Positions 1 to 64,000 of a stretch of 64,000 nt of DNA are shown here, in pieces (position 1 is the stretch's first letter; every line of letters begins with the position of its first letter). The DNA lies in contig NW_003314282.1 in NCBI RefSeq assembly GCF_000143415.4, positions 759,872 through 823,871 on the forward strand, read 5' to 3'. The position numbers and the translations under genes were made by a program. This DNA comes from Selaginella moellendorffii. Taxonomy: Eukaryota > Plantae > Lycopodiophyta. A model generated the notes under the pieces. That model was not told the DNA's origin. It saw only the letters and a program-made list of their open reading frames with translations, and made no database searches.

Positions 1-384
1 AAGACTTATTTCTATCTAAGCCAGATTCCTTAAGATAAGAGTATTCTCATTCATGAATCTTTGCTAAAAAAAGCCTTCAGAAGTGACTGGAAAGGGAGGT
101 CTGTTGCTCTGACAAGATATGTAGCAATCATAATCCAAAAACATAAGGAGGTCTATTGCAGCTACCCAAGTTCTCCAGGTGGGTTCGTCCTTTATGACAA
201 AGTGAACCTACAATTTCGAAGAATAACAAAAGCATGTCTAAGCCAGGGAAGGTTACCTCAATGGACACTTCAGCACTTTTGAGTGCCTTTTGTAAGCCTT
301 ACCTCTTGTGTATAATGAGTTTTGCATGGTGTTTCAGGTTTCCAGTGGATAAAGTGACATGGATTGCTGTAGAAAGTGTGAGTA

Positions 385-895
385 CAAACCCGCCAAATCC
401 GCATGAGATAGCTGGGAGTGCTATGTGCTTAACCTCCTTCTTGCAATCGAATGTTATAGCGTTCCTGTAATAGCAAAAGCACAATGTATCAAATTTGCTA
501 CACACTCCGGCATACCCGTAAGTGAGACCAAGTTGTCTGGCAGCTTCCGTCTCCCTGTCTTTGGAGTATCTTGTGCAATGATTTTAGATGCTGGCAGTCC
601 CTCTGAAGGGCTGAGAAACAAGTCAGTTATTAAGTTAAAACAATAAGGAAAGACAGTTACATGATCTCCAAGGCAGTAAACCTCGAACTAGTAGCAGTTT
701 CTGAAAAAAGAAAATGCAAAAGCTCTAAACACCCATTTGCCTTACCTCGGTGTACCTGGCCTCCAACAGGAATTACAATACCATCATTCTTTCCGTCCAC
801 AAACCACTCTAATATGTCCCCGCTTTTAATAACAAACTTGCAAGAGCCGACTTTACAAACAATCTTGAGGTCCTTTTCCTGATCAAAAGCCACTA
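385..895 (-). pseudogene. Macro-domain (ADP-ribose binding/hydrolase, plant At2g40600-like) gene remnant with introns
   Basis: Minus-strand pieces FVIKSGDILEWFVDGKNDGIV, GLPASKII and RNAITFDCKKEVKHIALPAISCGFGG match the macro-domain motifs GDITKW.VD...DAIV and IAFPAISCG.YG. The frame is broken between the pieces. Confidence 0.75.
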
Positions 896-2509
896 TATCT
901 AACCAAAAAAAAAAAGAGAGGTAAATTTGAAGCATTATTACCTTGAGGTCCATCACCCTTATGCAGGGGTCCCTAGGACGTCGGGGCTCGCAAGAGGTAA
1001 CGGGTTTGGGTACTTGAGGGTTCCCATTGACTGGGGTTTCTTCTTGGTCAAATATAGCTATAATTAGTTTACTGTACGTACCTAGGGGGCACAAACCATG
1101 GGGTCCAACAACATATAACTCTACCATCTCTTCTTCGTCTTCAGGCTAATCTTCGTCTTTAGACTCAGATTCATTGGGAGGCTCGGAATATATATCGATT
1201 GGGCCTTCCTCTTTGTCCTCTGCGGCACTGTGTAGCTGTCCACTCACCTCTTGAGTCATTCCACTTTCTGTCGCAGCAGCTCTCCAACGGGAACTACTGC
1301 GAATGTCCTGCATTCATCGGTCCCTATATCAGCAATCTGGCAGCACGCTTCCTCGAGGCCCTGTACTAGTTCGCACGTTACAAGCTCGTTTGCGGATCGA
1401 AAGTATACAATACTCACAAGTGCATCAATCCGAGTGTAATCGCTATCCATGTGCCACTCTAGGTGTCTTGATGCAACAATAAGATAGGAGTCTGCTGTAG
1501 TCAGCCGCTCCTGCGTGCACAAGCTTCCAGAATAACAAATTTCAACAAAAGGGTGAGCACCTTGTGGTAGTAAAAAGGTAGACTACTGCTTTGTGGGGGA
1601 CTAGCATTTTTGAGACGGTAGACAGAACTTGAACGGGTCGGCCTCTCGTCCTTCCCACTTCGGCACAGTATCACCGACGCAAGGGCCTCGCCAAACACAC
1701 ACACATGTGCGTCTCCAAGCACCACCACCAAGGACCTGGTTTGGGCACACCAATCCTATAACCAAAACCAGACCAAACATTCACAGCAACAGCAGTAATC
1801 AGACAACAAGAGAGATTACCACATACCCAGCAATCTGATGTTCCCACCAGAGCCCGCAGCTCGTAATTCATGCTGCAAAAGAACTGCCCATCTTTTTAGA
1901 AAGTACAACGCACATATTCTTACTTTCTGAATGCGAGCTCCAGAGCTTGTGGCGTACCGCACGTTGACAGCTCCAGAGATGCCCGAATGTGATCCATGAG
2001 TCGATATCGGCGTAACTTGAGAAGTTCGAGATGTACAGAATACAGGTGCGTATCTCTTACGTCCGGGTAAGCTGCATGGAAAATTACCACAACGCGCTCC
2101 TGCACTCTCCCTATCTCTGCCAAGCACACCACACAACTAGTCATATCCTGGGCCGGCTCGACCATCACTGCCTCCATCGCCAGCTAACCCAACAAAAGGG
2201 TTTTCGATCAGGACATAAAATCTAATGCGTTTGATTAATTTGGGAACTTCCAAAGGCGCGGTTGAAGGACGCAAGCAGCTGTACAGAATTTTGTTTCTCC
2301 GTTCATGCTGTGATTTATTTTCTTTCTCGTCCAGGCAACACTCTTCAGGACTTTCAAGCAGTCCAGAATAAAGAATTGGAAGCAGTGTATACACCCTTCG
2401 TCCCTGAAGCCTTCGAGGTACTTGCTTGATCACGTAAATCAAGTTCCTGATTTCCAGCTTCTTATCTCATATAGTTACACGGCTGCTGAGCTAAACCTTA
2501 CTTCAGTCG

Positions 2510-2600
2510 AGAAGATCGTACATCAAACAGCCCGCCTTCCATAGCAACAGCAAATACCAGGCCTTGTTGATCATACGCCATAGACGGCCTTCCCCGGAAT
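2510..2600 (-). pseudogene. WDR82/Swd2 (COMPASS WD40 subunit) exon fragment
   Basis: Minus strand reads RGRPSMAYDQQGLVFAVAMEGG-LFDVRS, matching the conserved plant WDR82 segment GRP.VAYDQQGLVFAVAMEGGAIKLFD.RS. Confidence 0.7.
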
Positions 2601-3027
2601 CTAAGAAGATCATCGCTTTCCAGCCGCAGAGGTTATCAAAGGCGCGTGCTATTGGAGAAATGCTTACACCCACGTACGTAAATCTTGCTGGCCACAAACT
2701 TTGCGTGCTTTCCAGACATCCAGGAATCGAACGGCAATCAATCGCGAAAGCCACCAGTACCAGCGGACGCATCAGAATGTGCAAAGATTTCTTGCAGCAG
2801 TGCTTTCACTTGAAAGACCGACTGCGAGCCAAGTACAATCCCAGTCCCGTGCTAGGCTGGCGAAACCTTGCGCGTTCGTTGGGTACACAAAACTGACAAG
2901 AACACAGCGATTTCGCTAAAGAAACTCTGCAAAATTGTAGAGCAAAATACATCGCTTCCAAGTGGTTCTCTCTGACAATCTTACTCGCGTTCTCCACAGC
3001 GAACTTACATCCAAGGTAGTTCCTCGC

Positions 3028-3153
3028 CTACTTCATGTCCTTGTTCAAGAACTTGCGATGGAAATCACTCCTGATCGTATCGTTGATGAAGCGCTTCACC
3101 TACTTGGTAGCCTGGTGCTTGAACACCACATCGTCGTCCCACCTCCTCTACAC
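3028..3153 (-). pseudogene. CWC15: CWC15/Cwf15 splicing factor C-terminal fragment
   Basis: Minus strand reads [39 protein letters not shown]. This is the diagnostic CWC15 C-terminus with two in-frame stops. Confidence 0.85.
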
Positions 3154-3668
3154 GGCAGACGAGCCGCCGCCACCACCGCGGCGACGTCGGTGCCAAATTG
3201 CTCTTGCGAGCTTGAATCTTCGGCATCTGGCCCAAGATGGTTAACGTGGTCAACCAACCGCTTCTGGTTTGATACCGAGCTGAACATTGGAGAAGAGCCT
3301 CCCCAGCTTGTCAGGAGGGCCCTCAAGCAGTGCTGTGGTGTTGTGCTGGAAGATGATGGCATTGGTCGAAGATGGTCTTGCACAGGTACGATGAAAACTA
3401 CGGTTGTAATGCACGCTGCAGTGACAGAATCGAGATTCAACTTCTGCAAAGCTCGAGCAATCCAAACGAGCTCGAAGGGAAGGTTGAAGGAGAAGGGGAG
3501 CACATAGCTCCACTCAAGATGACCTCTAGCAACTCCTCTAAGCTCAAGAATCCTAACTTACAACACTATGCTTTTCAATATCCATTTAATGCAAGAACTT
3601 CCTTTGATAGCAACAGTGAATACAGTCTAAGACTAGGAGGGTTGGAACAGCGGGAAAAAAAAGCGGCT

Positions 3669-3998
3669 TTACACCTTCTTGACGCCATTTGGATGGATCT
3701 CTGCTGCGAACTGGACGCTGTCGACGATCTTCGCCCCGCGTGCGGCAGTGAGATACAATCCCATATGGTGCGCGAGATCCTGCACATCAATTCACCAAAT
3801 CAATCACAGTAGGATATTTGAGGAAATGTTTCATACTTGTGGATGCGACACAGCTCCAATTTCCTTCGCAACTGCCAGAGGCAAATCATAGGTGGAGCAT
3901 CCTTGAGCGTAGACCACGATTTCTTCCAGCGGTGGCGAGATCCCGTGGTTCCTGACTGAGGTCATCGTCGCCACGAAATCTAGCACACAAATGTCCGT
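3669..3998 (-). pseudogene. Nicotinamidase (NIC1-like, isochorismatase family) 3' fragment, two exons
   Basis: TDICVLDFVATMTSVRNHGISPPLEEIVVYAQGCSTYDLPLAVAKEIGAVSHPQ, then a GT-AG intron at 3836-3780, then DLAHHMGLYLTAARGAKIVDSV. It abuts the Helitron Rep sequence directly. Confidence 0.8.
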
Positions 3999-4002
3999 GT
4001 GA

Positions 4003-4739
4003 CTTACATTCACCATCCTTTGTGCATGGGCTGATTGGAAATTCAGGCCCACAAGGGCCATGTATCATGTGCTTTTTAACCAATTCATATAATTCTGGGT
4101 CTAGTCTGGCATCTGGTATTTCGGCAGTAACTATATTGTCTATGTCATCGATAGTTCTGATTTTATTATCTTTACCAAGGATCACCAAAATATGATAGTG
4201 TGGCAGTCCTCTTTTTTGGAATTCAATCACATAGACATAAGCATTGGTTTCTTGATGTGGAACACACATGCAACCAAGTCAGGTCTGTCTGCAGTTGTTT
4301 GTCCAGGTAGAAGGTTTTCAGTGATTTCTTTCCATTTAGGATTGCAGGTGAATGTTATGAACAAATCAGGTTTTCCATACTTCCTTACAAGGCTCATGGC
4401 ATCCTGGTAGTTCTGATTCATCTGTCATGGGCCTCCACTGAATGAGGATGGAAGTATTATTAGTTTTCCAGCACGTACCCTTTGCTGTTCGGCTCTGTTT
4501 TTAACAAAATCTGAAAGGCCACTGTATGCTTCAGCACGTAGCTCATGTTGGTGGTTTCTTATCCATGTTAGTAGGCCACCTTCAATCTTGGTGTATATAT
4601 CGACCATGTATTGTTGTGTGAGTTTTCCTGCTGTCAACACAGGGTTGAAATATATGCTTCTTATGCCATTGTGACATATGCCCCGTATAAAAAATTTGTG
4701 TTGATAAAATTCCATTATTGTGCAGCAAGGAAAGAACAT
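4003..4739 (-). mobile_element. Helitron RepHel, HUH-Rep domain fragment (frameshifted, helicase absent)
   Basis: QQYMVDIYTKIE, IILPSSFSGGP, YQDAMSLVRKYGKPDLFITFTCNPKW, DRPDLV, YVIEFQKRGLPHYHIL and HMIHGPCG are canonical Helitron Rep motifs, spread over three ORFs. Confidence 0.95.
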
Positions 4740-5136
4740 TCAAGAAGCCTTTCAAGATCCTACTCTTTATTTTGTAGGAAATTCAGCACTTGGCTCTCCG
4801 AATTTGCAGCATGCCGGGACTGCATTGCAATGTGTTGGGATTTCTCCTATCCAAGATGTGTGCAAGTATGCACAGATTTTGAGGAGATTTAGAAGGTAGT
4901 AGATAGAAACTGCTTGATTCTTATTATAATGAGGCTTATAACATTAACTTTGGCCAATCTTGCTAAACAATAGACTATGGCCGGTTTAGTAAAGGGATGA
5001 TAAAACGTGTATGGTTGTAAAACTCAGTTCTCATGAGATTCTTACAACTTGCTTCTGAAAGTCTTCATGTTTTGCCTTTGTGCTTCGCAAATTTTCCTCA
5101 GCTTGCTTGAGCTGTATTAATAGGAACGACACATAC

Positions 5137-6145
5137 CTGGTTTCCTAGGGTGAGAACAACATAAGGGTCACCAATCATGAAGTCCCTCACGGTAAGGTTT
5201 ATGGCTTTTATTACATGCACTCGAATCAATCAAACAAATTCTTGCAGACCTTGCAATTAAAATGTTTACCTCTAGAATTGAAGCATTGAACAAACCAGAG
5301 CAGAAAAATCTTCTTGCCTTGAAATAATGTCGATTCTTGACAAGAGGAAGCCAAATGCATAGATGGCTTTACAAATTCTACTTGCTTCTGAGAAAACATT
5401 GATTGTTGAAAAATAAATATAGAAAACAGTTTCGCATCTCCTGAACCTTACAAATTCTAATTGCTCTTGATTGGATGATTACGGGCATGGGTCTTTTGCC
5501 AAGATTTAGGAACAAAGGCCTTGTATGCAGCATTTGTAGCTGCATTGCCACCAATAAACAGCATAAGCTCAACCCTTCGTCTGTCCAGTCGTTGGAATTT
5601 ATGGACATAAACTGTTGAAAATTTATGGACATAAACTTTTCTGCTGCAAGTTGGGGGGAAAGCACTGTTACGGTGCAGGCTGTGAGAGCAGTACCAAACA
5701 AAAGGACATAAAATTGGGAAGAGAGATTATTTACATTTACCTTTGATACAAAAGCTCCCATGCTTTAATGAACAGCATAGCATTTGTCACAGATTAAAAC
5801 TCCATGTTTGTAGAGCTGGAGAAACAACAGAAGATGCAACAAGATGGAAATGAAAATGGCTTACGCCCATTGGGGACCCTGCAAGCCGCACAGAATTGGT
5901 TGTCTAGTTGCAAGATAAATGTTTGAAATTTAGTCATGCTTCTCTCCATTTGCTAGGGTATCAAAGATCCACTCCTGAAAAACAAAGATCAGTGGACAGA
6001 CCCTCTAGCAAAAAAAAAAAAAGAAGAATAAAAGAAAAAGCATTGCATTGAAAACCTTACCTTTAAACAAAGGAAATTCCGAGTCGATGAGCTTAACCTT
6101 TACTCCAAATCCTGCCAATATGCTCTGAGACACATAGATACACTG
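5137..6145 (-). pseudogene. ARF-GAP + C2 domain (ZAC/AGD11-13-like) pseudogene
   Basis: Exon remnants: NQFCAACR..PQWA / HGVLICDKCYAVH*SMGAFVSK (ArfGAP zinc finger), DWTDE..GGNAATNAAYKAFVP, and LIRVHVIKAINLTVRDFMIGDPYVVLTLGNQ (C2). Stops and frameshifts are present. Confidence 0.8.
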
Positions 6146-6189
6146 CAAAAAAAGAGCATTATCAACTCAGAGGGAAAAGAAAGAACTGG

Positions 6190-6460
6190 GACATCTCTTT
6201 CAGAGATCCAGTAAACTGCTTTCACAGACTTCCAAGTGTATTATACAGGTGCTCTAGCTGAATGGTAGAATGCTTTTCAAGTCGATCTGGGTGGAAATCT
6301 TGAGTACCTGGCAGCCTTTGGACAGCACACTATTGTGATTAGATGGTCTGTTCACGATTCCACAAGTGCCATGGGAAGTCAAAGGTCTCTTTGACGGCAT
6401 CTTTGAGTACAAACTGGACAGTAAAGGAAAGATTCATGAGCACAAGGTATATAACATAAG
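6190..6460 (+). pseudogene. DUF2358 (NTF2-like) gene fragment
   Basis: DISFRDPVNCF...NGRMLFKSIWVEILSTWQP...IVIRWSVH.IPQVPWEVKGLFDGIFEYKLDSKGKIHEHKV, with frameshifts. Confidence 0.75.
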
Positions 6461-7623
6461 GACCAATGCAATTATGCAACAAACCTCATGGTGTGCAGCC
6501 GCAGTGATACCTGGAAAAATGCATTGAAAAAAACTGGTTTACCCTAAAAAAAATAAAAAATTTCACCCTCAATTGTTTTTTTGCCATGTGTTTTCATCTC
6601 CACCATTAAGCTCGAAAAGAATCTCGATTGAATATGTCGTCTTGCTCTTTTAAATATAGAAGGATGATAATAATATATAAGAAAATTATATATTTTTTAA
6701 ATTGCATAATATTTTTAAGATACCAGAAAATTAATATTAACATTTATAAAATTAATGTGGAGGAATAATTTTAATTATAATCTTAATTAAAAATAATATT
6801 TAATTTAATTTCTAGTGTGAGTGCATAGAATATGAAAATGGAATACAAAAATGTGCATATCAATTAGCCCAAAAACCTTAGATTATATACATGAGCAAAT
6901 GATCTAGATTGAAATCAATCCAACAATTATCAAAATTCCACTATGTTAATATTAGTATATATCATTATAATTGTATATTTGAATTTCACATCATCCTTTC
7001 TTCTCATAATGATGGAAAACAATCAAAGTTCTTTAGTAGATGGGTTAGAATGTAGAAAAATATTAAGAAGAGGTATCAGTGAATCTGTAAGTAGTGCCAC
7101 TTGTTTTTACTCCCTTGTATAAAGTGGTTTAGCTTTTGCATATCCATAATTTCTGGAGGATCAGCCTATTAAATGCCATGCCAAATTTTATAAATTTGCA
7201 ATCTAACTTGCTAGAACACTTGATATTAAACAAATTACATACCATAAAATTGGAAAAATAGATTAACACTAAGTCATTTATTTTATACTTCACAAGGGGA
7301 TGATAATGGGAGTTATAGTGCCATTCTTGTCCCATTTGTAAGCAGCCTAATGTCAAATTCAATTCATTTGCATTTTTATTTAAAGCAATTCTTATGTATT
7401 ATAATGATTTACTGTGATAGCAAACATAATATAAAATATTTTGTTAAATGTTATTCCTAGAATCAAACTTTGAACACTTAATTAGTTTTAATGGCAAAAA
7501 TTATATAAAATTCAACTGTGTTTAAAACTTTTAATTGTACTTTATTGAATGCCAAATTAATTTGATCATCTAGATTTAAGGACATTAATACTATGTATTA
7601 GAGTGATATAATAATAATATATT

Positions 7624-9508
7624 CTAATTAATATTAAACAAGTCCATCTCCATACTACTTGAGCTTTGGGCCTCAACTCGGGCGAGAAGGGTCCATCCAT
7701 CTCCAGATGCATGTAGGCATTCGTTCACGGCCACAACCCTCACGATGTCCCCGAATTCTATGTCCATGTATCCCTGAAGAAAATAACCAGTCAAAAGTAC
7801 AAGAAGAAAAACAATAATACCTGGTATCTCTTGAGAAAAGCTTGAAGTTCTCTCATCTTTGATTTCATTCGCGCGTGTTCGTTGCTCACTATAGCGGCAC
7901 TTACTTCCAAAGGGGAGTGTCCGATCATCCTCTCAACCAGCTGCAAAATCGGAGACCGTACTCTTGACTAAACAGAATTGAAGCTTTACCTCGTGGTTCA
8001 CTAAAGCTTCTGTTAAAAGGCTTCCATCTTCGATGTATATCGCCAGCCGGTATGCATTGCGATCCTTGAAAAGGAACTCTTTCACGGCTGTAAGGAAACA
8101 CTGTATCCAGAAAACGAATCGTGCTTTCTTTTTTCTTTTCTTTTGTTACCTTAACTCGGCCTGATTGAACTACACCAAACTCCATAAACCGCCTCTGTAG
8201 AACCGCCAGATACGTAAAGGGAGGGGACTCCAGGCTGTCTGCGGCTGAAAAATGGACGGGCATATGTCACGAAAATCTGAAGATCATAAAACTTACTGCG
8301 CAGTTGTCTTCTACTCCTGGTTTCATTGGATTGGAGGGAAAGCATACGAATACGCGAAGTTCCCAGGCCGATAGAAGTCTCGGAAGGTGTGCCAGACGAG
8401 GTCCGATGCGTAGTTTCGTCCTGTCCTGGAGGTGAACATCAAAAGCATTAGGCAGGGAGAGAAAACCTGAAAGGCCTTCTTTGTGTTTACTTGGTGTTTG
8501 TTCACTGTAGGAATATGAACCGCGAGAAAAATCTTCTATAGAAACAGGTGCTTGCCTTCCTGAAGACAAAAAAGTAGAGACAGAAAATCAAAATACAAGG
8601 ATAGAAGAACGAAAGAAAGAAGGCAAACACAGTCACTGTGCAAAAGTTAGACCTGTATATGGATGATCACGAACAGTCGAAGAAGGTTGCTGCTCATTCC
8701 AGGATTGGCTGCAGCGCCATTGTTTTCTTGGACGTCAGGAGTTCGGGGCCAGGCAGCTTGTGTAAGTTGCTCTTCCAACGATGGTGGAGTAGTACCACGC
8801 GGGTGCCTGCAAATATCCTTAACTAGTACACGAAGAAGAAAACTTTACCTGTTTCCCCGAGGAGGTTTGTTTACTTGATGTACCACTCTCTGTCGAGCCT
8901 CTTCAAGCTCTTGGACAACACCTCCTAGAACAGTAACAATTTCCGGGACAAGAAGAAACATCCCTCTCCGGATGCAGACATTCCTTACGCAAATCTGCGG
9001 TTGGGAGAAAGAAAAATCAAGGAAAGGATTTCTTGAACGCGTACCTTCAAACCAGCTGGTTGTAAGACTTTGAGCTGTGGGATAGGACGATACTCAGTGC
9101 CAAAAACTCGTTGAGCACCGTCGGTCATGGATAGCTTCAAGCATCGACTTCCAATTCCAGCATTTCTTTCCTGGTAGCGATCCTTGAGGCCGCAGCAAAT
9201 GTCCACCGTTTCATCTACCTGTGTGCCATGCTCCCATCGATAAAAAAAAATATAGAAAAACTTTCACTTACTTGTAGAACGAAAGGGCCTGCTAGCTCCA
9301 CTTTGTGCATCGCCTGGACCCCTGGAGGAAGCACAGCATCGGTGACGAGATTGAAATCGGCAGCGAGGAGATGCGCAAAGCATTTCTCGGCGCGCGAGTC
9401 TACCGGCAACTGTGACGCTCCGCTCTGCTCGCGCAGGCAAGAAGAAAGCCACTGCGCATTAGGCCGCATTCCGCGAGAAGCCAGAATCTCCACAACCCGC
9501 TCCTCCAT
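7624..9508 (-). CDS. RMI1: RecQ-mediated genome instability protein 1 (multi-exon), copy 1
   Basis: N-terminal DUF1767/OB: GPFVLQ|VDETVDIC..SRCLKLSMTDGAQRVFGTEYRPIP..PAGLK|ICVRNV.IRRGMFLLVPE. C-terminal OB: PFTYLA..GRVK|CFLTAVKEF..IEDGSL. The conserved exons are open. The splice phase of the linker exon (about 8653-8805) is ambiguous, so full integrity is not certain. Confidence 0.85.
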
Positions 9509-9599
9509 TGAAATCCCAAAACCCTACTAGGGTTCTAAGCATCCCGCCATTTTGCTAGCTTGAAAGGTTCCAGGAATATGCTTACCAAGCAAGGGCTTT
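9509..9599. promoter_or_regulatory. About 90-bp bidirectional promoter with a palindromic telo-box
   Basis: Divergent ATGs at 9508 (-) and 9600 (+). AACCCTA-C-TAGGGTT palindrome at 9520-9534; the same motif is at about 13300-13315 in the second copy. Confidence 0.6.
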
Positions 9600-10535
9600 A
9601 TGGTGTTTTGCCGCGCGCACTCTCTTCTCTTCCAGATCGTGCATTGCGGAAATTCGCTCCTGCGGCGCCGAGGATATCGTTCCCCGAGACGCGCCACGGC
9701 GTGACATGGGACGATCCCTGCCACTGGCTGCGAAATTCGGACGAATCAGCACGCGCAATCGACCATGGCTGGGACAAGGGAGCTGCAGCGCCAGATCCGC
9801 CAGGAAATGGCGAGTAGGATGGAGAAGGAGCTCGCGTCGCTGCCAGAGCGCTGGGGGCATTGGTGAGTTCTTCCCGTTTTAACTTTTAGTTTTTGGCTTA
9901 GACGAAAAGCTTAATGACAATGTAGGAAATTTCGTGCAAATCCCGCAAGGGAAAGATCTACTCGAGACGAAGAGCCCGCAAAGGTGGAAGGCTGAAGGCT
10001 TTCTTGACAAAGTTTTCTCGACAAGAAGCAGAGTGAAGTGATGATCGACATCAATGCGCTTGCTGCGAAGCACGATAAAGTTTTGAGGATCTATCCTTCG
10101 TTCTCTCGTCGTAGCTATCATGAGGATGATCGATCGAAAGGACCTGCATTGCGATGAACGAGATTCACAAAATTCGGCACTCTGAGACCAGGAAAGGAAA
10201 CGAAGCGACTAGAGCAAAATTCAGGGAAGACCTCACCGTTTTATACCCCCGGGAAGTGGAAGGCCAACGGCCTGTGGCAACAAGTTTAATAATGTTGATT
10301 CAACATAGCAATCCAGGCACATATAACTCGTCTTTAGGTTATAGCATAACTTAGAGAAATTTTTCTCACTGCCTCGTGTAACTAAAGTTTTTCCATGGTG
10401 AATGTAGTGGTAGTATCCTCCCACCTCATCCGGATGGCTTATCTCCAAACAGATAGAGTTGATGATCCACCAATGTTTTGGGCGAGAAGACTAGCGTCAC
10501 TTCTCGTTTTTCACAGCGAAAAGGAGGTTGTCCCA
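9600..10535 (+). pseudogene. Oligopeptidase B (S9A) pseudogene, duplicate of the 5' half of the gene at 13386
   Basis: Near-identical to 13386-13935 (RHGVTWDDP.HWLRNS) but with frameshifting deletions. 10450-10535 consists of collapsed pieces of 14480-14695. Confidence 0.9.
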
Positions 10536-10632
10536 TGAAATCGCCACCGTCCATCAAACATCATCCCAGCCGTCGATATAAACCCGTTTTGAGGAAGCTA
10601 GGTCTTCCATTCAGCAAGAAGGTCTGGGAGCG

Positions 10633-11556
10633 ATGGCGCGTGACACCGGTGAGTTAAGCGAGGATGACTGTAGTGAGCTTCTCAAGTTCTACATGAGGGG
10701 AAAGCGGCTGGGATGTGGAGGGCAAGGGCAGGTTTTCATGATCCATAATGGCCGCAACACTTATGCTGGAAAGTTGTTTCGATCGGGGAGTGATGCCGAG
10801 AGAGAAGCTCGGCTCATGTCCAAGCTTCACGCCTGCCCTGGGGTCGTCTCCTCCAAGGGTTTTGTCAGGGAGAGAGATGGTGCCAAGTGCTATGGCACCA
10901 TCGTCATGGAGCTGTGTGGCCCAAACCTATGCGAGGGGTTGATCAATTGCGGGCCGATGAGGGAGGAGGATGTAGCGAAGACCATCAAGAAGCTGGCTGA
11001 AACGCTCAAGGAGATCCACTCCAGGGGAATTATCCACCGGGATCTCAAGCCGGAGAACATTCTTGTCAAGCTCAATGCCACTAGTGTGCACGATGTTCTG
11101 ATTGGAGACTTCGGGATAGCCACAGACCTGCACAGGGAGATGTCAAAGTACTGTGGCACGGAAAAGTATATGGCACCAGAGGTGATGGCGAGGAAGGGCC
11201 GCAAGGGAGAATCACAGAGCTTCTACACAGCAGCCATTGATGTGTGGGGTTTGGGAGTCATTGCGTACGAGCTGTTGAAAGGTCACAAATCGAGAATGGA
11301 AATCGATTTCTTGAGAGCGGGAGCATTTCCAACTGGTTTTGGCTCGGACCAGGCGGAGGATCTTCTCCGGGGGATGTTAGCTGTTGAACCGAGCAAGAGG
11401 GTAACGCTGGACCGTGTGCTTGCACATCCCTGGATCGTGAAGCATTGCAGCAGCAGTAGCAAGATCGAGACGACGACACGCAGCAGGCGCTGTGGAATGA
11501 AGAGGAGTCTTCCCAGCAACAGCGACTTGATCGTGAAAAAAGCTCGTGCAGCTTAA
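10633..11556 (+). CDS. Intronless Ser/Thr protein kinase (CAMK-group-like), 307 aa
   Basis: GCGGQGQV, YAGK, HRDLKPEN, DFG, CGTEKYMAPE, DVWGLG, HPW. TATAAA lies about 55 bp upstream. Basic C-terminus (KKAR). Confidence 0.9.
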   Translation: MARDTGELSEDDCSELLKFYMRGKRLGCGGQGQVFMIHNGRNTYAGKLFRSGSDAEREARLMSKLHACPGVVSSKGFVRERDGAKCYGTIVMELCGPNLCEGLINCGPMREEDVAKTIKKLAETLKEIHSRGIIHRDLKPENILVKLNATSVHDVLIGDFGIATDLHREMSKYCGTEKYMAPEVMARKGRKGESQSFYTAAIDVWGLGVIAYELLKGHKSRMEIDFLRAGAFPTGFGSDQAEDLLRGMLAVEPSKRVTLDRVLAHPWIVKHCSSSSKIETTTRSRRCGMKRSLPSNSDLIVKKARAA

Positions 11557-11769
11557 CAGCACCAGTTCGGTAAGCATCGTTTTTGATTGAAGAGTACAGG
11601 TACTAACTTTGCTTGCTTGGTCACCGGGTGGAAAAAAAAATTGCGAGACAACGATCTCTTTGTGAGAAAGATTTTTTATATCAATGCAAGAACTGTCTTT
11701 GCAAGTTATGAGTTTTCCTTTCTATTCTCTTGATGGGAACAGTCAAATTCAATACAATGGAAGGGATCG

Positions 11770-13290
11770 CTGATGATCCTGGCGGCAAATTTGAAGAGCT
11801 TCAACTCGGGCAAGAAGCCTCCATCCATTTCCGGATAGTCGTTCACGGCCACAACCCTGTGCTGAAAAGATCACCACACGCTTAAGAAGAGAATATCTCA
11901 TGTGTGCCTTTGTAGAAAACACCTGGTATCTCTTGAGAAAAGCTTGACGTTCTATAGCGGCACTTACATCCAACGGGGAGTGTCCGATCATCCTCTCAAC
12001 CAAGTCTTGATTAAACAGAATTAAAGCTTTACCTCGTGGTTCACTAGAGCTTCCATTAAAAGGCTTCCATCTTCGATGTATATCGCCAGCTGGTATGCAT
12101 CGTGATCCTTGAAAAGGAACTCTTTCACGGCTTTAAGTATCCAGTTTTTTCTTTTCTTTTATTACCTGAACTCGGCCTGATTGAACTACACCTGACTCCA
12201 AAAACTACCTCTGTAGAACTGCCAGATACGTAAAGGGAGGGGCTGAAAAATGGACGGGGAAATGTGAAGATCATAAAACTTACTGCGAAGTTGTCTTCTA
12301 CTCCTGGTTTCTTGATTGGATTGGAGGGAAAGCATACGAATACGCGAATTTCCCAGGCCGACAGAAGTCTCCGAAGGTGTGCCAGACGAGGTCCGATGCT
12401 GTCCTGAAGTGAAGATAAAAAGAATTACGCATCGAGAGAAAACTTGGAAGGCCTTACTTTGTGTTTACTCGGTGTTCACTGTAGGAATATGAACCGCGAG
12501 AAAGATCTTCTATAGAAACAGGTGCTTGCCTTCCTGAAGACAAAAAATGTATAGACAGAAAATCAAAATAAGCAAACACAATCACTGCGCAAAGCTAGAC
12601 CTGTATATGGATTATCACGAACAGTCGAAGAAGGTTGCTGCTCATTCCAGGATTGGCTGCAGCGCCATTGTTTTCTTGGAGTTCGGGGCCAGGCAGCTTG
12701 TGTAAGCTGCTCTTCCAACGATGGTGGAGTAGTACCACGCGGGTGCCTGCAAATATCCTTAACTAGTACACGAAGAAGAAAACTTTACCTGTTTCCCTGA
12801 GGAGGTTTGTTTACTTGATGTACCACTCTCTGTCGAGCCTCGTCAAGCTCCTCCAAGAACAGTAACAATTTCCGGGACGAGAAGAAACATCCCCCTCCGA
12901 ATGTAGACATTCCTTACGCATTGGGAGAAAAGAAAAATCAAGGCAAAGACTTGTAATACTTTGAGCTGTGGGGTAGGACGATACTCAATGCCAAAAACTC
13001 GTTGAGCATCATCGGTCATGGATAGCTTCAAGCATCGACTTCCAATTCCTTCCTGGTAGTGATCCTTGAAAATGTCCACCGCTTCATCTACCTGTGTGCT
13101 ATGCTCCCATCGATGAAAAGCTATAGAAACCTTCCACTTACTTGTAGAACATAAGTGCATCGCCTGGACCTCTGGAGCGTCGGAGGAGCTGCGCGAAGCA
13201 TTTCTCGGCGCGAGAATCTACCGGTAACTGAGACGCTCCGATCTGCTCGCGCAGGCAAGAAGAGAGCCACTGCGCCTTAGGCCGCATGAG
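11770..13290 (-). pseudogene. RMI1: RMI1 pseudogene, copy 2
   Basis: Collinear with 7660-9510, but the start region is deleted and there are many internal deletions, a stop in exon 3 and lost splice sites. Confidence 0.9.
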
Positions 13291-13385
13291 AAATCCCAAA
13301 ACCCTACTAGGGTTCTAAACATCCCGCCATTTTGCGAGCTTGAAAGGTTCCAGGAATATGCTTGCCAAGCAGGGTCTAGGGTTTT

Positions 13386-16075
13386 ATGGCGCTTTGCCGC
13401 TTCTCTCGCGCACTCTCTTCTCTTCCAGATCGCGCATTGCGGCAATTCGCTCCTGCGGCGCCGAGGAGATCGTTCCCCAAGACGCGCCACGGCGTGACAT
13501 GGGACGATCCCTACCACTGGCTGCGAAATTCCGAGGATCCGGCCGTCATCGCGTATCTCCAGGCTGAGAATCAGCACGCGCAGTCGACCATGGCTGGAAC
13601 AAGGGAGCTCCAGCGCCAGATCCGCCAGGAAATGGCGAGCAGGATGGAGAAGGAGCTCGCGTCGCCTCCAGAGCGCTGGGGGGATTGGTGAGTTCTTCCT
13701 TGCTCGTTTTTATTTTTTTATTCTTTTTGCCTAGATGAGGAACTTAGAAACAATGTAGGTACTATTTCGTGCATATCCCGCAAGGGAAAGAGTTTCCCAT
13801 CTACTCGAGACGAAGAGCCTGCCAAGGTGGAAGGCTGAAGGCTTTCTTTACAAGTTTTTTTGACAAGAACAGTGAAGTTATGATCGACATCAATGAGCTT
13901 GCTGCCGAGCATGGTAAAGTTTTGAGGATCTTTCTTTGTTTCTCTCTTCTTCCTAATTACACAAGTGTAGGCCATGCACAGCTTGGAGTTTTTAAGCTAT
14001 CCAGAGACCACAAACTGTTAGCGTACACAATCGACTTGGGTGGCAATGAGATCTTCACATTGTTTATCAAAGACTTGGAGACTGATAGCCTCCTCCTGGA
14101 GCACAAAACCGATGGTGTAGTAAGTGTGGAGTGGTCTGATACTGGAGACTATCTTTACTACACTTGTAGTGATGCAGCACATCGACCTCACAGGTTTCTA
14201 TTTGAAGTTTCTTCTAGAATCATTTTTTCTCGATCTCGACAGGGTTTTGTTGCGGAACTTGCGATCTAAAGATGATGACATTGCAATTTATCACGACGAC
14301 AATCCAAAGAACTTTGTTGATGTTACAAGAACCAAAAACTGGCAGTACGTTTTGATTAATGTCAACTCAAAGACGTCCTCTGAGGTAATTGCGTTTCACA
14401 AATGTGTTGCTCGAGCCTCTACAGGACAGGTTTTTCTGGTAGATCCGAAAACTTCAGCCACAACGTTGCGGAAAGTTGCAGATAGAGTTGATGGCATCCA
14501 GTATTTCGTGGAACACCATGAAGAGCACCTGTATATTCTTACCAATTTTTTGGGCGACAAGAAGCTAGCGTCGTTAGGAAACAACTATCGGCTTGTCCGC
14601 TGCAAGACAGATAGCTTGACCTCGAAGGCGTGGGAGGTACGTCAATTCTCGTTTTTTTCACAGCAAAAAATGAAACACTTTAGGAGGTTGTCCCAGTCGA
14701 CAGCGAAAATTGGATAGAAGATATGGATATTTTTGCGAAGCATTTGATCTTATACAGACGACAAAATGGTCTTCCCATTGTGCATGTTTTCAACCTGGAT
14801 GTAAGCATATGGTAAAAGTTTTGGTCTCACTAAGCTCTTTCCTTTCAGAGCCTGAAAACTCCTCGGACTGTAAACCTTCCCTCCGGGATAACAGTTCTTA
14901 CTCCTGGAGCAAACTGTGACTTCAATTCGTCTACTCTACGGCTGTCGATATCTTCACTGGTGGTAAGCTCTCTTTCTTTCTTGCATTAGATGTTCGTTGT
15001 GGACAATTCTTTTTTCGTTTTTAGATGCCCGAAGCAACGTATGATGTCGATTTGACGACTGGAGAGGTGACACTATTGCAGCAAGTGAAAATTGTGGGAG
15101 TGGACACGGGCTCATATTGTATGAAGCATCTTGCTGCTACATCTCATGACGGCGTTCGAGTGCCTTTGACAATTGTCTACTCAAACAAGTTCGAAAGGAA
15201 AGGTGAAAATTCCGCTTTGGTTACAGGCTATGGTGCCTATGGCGAGCTGCTTGACATGAGCTTCTCGAGTGACCGGCTGAGCCTTCTCGATCGTGGCTGG
15301 GTGCTCGCATTCGCTCACGTCAGGTGAATTTTGCTTTTTGTTCCTTCCATGTCGTAACTGAGATTTGTGGAATCCAGGGGGAGTGGGACGTTAGGAAAGG
15401 CTTGGCACTCGGAAGGAAAGCTGCTGAAGAAGGAGAATTCGTTCAAAGACTTTATAGCTTGCATTCGTTACTTGGTGGAAAATCAGTATGCTTCTCGCAA
15501 CAAGATTGCTGCTTTCGGTGAAAGCGCTGGTGGACTTTTGGTCGGGGCAGCCGTGAACTTGCAACCGGACCTCTTTCGAGCTATAATTTTGAAGGTATGG
15601 CGATCATTGAATTGTGTTTTCTTCAAGAGCTCTATCTGCATGACAGGTTCCATTCCTTGACATCCTCAACACAATGTTAGACTCTTCGTTGAGTCTAACA
15701 GAGCACGAGTATGACGAATGGGGTGATCCATCATCGGACAAGGCAGCGTTTGATTGCATCCGAAATTACTCTCCTTATGACAACATCAAGCCAGGCGTAA
15801 GGTATCCAGCCATGCTAGTAACCTCGTCGTTCCTTGACACCCGGTATGTGTTTGAGAGCTCCTAAGTGCATTGATAAATTGTCGTTTCATACAGGGTTGG
15901 TTACTGGGAATCTGCTAAATGGATTGCAGCTCTTCGGCATTCTTGTCAAGCAGAATGTTTAGTCTTTAAGACCAATATGAGTGGGGGTCACTTCGGAGAT
16001 GGCGGACGCTACTCTCATCTCAAGGAGACTGCTTATGGCTTTGCATTCTTAATAAAAAACTTGGAGGCAATCTAA
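13386..16075 (+). CDS. Prolyl oligopeptidase family S9A, oligopeptidase B / protease 2-like, with a probable mitochondrial presequence
   Basis: HGVTWDDPYHWLR, beta-propeller exons, GYGAYG, SLLDRGWVLAFAHVR, catalytic GESAGG, D in SSFLDTRVGYWESAKW and H in GGHFG. Arg/Ser/Ala/Leu-rich N-terminus. Multi-exon. Confidence 0.92.
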
Positions 16076-16243
16076 ATTCAGTTTGCTGACAGAAATTCTT
16101 GAAAATATAATTTTACTAAGAAACAGCAGCATCAATTTGAAATTACTTATTAGATTTTATTAGAAACTTGACATAATTTTAGCTACCTTGTCTTATATAA
16201 ATCTCAAAAGAATAGCCCAAGCAAAATATCATTTTTAAAGAAT

Positions 16244-16826
16244 ATGGCTGTATCAATTGCGTCTTGCTTTCTTCTTTGCTTTTTGTTTGCTCGTGTAGCT
16301 GTGGGTCTTCTTGTACAATATGGCTCCACCACTGTTGAAAATGGCAACTTCATCTCCTTGATCAACACTAACTCAGCTCCCACTGTTGACATTCAAGGAT
16401 TTCGCGGGAATGGCAGTGTTAGCCTGTTTTCGGTGGTGATGGCGGATCAAAAGGCACTCTCAGCCCCAAACAAAACTTATCCTTACATCAACTTTTGGAT
16501 TGCAAACATTCCAGCAGGCACCTCTGGTAAGTTCTCTTTTTTTTATCTTTAATTGATAGATTGGATTTGTGGTTCTGTTTGTAGGAGCTGTAAAGAGTAA
16601 CATTCTTGAGCCTTATGTATCTCCTTCCAACACTGGCAAGAACATCCCATACCCAAATCCATTCAACGCTAAAAACCACACATATGATTTTGTGCTCGTT
16701 CCACAGAGGAATCCCTTGGTGAAGCCCATGAGTAGTCGCATTGTTCTCTCACTGCCCGATATCATCCAACAGTACCACTGTGGGAGTCCCCTCCAGACAG
16801 TCTCCTTCACCACCTCGCTCAACTAA
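16244..16826 (+). CDS. Secreted divergent PEBP-fold protein, copy A (most divergent)
   Basis: Signal peptide MAVSIASCFLLCFLFARVAVG followed by LLVQYG..V.NG, PTVDI.G, SVVMAD, FWIANIPAG, YVSP, NHTYDFVLVPQ, YHCGSPL. Intron at 16527-16584; TATA box at 16194-16202. Confidence 0.8.
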
Positions 16827-17297
16827 ATAATTAAAATTTGCTATTGATTATCAGCTACTTGGCATTAATAAAAGTGGATCTTGTGTCCTACAAGAGAGAT
16901 TTTTTTCTCCTTACACAAGGAAAACGTGGTTTTAAACATTAGCATTTGTGATTGATCTCAAATGCTATTTTTTGTCCTTACACAAGAAAACGGGATGGAC
17001 CATCTTGTCTTCTACAATACATAAAAAAAAAAAGAATGTTAGTGTGCTAAAAAGAAGTGTGTGAGGTCCTGACCACCTTTTTAATTAACGTACGATACAT
17101 GAAAGTTTCCTCTGTACATAAGTCTAACGAAAAGCCTGGCTTTCGGAACGCGATAGTTTTTTGTCGCTTGGCTTCAATAATTTGCACAACCAGTCCTGAA
17201 ACATTCAGTAGCCAAATGAATCAGTGCATATAAAATGGATGCTTACGTTAATTACTCGCGACTACCACCACCATATAGCTTCTTCTCAAACATGGTT

Positions 17298-18773
17298 TCA
17301 TATGGTAAACTGCCCCTTGGACGCCGCGGAAGTAGCAAACAACCAGCTGCTTACTGCCTCGGCACTTGCATTGCCTCGCCCGTGATGGCTGTCTTCGCAA
17401 CTGATCGAGAAACGAGCGTGCTTCGCCTGGGAGCTCGAGCGATGCCCAATGATCATATGCTCCACATTCTCGAGCTCCGATCGGCTGAATCCATACTCCA
17501 TGATGCAGTCGCTCTCGTGAAGATCGGCCGTGGAGTGCGAGTGCTTTGCTCTGTTCGCTTGCTTAGCCTCGGTGAGCTTCCGTGTGGCCTTTGCCAGCCG
17601 CTCGTTCGCCTCCTCGAGCCTCTGCGAGTGGAGCTCGTCGGAAGCTCTGAACTGGTCTTGGAGATCCGTGACTTGCTGGAGCAGCACGTCTCGCTGGTGG
17701 CACACGGAGCGGTAGTCCTGCTGGAGCTGCGCGTACCTCGCGCTGAGCTGATCGAAGTCGAGAGAACGCTCCGGGGTCTCGAGCTGGGCCACCGCTTGCT
17801 GGGCTTGCCACAGGGACGAGATGAGCGCTTCCTTTTGCTGGATCACGGTCTGCTTCATCTGCTTCAAGATCCCGTCCACGGCGCTCAAAACCTGCTTCTG
17901 CTGCATCGAGCAGAAGGTGAGAGCTCCGCCTCTGGAGCCGCCGGACGATTCACCGAAGACAAACTTGGAAGAAGGCAGCGACGACGACGAAGAACAAGGC
18001 CTGATGGCCACCTCTCGAAGCTCGTCACCTTGACGTAGCGTTTCCACGATCAAATCCTCGTCCGGAGTCCCATCCCGCTCGTTGGACCTGTCCTCCCACG
18101 ACAATCTCTTCCTCTTTCCCGACTGCTCGCCGGTGGTGGCGAAGCGCATCGTCGGCTGCAAATCCACCCCTGGAAGATCGAAGTGGTGCTGGAGAACCAT
18201 GCTCAGGTAGTGAGCGGTGGTGACCGGCTTGCCTTCCTTAAGCTCCTTGTGCATCTTGAGCACCACGAACTGTGCCCAGTTGAAGATCTTCTTGGTGGAG
18301 CGAGTGGCACAGGCCGGATAGGCGGTGGCTCCACTCACCCTTTGATTGTTGAGACGAAGCCCAATCCTCTTCACCAAGAACTCGAGGTAGACGCGCATGA
18401 CGTGCTCTTTCACCTCGCACAGCTTCCAGCCACTGGCCTGGCTATGGCCTTTCTCGCTGAAGTACTTCTGGATCTCGGGGCCATGGAGCTGGGAGTTATA
18501 CTCGGTGGGGATCTCTTCCAGATCGGAGCCGTAAGGGAGGCACAGCGCCTCGCCGACGCTCTTGTCGCTCAGCTCCATGCTGCCAAGCTCCGGGACGTGG
18601 ATCGTCTTGGACTCGGAGTCATACCCTTGCGTCGCCTTGCGGACGAGCTCCACATCCATGGCCTTGAGCTTGAGCTTGATGAAATCCACCAGGCCTGTCT
18701 CCTCGATCCACGCCGCCTGGGGCGTGAAGAGATCGTCCCACATTTGGGGCTTGAGGAAGCGCCATGGCTCCAT
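17298..18773 (-). CDS. Intronless plant-mobile-domain/transposon-associated-like protein with a coiled-coil C-terminus (about 490 aa from MEPW)
   Basis: Long GC3-rich ORF. The pattern ELV....YD.....I.V.....L....V.EALCLPYG ... KIFNWAQFV resembles PMD/TE-associated domains, and the tail is a Q/E/L-rich heptad run. The family call is tentative. Confidence 0.6.
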   Translation of the reverse strand: MEPWRFLKPQMWDDLFTPQAAWIEETGLVDFIKLKLKAMDVELVRKATQGYDSESKTIHVPELGSMELSDKSVGEALCLPYGSDLEEIPTEYNSQLHGPEIQKYFSEKGHSQASGWKLCEVKEHVMRVYLEFLVKRIGLRLNNQRVSGATAYPACATRSTKKIFNWAQFVVLKMHKELKEGKPVTTAHYLSMVLQHHFDLPGVDLQPTMRFATTGEQSGKRKRLSWEDRSNERDGTPDEDLIVETLRQGDELREVAIRPCSSSSSLPSSKFVFGESSGGSRGGALTFCSMQQKQVLSAVDGILKQMKQTVIQQKEALISSLWQAQQAVAQLETPERSLDFDQLSARYAQLQQDYRSVCHQRDVLLQQVTDLQDQFRASDELHSQRLEEANERLAKATRKLTEAKQANRAKHSHSTADLHESDCIMEYGFSRSELENVEHMIIGHRSSSQAKHARFSISCEDSHHGRGNASAEAVSSWLFATSAASKGQFTI

Positions 18774-19078
18774 GGCGGGAGGACACCCCGTGGAGTGGAG
18801 AACCCTACCTCCGCATTGTGAAAATGCCGCAGCGGAGCTCCAGATCTCCTTGCCTGGCGCGGCGATTCGCGGATTAGCACCGCATTGGAGGAGATTGGTG
18901 GATGGGCGAGAGCTCGCCTCGCAGCTCCACAAACGTGGGAGGAGAGAGAAGAAGAATTAACCTAAAATTTCTGTTCCCGCGTAACAAGATAAAAAGCATA
19001 TACCTTTACCGTCTGCCCTAAAGTAGTCCACGGACCTTGCCGGTTTAGCAAGACGCCAAAGAGGATCGGTGACCGAGG

Positions 19079-22000
19079 ATGGATTGTCCTCGCACGCCTC
19101 TCCTTGGATCAAGCTCCATTTCCAATGATCATGGTTCGTCTTGGAAAGATTCGCTCTTCTTCTCGTGGCTCAATCCTCTGCTTGCCATCGGCGCCAAGAA
19201 GCCACTCCAGCGATGCGATGTTCCAGCGCTGCGCGACCAGGATGACACCGCCGAGAGAACACACGCGGGATTGATCCAAGCGCTATCCAAGGTAGGAGAC
19301 GATCACACCCCCTCGAGCCTCTTCTGGGCGATCGCGCGATGCCACTGGCGGGAGATCTGGCGCACAGGAGCGCTGGCACTGGTGAAAACCATCGCCATCT
19401 CTTGTAACCCACTGTTCCTCCGCTACTTCACGAGCTTCGTTGCTGCTAGCAATGGTGGCGGTGGCTTGCCGGCGAGAACAAGAGGCTATCTTCTCGTGGC
19501 CGCCCTCTTCTCCGCTAAGATCCTCGAATGTCTGTCACAGCGACACTGGTTCTTTGGCGCTCGCCGCCTGGGCCTTCGCCTTCGATCGTCGATCGTCGCC
19601 GCCATCTACGCCAAGGAGCTCAAGCTCTCGCATCAATCCCGCCAACGCCATGCCAGCGGCGAGATCGTCAGCTACATCTCTGTGGATGCCTATCGCCTGG
19701 GAGAGTTTTTCTGGTGGTCTCACCAGCTCTGGACGGTTCCACTCCAGATCTCCATCGCTCTCGCCATCTTGGTCTCCACTGTTGGCCTGGCAACGCTCTC
19801 GGGGCTGCTCGTCATCCTCATCACCGCCGCCATCCAAGCTCCACTCGCGAAGATCCAGCAGCGAAACCAGTATAACTTGATGGTTGCCCAGGATCAGCGA
19901 TTGCGAGTGAGCAGCTCCATTCTCTCCAGCATGAAGATCATCAAGCTCCAGGCCTGGGAGAGATACTTCCAGCAACTTATCGAAAGCTTTCGTGCTCGAG
20001 AGTATGCGTGGCTCTATGGAGTGAAGCAAATCTGGGCTGCCGGGAGCGTCATGTTTTGGATGTCTCCGGTCGTCACCGCCTCGGTGGTCTTCGCGACTTG
20101 CATCCCTCTCTCGATCAAGCTCGATGCCACGCTCGTGTTCACAGTGCTCGCCACGTTTCGGGTGATTCAAGAGCCCGTGAGAAATCTTCCCGACGTTCTT
20201 ACCGCGATGATCCAAGCTCGGGTGTCGCTCGAGAGGCTCTCCAAGTTCTTCCAGGACGCGGAGCTGCAAGAGGACGCAGTGGAGAGGGATTTTTTCTCGC
20301 GGCAACACGACGTGATCTCTATTGACTCGGCCACCTTCGCCTGGGAAGAAACTGGAAAGTTCTCTTTGGCGGATTTGAGCTTGAAAATCACGAGAGGAGA
20401 GCTCATCGCAGTTTGTGGTGCTGTTGGATCTGGAAAATCTACACTCTTGCATTCGATTCTTGGGGAAGTTCCAAGATTTTCTGGCAAGGTACTTATCTCG
20501 TTTTGCTTTTCGACAAGATAACGCTTGTAAACCATCACTTTGTAGGCCAAAGTTTGTGGAAGCATAGGTTACGTCTCGCAGACCGCTTGGATCCGGAGTG
20601 GTAGCGTTCGAGAGAACATTTTATTCGGGGAGGCCATGGACAAAACTTTCTACGAGCGAGTGATCAAGGCTTGTGCTCTCGAGGAAGATCTCGCAGGCTT
20701 CTCTCACGGGGATTTAACCGAGATTGGTGAGCGAGGACTCAACTTGAGCGGGGGGCAGAAGCAAAGGCTCCAACTCGCGAGAGCTTTGTACGCGAATGCG
20801 GAGATTTATCTTTTGGACGATCCTTTTAGCGCTGTTGATGCTCAAACTGCTGCTACGTTGTTCCAGGCAAGTCTAGTTTCTTTTTAGCCTCTCTTTGATA
20901 TCTTTGACAGGCATGTATACTCCAACAACTGAGGAACAAAACAGTGATATTGGTTACTCACCAAGTGGAGTTTCTTTCATCAGTGGACAAGATCCTGGTA
21001 TGTTTTGCCGTCAACTTCTCTGACAATCGATTATCAATTCTTTTTCTACGATTCAGGTGATGGAGTCTGGACGCATTGTCCAGTCCGGGAGCTACCAAGA
21101 ACTTCTCATCAGCTCCGGGAATATTTTTTCGAGGCTCGTGAACGCTCACGAGGACTCTTTTATCTTCCAAGTTCATCACACCAACAACGAAAGCCATCGC
21201 CACGAAACCTATCAAAGACAGCTCTCGAAGTCGAGCGAGAACAAAACTTCTTACCAACAATTGATCCAGGACGAAGAGATCGCAGCAGGGAACCTGGGAC
21301 TAAAACCATACCTCGACTACATCGACGGAAGTGGTAGTCGATCTTTGCTGGGATTAGTGCTCGTTTTCCAAGCTCTCTTCGTTTTTGGAGTGCTTTCGAG
21401 CAACTATTGGCTGGCCACACAAGTTGCGAATCCCAACACGAGCGTCCAAACTTTGATCGGGGTTTTCACAGCGATCTCCTTCGCCAGCACTGGACTTGTC
21501 TATGCCAGAGCTCGATTCCTTGTTAGCATCGGCTTGCGAGCTTCTCGGGCCTTCTTCTCGGGTCTTATAAACTCGCTCTTTCGTGCACCCATGGCGATGT
21601 TTGATTCAACTCCACTCGGGAGGATTCTCAGCAGAGTACGCTTCCTTTTCTTCCTTTCTTTTTACTCAGTGTTCATTGTTTCCAGGCTTCGTCGGATATG
21701 AGCATTTTGGACGTAGAAGTGCAAAGCTACTTCAATTTTTCCTTATCGGGATTGTCCGAAATGGTCGGAATGGTGGTGATTATCACGCTCGTCACCTGGC
21801 AAATCCTCTTTGTAGCCATTCCAACCTTCGCTATTCTTTGGAGAATCCAGGTTCGTTTTTCCTTCGTTTTCATATGATCACCTCTTTGATCTTACAGAGG
21901 TACTACTTAAAAACTGCTCGTGAACTCGTCCGGATCAACGGGACGACGAAAGCACCGGTTCTAAACCACACTGGAGAAACTGTGAATGGCGCCGTCCCGA

Positions 22001-23392
22001 TTCGAGCGTTTAGAAAACAAAGCATGTTTACGCAAGAAAACATGAAACTCGTCAACTCGGATGCCTCGGTTTCTTTGCACACTTACGCCGGATACGAGTG
22101 GCTTTCCCTTCGAGTGGAGTTTCTTGGAATGATCGTGCTTTTAACTGCGGCTTTGCTCGTGGTGATCTTTCGAGATCAACTCTCCTCCGGTATGATAGAA
22201 AAAGACTTATTTTTTCAAGGTTTCCTTCTGTTTTGTGTATGTTCTTTGTCAGGTTTTGCTGGTCTCTCTCTCACCTATGCGTTTGCTCTAAATGGCTGCC
22301 AAGTTTTCTTGATCCAATCCGTAAGTTACTTATCGGGCTACATTGTTGCTGTGGAGAGAATAAGCCAGTATATGAAGTTGCCAGAGGAAGCTCCTTTGGT
22401 TATCGAATCAAACCGACCACCAGCGGCGTGGCCTGCGCATGGAGAAGTTGAGCTCCAAAATTTACAAGTAAGAAAAGATAAACCCATCATGATCATGCTA
22501 ACGTGTTTTTCCTATAGATTCGATACAGAACCAACAGTCCTTTGGTGCTCAAAGGAATCTCATGTATGTTTCCCGGAGGCAAGAAAGTTGGACTTGTTGG
22601 ACGAACTGGAAGTGGCAAGACGACGTTGATCAGTGCCTTGTTTCGCTTGGTTGAGCCCGACGGTGGTCGGATCCTTATCGATCGCATTGATATCACAACC
22701 ATCGGACTGTTTGATCTGAGAACCCGGATTGGAGTCATTCCTCAAGAAGCTTTCTTGTTTCGAGGAACTGTACGCTCGAACTTGGATCCACTGCAGCAGT
22801 TCTCGGACGAGCAAATCTGGCAAGTAAGTCCGGTTGATCGAGTTTTTTTTTTTTTTCGCTTAGAACTCTCACAATTATCACAGAGCTTGCGAAAGTGTCA
22901 GCTTTTGAAAGCTGTGAAGGAAACCCCAAAGCAGCTTGACTCACTCGGTATGAACACTTCTCCTCCTCTTTTTTTGGTCTCTTACTTGAGTGGTGGGATT
23001 TTCAAGTGAGCGATGATGGCGAGAACTGGAGCGCTGGGCAGAGGCAGCTCTTTTGCCTGGCTCGGGTTTTGCTCAAACGGAGCAAAGTTCTCGTCCTCGA
23101 CGAAGCTACTGCATCGATCGATTCCACCACCGACGCTGTTCTCCAGAAAGTTATAAGGGACGAGTTTAGCGACTGCACAGTGATCACGGTTGCTCATCGA
23201 ATTTCCACTGTTATAGACAGTGATCTCATTCTCGGCCTCAAAAATGGTAAGTCGGGGAAGCAAGCATCTTTTTTCTTATCTTTTTTTGCAGGATACATGG
23301 TTGAGTGTGATTCTCCTCAAGCTCTGCTTGACAACCAAAACTCTCTCTTTGCAAAGCTGGTGGCGGAATACTGGTCAAGTTGTGATAAGTGA
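19079..23392 (+). CDS. ABC transporter subfamily C (MRP-type), lacking the N-terminal TMD0
   Basis: FFSWLNPLL linker, TMD1, Walker [10 protein letters not shown], signature [22 protein letters not shown]2 ([12 protein letters not shown]), [33 protein letters not shown]. Confidence 0.95.
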
Positions 23393-23597
23393 ATTGCAAT
23401 ATTTTAGCGCCAAAGGTAATATCACTTAGTCACCAACTTTTAGCACCACCTTTCTAATATAGTATGAGTTTGATTTTTAAAAGTCTATTACTTTGATCAG
23501 CTCAATTTGTCAAACAAACTACATGTTTTTACTTGTTAGCTAAGAAATATTCGAAGCTAGAAAGGCTTCCTTGCTGCTACCTGTGGAGTTGCCCCTA

Positions 23598-23952
23598 ATG
23601 GATTCTAGAGCACAAACTCCTCAGCTTGGTCACAATTGACCATTTCCCTAATTGCGGGAATTCTCAGTGCGATCAAGCTCATCACCTCAAAGAGTGCGTT
23701 CCCTGTGTAGCATCTGGCACTGTTCTTGAGCATCCAGACATGAACTGCTGCCAAGCGGTGACAATTGTTTGTGTTCTCTCATTGTTTCTTCTACTGGTGT
23801 TCTTGCAAAAGAAACGATGAAGAGATATGTTGAGTCATGTCAACTTAAGCTCCCAGAGGATTATCAATGTAAGTTCTATGATCAAAGTGCTAATGTTTTT
23901 GTAGTCACTGAATGTGCATGCTAATGTTCTTTACAGGCGAAACCATCATGTA
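23598..23952 (+). pseudogene. nsLTP-like gene A, copy a (deletions/frameshifts)
   Basis: Homologous to 29939-30308 (QCDQAHHLKECVPCVASG..NCCQAV). The signal region and CLC segment are disrupted. Confidence 0.8.
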
Positions 23953-24127
23953 GCATTTGTTTTCAGTGGCATTCAAAAGTGTATATAGTTGTATATGTAT
24001 TTATATGCAAGTTTATTACGAAAGTAAACTGCCTAATAAAGTAATAAGACAATTTGATTCACTATAAACTTGCATAATTTATCGTTTTATATAAATCTCA
24101 AGGTCATATTCATCATTTAATTTTCTA

Positions 24128-24610
24128 GTGGCGGATTCAGTGGTGTCTTGCCTCGTTCTCTGCGCCTTTCTGGTTCCAGTTAGCGTGGGTTTGCTTGTAC
24201 AAATATGGCTCCACCACTGTCGGGAATGCCAACTTCATCTCATTGAGCAGCACTGGTTCTGCCCTTGCAGTTGATATTGAAGGATATGGGAAGAATGGCA
24301 CTGTTCGTTTGTTCTCAGTGGTTATGGCTGCTCTATGGATTGCAAGGTAACTTCAACTTATTTGTTTTGGTTTTAAAATTTGATGATGGTGGCTTGGTAC
24401 AGGAGCTGTAAAGGGCAGTATTTTGGAGCCTTCTGTATCTCTTTCCAACACCAGCAAGAACATTTCATACCCAAATCCATTCAATGCAAGGAACCACACT
24501 TGTTTGTGCCACAGAGGAATCCCTTGGTAAAGCCGATAGTCGACTTGTCAACTCACTGGCTGATATCATCCATCAATACCATCTCCAAACCGTCTCCTTC
24601 ACGCATTGAT
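24128..24610 (+). pseudogene. Secreted PEBP-like copy B (pseudogene)
   Basis: ATG changed to GTG, a 1-nt insertion after GTACAA, and several deletions relative to 26755-27335. Confidence 0.85.
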
Positions 24611-24711
24611 GTTATTTCAAAGATTTTCGTTATCAAGATCAAGTAATAAGTGATTCCATTTATGGAAAAAGGCCATCTTGGCTTTTGTAAGTGAATAGCG
24701 GAGTATACACG

Positions 24712-25690
24712 ATGCAATTCGTGGCAGAGCTGGAACTCTTCTTCTTGCCGCAATCGCTCTCTGCCAGGCGAGGTGCGTGTGCCGCAAGTGGCGACGAACA
24801 ATCGACGATCCCAGATTCCGCAAATGGTACACACGCTCCCACCGCTGCATCCTCACTTCTGCCTCATTCTCGCCTCTGGATGCCTCTTCGTCAAGCCGGT
24901 TGAGAATTCCCCGCGCAGCGAGTGGCGCCTCTTCCAGACGCTGCCGGTGGGCATAAGGATCGCCAGCAGCGACGCCGGCTTGCTGTGCATGGCCAAGTTT
25001 TCGTACTTATCCTCCATCTTTGTCTGGCGCTACAGCGATCTCAACTCCTCCCCGATGAGAGTTCCTTTGCCGCCAGTTCTCAGCAGCTTAACTCACATGG
25101 TGGTGTACAGCCGCGAAAGGGATCGATCGTTCTGCGTTGCTAGCTTCGACGCACCCTCGTTATACATCTACGACTCGGCTCGAGGTGATCCAGGCACGAA
25201 GAATGCCCAGGAAGACCTGAATATATCAGAGCGCAGAAGGTCTTCTATCCGGTGCTGGATCACGGTAAGGTGGTGACGTATTGCACGAATCGCCAGATGT
25301 TTGCAATATACAACCTGTGGGAGGGCTCCTGGAGAGCTTTTCACGTTGATGCCAATGGGTTGGAGCTGAAATTTTATCGGTGGTGCTACCTTCAGTTGGA
25401 TCGGGACTGGCTTTTGATGGTGAGCGATACCTATGAGGGACTGATCATCTTTGAGAGACGGGGAGAAGAGTGGGAAATTGTGTCACGCCGTGACAAGGAG
25501 TTTCATGATCTGTCGTTGATGGACAACTTGGCATGCGATGGGAAGGACAGTATATGGCTGGTCGTGTATTGATGGAGTCGATTCCAGGAAGTGGTCAGAG
25601 GTGGATGTGCCCGATGCCTTGAGGGAAGCTCAAGGATTACCAAAGCTTGCTTGACTCTCCTGTTAAATTCTTGTTTTCACTCCTAGGATT
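24712..25690 (+). pseudogene. F-box protein pseudogene (F-box plus FBA/kelch-like region)
   Basis: LP.IALCQARCVCRKWRRTIDDPRFRKWY F-box motif, with the downstream sequence split over several frames. Confidence 0.75.
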
Positions 25691-26225
25691 TCTCGAGCTT
25701 CTCTGCAGCTAGAGCATGCCTTGAAACAGGATCCGGCCCACAACCTTCTTGCACGTGTGAGAAGAACTTCAAGAGAGACAAAACGCCATCTCCACAACTT
25801 CCATATCATTTAAAAGGGATTGAGTGATGGAGTGAGAGGAGGTTAAGAGTTTTGTTTTCTATTATGATGCTGAAGCCTTACTTAATCTCTCCATTGTTAT
25901 TACTCATCTCATCTTTATAGTCAAACTCAAAACCTCCAATGCTGCGCAGCCATCAAGCCAGAAAACAGTATTTAATCTTCATTGGAAACACATATTTTGT
26001 TTATGGTGACCCCAAAGGGTGAACCTTTATTTCTCCATGATGAAACTATGTAAGAAAGGAGAACTTGGCAACAAATGCGATTATTGTGGAGGCGAGACAA
26101 GCGGATATTAGCTTGATTTGTAAAAGTCTTACGTTGATCACATGTAATTTGTCAAAGAAACTCATGTGTTACTTGTTAGCTAAGAAATATTCTGAGCTCC
26201 TGGTGCTACCTGTGGAGTGTCTCTA

Positions 26226-26480
26226 TTGGATTCTAGAGCACTAAAGGTTCTTGTCCTCAGCTTGGTCGCAATTGGCCATTTCCCCAATTGGGAGAATTCT
26301 CGCTCATCTCCTAAAATAATGCATTCCCTGTGTGTCATCTGGCACTCCAGACATGAACTGCTGCCAAGCAGTGAATGTTCTAGGCTACAATTGTTTGTGT
26401 TCACTCATTGTTTCTTCTACTGGTGTTCTTGCAAAAGAAACAATGAAGAGATATGTTGAGTCATGTCAAATTGAGCTATG
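26226..26480 (+). pseudogene. nsLTP-like gene A, copy b (start lost, deletions)
   Basis: ATG changed to TTG, and multiple deletions relative to 29939-30308. Confidence 0.8.
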
Positions 26481-26754
26481 ATCAAAGTATTTGTAGTCAT
26501 TTGTTTTCAGTGGCATTCAAAAGTTTATAGAAAAGTTGTATATGTATTTATTTGTTCTTGGTAAGACAATTTGATTCAGATCGCGTAAGGCATCAAGCGT
26601 CCCTGTCAAAAGGAAGTGTCACAGAACGAAAAGGATGTAGGTTATTTTTTTATAGAAAACTTGCACAATTTATCAAAGGCATGGACGGAATTAGGTGTTG
26701 CATTTTATATAAATCAAGGAATAAATGCTCATCAATTCATCAATCAATTTTCTA

Positions 26755-27335
26755 ATGGCAGCTTCAGTGGTGTCTTCCCTCATTCTATGCTCCTTTCTGG
26801 TGCAAGTTAGTGTGGGTTTGCTTGTACAATATGGCTCCACCACTGTCGGGAATGGCAACTTCATCTCATTGAGCAGCACTGGTTCTGCCCCTACAGTTGA
26901 CATTGAAGGATATGGGAAGAATGGCACTGTTAGTTTGTTCTCGGTGGTTATGGCTGATCAAAAGGCATTGTCAGCACAAAACAAGGTTTACCCCTACATC
27001 AACTTTTGGATTGCAAACATCCCAGCGGGCAGCACAGGTAACTTCAACTTATATGTTTTGGTTTACAAATGTGATAATGGTGGCTTGGTACAGGAGCTGT
27101 AAAGGGCAGCATTTTGGAGCCTTATGTATCTCCTTCCAACACCAGCAAGAACATTCCATATCCAAATCCATTCAATGCAAAGAACCACACGTACGATTTC
27201 GTGCTTGTACCACAGAGGAATCCCTTGGTGAAGCCCATGGATAGTCGACTTGTCAACTCACTGGCTGATATCATCCAGCAATACCACTGTGGAAGCCCTC
27301 TCCAAACCGTCTCCTTCACGACCTCACTTTATTGA
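26755..27335 (+). CDS. Secreted divergent PEBP-fold protein, copy C
   Basis: Two exons, intact: MAASVVSSLILCSFLVQVSVG-LLVQYGSTTVGNG...FTTSLY. Confidence 0.8.
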
Positions 27336-27880
27336 TGTTATTGCTTTTATTGATATAAGAGGCAGTACTTATTGATTCTAGAACTTCATCTTTCTTTCGC
27401 AAAGTTTATCCTCATGGTGCTGCTTGTGATGATCCTCTTGATCACATCCACGCCAGGAGTTCATTCTATGAGTTGTAATCGCGCAATCTACGAGTTGGAA
27501 GCTCTGAACTGGTCTTGAAGATCGGGGATTTGCAGTCGTTAAGTGGAACTTCCATTTAGGCCATCTTTATTTCGCGAAGTTTATCCCCATGGTGCTGCTT
27601 TGTTGATCACATCCACGCCAGGAGTGCATTCCATAAACGTCTCTTGTCGAAGATTAGATGTGTAATGCCTTCGATGTATGCTTTACAAGCTTTGTCTAGG
27701 AAGATCAGGGACATTGGGCGCTTGTCAGCATAAAGCATAACATTTACTTCACGTTCAGGATGCTCTTGAAGCATCATGCCGAGGAGGGTCTGTTGCAGTT
27801 TCCAACGTAGTATAAGAATCGCGCTATGATGTGAGAGAAATGGGCTCATTATTCTAGAAGTAATTAGTTTGCCATACAGG

Positions 27881-27916
27881 ACCTTTAGGTCGGGGGTTCG
27901 AATCTCCCGAGTGGCG
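27881..27916 (+). pseudogene. 3' half of a tRNA (Lys-like) without its 5' half
   Basis: ACCTTT-AGGTC-GGGGG-TTCGAAT-CTCCC-GAGTGGC-G gives a T-arm with B-box plus the acceptor 3' strand. No D-arm or A-box is present upstream. Confidence 0.55.
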
Positions 27917-28134
27917 CAGCATTTTTTGCAGCTTTGGCGTAGAGGGGACTGTAGCCTACCTAAATGTATGTACAAATACGTTGTACGAACGCATTTTCTG
28001 CAGAGTTTGACTCTCGGAACGCCTTCCATTCCAGTCCACGGATGCTCAAGACTAAGTTTGTGATGATACACTACAAGACGAGCTCTCTCCATCAATTGGG
28101 TTACCACTGACATGAATTGGAACTCTACCCCTTT

Positions 28135-28830
28135 TCACCTTGATCTTGAAGATCCGGGAATTGCTGGAGCAGCACGTCTCGTTGGTGGCACACGGAGTGG
28201 TGATCCTGCTGGAGCTACGTGTATTCGTGCTGAGCTGCTCAAAGTCGAGCGAGCTCTCCGGAGCCTCGAGCTGCTGAGCTTGCCAGAGATCAAAGAACAA
28301 AACTCTAGAACTTGTTCCAGAAAATTCAAAGAACTACAGGGACGAGATGAGCGCTTCCTTTTGCTGGATCACGGTCTGCTTCCTAGCACGCGTTGTTAGA
28401 TCCCAAGGATTCTTCTGGGCTTTCATCGTCCAGCTCCTTTGGAACTTTGATCCTCTGGAGCCAGACGATTCACCGATGGCAAACTTGGACGGTTGGACTT
28501 TCAAAGAGATTGCGAGCACACTCGAAACGGAGCTCTGGATCTCGCCAAGATTGGTCATCGCAGCCGCACAGCGAGCTAAGAGTTCGCCAACACGTTGAAT
28601 CTTATTTTGTTTAGGGTGTAGATAGTGTCCTTTTCGAGGTGGAGCTGCGCTGGATTCTTAGGATATGGCTGCACAGTGAACACGGTATCCATTTTTGCGG
28701 AAGAGCCGATTGTGGAATTGGCTCCTCCCATCCTCCACTCCTGGAACTATCCATGTCACAAAATCCCCCAAGTATTGAAAGATTTGTTGACATCTTCCCA
28801 AATGTAAGGATGTTCCTTCCTTTGGGTATT
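28135..28830 (-). pseudogene. Decayed copy of the PMD-like gene at 17298-18773
   Basis: Shares KQTVIQQKEALISSL and SKF..GESSG, and the DNA gagcagcacgtctcg.tggtggcacacggag, with 17680-17970. Related relics lie at about 31830-32370 (-), 43510-44200 (+) and 49270-49400 (+). Confidence 0.8.
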
Positions 28831-29938
28831 GATTGACTTGGTGGATATAGAACTCACTCTAGGTACGACTTTGTCAAAGCCATAAAATCCTCAAGCAGCA
28901 CGGTATGGTAATACTGATATTGATTTTTTTTTGCATCTTTGCAGGTGTGTATGTATTTATATGCAAATACTTTCTCACATCTGACATGAGGCTTTAGCGC
29001 GCGTTTTTGTTTTTTCCGAACGCTTCCTCTAGGGATTGTTTATCACCAGAGACCATATCTTCTTCTGTGTACCTCCAGAGAACCCAACCATTTTGAGCTC
29101 GCCATTGGAATGCTTGATGGCAAAAATGAGATAGTGCTTTAACACCATCAATGTCTGATCGGCACCTCAAATATGAGCAAAGGCCTCGAGGATCCCACAT
29201 TACATTTGCTATACTGTGTTTCGTGCTCCAAAAGTCGATCCAACAGTTCAAGAGGTCCAGGTATGAATCAGCTATATAACTCTGGCAATTTTCTCGTCAA
29301 GGCATATAAACGTATACATATGTGATCCCAAGGGCGTATGTATACCTTTCTTGCTCCATGATGGAACTATAAGAAAGGAGAACTTGGCAACAAATGCGTG
29401 TACTTTTGGAGACAGCCTCAGGCAAGTGGATAGAAAAGAAAAAAGAAAGGTGGCGATGCGCAGTTTCTTGTTTCGTGGATTTGATTTGACCGGAGAAGTT
29501 TCGATAACGACCCTTTAATCGAGACCATCCCTTGATTTAGAAACCGTCCGGGCTCTTGTCTGACTAAGGCTCAGTTGTGGCATCTCTTTAAAGCGCGTGA
29601 ATATCTATCTATCTGATGAGCTACCGTCACAGGGAAAGAAACTTCGATCGTCAATTTTCCTTCGCACTTCGGCCATGTTTGCTATAATAGGTAGGCAAAA
29701 GCTGGGTTTGGGCAGGCAATGTACAGTTGTTCGACTATGCAAGTTGCAACAAGCTAAGAGAGAGTGACAAGATTCTTGTTTCTTACTGGTCCTAGTAAAA
29801 TATTTCGCTTGTATTTTTAAAATCTTCAAGTCCATTACTTTGATCACAATGTAACTCGTTTTGTCAAACCAGCTCACATGTTTTTACTTGTTAGCTAAGA
29901 ACTAGGCTTCCTTTCTGCTACCTGTGGAGTTGCCTCTA

Positions 29939-30308
29939 ATGGATTCTAAAGCACTACAGCTTCTTATCCTCATCTTGGTTTCAATTGGCCATTTCCCTAA
30001 TTGCGGGACTTCTCAGTGCGATCGAGCTCATCTTCTCAAAGAATGCGTCCCGTGTGTGGCATCTGGCACTGTTCTTGAGCATCCAGATGTAAATTGTTGC
30101 AAAGCAGTGAATGTTCTAGGCCACAATTGCTTGTGTTCACTCATTGTTTCTTCTACTGGTGTTTTTGCAAAAGAAACAATGAAGAGATATGTGGAGTCTT
30201 GTCAAGTAGTGCTCCCAGAGGATTATCAATGTAAGTTCTGATCAAAGTGTTTGTAGTCACTAAAATTTTGCTATGCTATTGTTCTTTGCAGGTGAAGGCA
30301 TCATGTAA
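29939..30308 (+). CDS. nsLTP-like (8CM/prolamin) secreted protein A, copy c, intact
   Basis: Signal peptide plus C-x8-C-x2-C-x13-CC-x9-CLC-x21-C-x9-C. The intron at 30231-30291 splits the last Cys codon, and the protein ends CEGIM*. Confidence 0.85.
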
Positions 30309-30532
30309 GGTATTTATATGCAAATACTTTCTAGTTATATATTTATATGCAAGTTTGTTCTTGGTGTTTTCTAATTTCAACCTATACCATTCTTATTATA
30401 AACTTAAGACCATTTGGTTCACTAGAATTTTAGAAAGCTTGCACAATTTATCAAAGGCATGGACAGAATTAACTATGGCCTTTTGTATAAATCTCAAAGA
30501 AATTCTCAACATATTCATCAATCCATTTTTTA

Positions 30533-31114
30533 ATGGCAACTTCAGTGGTGTTTTGCTTCGTTCTCTGCTTCCTTCTGATTCAAGTTAGTGTGGGTTTGCT
30601 TGTACAATATGGCTCCACCACTGTCGGGAATGGCAACCTCGTCTCATTGAGCAGCACTGATTCTGCCCCTACAGTTGACATTGAAGGATTTGGGAAGAAT
30701 GGCACTACTCGTCTCTTCTCGGTGGTCATGGCAGATCAAAAGGCATTGGTAGCGTCAAATAAAGTTTATCCCTACATCAACTTTTGGATTGCAAACATTC
30801 CAGCCGGCAGCACTGGTAAGTAATATATATTTTGGTTTACAAATCTTTACAAATCATGGTGGCTTGGTACAGGAGCTGTGAAGGGCAGCATTTTGGAGCC
30901 TTATGTATCTCCTTCCAACACCAGCAAGAACATTCCATACCCAAATCCATTCAATGCAAGGAACCACACGTATGATTTCGTGCTTGTACCACAGAGGAAT
31001 CCCTTGGTGAAGCCCATGGATAGTCGACTTGTCAACTCACTGGCTGATATTATCCAGCAATACCACTGTGGAAGCCCTCTCCAAACCGTCTCCTTCACGA
31101 CCTCACTCCATTGA
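30533..31114 (+). CDS. Secreted divergent PEBP-fold protein, copy D
   Basis: Two exons, intact; TATAAAT at 30486-30492. Confidence 0.8.
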
Positions 31115-32537
31115 TATTATTGTTTTTATTGATATAAGGAATTGAAAGTACTGAGTGATTCTAGAATTTCCATTTATGGAAAAAGGCCATCTTTCTTTCG
31201 CGAAGTTTATCCTCATGGTGCTGCTTGTGATAATCCTGTTGATCACATACACACCAGGAGTGCATTCCAATGCACGCCAGGATTGCATTCCATAAACGTC
31301 TCTTCTTGTGGAAGAATACATCTGTGATGCCTTTGATGTACGGTTTACAAGCTTTGTCTAGGAAGAACAGGGACATTGGACGCTTGTCAGCATAAAGCAT
31401 AAGATCCACTTCACGTTGAGGATGCTCTTGAAGCATCATGTTGAGGAAGGTTTGTTGCAAATTGCAAAGTAGTTTAGGAATCATGCTAGTATCTGGTTTC
31501 TAAAAAATAGCCATTTGGAATGATGTGAGAGAAATGAAGCTCATTATTCTAGAAGTAATTCAATTTGCCGAGCCATACAGGCCATCAACTAGAGGTGTTC
31601 CTTTCTCGCTGCATGGGAACAACTTTGACGTACAGCGGCCTGTGGCTAGCCTACTGACACAGCAACATTCACATTCACTAAATGTACAAGTACGTTGTAC
31701 GAACACATTTTCTGCAGGTATGGGGTCCCGAATCGAGAATGAACGAGCTCTCTCCATTATGGTAGACACGAATTGGAGGGGTTACAATCTACATGAATTG
31801 GAACTCTACCCCTTCTGTAATAAAATGTTGGAGATCTGGGAATTGCTGGAGCAGCACGTCTCGCTGGTGGCACACGGAGTGGTTATCCTGCTCGTGTACT
31901 TCGCACTGAGATGCTCAAAGTCGAGCGAGCACTCAGCCTCGAGCTGTTGAGCTTGCCACAGGGACGAGATGAGCGCTTCCTTTTGCTGGATCACGATCTG
32001 CTTCCTAGCTCGTATTATTGGATCCCAATGATTCTTCCGGAATTTCTTCGTCCAGCTCCTTGATCCTCTGAAGCGGGACGATTCACCGATGGCAAACATG
32101 GACGGTTGGCTTTCAAAGAGCGAGAACACTCAAAACGATCCAGAGCAGCTCTTGAAATTGGTGTCCAAGCCAAAACGAACTCTCATTTTATTTAGGGTGT
32201 ACAGCGTAGGCAGCAAGATTACCTCCACCTTTTCGAGGGCGCTGGATTGAAGGGTCCATATTAGAGCCGATTGGGGGAACTATCCATTTCACAAAATCCC
32301 TCTAACGATCCAAGAATTGAGTAACATCTTCCCAAATGTAAAGATGCTCCTTCCTTTGGGTATTGATTGACTTGGTGAATACACTCAGGTATGACTGTCA
32401 AACACGCCAGCCAGCTATAAAACTCTCAAGCAGCATCAGTGATATTGATTTTGTTTTGCACGCATCTGACATAAAGCTTTAGCATGTGTTTTATTTTTCC
32501 AAAGGCTTCCTTTAGGGATTGTTAGCTACCATATCTT

Positions 32538-35237
32538 AGAATGGAGAATATTCAGTAAAATCTCACATGTTTATTCCATGGCATCTAGCTTGTGTGCTTT
32601 ATCATGTAAATAACAAAAATCCTGCAATAGTACATTATATAGTTGTCTGTGAGACAACTGAATTACCTATGGGAGTTGAAAATCATTTGGTGGAAATATT
32701 TTTGTTATGTCTGAGTGCATTATGTCCTTGTTTGCTTCAAAGGCTACCAATATGTGAGAACAAGTATGTCAGCCACAATTTCTATATCAATTAATGATTT
32801 AGTCTAAAATATGTTTTGCTGGTTTGAAATTTGTATTAGATTGCCATGATGAATGAGATTAATTAACTTTCTATTAGCATGGATTTTATGGAGGTTATAA
32901 CACTCCATAAGGATGTTAAACTCCTTTTCTAATTTTAGGACAACAACATCCATTATGTTTAAGTGCGTGTAAAACCAAGCAACCTTGTCAAAGACCTTTT
33001 TCCAAAGTTGTTCAATTCGTTAGTACAAAATGAAGGACAATAAGAATTAAAAGCAAGGATAAGCAAAGACAAAATAAGCTTAATTTGGTTGTGGACATTT
33101 ATACTTCAAATGAATCTTCACTCTCCTTAGAATTCATTTATATCCACTTCAATAAGGTTGAATTTTTCTACAAAGTCACTTTGAAGTTTTTTAGATGCCA
33201 TGCTTTGTTGTGTATATGTCATGACCAAATCAACTTTTGACATTGAAAGGTAGTGACCAACTATTAATCCTATGCTGCCATTGATGATCATGTGGACAAA
33301 TTTGGAATTTCATGCACCCTATATTTTGGGATAGTAAAGAGTAGTGACAACAACAAAGAACAATAATGAACAAGGTTTAGACTGACCATCTAAACTATAA
33401 TAAATTGTATATGTTAGTGTTGTGAAGTCCAAGTGTACGGCTATGATACTATATACTAATATTAATAACAATAAACAATAAAACTTTACCATCTAACACC
33501 ACATTTGCATTGGTTTATACATACCATATGTTTGCCACAAAATGCCAACACGCTTTGTTGTAAGTAATGCCTTCTTTGTATTGTATTGTGAAGCTTATTG
33601 GTTCAACCATTAAAGAGCTGTTGTAGCATAGTTTATGCCCCATCTAAGCCCAGTCACTTTCATGTTGATTCTCTAATTGTTAGCAAATCTTCCATAGGTT
33701 CTTTAACATGTAAACACTGGGCTATTTATGTTTAAATGGCTCTCGATAGAAGTGCATCCTTGAGTAGCTAAGGCCATGCAAAATTTCCTCCATCATGTCA
33801 TATTATAAAAGCTTGGAATTGATATAACTTCTCCTTGGAATCAAATTAAAATTATTCACAAATTGGCTTTTTCATTTCTCTGAAATCAGCAAATATAAGG
33901 GATGAGATTGAGAGCCTTCCCTCTTACCTTATAACTTCTCCAAACAATTGCAACGTGGGTTTAAACAATAGCCGTAATCATCAAACATTCATGACAAAAG
34001 ATCTGTTGGGAAATGAAACAGTTTTATGAAAAAACTTTACTTATTTGGGTGGGCTTTAAACCCATTGCTAGTGCAGTGAGGTCCATTATGAACACCATTG
34101 AGAACAAGTCCAATAGGAAGTTGTAAAATGAAAATACTGTGGATAAAAAAGCCTAATAGGAAGTTACTTGTCAAGAACATTATCGGGAGCAAAGTCTAAT
34201 GAAAAGTTGCCCATAAGAAACACCAATGAGAGCTAAGTCTAATGGGATATTCCTTGGTAGGAATATCATTAGGAATATAATACAAATAAATTCATATTAG
34301 GAAAGCATGTAATTTTTGCAGGCAACAGCACTTCAAATTCTTTCTGGAAAACACTACGTCTTAATCACTTCAAAAACATTGATTTCTTGCTTAATTTTTT
34401 GACACAAAAGAAAATTAAAACTAAAAACCAATCCCCAACTTACAAAAGCTAGTATGTCTCAAATAGTGTCTTCAACTGATTCAATTTTCCTCTTTTTGAT
34501 GTTTGTATTACCAATAATAATTCACTTATATATTGCCTTATAGTTGTCGTAGAAACACTGTCAGAAATATATTAGCATCAACAATCTATTACAATTTGTT
34601 GTGAATTATCACAGAACTTACTTCTACCCATGAAACTTGAGTTGGCTGATTAATTTGTCTCCTCTGGATCATCATAATCATGCTAAGATCAATTGCATAT
34701 TGGACACCTTGCCTACTTTAAAAAAAAAAAGAGGACTCTAGAAAAAAAAAAGTGCATAACTCATCTTCCTTCCTTGAGATTCATCTAAGTGTAACCCAAG
34801 GTATAAAATGTGGCCATTTACAATGCTACACCATAATATTTACCCTCAACAAGAATCGTGAATTATATGCTACACTTCACCATGAAAAACCCAATAATAA
34901 CTTGATCTAGTTACTACTACTGTAGAAACAACTTAAATATACATTGTTGAGGAAGAAGAATGGATTAAACATTAGAATGCAAAAACCCTAAACTTGTTTT
35001 TAAGGGAAGTTTCTTAAACCCATGAAGAAAGAAAAAGTTGAACTTTTCTGTTAAGAGGCACTTAAGAAGTATAAAACAAATATTTTCTGTCAGGAAGACA
35101 TTTTTCCCGCTAGGAGATTTTGGAAAATGTGTATCCTTAACAATCCCGTCAGGAGATCTGGTATAGGGTTAGGCATAATAAATGTTGATTATTTGTTCCC
35201 TAATTATCAACTACTGATATTATACATACTTGCTGTA
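32538..35237. mobile_element. About 2.7-kb AT-rich insertion of unknown class
   Basis: Interrupts the repeat unit between accatatctt and tacctccagag, which are only a few bases apart in the sister unit at about 29052-29080. No recognisable ORF. Confidence 0.55.
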
Positions 35238-35996
35238 TCTATATACCTCCAGAGCACCCAACTATTTGAGCTCACCACTCTTAACACCATTAATGTCTGA
35301 TCGGCACCTCAAGAAAAGGCCTCGAGGAACTCACATTACATTTGCTGTACTGTGGGTAACTCACTCCAGAAAGTGATTCAACAGTTGAAGAGGTCCAAGT
35401 ATGAACGAACTATATAACTCTGCCAATTTTCTTGTCAAGGCATGTAGACTACATGACCCCAGGGGCATATACCTTTCCTACTCCATAATGAAACAATAAG
35501 AAAGGTTTGGAGACAGCCCAGGCAAGTGGCTGTTTTAGAAGATAGAGAAGAAAAACAGAAAGGTGGTGATGCCTAGTTTCCTGTTACGTGGATTGACCAT
35601 TGACTCTTGTTTCAATACCAGCCCTTTAATCATGATTTAGAAACTGTCTGGGCTCTTGTCTGACTAAGGCTCTGTTGTGGCATCTCTTTAGAGTATGTGA
35701 ATATCTATCTGCTGAGCTACCGTCACAGGGGAAGAGACTTTGATTGTCAATTTTCCTTTGCACTTCAGCTAATAGGCGAAAGACTATATGCAAAAGCTGG
35801 GTTTGGGCAGGCAATGTACAGTTCTTCGACTAAGCAAGTAAGGATCTTGCCCTAGTAAAATATTTCGCTTCTTCATATGCAATAAAAGTCCATTACTTTG
35901 ATCACAATGTAGCTCGTTTTGTCAAACCAACTCACATGTTTTTACTTGTTAGCTAAGAATTAGGCTTCCTTGCTGCTACCTATGGAGTTGCCTCTA

Positions 35997-36357
35997 ATGG
36001 ATTCTAAAGCACTACAGCTTCTTGTCCTCAGCTTGGTTCAATCGGCCATTTCCCCAATTGTGGGACTTCTCAGTGCGATCGAGCTCATCTTCTCAAAGAA
36101 TGCATCCCGTGTGTGGCATCTGGCACTGTTCTTGAGCATCCCGACGTCAGTTGTTGCAAAGCAGTGAATGTTCTAGGCCACAATTGCTTGTGTTCACTCA
36201 TTGTTTCTTCTAATGGTGTTCTTGCCAAAGAAACAATGAAGAGATATGTAGAGTCCTGTCAAGTAGTGCTCCCAGAGGATTACCAATGTAAGTTCAATGA
36301 TCAAAGTGTTTGTAGTCACTAAAATTTGTTATGCTTTTGTTCATTGGCATCATGTAA
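35997..36357 (+). pseudogene. nsLTP-like gene A, copy d
   Basis: A 1-nt deletion in the signal region (ttggttcaa vs ttggtttcaa) and loss of the intron acceptor. Confidence 0.8.
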
Positions 36358-36586
36358 TATATGTATGTATACATATATACTTTCTATTTATATACGTATT
36401 TCTATGCAAGTTGAATTTTAATTTCAACCTGTACCACTCTTATTATAAACTAAGACCATTTGGTTCACTAGATATTTAGAAAACTTGCACAATTTATCAA
36501 AGGCATGGACAGAATTAACTATGGCCTTTTGTATAAATCTCAAAGAAATTCTCAACATAAAACATCAATTCATCAATCCATTTTTA

Positions 36587-37166
36587 ATGGCAACTTCAGT
36601 TGTGTTTTGCTTCGTTTTCTGCTTCTTTCTGATTCAAGTTAGTGTGGGTTTGCTTGTACAATATGGCTCCACCACTGTCGGGAATGGCAACTTCGTCTCA
36701 TTGAGCAGCACCGATTCAGCCCCTACAGTTGACATTGAAGGCTTTGGGAAGAATGGCACTACTCGTCTCTTCTCGGTGGTCATGGCAGATCAAAAGGCAT
36801 TGGTAGCGTCAAATAAAGTTTATCCCTACATCAACTTTTGGATTGCAAACATTCCAGCCGGCAGCACTGGTAAGTAATATATATTTTGGTCTACAAATCT
36901 CTAAAAATCACAGTGGTTTGGCAGGAGCTGTGAAGGGCAGCATTTTGGAGCCTTATGTATCTCCTTCCAACACCAGCAAGAACATTCCATACCCAAATCC
37001 ATTCAATGCAAGGAACCACACGTATGATTTCGTGCTTGTACCACAGAGGAATCCCTTGGTGAAGCCCATGGATAGTCGACTTGTCAACTCACTGGGTGAC
37101 ATCATTCAGCAATACCACTGTGGAAGCCCTCTCCAAACCGTTTCCTTCACGACCTCACTCTATTGA
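36587..37166 (+). CDS. Secreted divergent PEBP-fold protein, copy E
   Basis: Two exons, intact. Confidence 0.8.
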
Positions 37167-37535
37167 TGTTATTTGATATAAGAGGCATAACTCAATGAAA
37201 TGAAAGATTTTTGTTATCAAGATCAAATTAAAAAATGCGATGCGGTGCGGGTGGACAAAGCAAGTGTTGGACAAGGGTAAGTTATTTGAGAGTATCCCCA
37301 ACCCCGAGCTTCCATGTAGCTACCACCAGATTTCTAATTTGCTAGCTCGTAGCGAGCTCATGACAGCACTGCTTTGCTTGAAGTGTTCTTGAAGTGATCG
37401 ATTCACGACGCGTTTAAGTTGATCGTGTAAAGCTGAATCATTGCGGCAGCACGAAGCAAACATCCATCGCTAGCTTTATAAGAAAAAGAATCGAGATTGC
37501 AGCAGTAGTGAGAAAGTGTGATTCTAGCTTCCAAA

Positions 37536-37874
37536 ATGGAAAAAGGCCATCTTTCTTTTGCGAAGTTTATCCCCTTGGTGCTTGTGATGATCTTGTTGAT
37601 CATATCCACGCCAGGAGCACATTCCATGAGGTGTAATCGCGCACAAGTCTTCGATACATGTGCTCCTTGTGTCCAGTTTGGATCCGTGAAGAACAGCCCG
37701 GACGCATCGTGCTGCAAGGCCGTCAAGCTCCTCAGCTTGGATTGCCTGTGTAGCATGCTGGTTGCTACCAAAGGGAAGAATGCTAATCGAGTGATCAAGG
37801 CATACTCCAGTAAGTGTAAAATTCGTCTCCCTGGGCACTTCGATTGTATCCAGAGAAGCCAAGCGCATCCTTGA
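37536..37874 (+). CDS. nsLTP-like secreted protein B (intronless, basic), the only intact copy
   Basis: Signal MEKGHLSFAKFIPLVLVMILLIISTPGAHS followed by CNRAQVFDTCAPC..CC..CLC..C..LPGHFDC. Confidence 0.85.
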   Translation: MEKGHLSFAKFIPLVLVMILLIISTPGAHSMRCNRAQVFDTCAPCVQFGSVKNSPDASCCKAVKLLSLDCLCSMLVATKGKNANRVIKAYSSKCKIRLPGHFDCIQRSQAHP

Positions 37875-38007
37875 AATGTTATTCCAATTAAGGATGTTAA
37901 GTGTTTCTCTTTCTCTGTTGCGAAAGCCCCAAATTGTAAGCTTCCACTTCACACTGTAAATCCATCCATAACTCTCATGATCTTTTCATTGAAGATAAGG
38001 AATTTGT

Positions 38008-38385
38008 CGCTCTCAAATTCTGGGCTGTCTAACTCCCATTCGTTCATCCATTTTTCAATCATCCAATTTGAACGCTCTCACGCTCAAATTCTGGGCTTTC
38101 GATTAAGCATCAATTAAGATCTCGCCCAATTCATTCAAACAAAGACCTTGGCCACCCTTGACTAAAGAAAATGGCAATGATCTTCATCTTCTCATGAATT
38201 CTTGGGAGTTCCAATTCATGCTTGATCCAGACAGGCCAGAATTTGGGGTGAGAGGGACCAAATTGAATGATCGAAATGGGTGAGATCTTGGGAGTTCCGA
38301 TTGATGCTTGATCCATGCAGCCCAGAATTTTGCGCGTGAGAAGTTCTTATTCAAACAGAGATCTTGACCATCCTTGACTAACCAA
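38008..38385. repeat. Small fold-back structure of about 85-bp subunits upstream of HSP90
   Basis: Units of caaattctgggct..atcaagcatcaatt..agatctc run forward at about 38010-38135 and inverted at about 38195-38342. A 33-bp direct repeat lies at about 38133 and 38350. Confidence 0.6.
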
Positions 38386-38462
38386 GTCAACGGTCCCGAG
38401 GCAAAAAAGGCGGGAAACTTTCCTTAGAATATCCTCCGGCGCCCGTAAGGCATATTCTCTGT

Positions 38463-38500
38463 AGAAGGCTCTAGAAGAACTGGACGGCCTTGGTATATAG
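38463..38500 (+). promoter_or_regulatory. Heat-shock element and TATA box of HSP90
   Basis: aGAAg-gCTCt-aGAAg (nGAAn-nTTCn-nGAAn, one mismatch) at 38463-38477; TATATA at 38494. Confidence 0.65.
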
Positions 38501-38543
38501 CTAGGGTTATTTGTGCAGAGGTCGCAGTTTGGCTTTGTGAGCA

Positions 38544-40913
38544 ATGGCGGAAAGCGATAGCGATGTTGAGCGCTTTGCCTTCCAGGCGGAGATCAACCAG
38601 CTTCTCAGTCTCATCATCAACACCTTCTACAGCAACAAGGAGATCTTCTTGCGGGAGCTCATCAGCAATGCCTCGGATGTGAGTGTTAGATGCTCGTTCG
38701 GCGATATTTTACTGCTATTCTCATCGATCTTTGCCTTCTTTCTGCGATTTCTCACCGATCTTTGCATTCTTTCTGCGATTTCCAGGCTCTCGACAAGATC
38801 CGGTTCGAAGGGCTGACTGACAAGAGCAAGCTCGAGAGCCAGCCGGAGCTTTTCATCCACATCGTTCCGGACAAGGCGAGCAAGACCCTGAGCATCATCG
38901 ATAGCGGCATCGGGATGACAAAGTCCGGTGAGTTTGAGATTCTAGAAATTCCAGATTTCTAGACTGAGGTCTTTTTTCTAGATTTTTGTCTGACTCGAGC
39001 TTGTTTTGTCAGATCTCGTGAACAATCTGGGTACCATCGCCCGGTCTGGCACGAAGGAGTTCATGGAGGCTCTGGCTGCCGGCGCCGATGTGTCGATGAT
39101 CGGTCAGTTTGGTGTTGGGTTCTACTCGGCGTACCTGGTGGCCGAGAAGGTTGTCGTGACGACCAAGCACAACGATGACGAGCAGTACATCTGGGAGTCT
39201 GAGGCCGGTGGTTCTTTCACTGTGACTCGCGATACCACTGGTGAGAGGCTGGGTCGTGGAACCAAGATTGTTCTCTATCTCAAGGAAGACCAGGTATGCG
39301 TTTCTATTTCATCGATGTGAAACAAGTACTTACTTTGATTTTGGTTGGCACAGCTTGAGTACCTTGAAGAGAGGAAGCTCAAGGATCTCATCAAGAAGCA
39401 CTCCGAGTTTATCAGCTATCCCATCTCCGTCTGGATCGAGAAGACTACTGACAAGGAGATCTCGGACGACGAGGAGGAAGAGGAGAAGAAGGATGACGAG
39501 GAGGGGAAGATCGAGGAGGTCGATGAAGAGAAGGAGAAGGAAAAGAAGAAGAAGAAGACGGTGAAGGAGGTGTCTCACGAGTGGAGCCACGTAAACACTC
39601 AGAAGCCCATCTGGATGAGGAAGACCGATGAGATCACCAAGGAGGAGTATGGGGCCTTCTACAAGAGCCTGACCAACGACTGGGAGGACCATCTCGCGGT
39701 GAAGCACTTCGCCGTGGAGGGGCAGCTAGAGTTCCGGGCCATCCTCTTCGTTCCCAAGAGGGCTCCCTTTGATCTCTTCGACACGAGGAAGAAGCTCAAC
39801 AACATCAAGCTCTACGTGCGGCGGGTGTTCATCATGGACAACTGTGAGGAGATCATCCCCGAGTACCTGGCCTTCGTCAAGGGCGTGGTGGACTCGAACG
39901 ACTTGCCGCTCAACATCTCCCGCGAGATGCTCCAGCAGAACAAGATCCTCAAGGTGATCCGGAAGAACCTGGTGAAGAAATGTCTGGAGATGTTCGCCGA
40001 GATCGCAGAGAACAAGGAGGACTACAACAAGTTCTACGAGGCTTTCGCGAAGAACATCAAGCTGGGGATCCATGAGGACAGCCAGAACCGGCAGAAGCTG
40101 GCCGACTTGCTGCGCTACCACTCGACCAAGAGCGGCGACGAGATGACGAGCCTCAAGGACTACGTGACCCGGATGAAGGAGAACCAAAAGGACATCTTCT
40201 ATATCACCGGCGAGAGCAAGAAGGCGGTCGAAAACTCTCCCTTCCTGGAGAGGCTCAAGCGCAAGGGGTACGAGGTTCTCTATATGGTGGACGCGATCGA
40301 CGAGTACGCAGTGGGGCAGCTCAAGGAGTACGATGGTAAGAAGCTCGTCTCGGCCACCAAGGAGGGATTGAAGCTCGAGGACACCGACGACGAGAAGAAG
40401 AAGTTCGAGGAAAAGAAGGCGGCGTTTGAGGGGCTGTGCAAGGTGGTGAAGGACATCCTGGGCGAGAAGGTTGAGAAGGTGGTGGTCTCGGACAGGATTG
40501 TGGATTCGCCGTGCTGCCTGGTTACCGGCGAGTATGGCTGGACCGCCAACATGGAGAGGATCATGAAGGCTCAGGCGCTCCGGGACAGCTCCATGTCGAG
40601 CTACATGAGCTCGAAGAAGACGATGGAGATCAATCCGGACAACTCGATCATGGAGGAGCTGAGGAAGCGGGCGGACGCGGACAAGAATGACAAGGCGGTG
40701 AAGGATCTGGTGCTGCTGCTGTTCGAGACGGCGCTGCTCACGTCGGGATTCAGCCTGGATGATCCCAACACTTTTGGATCCAGGATCCATCGCATGCTCA
40801 AGCTGGGGCTGAGCATCGACGATGATGTGAGTGGCGATGCCGCTGACGTTGAGATGCCGCCGCTCGAGGAAGGGAACGATGCCGAGGGGAGCAAGATGGA
40901 GGAAGTCGACTGA
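38544..40913 (+). CDS. HSP90: Cytosolic heat shock protein 90 (4 exons)
   Basis: [50 protein letters not shown], and C-terminal MEEVD. Confidence 0.99.
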
Positions 40914-41321
40914 ACAACGCACACTAATTTTTTTTCCATTCGACACGATTTTTGTTTAGAGAAAGGTTTCGTTTAAAAGTTAATTGATTGTTAAGTGGAT
41001 TTCTCCAATCCATTTTCAAATCTTAACCCTACATATATTTCCCGCTAGAAAGAAAATTTTGGGCGGGAGACCAAATTTTCTTTGGTCTCCCAGAAATTTT
41101 CTGGGACGCCCGGCAGCGATCCAAAGGTGGAATCTTGTCAATCCAGGAAAGAGAATGCGCCAGCGGTAGACTGACATAGAAATCTGGTGGTAGCTACATG
41201 GACGCTGTCTAACACTTTTCTACCCGCACGAGCAAAGATCGTATCGATTCTTTGATTGGTCTTCGTAAGAAAATCTTTCATTTCATTGAGTCGTGCCTTT
41301 TATATCAATATCAAAATAACA

Positions 41322-41903
41322 TCAATAGAGTGATGTCGTAAAGGAGACGGTTTGGAGAGGGCTTCCACAGTGGTATTGCTGGATGATGTCAGCCAGTGAG
41401 TTGACAAGTCGACTATCCATGGGCTTCACCAAGGGATTCCTCTGTAGTACAAGCACGAAATCATAGGTGTGGTTCCTTGCATTGAATGGATTTGGGTATG
41501 GAATGTTCTTGCTGGTGTTGGAAGGAGATACATAAGGCTCCAAAATGCTGCCCTTCACAGCTCCTGTACCAAGCCACCATGATTTGTAAAGATTTGTAAA
41601 CCAAAATATATATTACTTACCAGTGCTGCCGGCTGGAATGTTTGCAATCCAAAAGTTGATGTAGGGATAAACTTTATTTGACGCTACCAATGCCTTTTGA
41701 TCTGCCATGACCACCGAGAAGAGACGAGTAGTGCCATTCTTCCCAAATCCTTCAATGTCAACTGTAGGGGCAGAATCAGTGCTGCTCAATGAGACGAAGT
41801 TGCCATTCCCGACAGTGGTGGAGCCATATTGTACAAGCAAACCCACACTAACTTGAATCAGAAAGAAGCAGAGAACGAAGCAAAACACCACTGAAGTTGC
41901 CAT
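41322..41903 (-). CDS. Secreted divergent PEBP-fold protein, copy F
   Basis: Two exons, intact; P changed to L in VLVLQ. Confidence 0.8.
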
Positions 41904-42143
41904 TAAAAAATGGATTGATGAATTGATGTTTTATGTTGAGAATTTCTTTGAGATTTATACAAAAGGCCATAGTTAATTCTGTCCACGCCTTTGATAAATT
42001 GTGCAAGCTTTCTAAAATTCTAGTGAACCAAATGGTCTTAAGTTTATAATAAGAATGGTATAGGTTGAAATTAGAAAACACCAAGAAAAAACTTAAATAT
42101 ATAATTAGAAAGTATTTGCATATAAAGACATACACAACTTCCC

Positions 42144-42506
42144 TTACATGATGCCTTCACCTGCAAAGAACAAAAGCATAACAAATTTTAGTGACTACAA
42201 ACACTTTGATCATAGAACTTAATCCTCTGGGAGCACTACTTGACAGGGCTCCACATATCTCTTCATTGTTTCTTTGGCAAGAACACCAGTAGAAGAAACA
42301 ATGAGTGAACACAAGCAGTTGTGGCCTAGAACATTCACTGCTTTGCAACAATTGACGTCGGGATGCTCAAAAACAGTGCCAGATGCCACACACGGGACGC
42401 ATTCTTTGAGAAGATGAGCTCCATCGCACTGAGAAGTCCCCCAATTGGGGAAATGGCCAATTGAAACCAAGCTGAGGACAAGAAGCTGTAGAGCTTTAGA
42501 ATCCAT
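42144..42506 (-). pseudogene. nsLTP-like gene A, copy e (truncated)
   Basis: An 8-nt deletion removes the splice donor and creates TAA after LPED, so the last Cys is lost. Confidence 0.75.
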
Positions 42507-44466
42507 TAGAAGCAACTCTACAGGTAGCAGCAAGCGAGCCTATTACAAGTAAAAACATGTGAGTTGGTTTGACAAAACGAGCTACATTGTGATCAAAGTA
42601 ACGGACTTTTATCGCATATGAAGATTTTAAAAATACAAGAGAAATATTTTACTAGGACCAGTAAGAAACAAGAACCTTGTCACTCTCTCTTAGCTTGTTG
42701 CAACTTGCTTAGTCGAACAACTGTACATTGCCTGCCCAAACCCAACTTTTGCCTATAGTCTTTCGCCTATTATAGCAAACATGGCCGAAGTGCAAAGGAA
42801 AATTCCCGATCGAAGTCTCTTTCCCCGTGATGATAGCTCAGCAGATAGATGGATATTCACGCGCTTTAAAGAGATGCCACAACTGAGCCTTAGTCAGACA
42901 AGAGCCCGGACGGTTTCTAAATCATGATCATCGGTTGCGCATCGCCACCCTTCTTATTTCTTTTCTATCCACTTGCCTGAGCCTGTCTCCAAAAGTACAC
43001 GCATTTGTTGCCAAGTTCTCCTTTCTTATAGTTCCATCATGGAGCAAGAAAGGTATACATACGCCCTTGGGATCACATATGTATATGTCTATATGCCTTG
43101 ACGAGAAAATTGGTAGAGTTATATAGCTGATTCATACTTGGACCTCTTGAACTGTTGGATCGATTTTTGGAGCACGAAACACAGTATAGCAAACGTAATG
43201 TGGGATCCTCGAGGCCTCTGCTTGTATTTGAGGTGCCGATCAGACATTAATGGTGTTTAAGCACTATCTCATTTTCGCCATCAAGCATTCCAATGGCGAG
43301 CGCAAAATGGTTGGGTGCTGTGGAGGTAGAAGAAGATATGGTCTCTTTGGTGATAAACAATCCCTAGAGGAAGCCTTCGGAAAAAAAAAACGCGCGCTGA
43401 AGCCTCATGTCAGATGTGTGCAAAACAAAATCAATATCATAGCTGCTTGACGATTTTATGGCTTTGACAAAGTCGTACCTAGAGTGAGATTCTATATCCA
43501 TCAAGTCAATCAATACCCAAAGGAAGGAACATCCTTAGATCTGGGAAGATGTCAGCAAATCTTTCAATACTTGGGGAGTAGAGGATGGGAGGAGCCAATT
43601 CCACAATCGGCTCTTCCGCGAATATGGATGCCGTGTTCACTGTGCAGCCATCCAGCGCAGCTCCACCTCGAAAAGGAGGAGGTGATCGTGCACTATCTAC
43701 ACCCTACACAAAATAAGATTAAACATGGCGAACTCTTAGCTCACTGAGCGGCTGCGGCATTGGAGGTTTTGAGCTGGCGAGATCCAGAGCTCCTCTGGAT
43801 CGTTTCGAGTGTGCTCGCAATCTCTTTGAAAGCCTTCCAACCGTCCAAGTTTTCCATCGGTGAATCGTCTGGCTCCAGAGGATCAAAGTTTCAAAGGAAC
43901 TGCACGAAGAAAGCCGGAAGAATCCCTGGGATCCAACAACGCGTGCTAGGAAGCAGACCGTGATCCAGCCAAAGGAAGCGCTCATCTCGTCCCTGTAGTT
44001 CTTTGATTTTTCTGGAACAAGTTCTAGAGTTTTGTTCTTTGATCTTTGGCAAGCTCAGCAGCTCGACGCTCCGGAGAGCTCGCTCGACTTTGAGCAGCTC
44101 AGCGCGAAGTACACGTAGCTCCAGCAGGATCACCACTCCGTGTGCCACCAGCGAGACGTGCTGCTCCAGCAATTCCCGGATCTTCAAGATCAAGGTGAAA
44201 GGCCATATCCATTTGTTCACAGAAGGGGTAGAGTTCCAATTCATGTCGGTTCCAATTCGTGTTTAATGGTCGAGAGAGCTCGTCTTGTAGTGTATTTAGT
44301 CTTGAGCATCCGTAGACTGGAATGGAGGGCGTTCCGAGAGTCGACCTCGCAGAAAATACGTTCTTACAACGTATCTGTACATTTAGTAAATTGCGTGTGT
44401 CGGTAGGCTACAGTCCCCTGTATGCCAAAGCTGCAAAAGGTGCTGCCATGCAACACGAGGCAAAGA

Positions 44467-44503
44467 CGCCACTCGGGGGATTCGAACCCCCAACCCAAAG
44501 GTT
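44467..44503 (-). pseudogene. tRNA 3'-half, second copy (third at 49683-49718)
   Basis: Reverse complement aacctttgggttgggggttcgaatcccccgagtggcg, with a perfect GGGGG/CCCCC T-stem. Confidence 0.55.
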
Positions 44504-45008
44504 CTAGTTGTATGGCTCTAGGCAAATCTTCTAGAATAATGAGCTCCATTTCTCACATATTTTTTCGAAACCAGATATTAGCACGATTCTTATACTACCT
44601 TGGAAACTGCAACAGAGCCTCCTCGTCATGATACTTCAAGAGCATCCTGAACGTGAAGCCGATGTTATGCTTTATGCTGACAAGCACCCAATGTCCCTGT
44701 TCTTCCTAGACAAGCGTACATCAAAGGCATCACACATGTATCTCTTCGACAAGAGACGTTTATGGAATGCACTCCTGGCGTGGATGTGATCAACAGAGCA
44801 GCACCATGGGGATAAATTTCGGCAGCGATCCAAAGGTGGAATCTAAGAGCGGTAGACTGACATAGAAATCTGGTGGTAGCTACATGGCTTGTTGTCTAAC
44901 ACTTGTCTACCCGCACAAGCAAAGATCGCATCGATTCTTTGATTGGTCTTAATAAAAAAATCTTTCATTTCATTGAGTCGTGCCTTTTATATCAATATCA
45001 AAATAACA

Positions 45009-45588
45009 TCAATAGAGTGATGTCGTAAAGGAGACGGTTTGGAGAGGGCTTCCACAGTGGTATTGCTGAATGATGTCAGCTAGTGAGTTGACAAGTCGAC
45101 TATCCATGGGCTTCACCAAGGGATTCCTCTGTGGTACAAGCACGAAATCATAGGTGTGGTTCCTTGCATTGAATGGATTTGGGTATGGAATGTTCTTGCT
45201 GGTGTTGGAAGGAGATACATAAGGCTCCAAAATGCTGCCCTTTACAGCTCCTGCCAAACCACAGTGATTTGTAGAGATTTGTAGACCAAAATATATATTA
45301 CTTACCAGTGCTGCCGGCTGGAATGTTTGCAATCCAAAAGTTGATGTAGGGATAAACTTTATTTGATGCTACCAATGCCTTTTGATCTGCCATGACCACC
45401 GAGAAGAGACGAGTAGTGCCATTCTTCCCAAATCCTTCAATGTCAACTGTAGGGGCAGAATCAGTGCTGCTCAATGAGACGAAGTTGCCATTCCCGACAG
45501 TGGTGGAGCCATATTGTACAAGCAAACCCACACTAACTTGAATCAGAAAGAAGCAGAGAACGAAGCAAAACACCACTGAAGTTGCCAT
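45009..45588 (-). CDS. Secreted divergent PEBP-fold protein, copy G
   Basis: Two exons, intact. Confidence 0.8.
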
Positions 45589-45838
45589 TAAAAAATGGAT
45601 TGATGAATTGATGTTTTATGTTGAGAATTTCTTTGAGATTTATACAAAAGGCCATAGTTAATTCTGTCCATGCCTTTGATAAATTGTGCAAGCTTTCTAA
45701 AATTCTAGTGAACCAAATGCTCTTAAGTTTATAATAAGAATGGTATAGGCTGAAATTAGAAAACACCAAGAACAAACTTGCATATAAATACGTATATAAC
45801 TAGAAAGTATTTGCATATAAATACATACACAACTTCCC

Positions 45839-46209
45839 TTACATGATGCCTTCACCTGCAAAGAACAAAAGCATAACAAATTTTAGTGACTACAAACACT
45901 TTGATCATAGAACTTACATTGGTAATCCTCTGGGAGCACTACTTGACAGGACTCTACATATCTCTTCATTGTTTCTTTGGCAAGAACACCAGTAGAAGAA
46001 ACAATGAGTGAACACAAGCAGTTGTGGCCTAGAACATCCACTGCTTTGCAACAATTGACGTCGGGATGCTCAAGAACAGTGCCAGATGCCACACACGGGA
46101 CGCATTCTTTGAGAAGATGAGCTCGATCGCACTGAGAAGTCCCCCAATTGGGTAAATGGCCAATTGAAACGAAGCTGAGGACAAGAAGCTGTAGTGCTTT
46201 AGAATCCAT
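45839..46209 (-). CDS. nsLTP-like secreted protein A, copy f, intact
   Basis: Same two-exon structure as 29939-30308. Confidence 0.85.
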
Positions 46210-46580
46210 TAGAGGCAACTCCACAGGTAGCAGCAAGGAAGCCTATAACAAGTACAAACATGTGAGATTGTTTGACAAAACGAGCTACATTGTAATCAAA
46301 GTAATGGACTTTTATCGCATATGAAGATTTTTAAAATACAAGCGAAATATTTTACTCGGACCAGTAGGAAATAAGAACCTTTGTCACTCTCTCTTAGGTT
46401 GTTGCAACTTGCTTAGTCAAACAACTGTACATTGCATGCCCAAACCCAACTTTTGCCCATAGTCTTTCGCCAATTATAGCGAAAATGGCCGAAGTGCGAA
46501 GGAAAATTGACGATCGAAGTCTCTTCCCTCGTGACCATAGCTCAGCAGATAGATAGATATTCAAGTCTTCTCTGGTCTCC

Positions 46581-46845
46581 AGCTGGGGCGATGCCGCCGA
46601 CGTTGAGATGACGCCGCTCGAGGAAGGGAACGATGCCGAGGGGAGCAAGATGGAGGAAGTCGACAAACTAATTTTTTTTTTCCATTCCACCCACTAAGAA
46701 CGATTTTTGCTAAGAGAAAGTTTCCGTTTAAAAGTTAGTGGATTGTTAAGTAGGGTTCTTGCTTCTACATATATTTCCCGCTAGAAAGGAAATTTTGGGC
46801 GCGGAGTGGATTCTAGTGTCAATCCAGGAAAGAGAATGTGGCCGC
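46581..46845 (+). pseudogene. HSP90: Duplicated HSP90 3' end and 3' flank
   Basis: [26 protein letters not shown] plus downstream sequence matching 40830-41160. Confidence 0.9.
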
Positions 46846-47939
46846 TGTAGAATCAATTGGATCGACCGATAACAGTGAGGTGGAGGAGGCGCCGCGAGCT
46901 CCAGTGAGTGCAGTGGTGGGACTGGACCAGCTCAAGACAACTATGGTTTCATAAGGTTGAGTTTTTTCTTTCTTTGTTCGATGATCGTGCATTTCGGATC
47001 ATTCGTCCCGGTTGCTGAGCGCTCTTTCGCTCGGGCATTGGTCGCCGAGATCCCTGAGCTCGCCCAGTGGATTTGACATCGAGGCTGGGAGTAGTCATGC
47101 TGATAGACTTTACGAAATTGTATGAACAAGTCAAGGTCAAGGTGATGCTTCTACTTCGATCTGGAACTAAGCTCTTATTCTCTGTGCTTTCTTCTTCTCA
47201 GGTCTGGTACGGAGCTGGACGTCGTAGACAAGACGAGAGCAAGTATGAAGGCCTTGGAGACCGAGATAACTGTGGCGGTCCAAAGCTTCGCCAGCCTCGA
47301 CAGAAGATCACGGACCAAGAAATGCTTCCGCAACTTTTGGAAAGGTACTTGCGTTTTTCGTCACGGCAACTCACATCACATTGTTGTTTGGATTCGATCA
47401 CAGGCTTGCCGTCATTTGGAAGAACTACTTGTCTTGCCAGTCGAAAGTCTTACCTCCCAACTTCTTCTTCTTCCTCTTCTTCTTTGGCCAGTTTGTCCTG
47501 GCAGCGTGAGGAGAGCATCCTGAACGCTTTATGCTGACAAGCGCCCAATGTCCCTATTCTTCCTAGACAAAGCTTGTAAGAGTACATCAAAGGCATCACA
47601 TGTATTCTTCGACAAGAAGAGACGTTTATGGAATGCACTCTTGGCGTGGGATTTGATCAACAAAGCCCATGGGGCTAAAACTTCTACTTAACAACGTCCA
47701 GCTCCAGCAAGTCCCGGATATTCAAGACCAGTTCAGAGCTTCCGATGAGATCCACTCGCAGATTGCACAATTACAACACATAGAATGGACTCTTGGCGTG
47801 GACGTGATCAACAGGATCATCACAAGCAGCACCATGAGGATAAACTTCGCAAAAGAAAGATGGCCTTTTTCCATAAATGGAAATTCTAGTACGTTCAATT
47901 CATTGAGTCATGCCTCTTATATCAATAAAAACAATAATA

Positions 47940-48521
47940 TCAATGGAGTGAGGTCGTGAAGGAGACGGTTTGGAGAGGGCTTCCACAGTGGTATTGCTGA
48001 ACGATATCAGCTAGCGAGTTGACAAGTCGACTATCCATGGGCTTCACCAAGGGATTCCTCTGTGGTACAAGCACGAAATCATAGGTGTGGTTCCTTGCAT
48101 TGAATGGATTTGGATATGGAATGTTCTTGCTGGTGTTGGAAGGAGATACATAAGGCTCCAAAATGCTGCCCTTCACAGCTCCTGTACCAAGCCACCATGA
48201 CTTGTAAAGATTTGTAAACCAAAATAAATATTACTTACCAGTGCTGCCGGCTGGAATGTTTGCAATCCAAAAGTTGATGTAGGGATAAACTTTATTTGAC
48301 GCTACCAATGCCTTTTGATCTGCCATGACCACCGAGAAGAGACGAGTAGTGCCATTCTTCCCAAATCCTTCAATGTCAACTGTAGGGGCTGAACCAGTGC
48401 TGCTCAATGAGACGAAGTTGCCATTCCCGACTGTGGTGGAGCCATATTGTACAAGCAAACCCACACTAACTTGAACCAGAAAGGAGCAGAGAACGAAGCA
48501 AAACACGACTGAAGTTGCCAT
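47940..48521 (-). CDS. Secreted divergent PEBP-fold protein, copy H
   Basis: Two exons, intact. Confidence 0.8.
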
Positions 48522-48732
48522 TAAAAAATGGATTGATGAATTGATGTTTTATGTTGAGAATTTCTTTGAGATTTATACAAAAGCCAAAAGTTAATTCTGT
48601 GCAAGTTTTCTAAAAATCTAGTGAACCAAATGGTCTTAAGTTTATAATAAGAATGGTACAGGTTGAAATTAAAATTCAACTTGCATAGAAATACGTATAT
48701 AACTAGAAAGTATACATGTATCCATACTTACA

Positions 48733-49103
48733 TTACATGATGCCTTCACCTGCAAAGAACAATAGCATAACAAATTTTAGTGACTACAAACACTTTGATC
48801 ATAGAACTTACATTGGTAATCCTCTGGGGGCACTACTTGACAGGACTCTACATATCTCTTCATTGTTGTTTTGGCAAGAACACCAGTAGAAGAAACAATG
48901 AGTGAACACAAGCAGTTGTGGCCGAGAGCATTCACTGCTTTGCAACAATTGACGTCGGGATGCTCAAGAACAGTGCCAGATGCCACACACGGGACGCATT
49001 CTTTGAGAAGATGAGCTCGATCGCACTGAGAAGTCCCGCAATTGGGGAAATGGCCAATTGAAACCAAGCTGAGGATAAGAAGCTGTAGTGCTTTAGAATC
49101 CAT
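48733..49103 (-). CDS. nsLTP-like secreted protein A, copy g, intact
   Basis: Same two-exon structure; all cysteines present. Confidence 0.85.
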
Positions 49104-50139
49104 TAGAGGCAGCTCCACAGGTAGCAGCAAGGAAGCCTAGTTCTTAGCTAACAAGGAAAAACATGTGAGTTGGTTTGACAAAACGAGCTACATTGTTATC
49201 AAAGTAATGGACTTTTATCGCATATGAAGATTTTAGAAATACAAGTTTTAGAGTTATGTTTTTTGATCTTTGGCAAGCTCAGCAGCTCGAGGCTCCGGAG
49301 AGCTCAGCTCAGCGCGAAGTACACGTAGCTCCAGCAGGATCACCACTCCGTGTGCCACCAGGTTGACGTGCTGCTCCAGCAACTTCAAGATCAAGGTGAA
49401 AGGTCATATCCGTTTGTTTACAGAAGGGGTAGAGTTCCAATTCATGTCGGTTCCAATTCGTGTTTAACATGATCGAGAGAGCTCGTCTTGTAGTGTATCG
49501 CCACAAACGTAGTCTTGAGCATCCATAGACTGGAATGGAGGGCGAGAGTCGACCTCGCAGAAAATACGTTCTTACAGCGTATCCGTACATTTAGTAAATG
49601 TGAATGTTGCGTGTGTCGGTAGGCTACAGTCCCCTGTATGCCGAAGCTGCAAAAGGTGCTGCCATGCAACACAAGGCAAAGACGCCACTCGGGGGATTCG
49701 AACCCCCAACCCAAAGGTCCTAGTTGTATGGCTCTAGGCAAATCTTCTTTTCTCACATAGTTCATCCAGATATTAGCATGATTCTTATACTACCTTGGAA
49801 ACTGCAACAGCGCCTCCTCATCATGATACTTCAAGAGCATCCTGAACATGAAGCGGATGTTATGCTTTATGTTGACATAACATAAAGTCCAATGTCCCTG
49901 TTCTTCCTGGACAAAGCTTGTAAAGCGTACATCAAAGGCATCACACATGTATTCTTCGACAACTGGCGTGGATGTGATCAACAAAGCAGCACCATGGGGA
50001 TAAATTTCGTGAAAGAAAGATGGACTAATCGGAAGTTCTACTTAACGACGTCCAGCTCCAGCAAGTCCCGGATATTCAAGACCAGTTCAGAGCTTCCGAC
50101 GAGCTCCACTCATAGATTGCGCGATTACAACTCATACGG

Positions 50140-50830
50140 CAGAATCAATTGGATCGACCGAGAACAGTGAGGTGGAGGAGGCGCCGCGAGCTCCAGTGGA
50201 GTGCAGTGGTGGGACTGGAGGCGGGCGAAGTCCAGCTCAAGAGATGTTAAGGAACTATGGTTTCATAATGATTCTTTGTTCGATGATCGTGCATCTCGGA
50301 TCATTCGTCCCGGTTGCTGAGCGCTCTTTCGCTCGGGCATTGGTCGCCGAGATCTCTGAGCTCGCCCAGTGGATTTGACATCGAGGCCGGGAGTCACGCT
50401 GGAACTTTGGATAGACTTTTTATGAACAGGATAGAAATTGTATGAACAGGTCAAGGCAATGCTTCTACTTTCGATCTGGAACTAAGCTCTTATTCTCTGT
50501 GCTTTCTTCTTCTCAGGTCTGTTACGGAGCTGGAACGAAAGCGCAGGCTTCTTCGCAACTTGGACGCTAGAGGCGCGAAGCCGACGTCGTAGACAAGATG
50601 AAGGCCTTGGAGACCGAGATAACTGTGGCGGTCCAAAGCTTCGCCAGCCTCGACAGAAGATCACGGACCAAGAAATGCTTCCGCAACTTTTGGAAAGGTA
50701 CTTGCTTTTTTCTTCACGGCGACTCATATCACACTGTTGTTTGGATTCGATCACAGGCTTGCCGTCATTTGGAAGAACTGCTTGTCTTGCCAGTCGAAAG
50801 TCTTACCTCCCAACTTCTTCTTCTTCCTCT
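50140..50830 (+). repeat. Segment duplicated at about 46850-47495 (unidentified gene remnant plus the tail of the next gene)
   Basis: gaatcaattggatcgaccga...MKALETEITVAVQSFASLDRRSRTKKCFRNFWK occurs in both places. Confidence 0.8.
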
Positions 50831-52025
50831 TCCTCTTCCTCTTCTTCTTTGGCCAGTTTTTCCATCTGTTCTTCGTGCATCTCAGGTGTCCTGGAAAACC
50901 AAAAGACAGATTCTCAAGTGAGGAACCAAACAACTAGTCTACTTACCGATCATGGATGAACATCGCCAACAGCCTGTACATGTCCCTCGTTTCATCCTCC
51001 CGCCAGCACTCCAAATATTCCAAGTCGCGATCTTCTCCCGCGCTACTGCGGGCGAGCGTGGCGGCAAACTCCCTGCTCGACATCCCTCGGTTGTCAACAT
51101 GCGGGAAGCGCACTCGAGCCATGCGTGCCCAGAAGCACTCCCGCTTGTCGTCTGTGAAATCCGACGGAGCCAGCTCGTACACCCTGTTGCTGGAATGCCT
51201 GAGGAGCGTAGCGTGCACCTGCACAGCCGACTCCTGGAGTAAAACATAAAACGTTGAAGGTAAAGTCGGCCTCTTGGGCAAGACAACACCACCGCCACCG
51301 CCCGATGCGTCCCAGTCTGTTTCATGCAAGAACTCACGCGTCAGCTTGCAACAAAGTTGCAACAAAGGAATTCGATCACACTCACACGACGTTTCCTGCC
51401 CGATCGCCAGCGGCAGAGCAGAGCGGCACAGCCACAGCCTCGCGTCGAGGAGGGCAAGAGCGACGTTCTCGCCGTGCGTGAGAAAGGGACACGGAGAGAT
51501 TATCCGGGAGAGGATCCCGTCGGGCTCGAGAGCGCGAGAGGCATCACCTGTTTTAACAAGACCGAGCTCAGAACAAAGAAACATGCGCAGATCAATCCTA
51601 CCCGAATCCAAAGGGAGGTTCAGCAAAGTGGTGGCGAAGTTCCCGACGGGGATTTCTCGGAGCAAAAAATCGAGCTCTCCATACCACTCGGCCAACTCAG
51701 GATGTTCTCCCTTGAACGCTGCGTAAGGGGTCCTCCGCTCCAGCGACTATAAACGTCGTGGGTGAGATAAACAAGAAAAAGAGAGATTGGAGCTAACCTC
51801 GGGGTAGTCCGTGCAACGCTCGGCTGCGTAGCGCTTGTCATACCACGATTTCACGATCTCGTACAGCAAGCCTCCCTCCCTAAAGTGCAAGCAATCCCGC
51901 CGGAACGCGGTGATCACCCTCCTCATCTCGAGCGTCTCGCCAACAGCTTCCTTGAGAGCCACAGGAACTTGGGCGCCCTTTCTGGCAAACGCTCCATCCG
52001 CCATAGCCTGCTCCATAGCCGCCAT
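50803..52025 (-). CDS. Protein of unknown function, 3 exons, poly-Glu C-terminus
   Basis: MAAMEQAMADG..TDYPE|SLERRTPY..LAEWYGELDF...MFIHDR|TPEMHEEQMEKLAKEEEEEEEEEEEVGR* splices in frame across two GT-AG introns. Telo-box AAACCCTA beside the start. Confidence 0.7.
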
Positions 52026-52508
52026 AAACCCTAAAAATCCGCCCATTTGCCCATTTTATAGGGCTCTTGACAAGAATATTCGTTAAGGGGAAAAAATATT
52101 CTCTAGGGTTTTAGAATGTTGGCGCGCATTCCAAGCATGCTAGGGTTCTTGAGCGCCGGGGAATAGATTCTCAAGCACAGGGTTCCCTCGATGCAATCGC
52201 GCCTCCGTCCTGACAGAATAGGGGATTTTTGTACCGGTGTCGCCAATATTTCCGCTGTCGGGCAGCGATGTTTCTTCTGGCGCCGCTGCCATCGATGCGA
52301 GTATCCCCGCTCAAGCCAAGAGGTGTGATTGCGTGATCCAAAATGCGTGTCTTGATCGACAGTTTCAGGAGAGCGAGCGATACCGACAAGGGCTATCCAT
52401 GGAAAACTCAGGCCAACAGATACGACACGATGGTCACAAGTCAAGCGTTGGCAGAGTTTTCGCAGTTAAGATCGGCCCTCGGCAGCTCCAGGACGAAGAA
52501 AGGAGAAA

Positions 52509-55500
52509 ATGTGGCTGCTCTCGCTTGCTCTGGTGCTGCTGCTCCAGCTCTCCGCGGCGCAGAACGTTTCCTATGATCATCGATCGCTTATACTGAATGG
52601 GAAACGGAGGATTCTTCTGTCTGGATCCGTGCACTATCCTCGAGCGACACCCGAGGTCTGCCAGCTCTTTGCTATTGCTAAATAGATTTGCCAAGCTCAC
52701 TTCTTCTTTTGATACATCAGATGTGGCCGGGGATCATCCAGAAGGCAAAGGAAGGTGGGCTGGATGTGATTGAAACGTATGTGTTCTGGGATCGGCATGA
52801 ACCATCTCCAGGACAGGTGAGCTTTTCAATCGTTTTTTCTTGTCAAGTTTTCTCCTAAGTTGTTCTCTTTTGTTCATGTAGTACTACTTTGAGGGTCGAT
52901 ACGACTTGGTGAAATTCGTGAAACTCGTGCAGCAAGCTGGGCTTCTTATGAATCTCCGGATCGGCCCATACGTTTGTGCAGAATGGAACCTCGGGTAAGT
53001 TGTAACTGAGCATTTCGTTTTCTTTTTCGACTTCAGTGAGAAGAATTGCTGTGTGAACAGAGGATTTCCCATCTGGCTAAGGGACATTCCCCATATTGTC
53101 TTCAGGACAGACAACGAGCCTTTCAAAGTAAATTTCGCTTCGTTCTTTGCTAACCTGACTGATGCTACCTGGTACCTTACAGAAATATATGCAGAGTTTC
53201 TTGACAAAGATCGTAAACATGATGAAAGAAGAAAACTTGTTTGCTTCCCAAGGCGGTCCTATAATTCTAGCTCAGGTTGAAAACGAATACGGCAACGTTG
53301 ATTCGCATTATGGGGAGGCTGGTGTGAGGTACATAAACTGGGCAGCTGAGATGGCTCAAGCTCAAAACACAGGCGTCCCTTGGATAATGTGTGCGCAGTC
53401 TAAAGTTCCCGAGTACATCGTAATTTTTAGCAACTTGATCTTGTCTCTTACATTCTAAGTATCTTGCTTGTGTGCAGATTGACACCTGCAATGGAATGTA
53501 TTGCGACGGCTGGAATCCAATTCTATACAAGAAGCCAACTATGTGGACTGAAAGCTACACTGGCTGGTAGAGCACAGCTCATTCTATTCCTTAGTAGCTG
53601 TTTGCATGTCCGTCTTTTGGTTGTAGGTTCACATATTATGGATGGCCAATTCCGCACAGGCCTGTGGAGGACATTGCCTTCGCAGTTGCACGATTTTTTG
53701 AACGCGGGGGTAGCTTCCACAACTATTACATGGTCTGGGTATTGATATCATCGTCTCGAAACTGATCGTGCTAAATGCGTGTAGTATTTTGGCGGAACAA
53801 ATTTTGGGAGGACGTCAGGCGGTCCATATGTTGCAAGTAGCTATGACTACGACGCACCTTTAGATGAATATGGTAAAAGTCATGCTCAAGTTGAGTTGCT
53901 TAAAAGTTTTTGTTTTGAGTTGAAGGCATGCAGCATCTTCCTAAGTGGGGACACTTGAAGGACCTTCACGAGACGCTAAAACTGGGCGAAGAAGTTATTT
54001 TGTCAAGCGAAGGACAGCATAGTGAACTCGGTCCAAATCAAGAGGTTAATTCTCAGTTTGAATGTTCGTGTTTCTTATCAAGCTAAGTTGCAGGCCCATG
54101 TCTATTCATATGGAAACGGATGTGTGGCATTCCTTGCCAACGTCGACAGTATGAATGACACAGTTGTAGAGTTTAGAAACGTTTCCTACTCCCTGCCAGC
54201 TTGGTCTGTGAGCATTCTTCTTGATTGCAAAACCGTAGCATTCAACTCCGCAAAGGTTCGTTCTGCCTTCTTTTTGTTACTTCTGTTCTTTTCCTCTAAG
54301 GTACTCGCAGGTGAAATCGCAATCTGCGGTTGTGAGCATGAGTCCTTCAAAATCGACCTTATCATGGACATCATTCGATGAACCTGTAGGAATCTCGGGA
54401 TCAAGTTTCAAAGCTAAGCAGCTACTGGAGCAAATGGAGACGACTAAAGACACGAGTGATTATCTGTGGTACACGACAAGGTATGTTGCTATCTTTCTGT
54501 AAAAGCATGTGTATATGGAAGTTTGCAGCGTCGAGGCGACGGGAACTGGTTCAACATGGCTTTCCATTGAAAGTATGAGGGACGTTGTCCACATTTTTGT
54601 GAATGGACAGTTCCAAAGCTCTTGGCATACTAGTAAGTCGGTTCTATATAATTCGGTGGAGGCACCTATTACGCTAGCTCCTGGTTCAAATACAATTGCA
54701 CTACTGAGCGCTACGGTTGGCCTTCAAGTAAGCTACCATTTCCTAACTCTTTTTGGATGCTAAAGTTTGGATGCTTTCAAGAATTTTGGAGCCTTTATCG
54801 AGACTTGGAGTGCGGGCCTGAGCGGTTCGCTGATACTCAAGGGCCTTCCGGGTGGAGACCAGAATTTATCAAAGCAAGAGTGGACATACCAGGTTTTTTG
54901 AACTATTACCTTCCATTCTATCTAACCGCAATAACAGGTCGGTCTCAAAGGCGAAGATCTTAAACTTTTCACAGTGGAAGGCTCTCGTAGCGTAAACTGG
55001 TCAGCGGTCTCGACAGAAAAGCCTCTGACATGGTACATGGTAAGTATAAGAGCATTGAAGTTTTTGGTGGAAGCTTTCTTCAATATGTTTTTTTCCTTAA
55101 TTTCAGACAGAATTCGATGCTCCACCCGGAGATGATCCGGTTGCATTGGATTTGGCGAGCATGGGTAAAGGTCAAGCGTGGGTGAACGGACAGAGCATTG
55201 GACGATACTGGCCAGCATATAAAGCTGCGGACTCGGTCTGCCCCGAGAGCTGTGACTATCGTGGAAGCTACGATCAAAACAAATGCCTAACAGGCTGCGG
55301 ACAGTCATCTCAGCGCTGGTAACAAAGTGCTCCTTGCCATCCTTTCATTCCTTGTAAACCTTTCTGGTTTTCCAGGTATCACGTCCCTCGTTCTTGGATG
55401 AAGCCGAGAGGAAATCTTCTGGTCCTTTTCGAAGAAACCGGTGGTGATCCATCGAGCATAGACTTCGTGACGAGATCCACGAACGTGATCTGCGCACGAG

Positions 55501-55826
55501 TTTATGAGTCCCATCCAGCTTCCGTGAAGCTCTGGTGCCCGGGTGAAAAGCAAGTCATCTCCCAGATACGTTTCGCCAGCTTGGGAAATCCCGAAGGAAG
55601 TTGCGGGAGTTTCAAGGAAGGAAGCTGTCACACGAACGATCTATCCAACACAGTGGAGAAGGTTTGCTCATTTACTTTCGCTGTTTCATAGCTAAGTTTT
55701 CTCTCATTTGGATTCCAGGCTTGCGTTGGACAGAGAAGCTGCAGCTTGGCTCCCGACTTCACCATTTCCGCGTGTCCCGGGGTCCGAGAAAAGTTCTTGG
55801 CAGTAGAAGCTCTTTGCTCTTCTTAA
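52509..55826 (+). CDS. BGAL: Beta-galactosidase, GH35, with C-terminal galactose-binding (SUEL) lectin domain
   Basis: Signal [116 protein letters not shown]. Confidence 0.95.
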
Positions 55827-55908
55827 TGGTCTATGCGTTTTTTTTCTTCCTCTATAGATTCAAGTCTTTCTTCGCGTACTAATGACAGTTAGCTTTTCTT
55901 TTTCTTTG

Positions 55909-58083
55909 TCAATGAAGGAAATCATCGGCACTCTCTGCTAGATGAGCAACAAATCGATTAAACGTTCTCACCACCCATCCCGGCGATGGTGGCGACGGAA
56001 GAGAAGCTGGCTCCGTAAGAGAAGAACTGTAGCCCTCCGGGTACGTGATCAGGATCTCGTGGTCCCAGTAGCTTCTTCCATCGCAGCTCGAGGCAGCAGC
56101 AGCAGCGTTCGATTGTAGAATCGAGTTTCCGAGCAAAACTCCTGCCAGCACTCCCAGCGCAAACACCATCGGATTCATCAGACCCCAGTGCAAGCTCGAC
56201 AGGAGATCGTTTCCAGTGCGGCGGTACTTTTTCCTCTCGATCAGTTCCACCTGTGCCGGATCTCCAAACCACCGCTCCTTCGACTTCCAGCTGCTCGACG
56301 AGAGAACCAGGCAGCCGTTGGGCATTATCCTGGTGATCCGGCCGCTCCTCTCCTTGCACGGCCACTCAAACCGCGGACTTCCCCGAGCACAGCAGCTTAG
56401 CCGCACCATCTGCCCGACTCTCAGCGGCTGGATCTTCGCGAGCCTGGTTGGAACTCCAGTCCAGAGCATGTCGCAGCCAACGAACGCGACTTGCAGCTCT
56501 CCATCGTGTTGGATGCTGTGAACGATCCCGACGCAGGACGGCCGACTGCCCGAGTAGTGGTGATCCTCGTTTGTCAACCTGTGAACCCAGTCCCCGACGG
56601 TGATTCCAAACGAGACCAGCTCCAGCTCGTCCGGGCTCCCTTCCCAGAGGTCCTGCGAGCCGCAAAACTTCACCCGGACCACGATCTCTTCCCTGTCAAC
56701 TTCCACCACCACGCCCTCGGCGTTGTGCGGCGTGTAGCGCCAGCAGCCGCGCCTCGCCGACTTCTTCACTGTGACGTGATCTCCGGCTTGCAGCGGGTTC
56801 TTCCACAGGCAGAGCTTCCTCGATTCGCAGGAATAGGATTGGATCTGCTGTCTCGGCAGGCGCACTTGGACGAAGGAATCGTCTTCTTCGATCACCAGCC
56901 CGATCTTCGTCTGCTTGCTCGGCTCGTCGTAGACGTGAATCCAGTCGCCTCGTTTCAAACCAGGACTGCAACGACACTTGTTAGCAAAGGTGGTGTGTAA
57001 AGAACAAGTTTTACCTCGTCAAAGTCGCCAGGATTTGGCGGAAGTCTGGCCGATTCCTGTAGTCATACTCGAAGCAATCTTCCAAGACCCGTTGTATCGC
57101 TGCTGGTAACTCGGACGGGACGCTGGGCCTGTCACCTTTCAAAACCACCAGGTTGTAAATCTCTTGGGGCGTCTTGTCTTCCCACGGCCTCTTCCCTGTG
57201 ACCATCTCCACAATGCTGCACGCGTATCCCCACGAGTCCGTCTCGAACGCCAGCGGACCCCTCGTCTCCACGCTCCACTGCTCTGGCGCCATGTAGTTTG
57301 GAGTTCCGATGTAGAACTTGAAATCCAGGAAGCTCTTGCATCCGGAGAAGAGCAGCGGGAGCGCGTGGTCTCCGACGAAGGCGTCGTTGCTCGAGTCGAG
57401 GAGAAAGTTGCAAGGCTTTAAGTTGAGCGAGAGAACGCCGCTAGAATGGAGCTCGAGGACACCCTTGGCTATGTCCGTGGCATACCTGTGTAAAGTTCGT
57501 GAGAGAGAGCGAAGTGTCAAGGGTTTCCAACGCCAGAAAAGAGAAAGAGGCTCTCTTTCTCTTTCAAATCTAGGAGAAAGCTTACTTGAGAGCTTCCGAG
57601 AGCGAGAGCCTGTTGTCCGGGAGATGAGCCAATCGACCACCAACGGAGCCTTCATACAGAGGTGATAGAATGCAAACCTGGAAGAGCACGATAGAGAAGA
57701 GAGCTTATATGGAAAGATCTTAAAGAAACACACACCTTGCCATTCTTCATCGAAACCCCGAGAGGGACGCTCACGCCCTTGAGGCCCTGGCACGCGAAGA
57801 GCGCGGCGTCGAATCGCCTCAACACCGTCTCGATCATCTCCGAGCCGACGAGCGGCAGCATTTTCACAGCGACCTGGCGCTCCTGGGATTGAAATCTGGC
57901 GCTGGCGAGAAACACATCCCCAAACTGGCCACGCCCGATCCGATACAAGTGCCGGACATCGCCGGGGTTGATCCACGACGATGGATCGCAGGCGCTGGAC
58001 GCCGCCGCGCCTCCGCCGCCAGGAGATTCCCCGAAATACGAGCTCCGGCAGAGCTCGCATTCGTAGTCGCTGGCGCATCCCAT
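55909..58083 (-). CDS. KEG-related kinase with C-terminal HERC2-like/SH3-like repeats (At4g32250-like)
   Basis: IGRGQFGDV, VAVKML, LNLKPCNFLL, GTPNYMAPEQW, ETDSWG, then repeats GDWIHV / GDHVTV / VGDWV / VGQMVRL..PRFEWP. Confidence 0.85.
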
Positions 58084-58502
58084 GGCGCAAAACCAAAACC
58101 TAGGTAGGGAGGAATGCTTAAAAGCCAACAAAACTGGGCAAAGAGTTCCAACTTTCCTGAACAACAGAAAACAGCCTCGCCACGTCATAACACCGTTAAA
58201 ATAGTTGAAATTGGAAGCCCTAGTTACAGATTTAACTAGATCTAACAAACTGAATATTTTAATGGTCAAGACATTTTTTAATGACTGTTGTACATTTTTG
58301 GTACATGCTTCATATTCTTATAGTCTTTGCAGTAACAACTTCCACTTGTTACATGCATATATTTCTAACTTCTAACTAAAGTAATTGTTATTTTAAGAGA
58401 AATAGTTTTATATTTTAACAAGTCCAAAATAGTAAACTGTTGTTTGATATGTTCCACGGCTATTAATACAGATTAGCTGTAAGTTTAACTCTAAAAATCA
58501 TA

Positions 58503-59270
58503 ATGATTAATAGCTAATATGTTTTAGTTTTGCTAATAATATTTAGTGACAACATCTTAGCAGCTCGTATTGTGAGAGATAATCGTAGAAATCTCTCATT
58601 ATCTACAAAAAGAAACATTTTAAGAGCAATAAGAGAGGCTATAGATCGAATAGATGTTGATGTTCCATTTTACACTAGATACAAGAGTTTATCACAATTA
58701 TGGTATTAGGATATTATTATCTACTATGACTTCTGAATTGTATGTTCCTAACTATCTACGTCTCTCCAAATTACACTATTCCATGGGAAGGTTTGACATT
58801 AAGAGCTGAATTTGATAGAATTTGTAATAATTACATCCGTATTGATCATGAGATGATTAACTATGGGATTACAGAATATTATTTAGGCATGCATTAAAAG
58901 TACATCCAATTTTTCATACTTTTCTAATTTATTAAGTGGAGAATTTCTTCAATCTTTAAATAAACAGTACTCATTACATGTTCATTTAAATTGTAATGTT
59001 GTATTATATAAAGAAACTATTACCATATGGTAGACTAATACAGAAAATAAAATAAATAATTTTTATTTAACAATGAAAATTGATGGTAAATTAGTTTTGT
59101 ATGATGAATTTCATAATGTTATATGGTCATATAATATTTATTAGAAAAATATTTGGAAACCAATAGCATTATATGTTGAAGATACTGGTCATATAAGTGT
59201 TTCTAATATAGTTGAACAAACTTCTATATGGAGAGTTCCAAAAAATAATAAAAAATTCACATATATCTAG
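58503..59270 (+). pseudogene. AT-rich decayed gene ending in a bulb-type (GNA/B-lectin) domain
   Basis: 58923-59270 reads SNLLSGEFLQSLNKQYSLHVHLNCNVVLY..IW*TNT..LTMKIDGKLVLYDEFHNVIWS..LYVEDTGH..IW, i.e. three degenerate QxDxNxVxY..W repeats. A signal-like hydrophobic start begins at 58503. Confidence 0.7.
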
Positions 59271-61229
59271 GTTTTCACTAATTATAATTAGTAATATTTA
59301 TGAATATAAAAATAAGGGTGGTTTTAATAATATATTGAACGTTTATCAATTAGTAAAATATTATAAAGCTACTTAAATAAATTTTAATACAAGAAGGTTA
59401 AACATATAGTATAAATATTGTGATTGAAAGTGTTCTTGATGGATAGTACATTGTACTTTCTAATGTTCTTTTGCATATTTCTTTTCTAAATAACATAAAT
59501 AAAAACCTTGAATTAATAAAGTTATGAGTTCATGCTTATAAAGTTAGAATGAACTCATAAAAGTAATAAAGACTAATTAAATAATCCATTATAAAATTGT
59601 AAAAATGAAATTATTAATAAATAATTAATAAGAATATTTATTCCATATTTAATATATTAGTTAAATTGTATCATAAATCAAAAACCTTATTATGGTTAAA
59701 TTATATTTATTTATTTTGCAGATTCTAGAGCACTAGGCAGTTTATCAAGACTAAATTTAAATTTTTATTTATGTCTATACTTAATAAGAAATATGTTTAT
59801 TCTTTAATTAGATAGTATTTTTTATTATATTTAATAAGTTGTATTATAAGAAATAAGAGAAGCTTAAATATTTTTGGTTTGCTTAAGCAAACCTGTAGGG
59901 GGGCTGAGATGGTAGTTAATATTCCTAGAATATGCTTAGATATTCTAGGATATTCTACCATCTAACTGTTGTTATTCATTTACATTTATATTTTATTTAT
60001 AATTTATAAACATGTTTATAATTTATAGACTTGCTTAAACTCTTTGAAGTATATTCTTTTTATTCTACCATCTAATGGTTAAAATTAATCTTGTGTTTAT
60101 AAATTATAAACATGTTTATAATATTTTTATTTGATCAATTGGATTAATAAGTAGAAATAACACTACTATTAATCAAACCAAACATTGCTACATGTGACAC
60201 GTAGCAAATTATTTAATGTTTACATATAAAATACTTAGCTAATCAAATTGAGAAAATAATATATAAAAAGGATTATCATTTAAGTTAAAAAATTTAACAA
60301 TTTTAAAATTTGCATATTTATCAGGAATATACTATAAACTCACATACATTCAAAGATTATGTATAGTTTTTATAAAGTACCAACAATTATGTCAGTATTT
60401 GATGAATATATTTTATATGAATGTTCAGAAGGAATAGTACACCATAACATAATAGTATGTAAAAAAATTAATAAGTTAATATATTATTTGTTCAATATTT
60501 AATTTTTACTCTTCAAAATATATAAATTTTCATTTTTTTGATATTTTTGTTCCATAATTTTTTAAAATTGTTTATATTCTCAACATAAGCAAATAAATAT
60601 GATTGAGAATTATGATCATAATACATATCTTAATTTCAATCAATATTGTTAATGCATAATATTATTAAATTTATATTATGTGAGATAAAAAGTTTAATTA
60701 TACAATAATTATTATCAATTTCAACTGATATTTAGATTCTATTTAAAAAATATATAAAAGTGATATTTATGACGATTTTTATACTTGTGTGTAACTTTCA
60801 TAGTAGTAATATTAAACAATTCTTTTGATACTTACAAAAATTTGGATGTTTGTATAATTTATTTTGTTTTTATATACTTTTTTTTCATTTGCAGGTATAA
60901 AATATATATTCATGAGGAGATAACAAAATTAAATATTGTTTCTATAGAAAAGGTTATACATGCCAATTGTTAAGCCTTATTTAAATGTATGTATTTTTAT
61001 TACACTGTTAGGTGAAGTGGTATAACAAAGTGAAGCTAAAAGAGCAAAATAATATTACAATCATCTCATAAATATTTATATGAAAGACATTTTAAATTTT
61101 TTAAACTAGTTTCTTTAAGTACCAAAAAAAATTAAGATCTTTGATGACTTTTACCATTTTTCTATTGTAAGATAATTATGTGCATACATCATCCATAACA
61201 CGAGAGACATGTGGGATGACAACTTCTAC

Positions 61230-61236
61230 TATAAAT
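61230..61236 (+). promoter_or_regulatory. TATA box of the Cys-rich peptide gene
   Basis: TATAAAT about 70 bp upstream of the ATG at 61301; AATAAA at about 61850. Confidence 0.55.
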
Positions 61237-61300
61237 TGGCCACACCAAAGGGCATTTGTATGAAGTATTGCTTCTATTATTTCTGTTTGCTTCAATAGTC

Positions 61301-61791
61301 ATGGCTCTTGTTCGAGTTTCTTGCATCTTTCTGCTGCCATTGCTTTTGCTCGCAATTGCCAATGCTGCTAAAGAAGGTATCGATTTGATTGCATAATGTT
61401 TCAGCTAAATATCAGTCTTGTGTCCATAGCAACGGTGGTTTTGGAAGGGGTGGATGTTATGCATGATCCACGATATTTGGCTACTATCCTGGGAAACGAA
61501 GGCCTAGGTGCTGCATTCACCCATGATGAGATTTTTCTTGTTATTTATTTTTATGTCTTTTTTTGTGCAGGACTAACAAGTGTTCTGGGCGACACTTATT
61601 GTTGCCTCAAGAACGGCTATGGGTGCATGCAAAATTGCGACTCATCCAAGAACTACTCATGCTGCCTCAAGAATGGATATGGCTGCACGTGGATGTGCGA
61701 GAATGGTGTGGAGCACTACTGCTGTGAGAAGAATGGCTATGGCTGCACCAAGATGTGTCCCAAGTCTACAGTCACGTTTGGCAACCTGTAA
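61301..61791 (+). CDS. Secreted precursor with three tandem 4-Cys peptide repeats (3 exons)
   Basis: MALVRVSCIFLLPLLLLAIANAAKE|ATVVLEGVDVMHDPRYLATILGNEGL|GLTSVLGDTY-CCLKNGYGCMQNC-DSSKNYS-CCLKNGYGCTWMC-ENGVEHY-CCEKNGYGCTKMC-PKSTVTFGNL*. Phase-1 introns at 61377-61429 and 61508-61570. Confidence 0.85.
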
Positions 61792-62984
61792 AATGGATAA
61801 TGTGTGGATGTGTATGCGTGCCGCTATAGATCTATGGCGGCCAGCTTCAAATAAAAACTGAGTGGCTCACTCTCTGACTTTCTTTTTAGAGTCTTGAGCT
61901 TAATTCATCCTCTTTCTTCTTTCAAGATTGCACATCCTCACTGTCTTGTCGCGTTTTTCCACCACAATGCCCGTGTGTGCACTGCGGACAAACCCAGTGA
62001 TCTTGCTTTTAGAAGGCTGTGATGATCAAAGTAGCCGAGGGTGATTTCCAGGTTCTGTGAGTGGCTGTCCCGGTTCCAAAATCAGCATTGCCTGTGATTT
62101 CTTGGATTTTCTTTAATGAATATACAAAAGATCAAAGATGGCAGCAGCTTTAGCGAAAGACGATGGTCAAGCATGTATAAAGAAAGAAGCCTCTTCATAG
62201 CTCCTTTTAGATCTGAAATCAGGAAACAAGGAGCACCGCCCCCGGACATTGGTCGTGATTCGCATTGTCTGCAAGGGGATCACCTCGAGACGATGCAGCG
62301 AAATACGAGCGTTTGATCGTCCAGTGCGTTGCTGCTACCTCGCATGAGGAGGAAGGCCAGAGACTGTCGAGTTCTTGTCACAACAACTTGCACCTACATG
62401 TCTTTGGCCTGACATGGAAGTTATGATACTTAAAACTCATGCATATCCATACGGATATTCGCCTAATTGCTGATGCATTCATGGCAACCCATACCGACCT
62501 GAAGCCGCTTGGCCACAGTGGCCGAAGGAGACAATAAATCCAAGAACCGACTCTGTCATATGGATGCACTTTCAAACTTCGTTCTTGTATAAGAAAAGAG
62601 AAAAATCAAAACTAACAGAAGGACTTTGGCAGAGTCGCTGCTCTTAAATTTTATTTTGTATGTTGAATGCTTTTCATCTTTATTCATCAATTGTGTGGAC
62701 TCTCAGCTATTTCTGTACTTTATGAGCTAGAACCATGACACCCGTTTGAATTCCCGGAGAACCCCAAAACAAGCAACTAGTTGCGGAATTGGGCGGCACG
62801 GGCTGGCTCCGGCTCGGGCGGCGCCGTGGGTTGCTCCGGCTCCTGCGGTGGCGGAGGATCTGGCAGCTCCTCAACTTCACTGCCAGACACTTTCGCCGCT
62901 TGCCGGTCGCCTCTACACCTCGTTGGCCTTGAAGTCGCCGGTGATGATTAGCGTTGAGCAGCAGCCGTCAAGTAGTTTCTCCAC

Positions 62985-63425
62985 TTTGCTCACGCCTACA
63001 AAGTAGTTCCATCTCATGTGACGATCAAAAAGCGAATTTTTTCGTGGCTTCCTACATGGGACCTCGCTGCCATATCATCTGGAGGGAAATTTGTATGTGG
63101 TCTGGAATGGCAATCGTTTCCCAATATGATGGGGCAATCTCGAAACGTTTTTTAAATGTTAGCTATATAGTCATAAGCAGTGGTGCAAGCCATGCGTGTG
63201 CAATACGAAGCTACGACAATAGAGGGGTCTACAAGCCTTCGTGTTGATCTCATCTGGAAGTGTTTTTTCTTGTGGCCTCACTATAGATGGAGCAACAGTC
63301 TGCTGGGGAGAAGTGCCAGATGCAATTTTGAAACCATTAAATTTTCAGAAATGGCTTTGTTTGCTGCAGTGCATGTAATATGTGGAATCACAGCTCAAGC
63401 AGGAGAAAGTCTCTGCTCGGGAGGT
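62985..63425 (+). pseudogene. CRINKLY4-type (crinkly/RCC1-like repeat) ectodomain relic
   Basis: Across frames: ISSGGKFVCGL, ISSGASHACAI, SSGSVFSCGL..GATVCWG and HVICGI..GESLC. Confidence 0.65.
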
Positions 63426-64000
63426 AAAGAGACCAATCCCAATGCTGCAATTCCTCCTCTTGGTCTCAAGTAGCTTACATAACTGGAGGATTCTTCCATA
63501 CTTGCTGCGTGCAGACAATCACCAAGTCATATGGTTGGGATTGCGCAACTTGAGTGTGTCCCCTTACCACTGAATATACTAGCTATATTTTAATATAGTC
63601 GCTTTATTATTATTATAAAAAATATATTTGGTTTAGAATGAGCACATGAAAGAAATCACACACAAAATCTATCCTGCTCTTTTTACAATGTCTTTGAGCT
63701 TGATGTATATGCAATTATAATGTTAGTTGAGTCAATTTTGTACTGGTTCAAATACAATAAAATGATGTGCTTGCAACTCTAGATTTGTTGATTTTGTACT
63801 CTTTTCTGGAAATCAAGATAATTTCTTGTATGTTTTTCCAATGTTATTCAGGAAAACATCCTTTTTATCCCCACTGTTAATATTCAGAATTTTTATGTGC
63901 ATCAGCAACATACTTTGCAACTTTTTCTGTATGTGAGAAAGAAGGTGCCAGCTAGTAGTCGAGGAAATTTTTAAATTTTTTTTTTTTTTTTTTTCTTTTT

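What the first reader, a model, noticed from the sequence alone, without database searches (positions are those of the whole stretch)
16244..48521. Amplified family of SECRETED, pocket-remodelled PEBP (florigen-fold) proteins
Seen: 8 copies of a two-exon gene, 7 intact. Each encodes a 21-aa hydrophobic leader and a ~153-aa domain collinear with FT/TFL1/MFT (L.V.YG...V.NG, P.V.I.G, VVM.D, W...IPA..G, Y..P, H...F.L..Q, Y..G.P). The family hallmarks differ: DPDxP becomes DQKAL, the LHW His is lost (INFW), GxHR becomes xNHT, and about 12 residues (SKNIPYPNPFNA) are inserted before the His. Several N-glycosylation sequons are present (NGS/NGT, NHT, NKT or NTS). Known: characterised plant PEBPs are intracellular developmental regulators with three introns, while secreted PEBPs are known from animals (e.g. 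PEBP4, nematode Ov-16). Inference: this is an apoplastic plant PEBP clade with a rebuilt ligand pocket, possibly for lipid binding, protease inhibition or defence. The single phase-1 intron in a Gly codon just after IPA lies close to the third FT/MFT intron, hinting at origin from the plant family.
Basis: partly seen in the sequence, partly recalled or inferred. Interest (0 to 1): 0.88.

Follow-up and report, generated by a model that had tools for sequence, protein, structure and literature searches.

The report
Amplified secreted-type PEBP genes in Selaginella
The spikemoss Selaginella moellendorffii carries seven intact tandem copies of a very diverged relative of the florigen (PEBP) protein family that has an export-type leader and a rebuilt ligand pocket; plant PEBP surveys do not describe this branch, and its expression and function are unproven.

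Summary
The window is 100% identical to S. moellendorffii scaffold GL377586.1. It carries seven intact 174-codon, two-exon genes and one pseudogene.

- **Fold:** Pfam's PEBP model (PF01161) does not detect them. Sequence searches link them to Hd3a/FT/TFL1 and, more strongly, to Pfam-positive Selaginella paralogues. An AlphaFold model of a window-encoded mature protein superposes on FT, Hd3a and TFL1 (Z 16-17, about 140 residues, 2.3-2.5 A).
- **Motifs:** The pocket Asp, the Tyr85 equivalent, one His and a Tyr survive. A 10-residue insertion lies before that His.
- **Export signs:** a variable hydrophobic leader and two sequons conserved across the clade fit entry into the secretory pathway. 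This is not shown experimentally.
- **Selection:** dN/dS is 0.05-0.4.
- **Expression:** a sister-haplotype copy reads about 0 TPM in 49 atlas samples. RNA-seq gave only depth 2-4, with no spliced read.
- **Range:** relatives were found only in lycophytes.
- **Prior record:** UniProt already labels the closest proteins "PEBP-like". A published survey reports only MFT-like PEBPs in lycophytes.

This scan had already noted the same family on other DNA of this genome. Verdict: a real new variant of a known fold, function unknown.

The parts
16244..16826 (+). c1, intact PEBP-like gene (exons 16244-16526 and 16585-16826, 58-nt intron). It is the oldest copy (dS about 0.7 to the others) and has no LTP-A gene upstream.
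24136..24603 (+). c2, pseudogene: no ATG, 3' part of exon 1 deleted, frameshifts and a deletion in exon 2
26755..27335 (+). c3, intact gene (exons 26755-27037 and 27094-27335, 56-nt intron with donor GTAACT). No RNA reads were laid on it.
30533..31114 (+). c4, intact gene (exons 30533-30815 and 30873-31114, 57-nt intron). RNA depth is low on both strands and no splice joint was reported.
36587..37166 (+). c5, intact gene (exons 36587-36869 and 36925-37166, 55-nt intron)
41322..41903 (-). c6, intact gene (exons 41903-41621 and 41563-41322, 57-nt intron)
   Evidence: annotated as a 174-aa gene in L006
45009..45588 (-). c7, intact gene (exons 45588-45306 and 45250-45009, 55-nt intron)
47940..48521 (-). 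c8, intact gene (exons 48521-48239 and 48181-47940, 57-nt intron). Its mature part equals P0024:103-257, the sequence that was folded.
29939..30308 (+). LTP-A, a small Cys-rich nsLTP-like gene co-duplicated upstream of c4 (exons 29939-30230 and 30292-30308). It is strongly transcribed in one RNA run, and 11 reads confirm its 61-nt intron.
48813..49103 (-). LTP-A copy upstream of c8. Further copies lie at 46209-45919 (-), 42506-42222 (-) and 36032-36286 (+, 5' part disrupted), plus two frameshifted copies at 26226-26490 and 23605-23867.
37518..37874 (+). LTP-B, the only intact copy of a second LTP-family gene (PF00234, 24.3 bits against a cut-off of 21.7). Short 5' remnants follow c3, c4 and c8.
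38544..40913 (+). Cytosolic HSP90 gene at the centre of the array. Copies c3-c5 on the + strand lie to its left and c6-c8 on the - strand to its right.

Best explanation
These genes form a Selaginella-specific branch of the PEBP superfamily, here called clade A.

Shown: each gene encodes a 174-residue precursor made of a hydrophobic leader of about 21 residues and a PEBP-fold domain of about 153 residues. The domain starts directly at the first core strand, which corresponds to FT residue 26. The family has been under purifying selection. It was amplified in steps as a unit of about 1.5-2 kb, together with an nsLTP-like gene, on both sides of an HSP90 gene.

Inferred: the leader is a cleavable ER signal peptide, cut after ..VSVG before LLVQYG. 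The protein would then enter the secretory pathway, be N-glycosylated at the two conserved sequons, and act outside the cytosol. In that location it cannot work as a florigen-type 14-3-3/FD co-regulator.

Most likely, and only weakly supported: it is an extracellular or endomembrane-lumen binding protein. Its pocket keeps the Asp, the Tyr85 equivalent, one His and a Tyr. It has lost the second His, the cis-Pro DPDxP loop and the Arg. It has gained a 10-residue flexible loop at the pocket mouth. This would change ligand specificity, to a lipid head group, another anion or a protein partner.

Expression appears restricted to a tissue or condition not sampled in the data available here.
For: **Identity of the DNA.** The window is 100% identical over 21,164 bp to S. 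moellendorffii GL377586.1.

**Homology.**
- phmmer of the paralogue P0001 against PDB sequences finds Hd3a at 4.5e-5, FT at 3.6e-4 and TFL1 at 2.6e-3.
- A profile built only from the Pfam-negative clades A and B finds Hd3a at 9.7e-5.
- An exhaustive phmmer over 1.84 billion representatives links P0001 to the Selaginella proteins P0005, P0006 and P0007 at 1.8e-11 to 6.5e-9. P0005 and P0007 pass Pfam PF01161 (33.3 and 26.3 bits against a cut-off of 24); P0006 was not scanned.

**Fold.**
- AlphaFold model of P0001: pLDDT 79.7. Foldseek top hits are FT, TFL1 and Hd3a at E about 1e-10 to 1e-9, TM 0.67-0.74.
- Model of the window's own c8 mature protein: pLDDT 84.5, pTM 0.85. It gives Z 16.2-16.8, 138-140 aligned residues and 2.3-2.5 A to FT, Hd3a and TFL1. 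All rows down to Z 7.9 are PEBPs, and unrelated folds start at Z 6.1.
- The ESM Atlas's own model of P0001 matches a 'Terminal flower 1' cluster at TM 0.71. Its nearest clusters by language-model features are secreted arthropod PEBPs and PEBP4.

**Leader and sequons.**
- The best 12-residue hydropathy window scores 2.6-3.5.
- 14 of 21 leader positions vary among the copies, against 29 of 153 mature positions.
- The residue before LLVQYG is always Gly, and position -3 is V, A or T.
- Sequons at N56 (NGS or NGT) and N125 (NHT; NNS in clade B) are kept in every clade A member. Clade C, the Diphasiastrum proteins and the canonical sequences have none.

**Selection.** dN/dS is 0.05-0.40 over all 21 pairs. 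Fisher tests on five of those pairs give p from 1.6e-13 to 0.009.

**Intron.** Clades A and B (44% identical) share its position and phase, and the intronless clade C is collinear across that point.
Against: - Pfam PF01161 does not detect the window proteins at all.
- No signal-peptide predictor was available. The leader has no basic n-region and an h-region of about 16-17 residues, so it could instead be a signal anchor.
- The mature protein has a single Cys, which is unusual for a secreted protein.
- Expression evidence is poor. The sister-haplotype model Smo416612 is 0 TPM in 48 of 49 stored atlas columns (aerial tissue, roots, rhizophores), and its neighbour Smo416613 is 0 in all.
- In three 2026 RNA-seq runs only one gave reads on c4. 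These had depth 2-4 in sense and up to 9 in antisense, no splice joint was reported, and c3 had none.
- One contig of uncertain library type crosses the intron unspliced.
- No cluster member of this clade comes from a Logan transcript assembly.
- No ligand or partner is known.
Confidence: 0.68

Rival explanations
1. The hydrophobic N-terminus is an uncleaved signal anchor, or the protein is retained in the ER, Golgi or vacuole. It would then be a membrane-tethered or lumenal PEBP-fold protein rather than an apoplastic one.
For: The leader has no charged n-region, and its apolar run of 16 residues or more is long for a signal peptide. In the full-length model it forms a low-confidence helix directly abutting the first strand.
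Against: The -3/-1 positions (V, A or T, then G) fit a signal-peptidase site in every copy. The leader evolves much faster than the domain, as cleaved leaders do. No KDEL/HDEL motif or vacuolar motif is visible at the C-terminus (..FTTSLH/Y).
Confidence: 0.17
2. The array is a recent amplification, perhaps carried along by a mobile element, of genes that are now silent and on their way to decay. On this view it has no present function.
For: - Expression is about 0 TPM in the stored atlas columns, and RNA-seq depth is very low.
- One PEBP copy and several LTP-A copies are already broken.
- Fragments related to a 544-aa coiled-coil ORF accompany the repeat units.
- The JGI gene models for these copies are inconsistent, for example the fusions P0024, P0026 and P0003.
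Against: - Seven of eight copies keep exactly 174 codons and intact splice sites.
- dN/dS is significantly below 1 even among the youngest copies (c5 against c7: 0.05, p 4e-6).
- c1 diverged at dS about 0.7 and is still constrained (dN/dS 0.15-0.2).
- Single-copy paralogues at other loci (P0001, P0002, P0012, P0014) keep the same architecture.
Confidence: 0.12
3. The proteins act as protease inhibitors in the manner of yeast Tfs1 (the carboxypeptidase Y inhibitor) or of mammalian PEBP1 against serine proteases. They would serve as an apoplastic defence against pathogen proteases.
For: The CPY inhibitor in complex with its proteinase (1wpx_B) is among the best structural matches, at Z 15.5. The genes are tandemly amplified and sit beside members of the 'protease inhibitor/seed storage/LTP' family.
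Against: The mature protein begins at the first core strand, aligned to FT residue 26. It therefore lacks the N-terminal segment which, from my recollection of the 1WPX paper and not checked here, is Tfs1's inhibitory reactive site. The structural match reflects the shared fold and not a mechanism.
Confidence: 0.08
4. The family came from an animal or nematode secreted PEBP by horizontal transfer. RefSeq names such as '26 kDa secreted antigen-like' and 'protein D2' suggest this.
For: RefSeq gives these names to clade C proteins. Clade C protein P0005 scores better against rat and mouse PEBP1 (2e-11) than against TFL1 (7e-6). The nearest clusters by ESM features are animal secreted PEBPs.
Against: - The window clade's only significant PDB sequence hits are plant FT, Hd3a and TFL1. 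Its best structural matches are the same proteins.
- Its best canonical hit in the whole library is a plant MFT-like sequence, P0011.
- The genes have short spliceosomal introns, at a position shared with a Diphasiastrum PEBP.
- Relatives occur in two lycophyte orders.
- Automatic names reflect which hits happen to carry names, not phylogeny.
Confidence: 0.03

Closest known systems
Plant eukaryotic-type PEBPs (MFT, FT, TFL1/CEN; structures 1WKP, 1WKO, 3AXY, 6IGG-6IGJ)
   Same: They share the fold (Z 16-17, about 140 residues aligned, 24-28% identity). They are collinear over the whole domain. The first Asp of DPDxP, the Tyr85 equivalent, the His and Tyr of GxHRY, the NIP/IP motif and the Y..P motif are kept. 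One phase-1 intron in a Gly codon lies near the place of FT intron 3 (the FT position is from memory).
   Different: The window proteins have a hydrophobic leader in place of the first roughly 25 residues. DPDxP, the HW histidine and the Arg of GxHR are lost, and a 10-residue loop is inserted before the pocket His. They have one intron instead of three, with no 62-bp or 41-bp exons (PMC6514984, PMC7151754). They carry conserved N-glycosylation sequons. They are not detected by PF01161.
Selaginella clade C ('protein D2', '26 kDa secreted antigen-like', 'FT-like' in RefSeq: P0005, P0006, P0007) and clade B (P0015)
   Same: All are lycophyte-only PEBP-like proteins, and most carry a hydrophobic N-terminus. 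Together with the window clade they form one group in my small tree (99/96; clades A+B 100/98). Clade B shares the intron and the N125-equivalent sequon.
   Different: Clade C is intronless and still passes PF01161. It keeps the HW-position His (IHYW/VHYW), lacks the 10-residue insertion, has no sequons, and has a C-terminal Cys. Clade B has also lost the pocket Asp and His.
Diphasiastrum complanatum PEBP with a hydrophobic leader (P0010, P0022)
   Same: It is a lycophyte PEBP with an N-terminal hydrophobic leader and a phase-1 intron after the NIPG loop.
   Different: It keeps HW and GIHRY, scores 52 bits on PF01161, and has a second intron. In my small tree it groups with the canonical sequences and not with the Selaginella clades.
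Secreted animal PEBPs (vertebrate PEBP4; nematode TES-26, Ov-16 and Tm16, structure 5TVD)
   Same: The architecture is a signal peptide followed by a PEBP domain. These are the nearest clusters by ESM features. TES-26 is a PEBP released in Toxocara excretory-secretory products (PMC4150453).
   Different: There is no evidence of orthology, and the structural match is lower than to plant PEBPs (Tm16 Z 13.8 against FT 16.8). As far as I know the animal proteins keep the canonical pocket motifs; I did not test this here.
Yeast Tfs1 (carboxypeptidase Y inhibitor, 1WPX)
   Same: PEBP fold, Z 15.5.
   Different: The window proteins lack an N-terminal segment ahead of the first core strand. Tfs1 is cytosolic.

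Membership tests
PEBP superfamily (Pfam PF01161 PBP; PEBP-like fold) | Match to the PF01161 profile above the gathering score (24 bits) | tested here: not met
   There was no hit for the exon translations (E <= 1), for P0001 (E <= 10) or for the exact c8 mature protein P0024:103-257 (E <= 1). The relatives P0005, P0007 and P0010 pass at 33.3, 26.3 and 52.0 bits.
PEBP superfamily (Pfam PF01161 PBP; PEBP-like fold) | Significant sequence similarity to bona fide PEBPs | tested here: met
   Hd3a 4.5e-5, FT 3.6e-4 and TFL1 2.6e-3 against PDB sequences. A clade A+B profile finds Hd3a at 9.7e-5. P0001 reaches P0005, P0006 and P0007 of clade C at 1.8e-11 to 6.5e-9 in a library of 1.84 billion; P0005 and P0007 pass PF01161.
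PEBP superfamily (Pfam PF01161 PBP; PEBP-like fold) | PEBP three-dimensional fold | tested here: met
   The c8 mature model (pLDDT 84.5, pTM 0.85) gives Z 16.2-16.8, rmsd 2.3-2.5 A and 138-140 residues to FT, Hd3a and TFL1. Only PEBPs appear down to Z 7.9. Foldseek gives E 3e-10. The independent ESM Atlas model gives TM 0.71 to a TFL1 cluster. All of these are predicted models, not experimental structures.
PEBP superfamily (Pfam PF01161 PBP; PEBP-like fold) | Signature motifs DPDxP and GxHR, plus the HW histidine of the anion pocket | tested here: not met
   The motifs read MADQKAL, YINFW and xNHTY. Only the first Asp, the Tyr85 equivalent, and the His and Tyr of GxHRY remain.
Plant EuPEBP (MFT/FT/TFL1) | Four exons and three introns, with exon 2 of 62 bp and exon 3 of 41 bp (PMC6514984, PMC7151754) | tested here: not met
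   The genes have two exons of 283 and 242 nt and one intron of 55-58 nt.
Plant EuPEBP (MFT/FT/TFL1) | Third intron in phase 1 in the Gly codon after the IPxxxG loop | tested here: inconclusive
   The window intron is in phase 1 in a Gly codon 6 codons after the Ile of NIP. In Diphasiastrum P0010 the intron is in phase 1, 9 codons after that Ile. The FT position (phase 1, 9 codons after, in Gly102) rests on my memory of a 201-nt exon 1. No canonical plant PEBP gene was available to check it.
Plant EuPEBP (MFT/FT/TFL1) | Cytosolic or nuclear protein without a signal peptide, acting through 14-3-3 and FD | tested here: not met
   A hydrophobic 21-residue leader replaces the N-terminal segment. 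The 14-3-3 contact residues were not analysed.
Plant EuPEBP (MFT/FT/TFL1) | Phylogenetic placement inside the streptophyte MFT-like clade | not testable with these tools
The small tree cannot place the root. Similarity rankings conflict.
Secreted PEBPs (PEBP4, nematode TES-26/Ov-16 type) | Cleavable N-terminal signal peptide followed by a PEBP domain | tested here: inconclusive
   Hydropathy, the -3/-1 rule, the fast-evolving leader and the conserved sequons all fit. The nearest clusters by ESM features are secreted PEBPs. No dedicated predictor or experiment was available.
Tfs1-type PEBP protease inhibitors | N-terminal inhibitory segment ahead of the core fold | tested here: not met
   The mature protein aligns from FT residue 26 or Hd3a residue 28 onward. 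Nothing precedes the first strand once the leader is removed.

The most novel reading that the evidence does not exclude
Lycophytes evolved a genuinely extracellular, N-glycosylated PEBP lineage, which would be the first in plants. Export came first: Diphasiastrum and clade C carry a leader and still pass the Pfam PEBP model (Diphasiastrum keeps HW and GIHRY, clade C the HW-position His). The anion pocket was then progressively rebuilt in clades B and A. The window array would be its most derived and most amplified form, working in the apoplast as a ligand or lipid carrier. It might act together with the co-amplified nsLTP-like neighbour, in a specialised organ or in response to challenge.
Probability: 0.3. 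Interest if true: 0.7.

Novelty: new variant of a known kind. Interest (0 to 1): 0.5.

Why it matters
Plant PEBPs are known almost entirely as intracellular developmental switches: florigen, anti-florigen and MFT. The broadest survey I found states that lycophytes have only MFT-like members, and it admits that divergent ones could have been missed (PMC8408984).

A lycophyte-only set of leader-bearing PEBP-fold proteins would show that this fold was recruited to the secretory pathway in plants as well as in animals. The window family is its most diverged and most amplified branch.

The graded series offers a natural experiment on which pocket residues are dispensable. The series runs from the canonical pocket, through Diphasiastrum and clade C, to clades B and A.

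The family also shows a limit of Pfam-based surveys, because PF01161 misses clades A and B entirely.

The value is limited by the lack of expression evidence and of any functional clue, and by the narrow taxonomic range.

Tried and rejected
- **Pfam.** Scans of the exon translations, of P0001 and of the c8 mature protein gave nothing relevant.
- **Homologue search with the exon-1 region.** It found only one homologue because the word index is lossy.
- **Homologue search with a profile of the divergent clades.** It added only S. moellendorffii models and one unrelated canonical PEBP.
- **Homologue search with Diphasiastrum P0010.** This was meant to harvest canonical PEBPs for a tree, but it returned only P0010 itself and used the last search. 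The tree therefore has only two canonical sequences and no animal, fungal or bacterial ones. I do not claim an origin from MFT.
- **RNA evidence.** The one read-laying run showed a strongly expressed LTP-A gene with a confirmed intron, but only depth 2-4 on the PEBP gene and no splice joint.
- **Expression atlas.** The stored supplement of the atlas preprint is truncated to 49 columns and part of the genes. Only Smo416612 to Smo416615 could be read. The window's own models (Smo413648, Smo413642) and the other family members are not in the stored part.
- **Fused LTP+PEBP model (P0024).** I rejected it as a real product. RNA reads splice LTP-A to a short second exon ending ..CEGIM-stop, well before the PEBP ATG.
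- **Mobile-element identity.** A Pfam scan of the 544-aa ORF beside c1 and of its fragments gave nothing.
- **P0011's N-terminal hydrophobic extension.** I did not take it as evidence of a secreted canonical PEBP. A normal MFT-like start (MANEY..) follows it, so the extension may be an over-extended ORF call on a transcript contig.

Full report
**What is there**

ORF listing and a blastn of one copy against the window show eight copies of the same two-exon unit between 16244 and 48521. I built the gene models by requiring GT..AG introns and the best match to a reference copy.

Seven copies encode exactly 174 residues. Each has one phase-1 intron of 55-58 nt that splits a Gly codon after IPAGxxG. 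The coordinates are listed under parts. The eighth copy, at about 24136-24603, has no start codon, has lost the 3' part of exon 1, and carries frameshifts and a deletion in exon 2.

The window is 100% identical over 21,164 bp to Selaginella moellendorffii GCA_000143415.2 scaffold GL377586.1. A second scaffold, GL377596.1, carries the same arrangement at about 94% identity and is presumably the other haplotype.

**Are they PEBPs?**

Pfam does not detect them. Neither the exons, nor the paralogue P0001, nor the exact mature c8 sequence (P0024:103-257) matches PF01161. Three other lines of evidence establish homology and fold.

1. *Sequence against solved structures.* phmmer of P0001 (72% identical to exon 1 of the window copy used as query) against PDB sequences finds only plant PEBPs: Hd3a 4.5e-5, FT 3.6e-4, TFL1 2.6e-3. 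A profile made only from the Pfam-negative clades still finds Hd3a at 9.7e-5.
2. *Exhaustive sequence search.* A phmmer over 1.84 billion representatives gives just ten proteins at E <= 1e-3. Among them are the Selaginella proteins P0005, P0006 and P0007 at 1.8e-11 to 6.5e-9. P0005 and P0007 pass PF01161's gathering score, as does a Diphasiastrum protein; P0006 was not scanned.
3. *Structure.* An AlphaFold model of the window's own c8 mature protein has pLDDT 84.5 and pTM 0.85. It superposes on FT, Hd3a and TFL1 at Z 16.2-16.8 over 138-140 residues at 2.3-2.5 A. Every row down to Z 7.9 is a PEBP, and unrelated folds begin at Z 6.1. A model of P0001 gave the same answer by Foldseek. So did the ESM Atlas's own model of P0001 (TM 0.71 to a 'Terminal flower 1' cluster).

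**The motifs**

- MVDPDxP is MADQKAL; the first Asp is kept.
- YLHW is YINFW; the Tyr85 equivalent is kept and His becomes Asn.
- GIHRY is xNHTY; His and Tyr are kept and Arg becomes Thr.
- The insertion before that His is 10 residues. It is the least confident part of both models.

The pocket is therefore rebuilt rather than erased.

The lycophyte relatives form a graded series.

- Diphasiastrum P0010 keeps HW and GIHRY.
- Selaginella clade C keeps the HW-position His and a His in the GxHRY region.
- Clade B has also lost the Asp and that His.

In a small tree, clades A+B (100/98) pair with clade C, apart from the Diphasiastrum and canonical sequences (99/96).

**Signs of export**

No signal-peptide predictor was available, so this part is inference.

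- The leader is strongly hydrophobic.
- It varies at 14 of 21 positions among the copies, against 29 of 153 in the domain.
- It always ends with V, A or T at position -3 and Gly at -1 before LLVQYG.
- The structural alignment starts at FT residue 26, so the leader replaces the normal N-terminal segment.
- Sequons at N56 and N125 are kept in all eleven clade A sequences. The third residue switches between Ser and Thr at N56. Both the middle and third residues change in clade B (NNS against NHT) while the sequon survives.
- Clade C, the Diphasiastrum proteins and the canonical sequences have no sequons.

Points against are the lack of a basic n-region, a rather long apolar stretch, and a single Cys in the mature protein.

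**Selection and amplification**

dN/dS is 0.05-0.40 for all 21 pairs of copies. It is significantly below 1 in the five pairs tested, from the oldest (c1 against c4, p 1.6e-13) to young ones (c5 against c7, p 4e-6). dS values suggest a stepwise history: c1 at about 0.7, c3 at about 0.15-0.2 and c4-c8 at 0.03-0.1.

The repeat unit is about 1.5-2 kb. It holds an upstream Cys-rich gene, LTP-A, plus the PEBP-like gene. LTP-A is 34% identical (E 4e-22) to a neighbouring gene, LTP-B, which passes PF00234. Several LTP-A copies are broken, and only one LTP-B is intact. The array is arranged in mirror image around an HSP90 gene.

**Gene structure in relatives**

Clades A and B share the phase-1 intron. 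Clade C is intronless. Diphasiastrum P0010 has a phase-1 intron three codons further on and a second, phase-0 intron.

Plant PEBP genes have four exons, with invariant 62-bp and 41-bp middle exons (PMC6514984, PMC7151754). By my recollection of a 201-nt first exon, FT's third intron is in phase 1 in Gly102. That matches the Diphasiastrum position exactly, and the window position after a three-residue deletion. I could not check this on a canonical gene.

**Expression**

- In one of three 2026 RNA-seq runs LTP-A is strongly covered (depth 166 with 12% of the run read). Eleven reads confirm its 61-nt intron.
- In that same run the PEBP gene c4 has depth 2-4 in sense and up to 9 in antisense, with no splice joint reported. 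Copy c3 has none.
- The spliced LTP-A ends ..CEGIM-stop, so the fused database model P0024 is an annotation artefact.
- In the stored part of the S. moellendorffii expression atlas (bioRxiv 10.1101/744326), the sister-haplotype model Smo416612 is 0 TPM in 48 of 49 aerial, root and rhizophore samples. The next model is 0 in all.
- Strobili, stems, shoot tips and stress samples were not in the stored columns.

**What is known**

UniProt already names the closest proteins 'PEBP-like protein'. RefSeq names clade C members 'protein D2', '26 kDa secreted antigen-like' or 'FT-like'.

I found no paper describing a leader-bearing or motif-less plant PEBP clade. Bennett and Dixon 2021 report only MFT-like PEBPs in lycophytes and note that divergent members may have been missed.

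Earlier notes of this scan describe the same family on other DNA of this genome, with similar conclusions.

**Origin**

This is unresolved. The window clade and Diphasiastrum P0010 score best against plant PEBPs. Clade C scores best against mammalian PEBP1. I could not assemble a broad tree. The introns, the lycophyte-only range and the graded series make vertical descent within plants much more likely than transfer from animals.

**Verdict**

This is a real, constrained, lineage-specific and very diverged PEBP-fold family with the hallmarks of a secretory protein. It has been amplified with an LTP-like neighbour. Its function, location and expression remain to be shown.

Noticed in passing
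window 29939-30308 (+); copies at 49103-48813, 46209-45919 and 42506-42222 (-), and 36032-36286, 26226-26490 and 23605-23867 (+): A small Cys-rich nsLTP-like gene (LTP-A) is co-duplicated upstream of every PEBP copy except c1. In RNA run X9 it reaches depth 166, against about 5 in X10 and X11, and 11 reads confirm its 61-nt intron. Three of its copies are frameshifted or truncated while their PEBP partners stay intact.
   Followed up: partly
window 37518-37874 (+); remnants at 27387-27662, 31155-31269 and 47874-47770: A second LTP-family gene (LTP-B, PF00234 above threshold, nine Cys) is intact only next to HSP90. Only its 5' end survives downstream of c3, c4 and c8, so the ancestral repeat unit may have been LTP-A > PEBP > LTP-B.
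   Followed up: partly
window 26.7-37.2 kb (+ copies), 38544-40913 (HSP90), 41.3-48.5 kb (- copies): The array is a mirror-image arrangement around a cytosolic HSP90 gene that ends in MEEVD. The arms are about 92% identical (29533-31137 against 42924-41300).
   Followed up: no
window 17298-18932 (-) and related fragments at 27558-28529, 31184-32137, 43356-44785 and 49268-49962: A 544-aa ORF with a coiled-coil-like C-terminal part and no Pfam match lies beside c1. Degenerate fragments of it accompany most repeat units. It may be part of a mobile element that travelled with, or seeded, the amplification.
   Followed up: partly
window 28336-28382: All three RNA runs place reads on this 46-nt stretch, with consistent unlike sequence on both sides. 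This suggests an expressed paralogue elsewhere in the genome sharing only this segment.
   Followed up: no
window 19079-23392 (+): A multi-exon ABCC/MRP-type ABC transporter gene lies between c1 and the pseudogene c2.
   Followed up: no
database models P0024, P0026 and P0003 (S. moellendorffii EFJ entries): The JGI gene models for several array members are mis-joined: LTP-A fused to the PEBP gene without its leader, or the PEBP gene run on into downstream repeat sequence. UniRef names derived from them ('Bifunctional inhibitor...', 'Ubiquitin-like protease...') are misleading for the PEBP part.
   Followed up: yes
mature proteins of c1-c8, Cys160 (..QYHCGSP..): Every clade A and clade B protein has exactly one Cys outside the leader, at the same position. 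Clade C proteins have instead an internal Cys and a C-terminal Cys. An intermolecular disulfide is possible but untested.
   Followed up: no

What the first reader, a model, noticed from the sequence alone, without database searches (positions are those of the whole stretch)
61301..61791. Multi-core cysteine-rich peptide precursor with three CC-x-K-NGYG-C-x3-C units
Seen: signal-peptide exon, a pro-region exon, then three 13-aa cores (CCLKNGYGCMQNC, CCLKNGYGCTWMC, CCEKNGYGCTKMC) separated by 7-aa linkers, with TATA and AATAAA signals. The ORF track misses the true start at 61301. KNGYGC is invariant despite synonymous changes (AAC GGC TAT GGG / AAT GGA TAT GGC / AAT GGC TAT GGC), which suggests selection on the protein. 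Known: the CC-C-C framework in a multi-peptide precursor recalls Impatiens Ib-AMPs (CC-x8-C-x3-C) and alpha-conotoxin spacing, and NG favours a beta-hairpin turn. Inference: a new family of two-disulfide hairpin peptides, perhaps released at linker Asn/Asp residues (KN-Y, EN-G) by asparaginyl endopeptidase. A single 12-Cys three-fold mini-domain is the alternative.
Basis: partly seen in the sequence, partly recalled or inferred. Interest (0 to 1): 0.8.

Follow-up and report, generated by a model that had tools for sequence, protein, structure and literature searches.

The report
Spikemoss secreted cysteine hairpin-repeat protein gene
This is a real, transcribed three-exon gene of the spikemoss Selaginella moellendorffii for a small secreted protein made of three 20-residue, four-cysteine hairpin units; it belongs to an uncharacterised family seen only in this species, and the units more likely stay together as one small protein than get cut into separate peptides.

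Summary
The window is Selaginella moellendorffii scaffold GL377586.1. The gene has exons 61301-61376, 61430-61507 and 61571-61791. RNA-seq junction reads confirm both GT..AG introns, and a poly(A) tail starts near 61869. The product is identical to the database protein SELMODRAFT_442049 (124 aa).

It has a signal peptide, a variable pro-region and three CC-x6-C-x3-C units joined by 7-residue linkers. I found 16 relatives, all in this species, with three or four units. All 42 intact internal linkers are exactly 7 residues.

There was no Pfam, PDB-sequence or fold match, so UniRef's "Granulins domain" label could not be reproduced. dN/dS in the cysteine domain is 0.12-0.23.

The window's copy is weakly expressed, at about 1-3% of the paralogue at locus B. 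Its allele on the other haplotype has an 18-bp deletion that removes one cysteine.

Twenty of 43 linkers lack Asn and five lack both Asn and Asp, while Asn inside the core is nearly invariant. I favour an uncut tandem-hairpin protein, probably for defence, at about 0.6, against about 0.25 for a multi-peptide precursor.

The scan met this family before on other DNA of the same genome (s1-402708, s1-432129, s1-431157, s1-410796, s1-419144).

The parts
61230..61236 (+). TATA-like box (TATAAAT) upstream of the transcript
   Evidence: Located. RNA coverage begins in the bin 61271-61304, and a contig starts at 61299. The other haplotype has TATAAGT here. Function as a promoter element is inferred.
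61301..61376 (+). Exon 1 coding part: start codon and signal peptide (MALVRVSCIFLLPLLLLAIANA|AKE). It ends in phase 1.
   Evidence: Translation. Identical to P0001 residues 1-25. The donor at 61376/61377 is seen in spliced reads. The signal peptide is read from the sequence (basic n-region, Leu-rich core, ANA-A); no predictor was run.
61377..61429 (+). Intron 1 (53 nt, GT..AG)
   Evidence: Joint 'skips 53, GT..AG (cut +2)' in one X2 contig and in 20 X24 reads from 18 start points.
61430..61507 (+). Exon 2: pro-region (TVVLEGVDVMHDPRYLATILGNEGL), the fastest-evolving part of the protein
   Evidence: Translation. Alignments A1 and A2 show it is variable, and it is missing from some gene models of paralogues. 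RNA depth is 11-38 in X24.
61508..61570 (+). Intron 2 (63 nt, GT..AG)
   Evidence: Joint 'skips 63, GT..AG (cut +2)' in one X2 contig, 25 X24 reads and 4 X23 reads.
61571..61791 (+). Exon 3 coding part: the whole cysteine-rich domain (12 Cys) and a 10-residue tail, with the stop codon at 61789-61791
   Evidence: Translation. Equals P0001 residues 52-124. In every paralogue examined the domain starts at this exon boundary.
61600..61638 (+). Unit 1 core, CCLKNGYGCMQNC
   Evidence: Predicted hairpin strands are residues 4-9 and 12-17 of the domain model.
61660..61698 (+). Unit 2 core, CCLKNGYGCTWMC. The 18 bp at 61678-61695 are deleted in the allele on the other haplotype.
   Evidence: The deletion is seen in the DNA alignment with L010 and in proteins P0012 and P0013.
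61720..61758 (+). Unit 3 core, CCEKNGYGCTKMC, followed by the family-wide P-K
61792..61869 (+). 3' untranslated region with AATAAA at 61850-61855 and a poly(A) addition site near 61869
   Evidence: AATAAA located. An X2 contig ends with 26 A after 61869, and RNA depth falls to zero beyond about 61882.

Best explanation
The locus is an intact, transcribed gene of Selaginella moellendorffii (SELMODRAFT_442049, LOC9641423).

Shown: it is one member of a family of at least 16 proteins, found only in this species.

Proposed mechanism:
1. The 22-residue signal peptide sends the product into the ER (inferred from the sequence).
2. A poorly conserved pro-region of about 35 residues follows. It may be removed (inferred).
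3. The last exon encodes a 64-67-residue, roughly 7-kDa domain of three 20-residue units, each Y-x-CC-x-K-N-G-[YF]-G-C-x3-C-[DE].
4. Each unit forms a beta-hairpin turning at N-G (predicted with moderate confidence).
5. The four cysteines per unit give six disulfides in all. Their connectivity is unknown.

I think the three hairpins stay joined as one compact, protease-resistant extracellular mini-protein. The unit number changes in evolution by exact one-period gains or losses (three or four units).

The likeliest role is apoplastic defence or binding, as for other lineage-specific plant cysteine-rich proteins. That role is inference only.

The window's copy is a minor, weakly expressed paralogue. 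The locus-B paralogue carries most of the expression.
For: Gene model and transcription:
- Splice joints, poly(A) tail and strand-specific coverage support the model.
- The product is identical to P0001.

Family:
- The exhaustive phmmer search found only S. moellendorffii proteins plus one spurious bacterial hit.
- The profile search found 16 proteins, all from this species.
- Members have 3 or 4 units.

Selection:
- dN/dS in the cysteine domain is 0.12-0.23 for A/B and C1/C2.
- The units inside the gene are saturated at synonymous sites, yet CCxKNGYGC is kept.

Kept intact rather than cut:
- 42 of 42 intact internal linkers are exactly 7 residues. Position 1 is always D or E, and position 6 or 7 is Tyr.
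- In the A/B clade the two linkers are identical in all three proteins, while the C-x3-C loop residues vary.
- No processing motif is shared by the linkers.
- The AF2 domain model (best model pLDDT 72, pTM 0.48) has strands that run from the linker Tyr to the residue after the last Cys. Only 4-5 residues are left between hairpins.

Expression:
- Exon 1-2 depth is 15-38 and there are 20-25 junction reads in X24.
- About 1-3% of exon-3 reads carry the window's own bases. The rest match the locus-B alleles.
Against: - There is no protein-level evidence of any kind.
- The structure model is shallow: about 8 distinct sequences. Only one of five models passed pLDDT 60, and the full-length run gave pLDDT 44.
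- The model had no fold match at all. The best Z was 2.1, unusually low, which may mean the hairpins are not packed together.
- Unit number varies. An allele with unit 2 damaged exists. The D alleles differ mostly in linkers, with dN/dS about 1.1. These three facts fit independent units as well as, or better than, one domain.
- The domain is only weakly basic (pI about 8, net +1.7), so a classical cationic antimicrobial action is not indicated.
- Absence from other species may reflect what the collections hold.
Confidence: 0.6

Rival explanations
1. Multi-core precursor. The protein is cut in the linkers, and three separate two-disulfide hairpin peptides of about 13-20 residues are the active products, by analogy with the Impatiens Ib-AMP polyprotein.
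For: - It is a tandem array of near-identical four-Cys units behind a signal peptide and pro-region.
- Unit number varies between 3 and 4 among paralogues, through loss of different units in different clades.
- The other-haplotype allele loses one cysteine of unit 2 but leaves units 1 and 3 untouched.
- The D alleles keep their cores while the linkers diverge.
- Each unit is predicted to be a self-contained hairpin, and the model matches no compact fold.
- The window's own linkers do contain Asn (DSSKN-YS, EN-GVEHY).
Against: - 20 of 43 linkers lack Asn and 5 lack both Asn and Asp. Only 7 have a dibasic pair. Asn inside the core is nearly invariant and would itself be a target for asparaginyl endopeptidase.
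- Linker length is fixed at 7. Conserved acidic and aromatic linker positions are predicted to lie within the hairpin strands.
- In the A/B clade the linkers are more conserved than the core loops.
- Ib-AMP peptides have CC-x8-C-x3-C spacing and are described as basic 20-residue peptides (PMC4695807; spacing from my own knowledge of Ib-AMP1). These cores carry only about +0.7 charge each.
Confidence: 0.25
2. Divergent granulin module, as the UniRef name 'Granulins domain-containing protein' implies. On this reading the 12 cysteines form a granulin-type stack of hairpins homologous to animal and plant granulins.
For: - UniRef gives this name to P0001-P0003, P0005, P0012 and P0016.
- There is a local likeness: Y-x-CC ... 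G-x-G-C hairpins, and 12 cysteines in the three-unit members.
- Serial beta-hairpins are predicted.
Against: - No Pfam Granulin match, even at E<=10, in ten family members.
- No granulin among PDB sequence hits for a single member or for the family profile.
- No granulin in three fold searches.
- The cysteine pattern is CC, C, C repeated, not the granulin pattern C, C, CC, CC, CC, CC, C, C (my own knowledge).
- Family members have 12 or 16 cysteines depending on unit number.
- Near-identical alleles (P0010, P0004) are not given the name, so the underlying signature match is borderline.
- PMC4527844 states that plant granulin modules always sit as a single module at the C-terminus of a cysteine protease. 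That is not the case here.
Confidence: 0.05
3. The window's copy is a decaying, functionally redundant duplicate, even though the family as a whole is functional.
For: - Its expression is about 1-3% of the locus-B paralogue's in the two RNA runs.
- The allele on the other haplotype has an 18-bp deletion that removes a cysteine, and a changed TATA box.
Against: - The window's allele has an intact frame, intact splice sites and all 12 cysteines.
- It is transcribed and correctly spliced.
- dN/dS against locus B is 0.12-0.20.
- Only two raw-read RNA samples, of unknown tissue, were examined.
Confidence: 0.1

Closest known systems
Ib-AMP polyprotein of Impatiens balsamina (Tailor et al. 1997, as summarised in PMC4695807)
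   Same: Both are secreted plant precursors with several tandem four-cysteine units sharing a CC ... C-x3-C motif, with two disulfides per unit.
   Different: - Ib-AMP spacing is CC-x8-C-x3-C; here it is x6 or x7.
- Ib-AMPs are described as basic peptides; these cores are nearly neutral.
- Ib-AMP units are separated by long propeptide spacers (my own knowledge) and have been purified as free 20-mers. Here the linkers are 7 conserved residues and nothing is known at the protein level.
- No sequence relationship was found.
Granulin/epithelin module (Pfam PF00396, SMART SM00277)
   Same: Both are small, secreted, disulfide-rich and built of serial beta-hairpins. There are 12 cysteines in the three-unit members, and a local Y-x-CC ... 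G-C likeness. UniRef uses this name.
   Different: - The cysteine spacing differs.
- The cysteine number is variable (12 or 16).
- There is no HMM, PDB-sequence or fold match.
- The domain is not attached to a cysteine protease, as plant granulins are (PMC4527844).
Thionins (Pfam PF00321)
   Same: Both are plant secreted cysteine-rich defence peptides with an N-terminal CC followed by C-x3-C (CC-x7-C-x3-C in type I thionins; sequences quoted in PMC8279376).
   Different: - Thionins are a single 45-residue domain with 6-8 cysteines, a helix-hairpin fold and a C-terminal acidic prodomain.
- There is no Pfam match here.
- The architecture here is a hairpin repeat.
Other lineage-specific secreted cysteine-rich repeat proteins of S. 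moellendorffii noted by this scan (14-residue Trp/Cys hairpin-repeat peptides: s1-363762, s1-431098 and others)
   Same: Same genome. Both have a signal peptide followed by tandem disulfide-stapled hairpin units of variable copy number, are multigene, transcribed and of unknown function (unchecked AI notes).
   Different: The unit differs: a 20-residue period with four Cys here, against a 14-residue period with two Cys and Trp-rich. This family is annotated in GenBank and is nearly neutral, not strongly basic.

Membership tests
Granulin (PF00396 / SM00277) | Canonical cysteine pattern C, C, CC, CC, CC, CC, C, C, with CC doublets 5-8 residues apart (12 Cys; 14 in plants) | tested here: not met
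   The pattern here is CC-x6-C-x3-C-x7 repeated, with CC doublets 18 residues apart, and 12 or 16 Cys depending on unit number. The granulin pattern is from my own knowledge. PMC4527844 confirms the definition by 12 cysteines and the plant variant with two extra cysteines.
Granulin (PF00396 / SM00277) | Significant match to the family HMM or to solved granulin sequences | tested here: not met
   There was no Pfam hit at E<=10 for P0001-P0005, P0009-P0011 and two translated loci. No granulin appeared among PDB sequences at E<=10, for a single sequence or for the profile. The SMART model could not be run.
Granulin (PF00396 / SM00277) | In plants, a single module fused to the C-terminus of a papain-like cysteine protease | tested here: not met
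   The protein has 124 residues: signal peptide, pro-region and repeat domain only. The rule is from PMC4527844.
Granulin (PF00396 / SM00277) | Stack of beta-hairpins pinned by a ladder of inter-hairpin disulfides | tested here: inconclusive
   AF2 predicts three hairpins, but no granulin structure was matched. Model coordinates and disulfide pairing were not available to me.
Ib-AMP family | Basic 20-residue peptides with CC-x8-C-x3-C and CysI-III, CysII-IV bonds | tested here: not met
   Spacing is x6 (x7 in some paralogues), and core charge is about +0.7. Disulfide pairing is not testable here. Ib-AMP features are from PMC4695807 and my own knowledge.
Ib-AMP family | Single peptides released from the polyprotein and detectable as free molecules | not testable with these tools
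   No proteomic or peptidomic data were found.
Ib-AMP family | Sequence relationship to the Impatiens precursor | tested here: inconclusive
   The exhaustive and profile searches returned no non-Selaginella plant protein. Whether the Impatiens precursor is in those collections was not verified.
Thionin (PF00321) | Match to the thionin HMM; a single 6-8-Cys domain with a C-terminal acidic prodomain | tested here: not met
   No Pfam match. The architecture is N-terminal pro-region plus a 3-4-unit repeat.
Bowman-Birk inhibitor (PF00228), reported in S. moellendorffii by James et al. 2017 | Match to the BBI HMM; a reactive loop of the C-T-[KR]-S-x-P-P-x-C type | tested here: not met
   No Pfam match, and no such loop in the sequence. 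The paper itself was not held. The loop motif is from my own knowledge.
Plant secreted cysteine-rich peptide/protein (generic class) | N-terminal signal peptide, product under about 160 residues, cysteine-rich C-terminal mature region, multigene and lineage-specific | tested here: met
   The protein has 124 residues, with 12 Cys in the last 64. Sixteen paralogous proteins are in one species. The signal peptide is judged by eye from the sequence.

The most novel reading that the evidence does not exclude
The family is a lycophyte invention of a polyprotein that is cut into free 13-20-residue, two-disulfide beta-hairpin peptides. It would be convergent with the Impatiens Ib-AMPs but use a different, non-asparaginyl-endopeptidase cleavage rule at the conserved C-[DE] and Y-x-CC borders. 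That would give a new plant peptide scaffold and a new processing site.
Probability: 0.2. Interest if true: 0.6.

Novelty: new variant of a known kind. Interest (0 to 1): 0.4.

Why it matters
Plants hold many lineage-specific secreted cysteine-rich proteins, but very few are known from lycophytes. This family has a cysteine framework and a 20-residue hairpin repeat that match no curated family or solved fold, and its locus-B paralogue is very abundantly transcribed.

It offers a small disulfide-rich scaffold for structural and peptide-engineering work. It is also a clean case of repeat-number evolution by exact one-unit gains and losses. A simple mass-spectrometry experiment could settle whether the product is one domain or several peptides.

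It also shows that the public "Granulins domain" label on these proteins is probably wrong. The gene itself is already annotated as hypothetical, and a new lineage-specific cysteine-rich family is not surprising in kind, so the interest is moderate.

Tried and rejected
- Pfam on ten family members at E<=10 gave nothing. The only rows were far below cut-off: Prot_inhib_II at 12.4 bits against a cut-off of 22.3, and CC4_RECK at 7 bits. I treat both as chance.
- PDB sequence searches, single sequence and profile, gave only chance rows at E 2-10.
- ESM Atlas by features gave no usable hit.
- AF2 on the full-length protein gave pLDDT 44 and was unusable.
- AF2 on the domain alone, with alignment A3, gave pLDDT 72 for one model only. 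A3 contains overlapping parts of the same four-unit proteins, so its real depth is about 8 sequences.
- Fold searches of that model (Foldseek PDB, VIA wide, VIA second look, Atlas by shape) gave no meaningful match.
- The window holds no second copy of the gene.
- Literature searches by locus tags, accessions, the peptide motif, and Selaginella with cysteine-rich or peptidomics terms found nothing on this family.
- The Selaginella 'thionins' of PMC8279376 are unrelated sequences.
- James et al. 2017 on Selaginella Bowman-Birk inhibitors was not held.
- P0007, a 650-aa bacterial repeat protein at E 5e-4, is a spurious match to the pro-region string and was discarded.
Exon 3 was searched by reference, and afterwards I used the database protein P0001, which is that spliced product, by its id.

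Full report
**Identity of the DNA**

The translated last exon (window:61573-61788) matched three proteins of Selaginella moellendorffii, the best at 100% identity: P0001, SELMODRAFT_442049, 124 aa. The locus fetched for P0001 (L002, GenBank scaffold GL377586.1:811172-831662) is identical to window 51301-64000. The window is therefore spikemoss nuclear DNA.

**Gene model**

- ATG at 61301.
- Exon 1: 61301-61376. Intron 1: 61377-61429.
- Exon 2: 61430-61507. Intron 2: 61508-61570.
- Exon 3: 61571-61791, with the stop codon at 61789-61791.
- Both introns are GT..AG and phase 1.

RNA evidence comes:
- One contig of run X2 spans exon 1, exon 2 and the start of exon 3 without a mismatch.
- Raw stranded reads of X24 show 20 reads (intron 1) and 25 reads (intron 2) across the joints, from 18 and 22 different start points.
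- Coverage lies on the strand expected for a + strand RNA.
- A contig ends in 26 A after 61869, 14 nt past the AATAAA at 61850-61855.
- TATAAA lies at 61230, and coverage starts between 61271 and 61300.

**How strongly is this copy expressed?**

Exon 3 has a depth of 2,100-2,800 in the two raw-read runs. However, 97-99% of those reads carry the bases of the paralogue at locus B, for example 61585 C>G in 1437 of 1479 X24 reads. Their upstream loose end reads M-T-T-M-V-E-N-R-V-L, which is the P0003 pro-region.

Exons 1 and 2 of the window's gene are too different from locus B to collect its reads. Their depth is 15-38 in X24 and 1-5 in X23. The window's gene is therefore transcribed and correctly spliced, at roughly 1-3% of the locus-B level in these samples. 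The tissue of these samples is unknown.

**The family**

The exhaustive phmmer search of 1.84 billion cluster representatives gave four real clusters, all S. moellendorffii, plus one spurious bacterial protein. A profile search of 5.8 billion proteins gave 16 proteins, all from S. moellendorffii.

From the fetched loci:
- Locus A is the window. Its other-haplotype allele is L010, which has the same GH35 and kinase neighbours.
- Locus B is P0002/P0003. These are alleles, because they share identical flanking genes. Locus B lies 480 kb from A on the same scaffold.
- P0016 is present on two haplotype scaffolds.
- P0018 lies on a further scaffold; its locus was not fetched.
- A group of about ten proteins maps to scaffold GL377567.1; of these, the loci at 1.60 Mb (L004) and 1.69 Mb (L006) were fetched and read.
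- Locus D is P0005/P0011 and P0010.

Every member has a signal peptide, a variable pro-region, and then three or four units in a single last exon. The domain always starts at that exon's boundary.

**Anatomy of the repeat**

- The period is 20 residues, or 21 where one residue is inserted before the third Cys.
- Cys positions 1, 2, 9 and 13 are invariant.
- Core position 5 is Asn in 39 of 43 distinct cores, and position 8 is Gly in 39 of 43.
- Position 4 is mostly Lys or Arg, and position 7 is most often aromatic (Phe or Tyr in 33 of 43).
- All 42 intact internal linkers are exactly 7 residues. Position 1 is always Asp or Glu. Position 6 is Tyr in 22 of 28 distinct linkers, and otherwise His or Gln followed by Tyr.
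- The last unit is always followed by Pro-Lys.

Three-unit genes arose at least twice. In the A/B clade the missing unit lies among the first two of the four-unit relatives P0016 and P0018. In the C clade (P0017, P0019-P0021) the unit carrying the E-x-N-V-x-Y-F linker is missing. Each time exactly one period is lost.

**Selection**

The three units inside the window's gene are 64-77% identical at the DNA level. They are near saturation at synonymous sites (pS 0.5-1.0), while the nine codons CCxKNGYGC have pN 0-0.11.

Between paralogues, dN/dS in the cysteine domain is 0.12 (A v B1), 0.20 (A v B2), 0.17 (B1 v B2) and 0.23 (C1 v C2). It is about 1.1 between the D alleles, whose changes sit mostly in the linkers. 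The signal and pro-region diverge much faster than the domain.

**Comparison with known families**

- Pfam gives nothing at E<=10 for ten members.
- PDB sequences give nothing, with a single sequence or with the family profile.
- The UniRef name "Granulins domain-containing protein" is attached to only some alleles. P0005 has it, while its allele P0010 has not. This indicates a borderline automatic signature.
- The cysteine pattern is not the granulin one, and the number of cysteines varies with unit number.
- Plant granulin modules are described as single modules at the C-terminus of cysteine proteases (PMC4527844).
- Ib-AMPs share the CC and C-x3-C motif and the polyprotein idea (PMC4695807), but differ in spacing, charge and spacer length.
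- Thionin and Bowman-Birk membership also fail. No paper in the held library mentions the genes or the motif.

**Structure**

The full-length prediction was useless, with pLDDT 44.

The domain alone, with an alignment of family domains, gave one model at pLDDT 72 and pTM 0.48. The other four models scored 37-59. This model has three beta-hairpins: strands 4-9/12-17, 23-29/32-38 and 43-49/52-58.

No library gave a fold match: Foldseek best E 1.6, VIA best Z 2.1, Atlas TM at most 0.40. The hairpin unit is therefore supported at moderate confidence. Packing of the hairpins and the disulfide pairing remain unknown.

**One protein or three peptides?**

Evidence for cutting:
- Unit number varies.
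- The deletion allele leaves two units whole.
- The D alleles diverge mainly in the linkers.
- The model is not compact.

Evidence against cutting:
- Linker length is invariant.
- The conserved acidic and aromatic linker residues lie within the predicted strands.
- In the A/B clade the linkers are more conserved than the core loops.
- No shared cleavage motif exists. Twenty of 43 linkers lack Asn, five lack Asn and Asp, and only seven have a dibasic pair.
- A near-invariant Asn sits inside each core, where asparaginyl endopeptidase would attack as readily as in the linker.

I put the uncut tandem-hairpin protein at about 0.6 and the multi-core precursor at about 0.25. The function is inferred only by analogy with other secreted, lineage-specific, multigene, highly expressed plant cysteine-rich proteins: extracellular defence or binding. 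The near-neutral charge (pI about 8, net +1.7) argues against a classical cationic membrane-active peptide.

**The other allele**

On the second haplotype (L010) the gene has an 18-bp in-frame deletion, corresponding to window 61678-61695. It removes Y-G-C-T-W-M and so the third cysteine of unit 2, leaving 11 cysteines. The TATA box there is changed to TATAAGT. Together with the low expression, this suggests relaxed constraint on locus A in the sequenced plant, although the window's allele is intact.

**Earlier scan notes**

The same family was noted on other pieces of this genome: s1-402708, s1-432129, s1-431157, s1-410796 and s1-419144. Two follow-ups reached a similar reading: hairpin-repeat proteins, species-restricted, and probably one domain. 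These are unchecked AI notes. I reached my reading from my own calls and do not count them as independent support.

**Verdict**

This is a real gene and a real, uncharacterised, species-restricted cysteine-rich repeat family. It is a new variant of a known kind, of moderate interest.

Noticed in passing
L010:10001-10600 (GL377596.1, other haplotype), corresponding to window 61201-61900: The allele of the window's gene on the second haplotype has an 18-bp in-frame deletion (window 61678-61695), which removes YGCTWM and one cysteine of unit 2. It also has a 12-bp deletion in intron 2 and TATAAAT changed to TATAAGT. The 200-aa model P0012 built on it reads through into downstream sequence, which the poly(A) site at 61869 does not support.
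   Followed up: yes
L006:10001-12803 (GL377567.1): The annotated 610-aa 'protein kinase domain-containing' model P0006 is a mis-fusion. Its first ~100 residues are a family member whose real last exon (L006:10338-10604) has four units and its own stop codon.
   Followed up: partly
L006:10053-10604 (+) and L006:21523-22074 (-): There are two identical copies of a four-unit family gene in inverted orientation about 11 kb apart. Each lies next to a copy of an FtsJ/Spb1 methyltransferase gene. This looks like a recent inverted segmental duplication or an assembly artefact.
   Followed up: no
L005 and L007, 10194-10568 (locus D alleles): The two haplotype alleles of the four-unit D gene differ by 14 non-synonymous against fewer than 3 synonymous changes (dN/dS about 1.1). 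Most of the changes lie in the 7-residue linkers and tail, and the cores are almost unchanged.
   Followed up: partly
window 52509-58014: Upstream neighbours, taken from the annotation of the identical locus L002, are a GH35 beta-galactosidase with a SUEL-lectin domain (52509-55826, +) and a protein kinase (55909-58014, -).
   Followed up: no
window 58001-62000: The gene sits in an AT-rich stretch (GC 0.27-0.29, against 0.42-0.58 around it). No gene is annotated for 10 kb downstream in L002.
   Followed up: no
window 61796 (3' UTR): About 100 RNA reads per run continue past 61796 with extra TGTGGATG repeats instead of the window's sequence. This is probably a short repeat-length difference in the 3' UTR of the locus-B paralogue, from which most reads come.
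   Followed up: no
Proteins P0001-P0003, P0005, P0012, P0016 versus P0004, P0010: UniRef names some family members 'Granulins domain-containing protein' and calls near-identical alleles 'Uncharacterized protein'. The label could not be reproduced with Pfam and is probably a borderline automatic signature match.
   Followed up: yes
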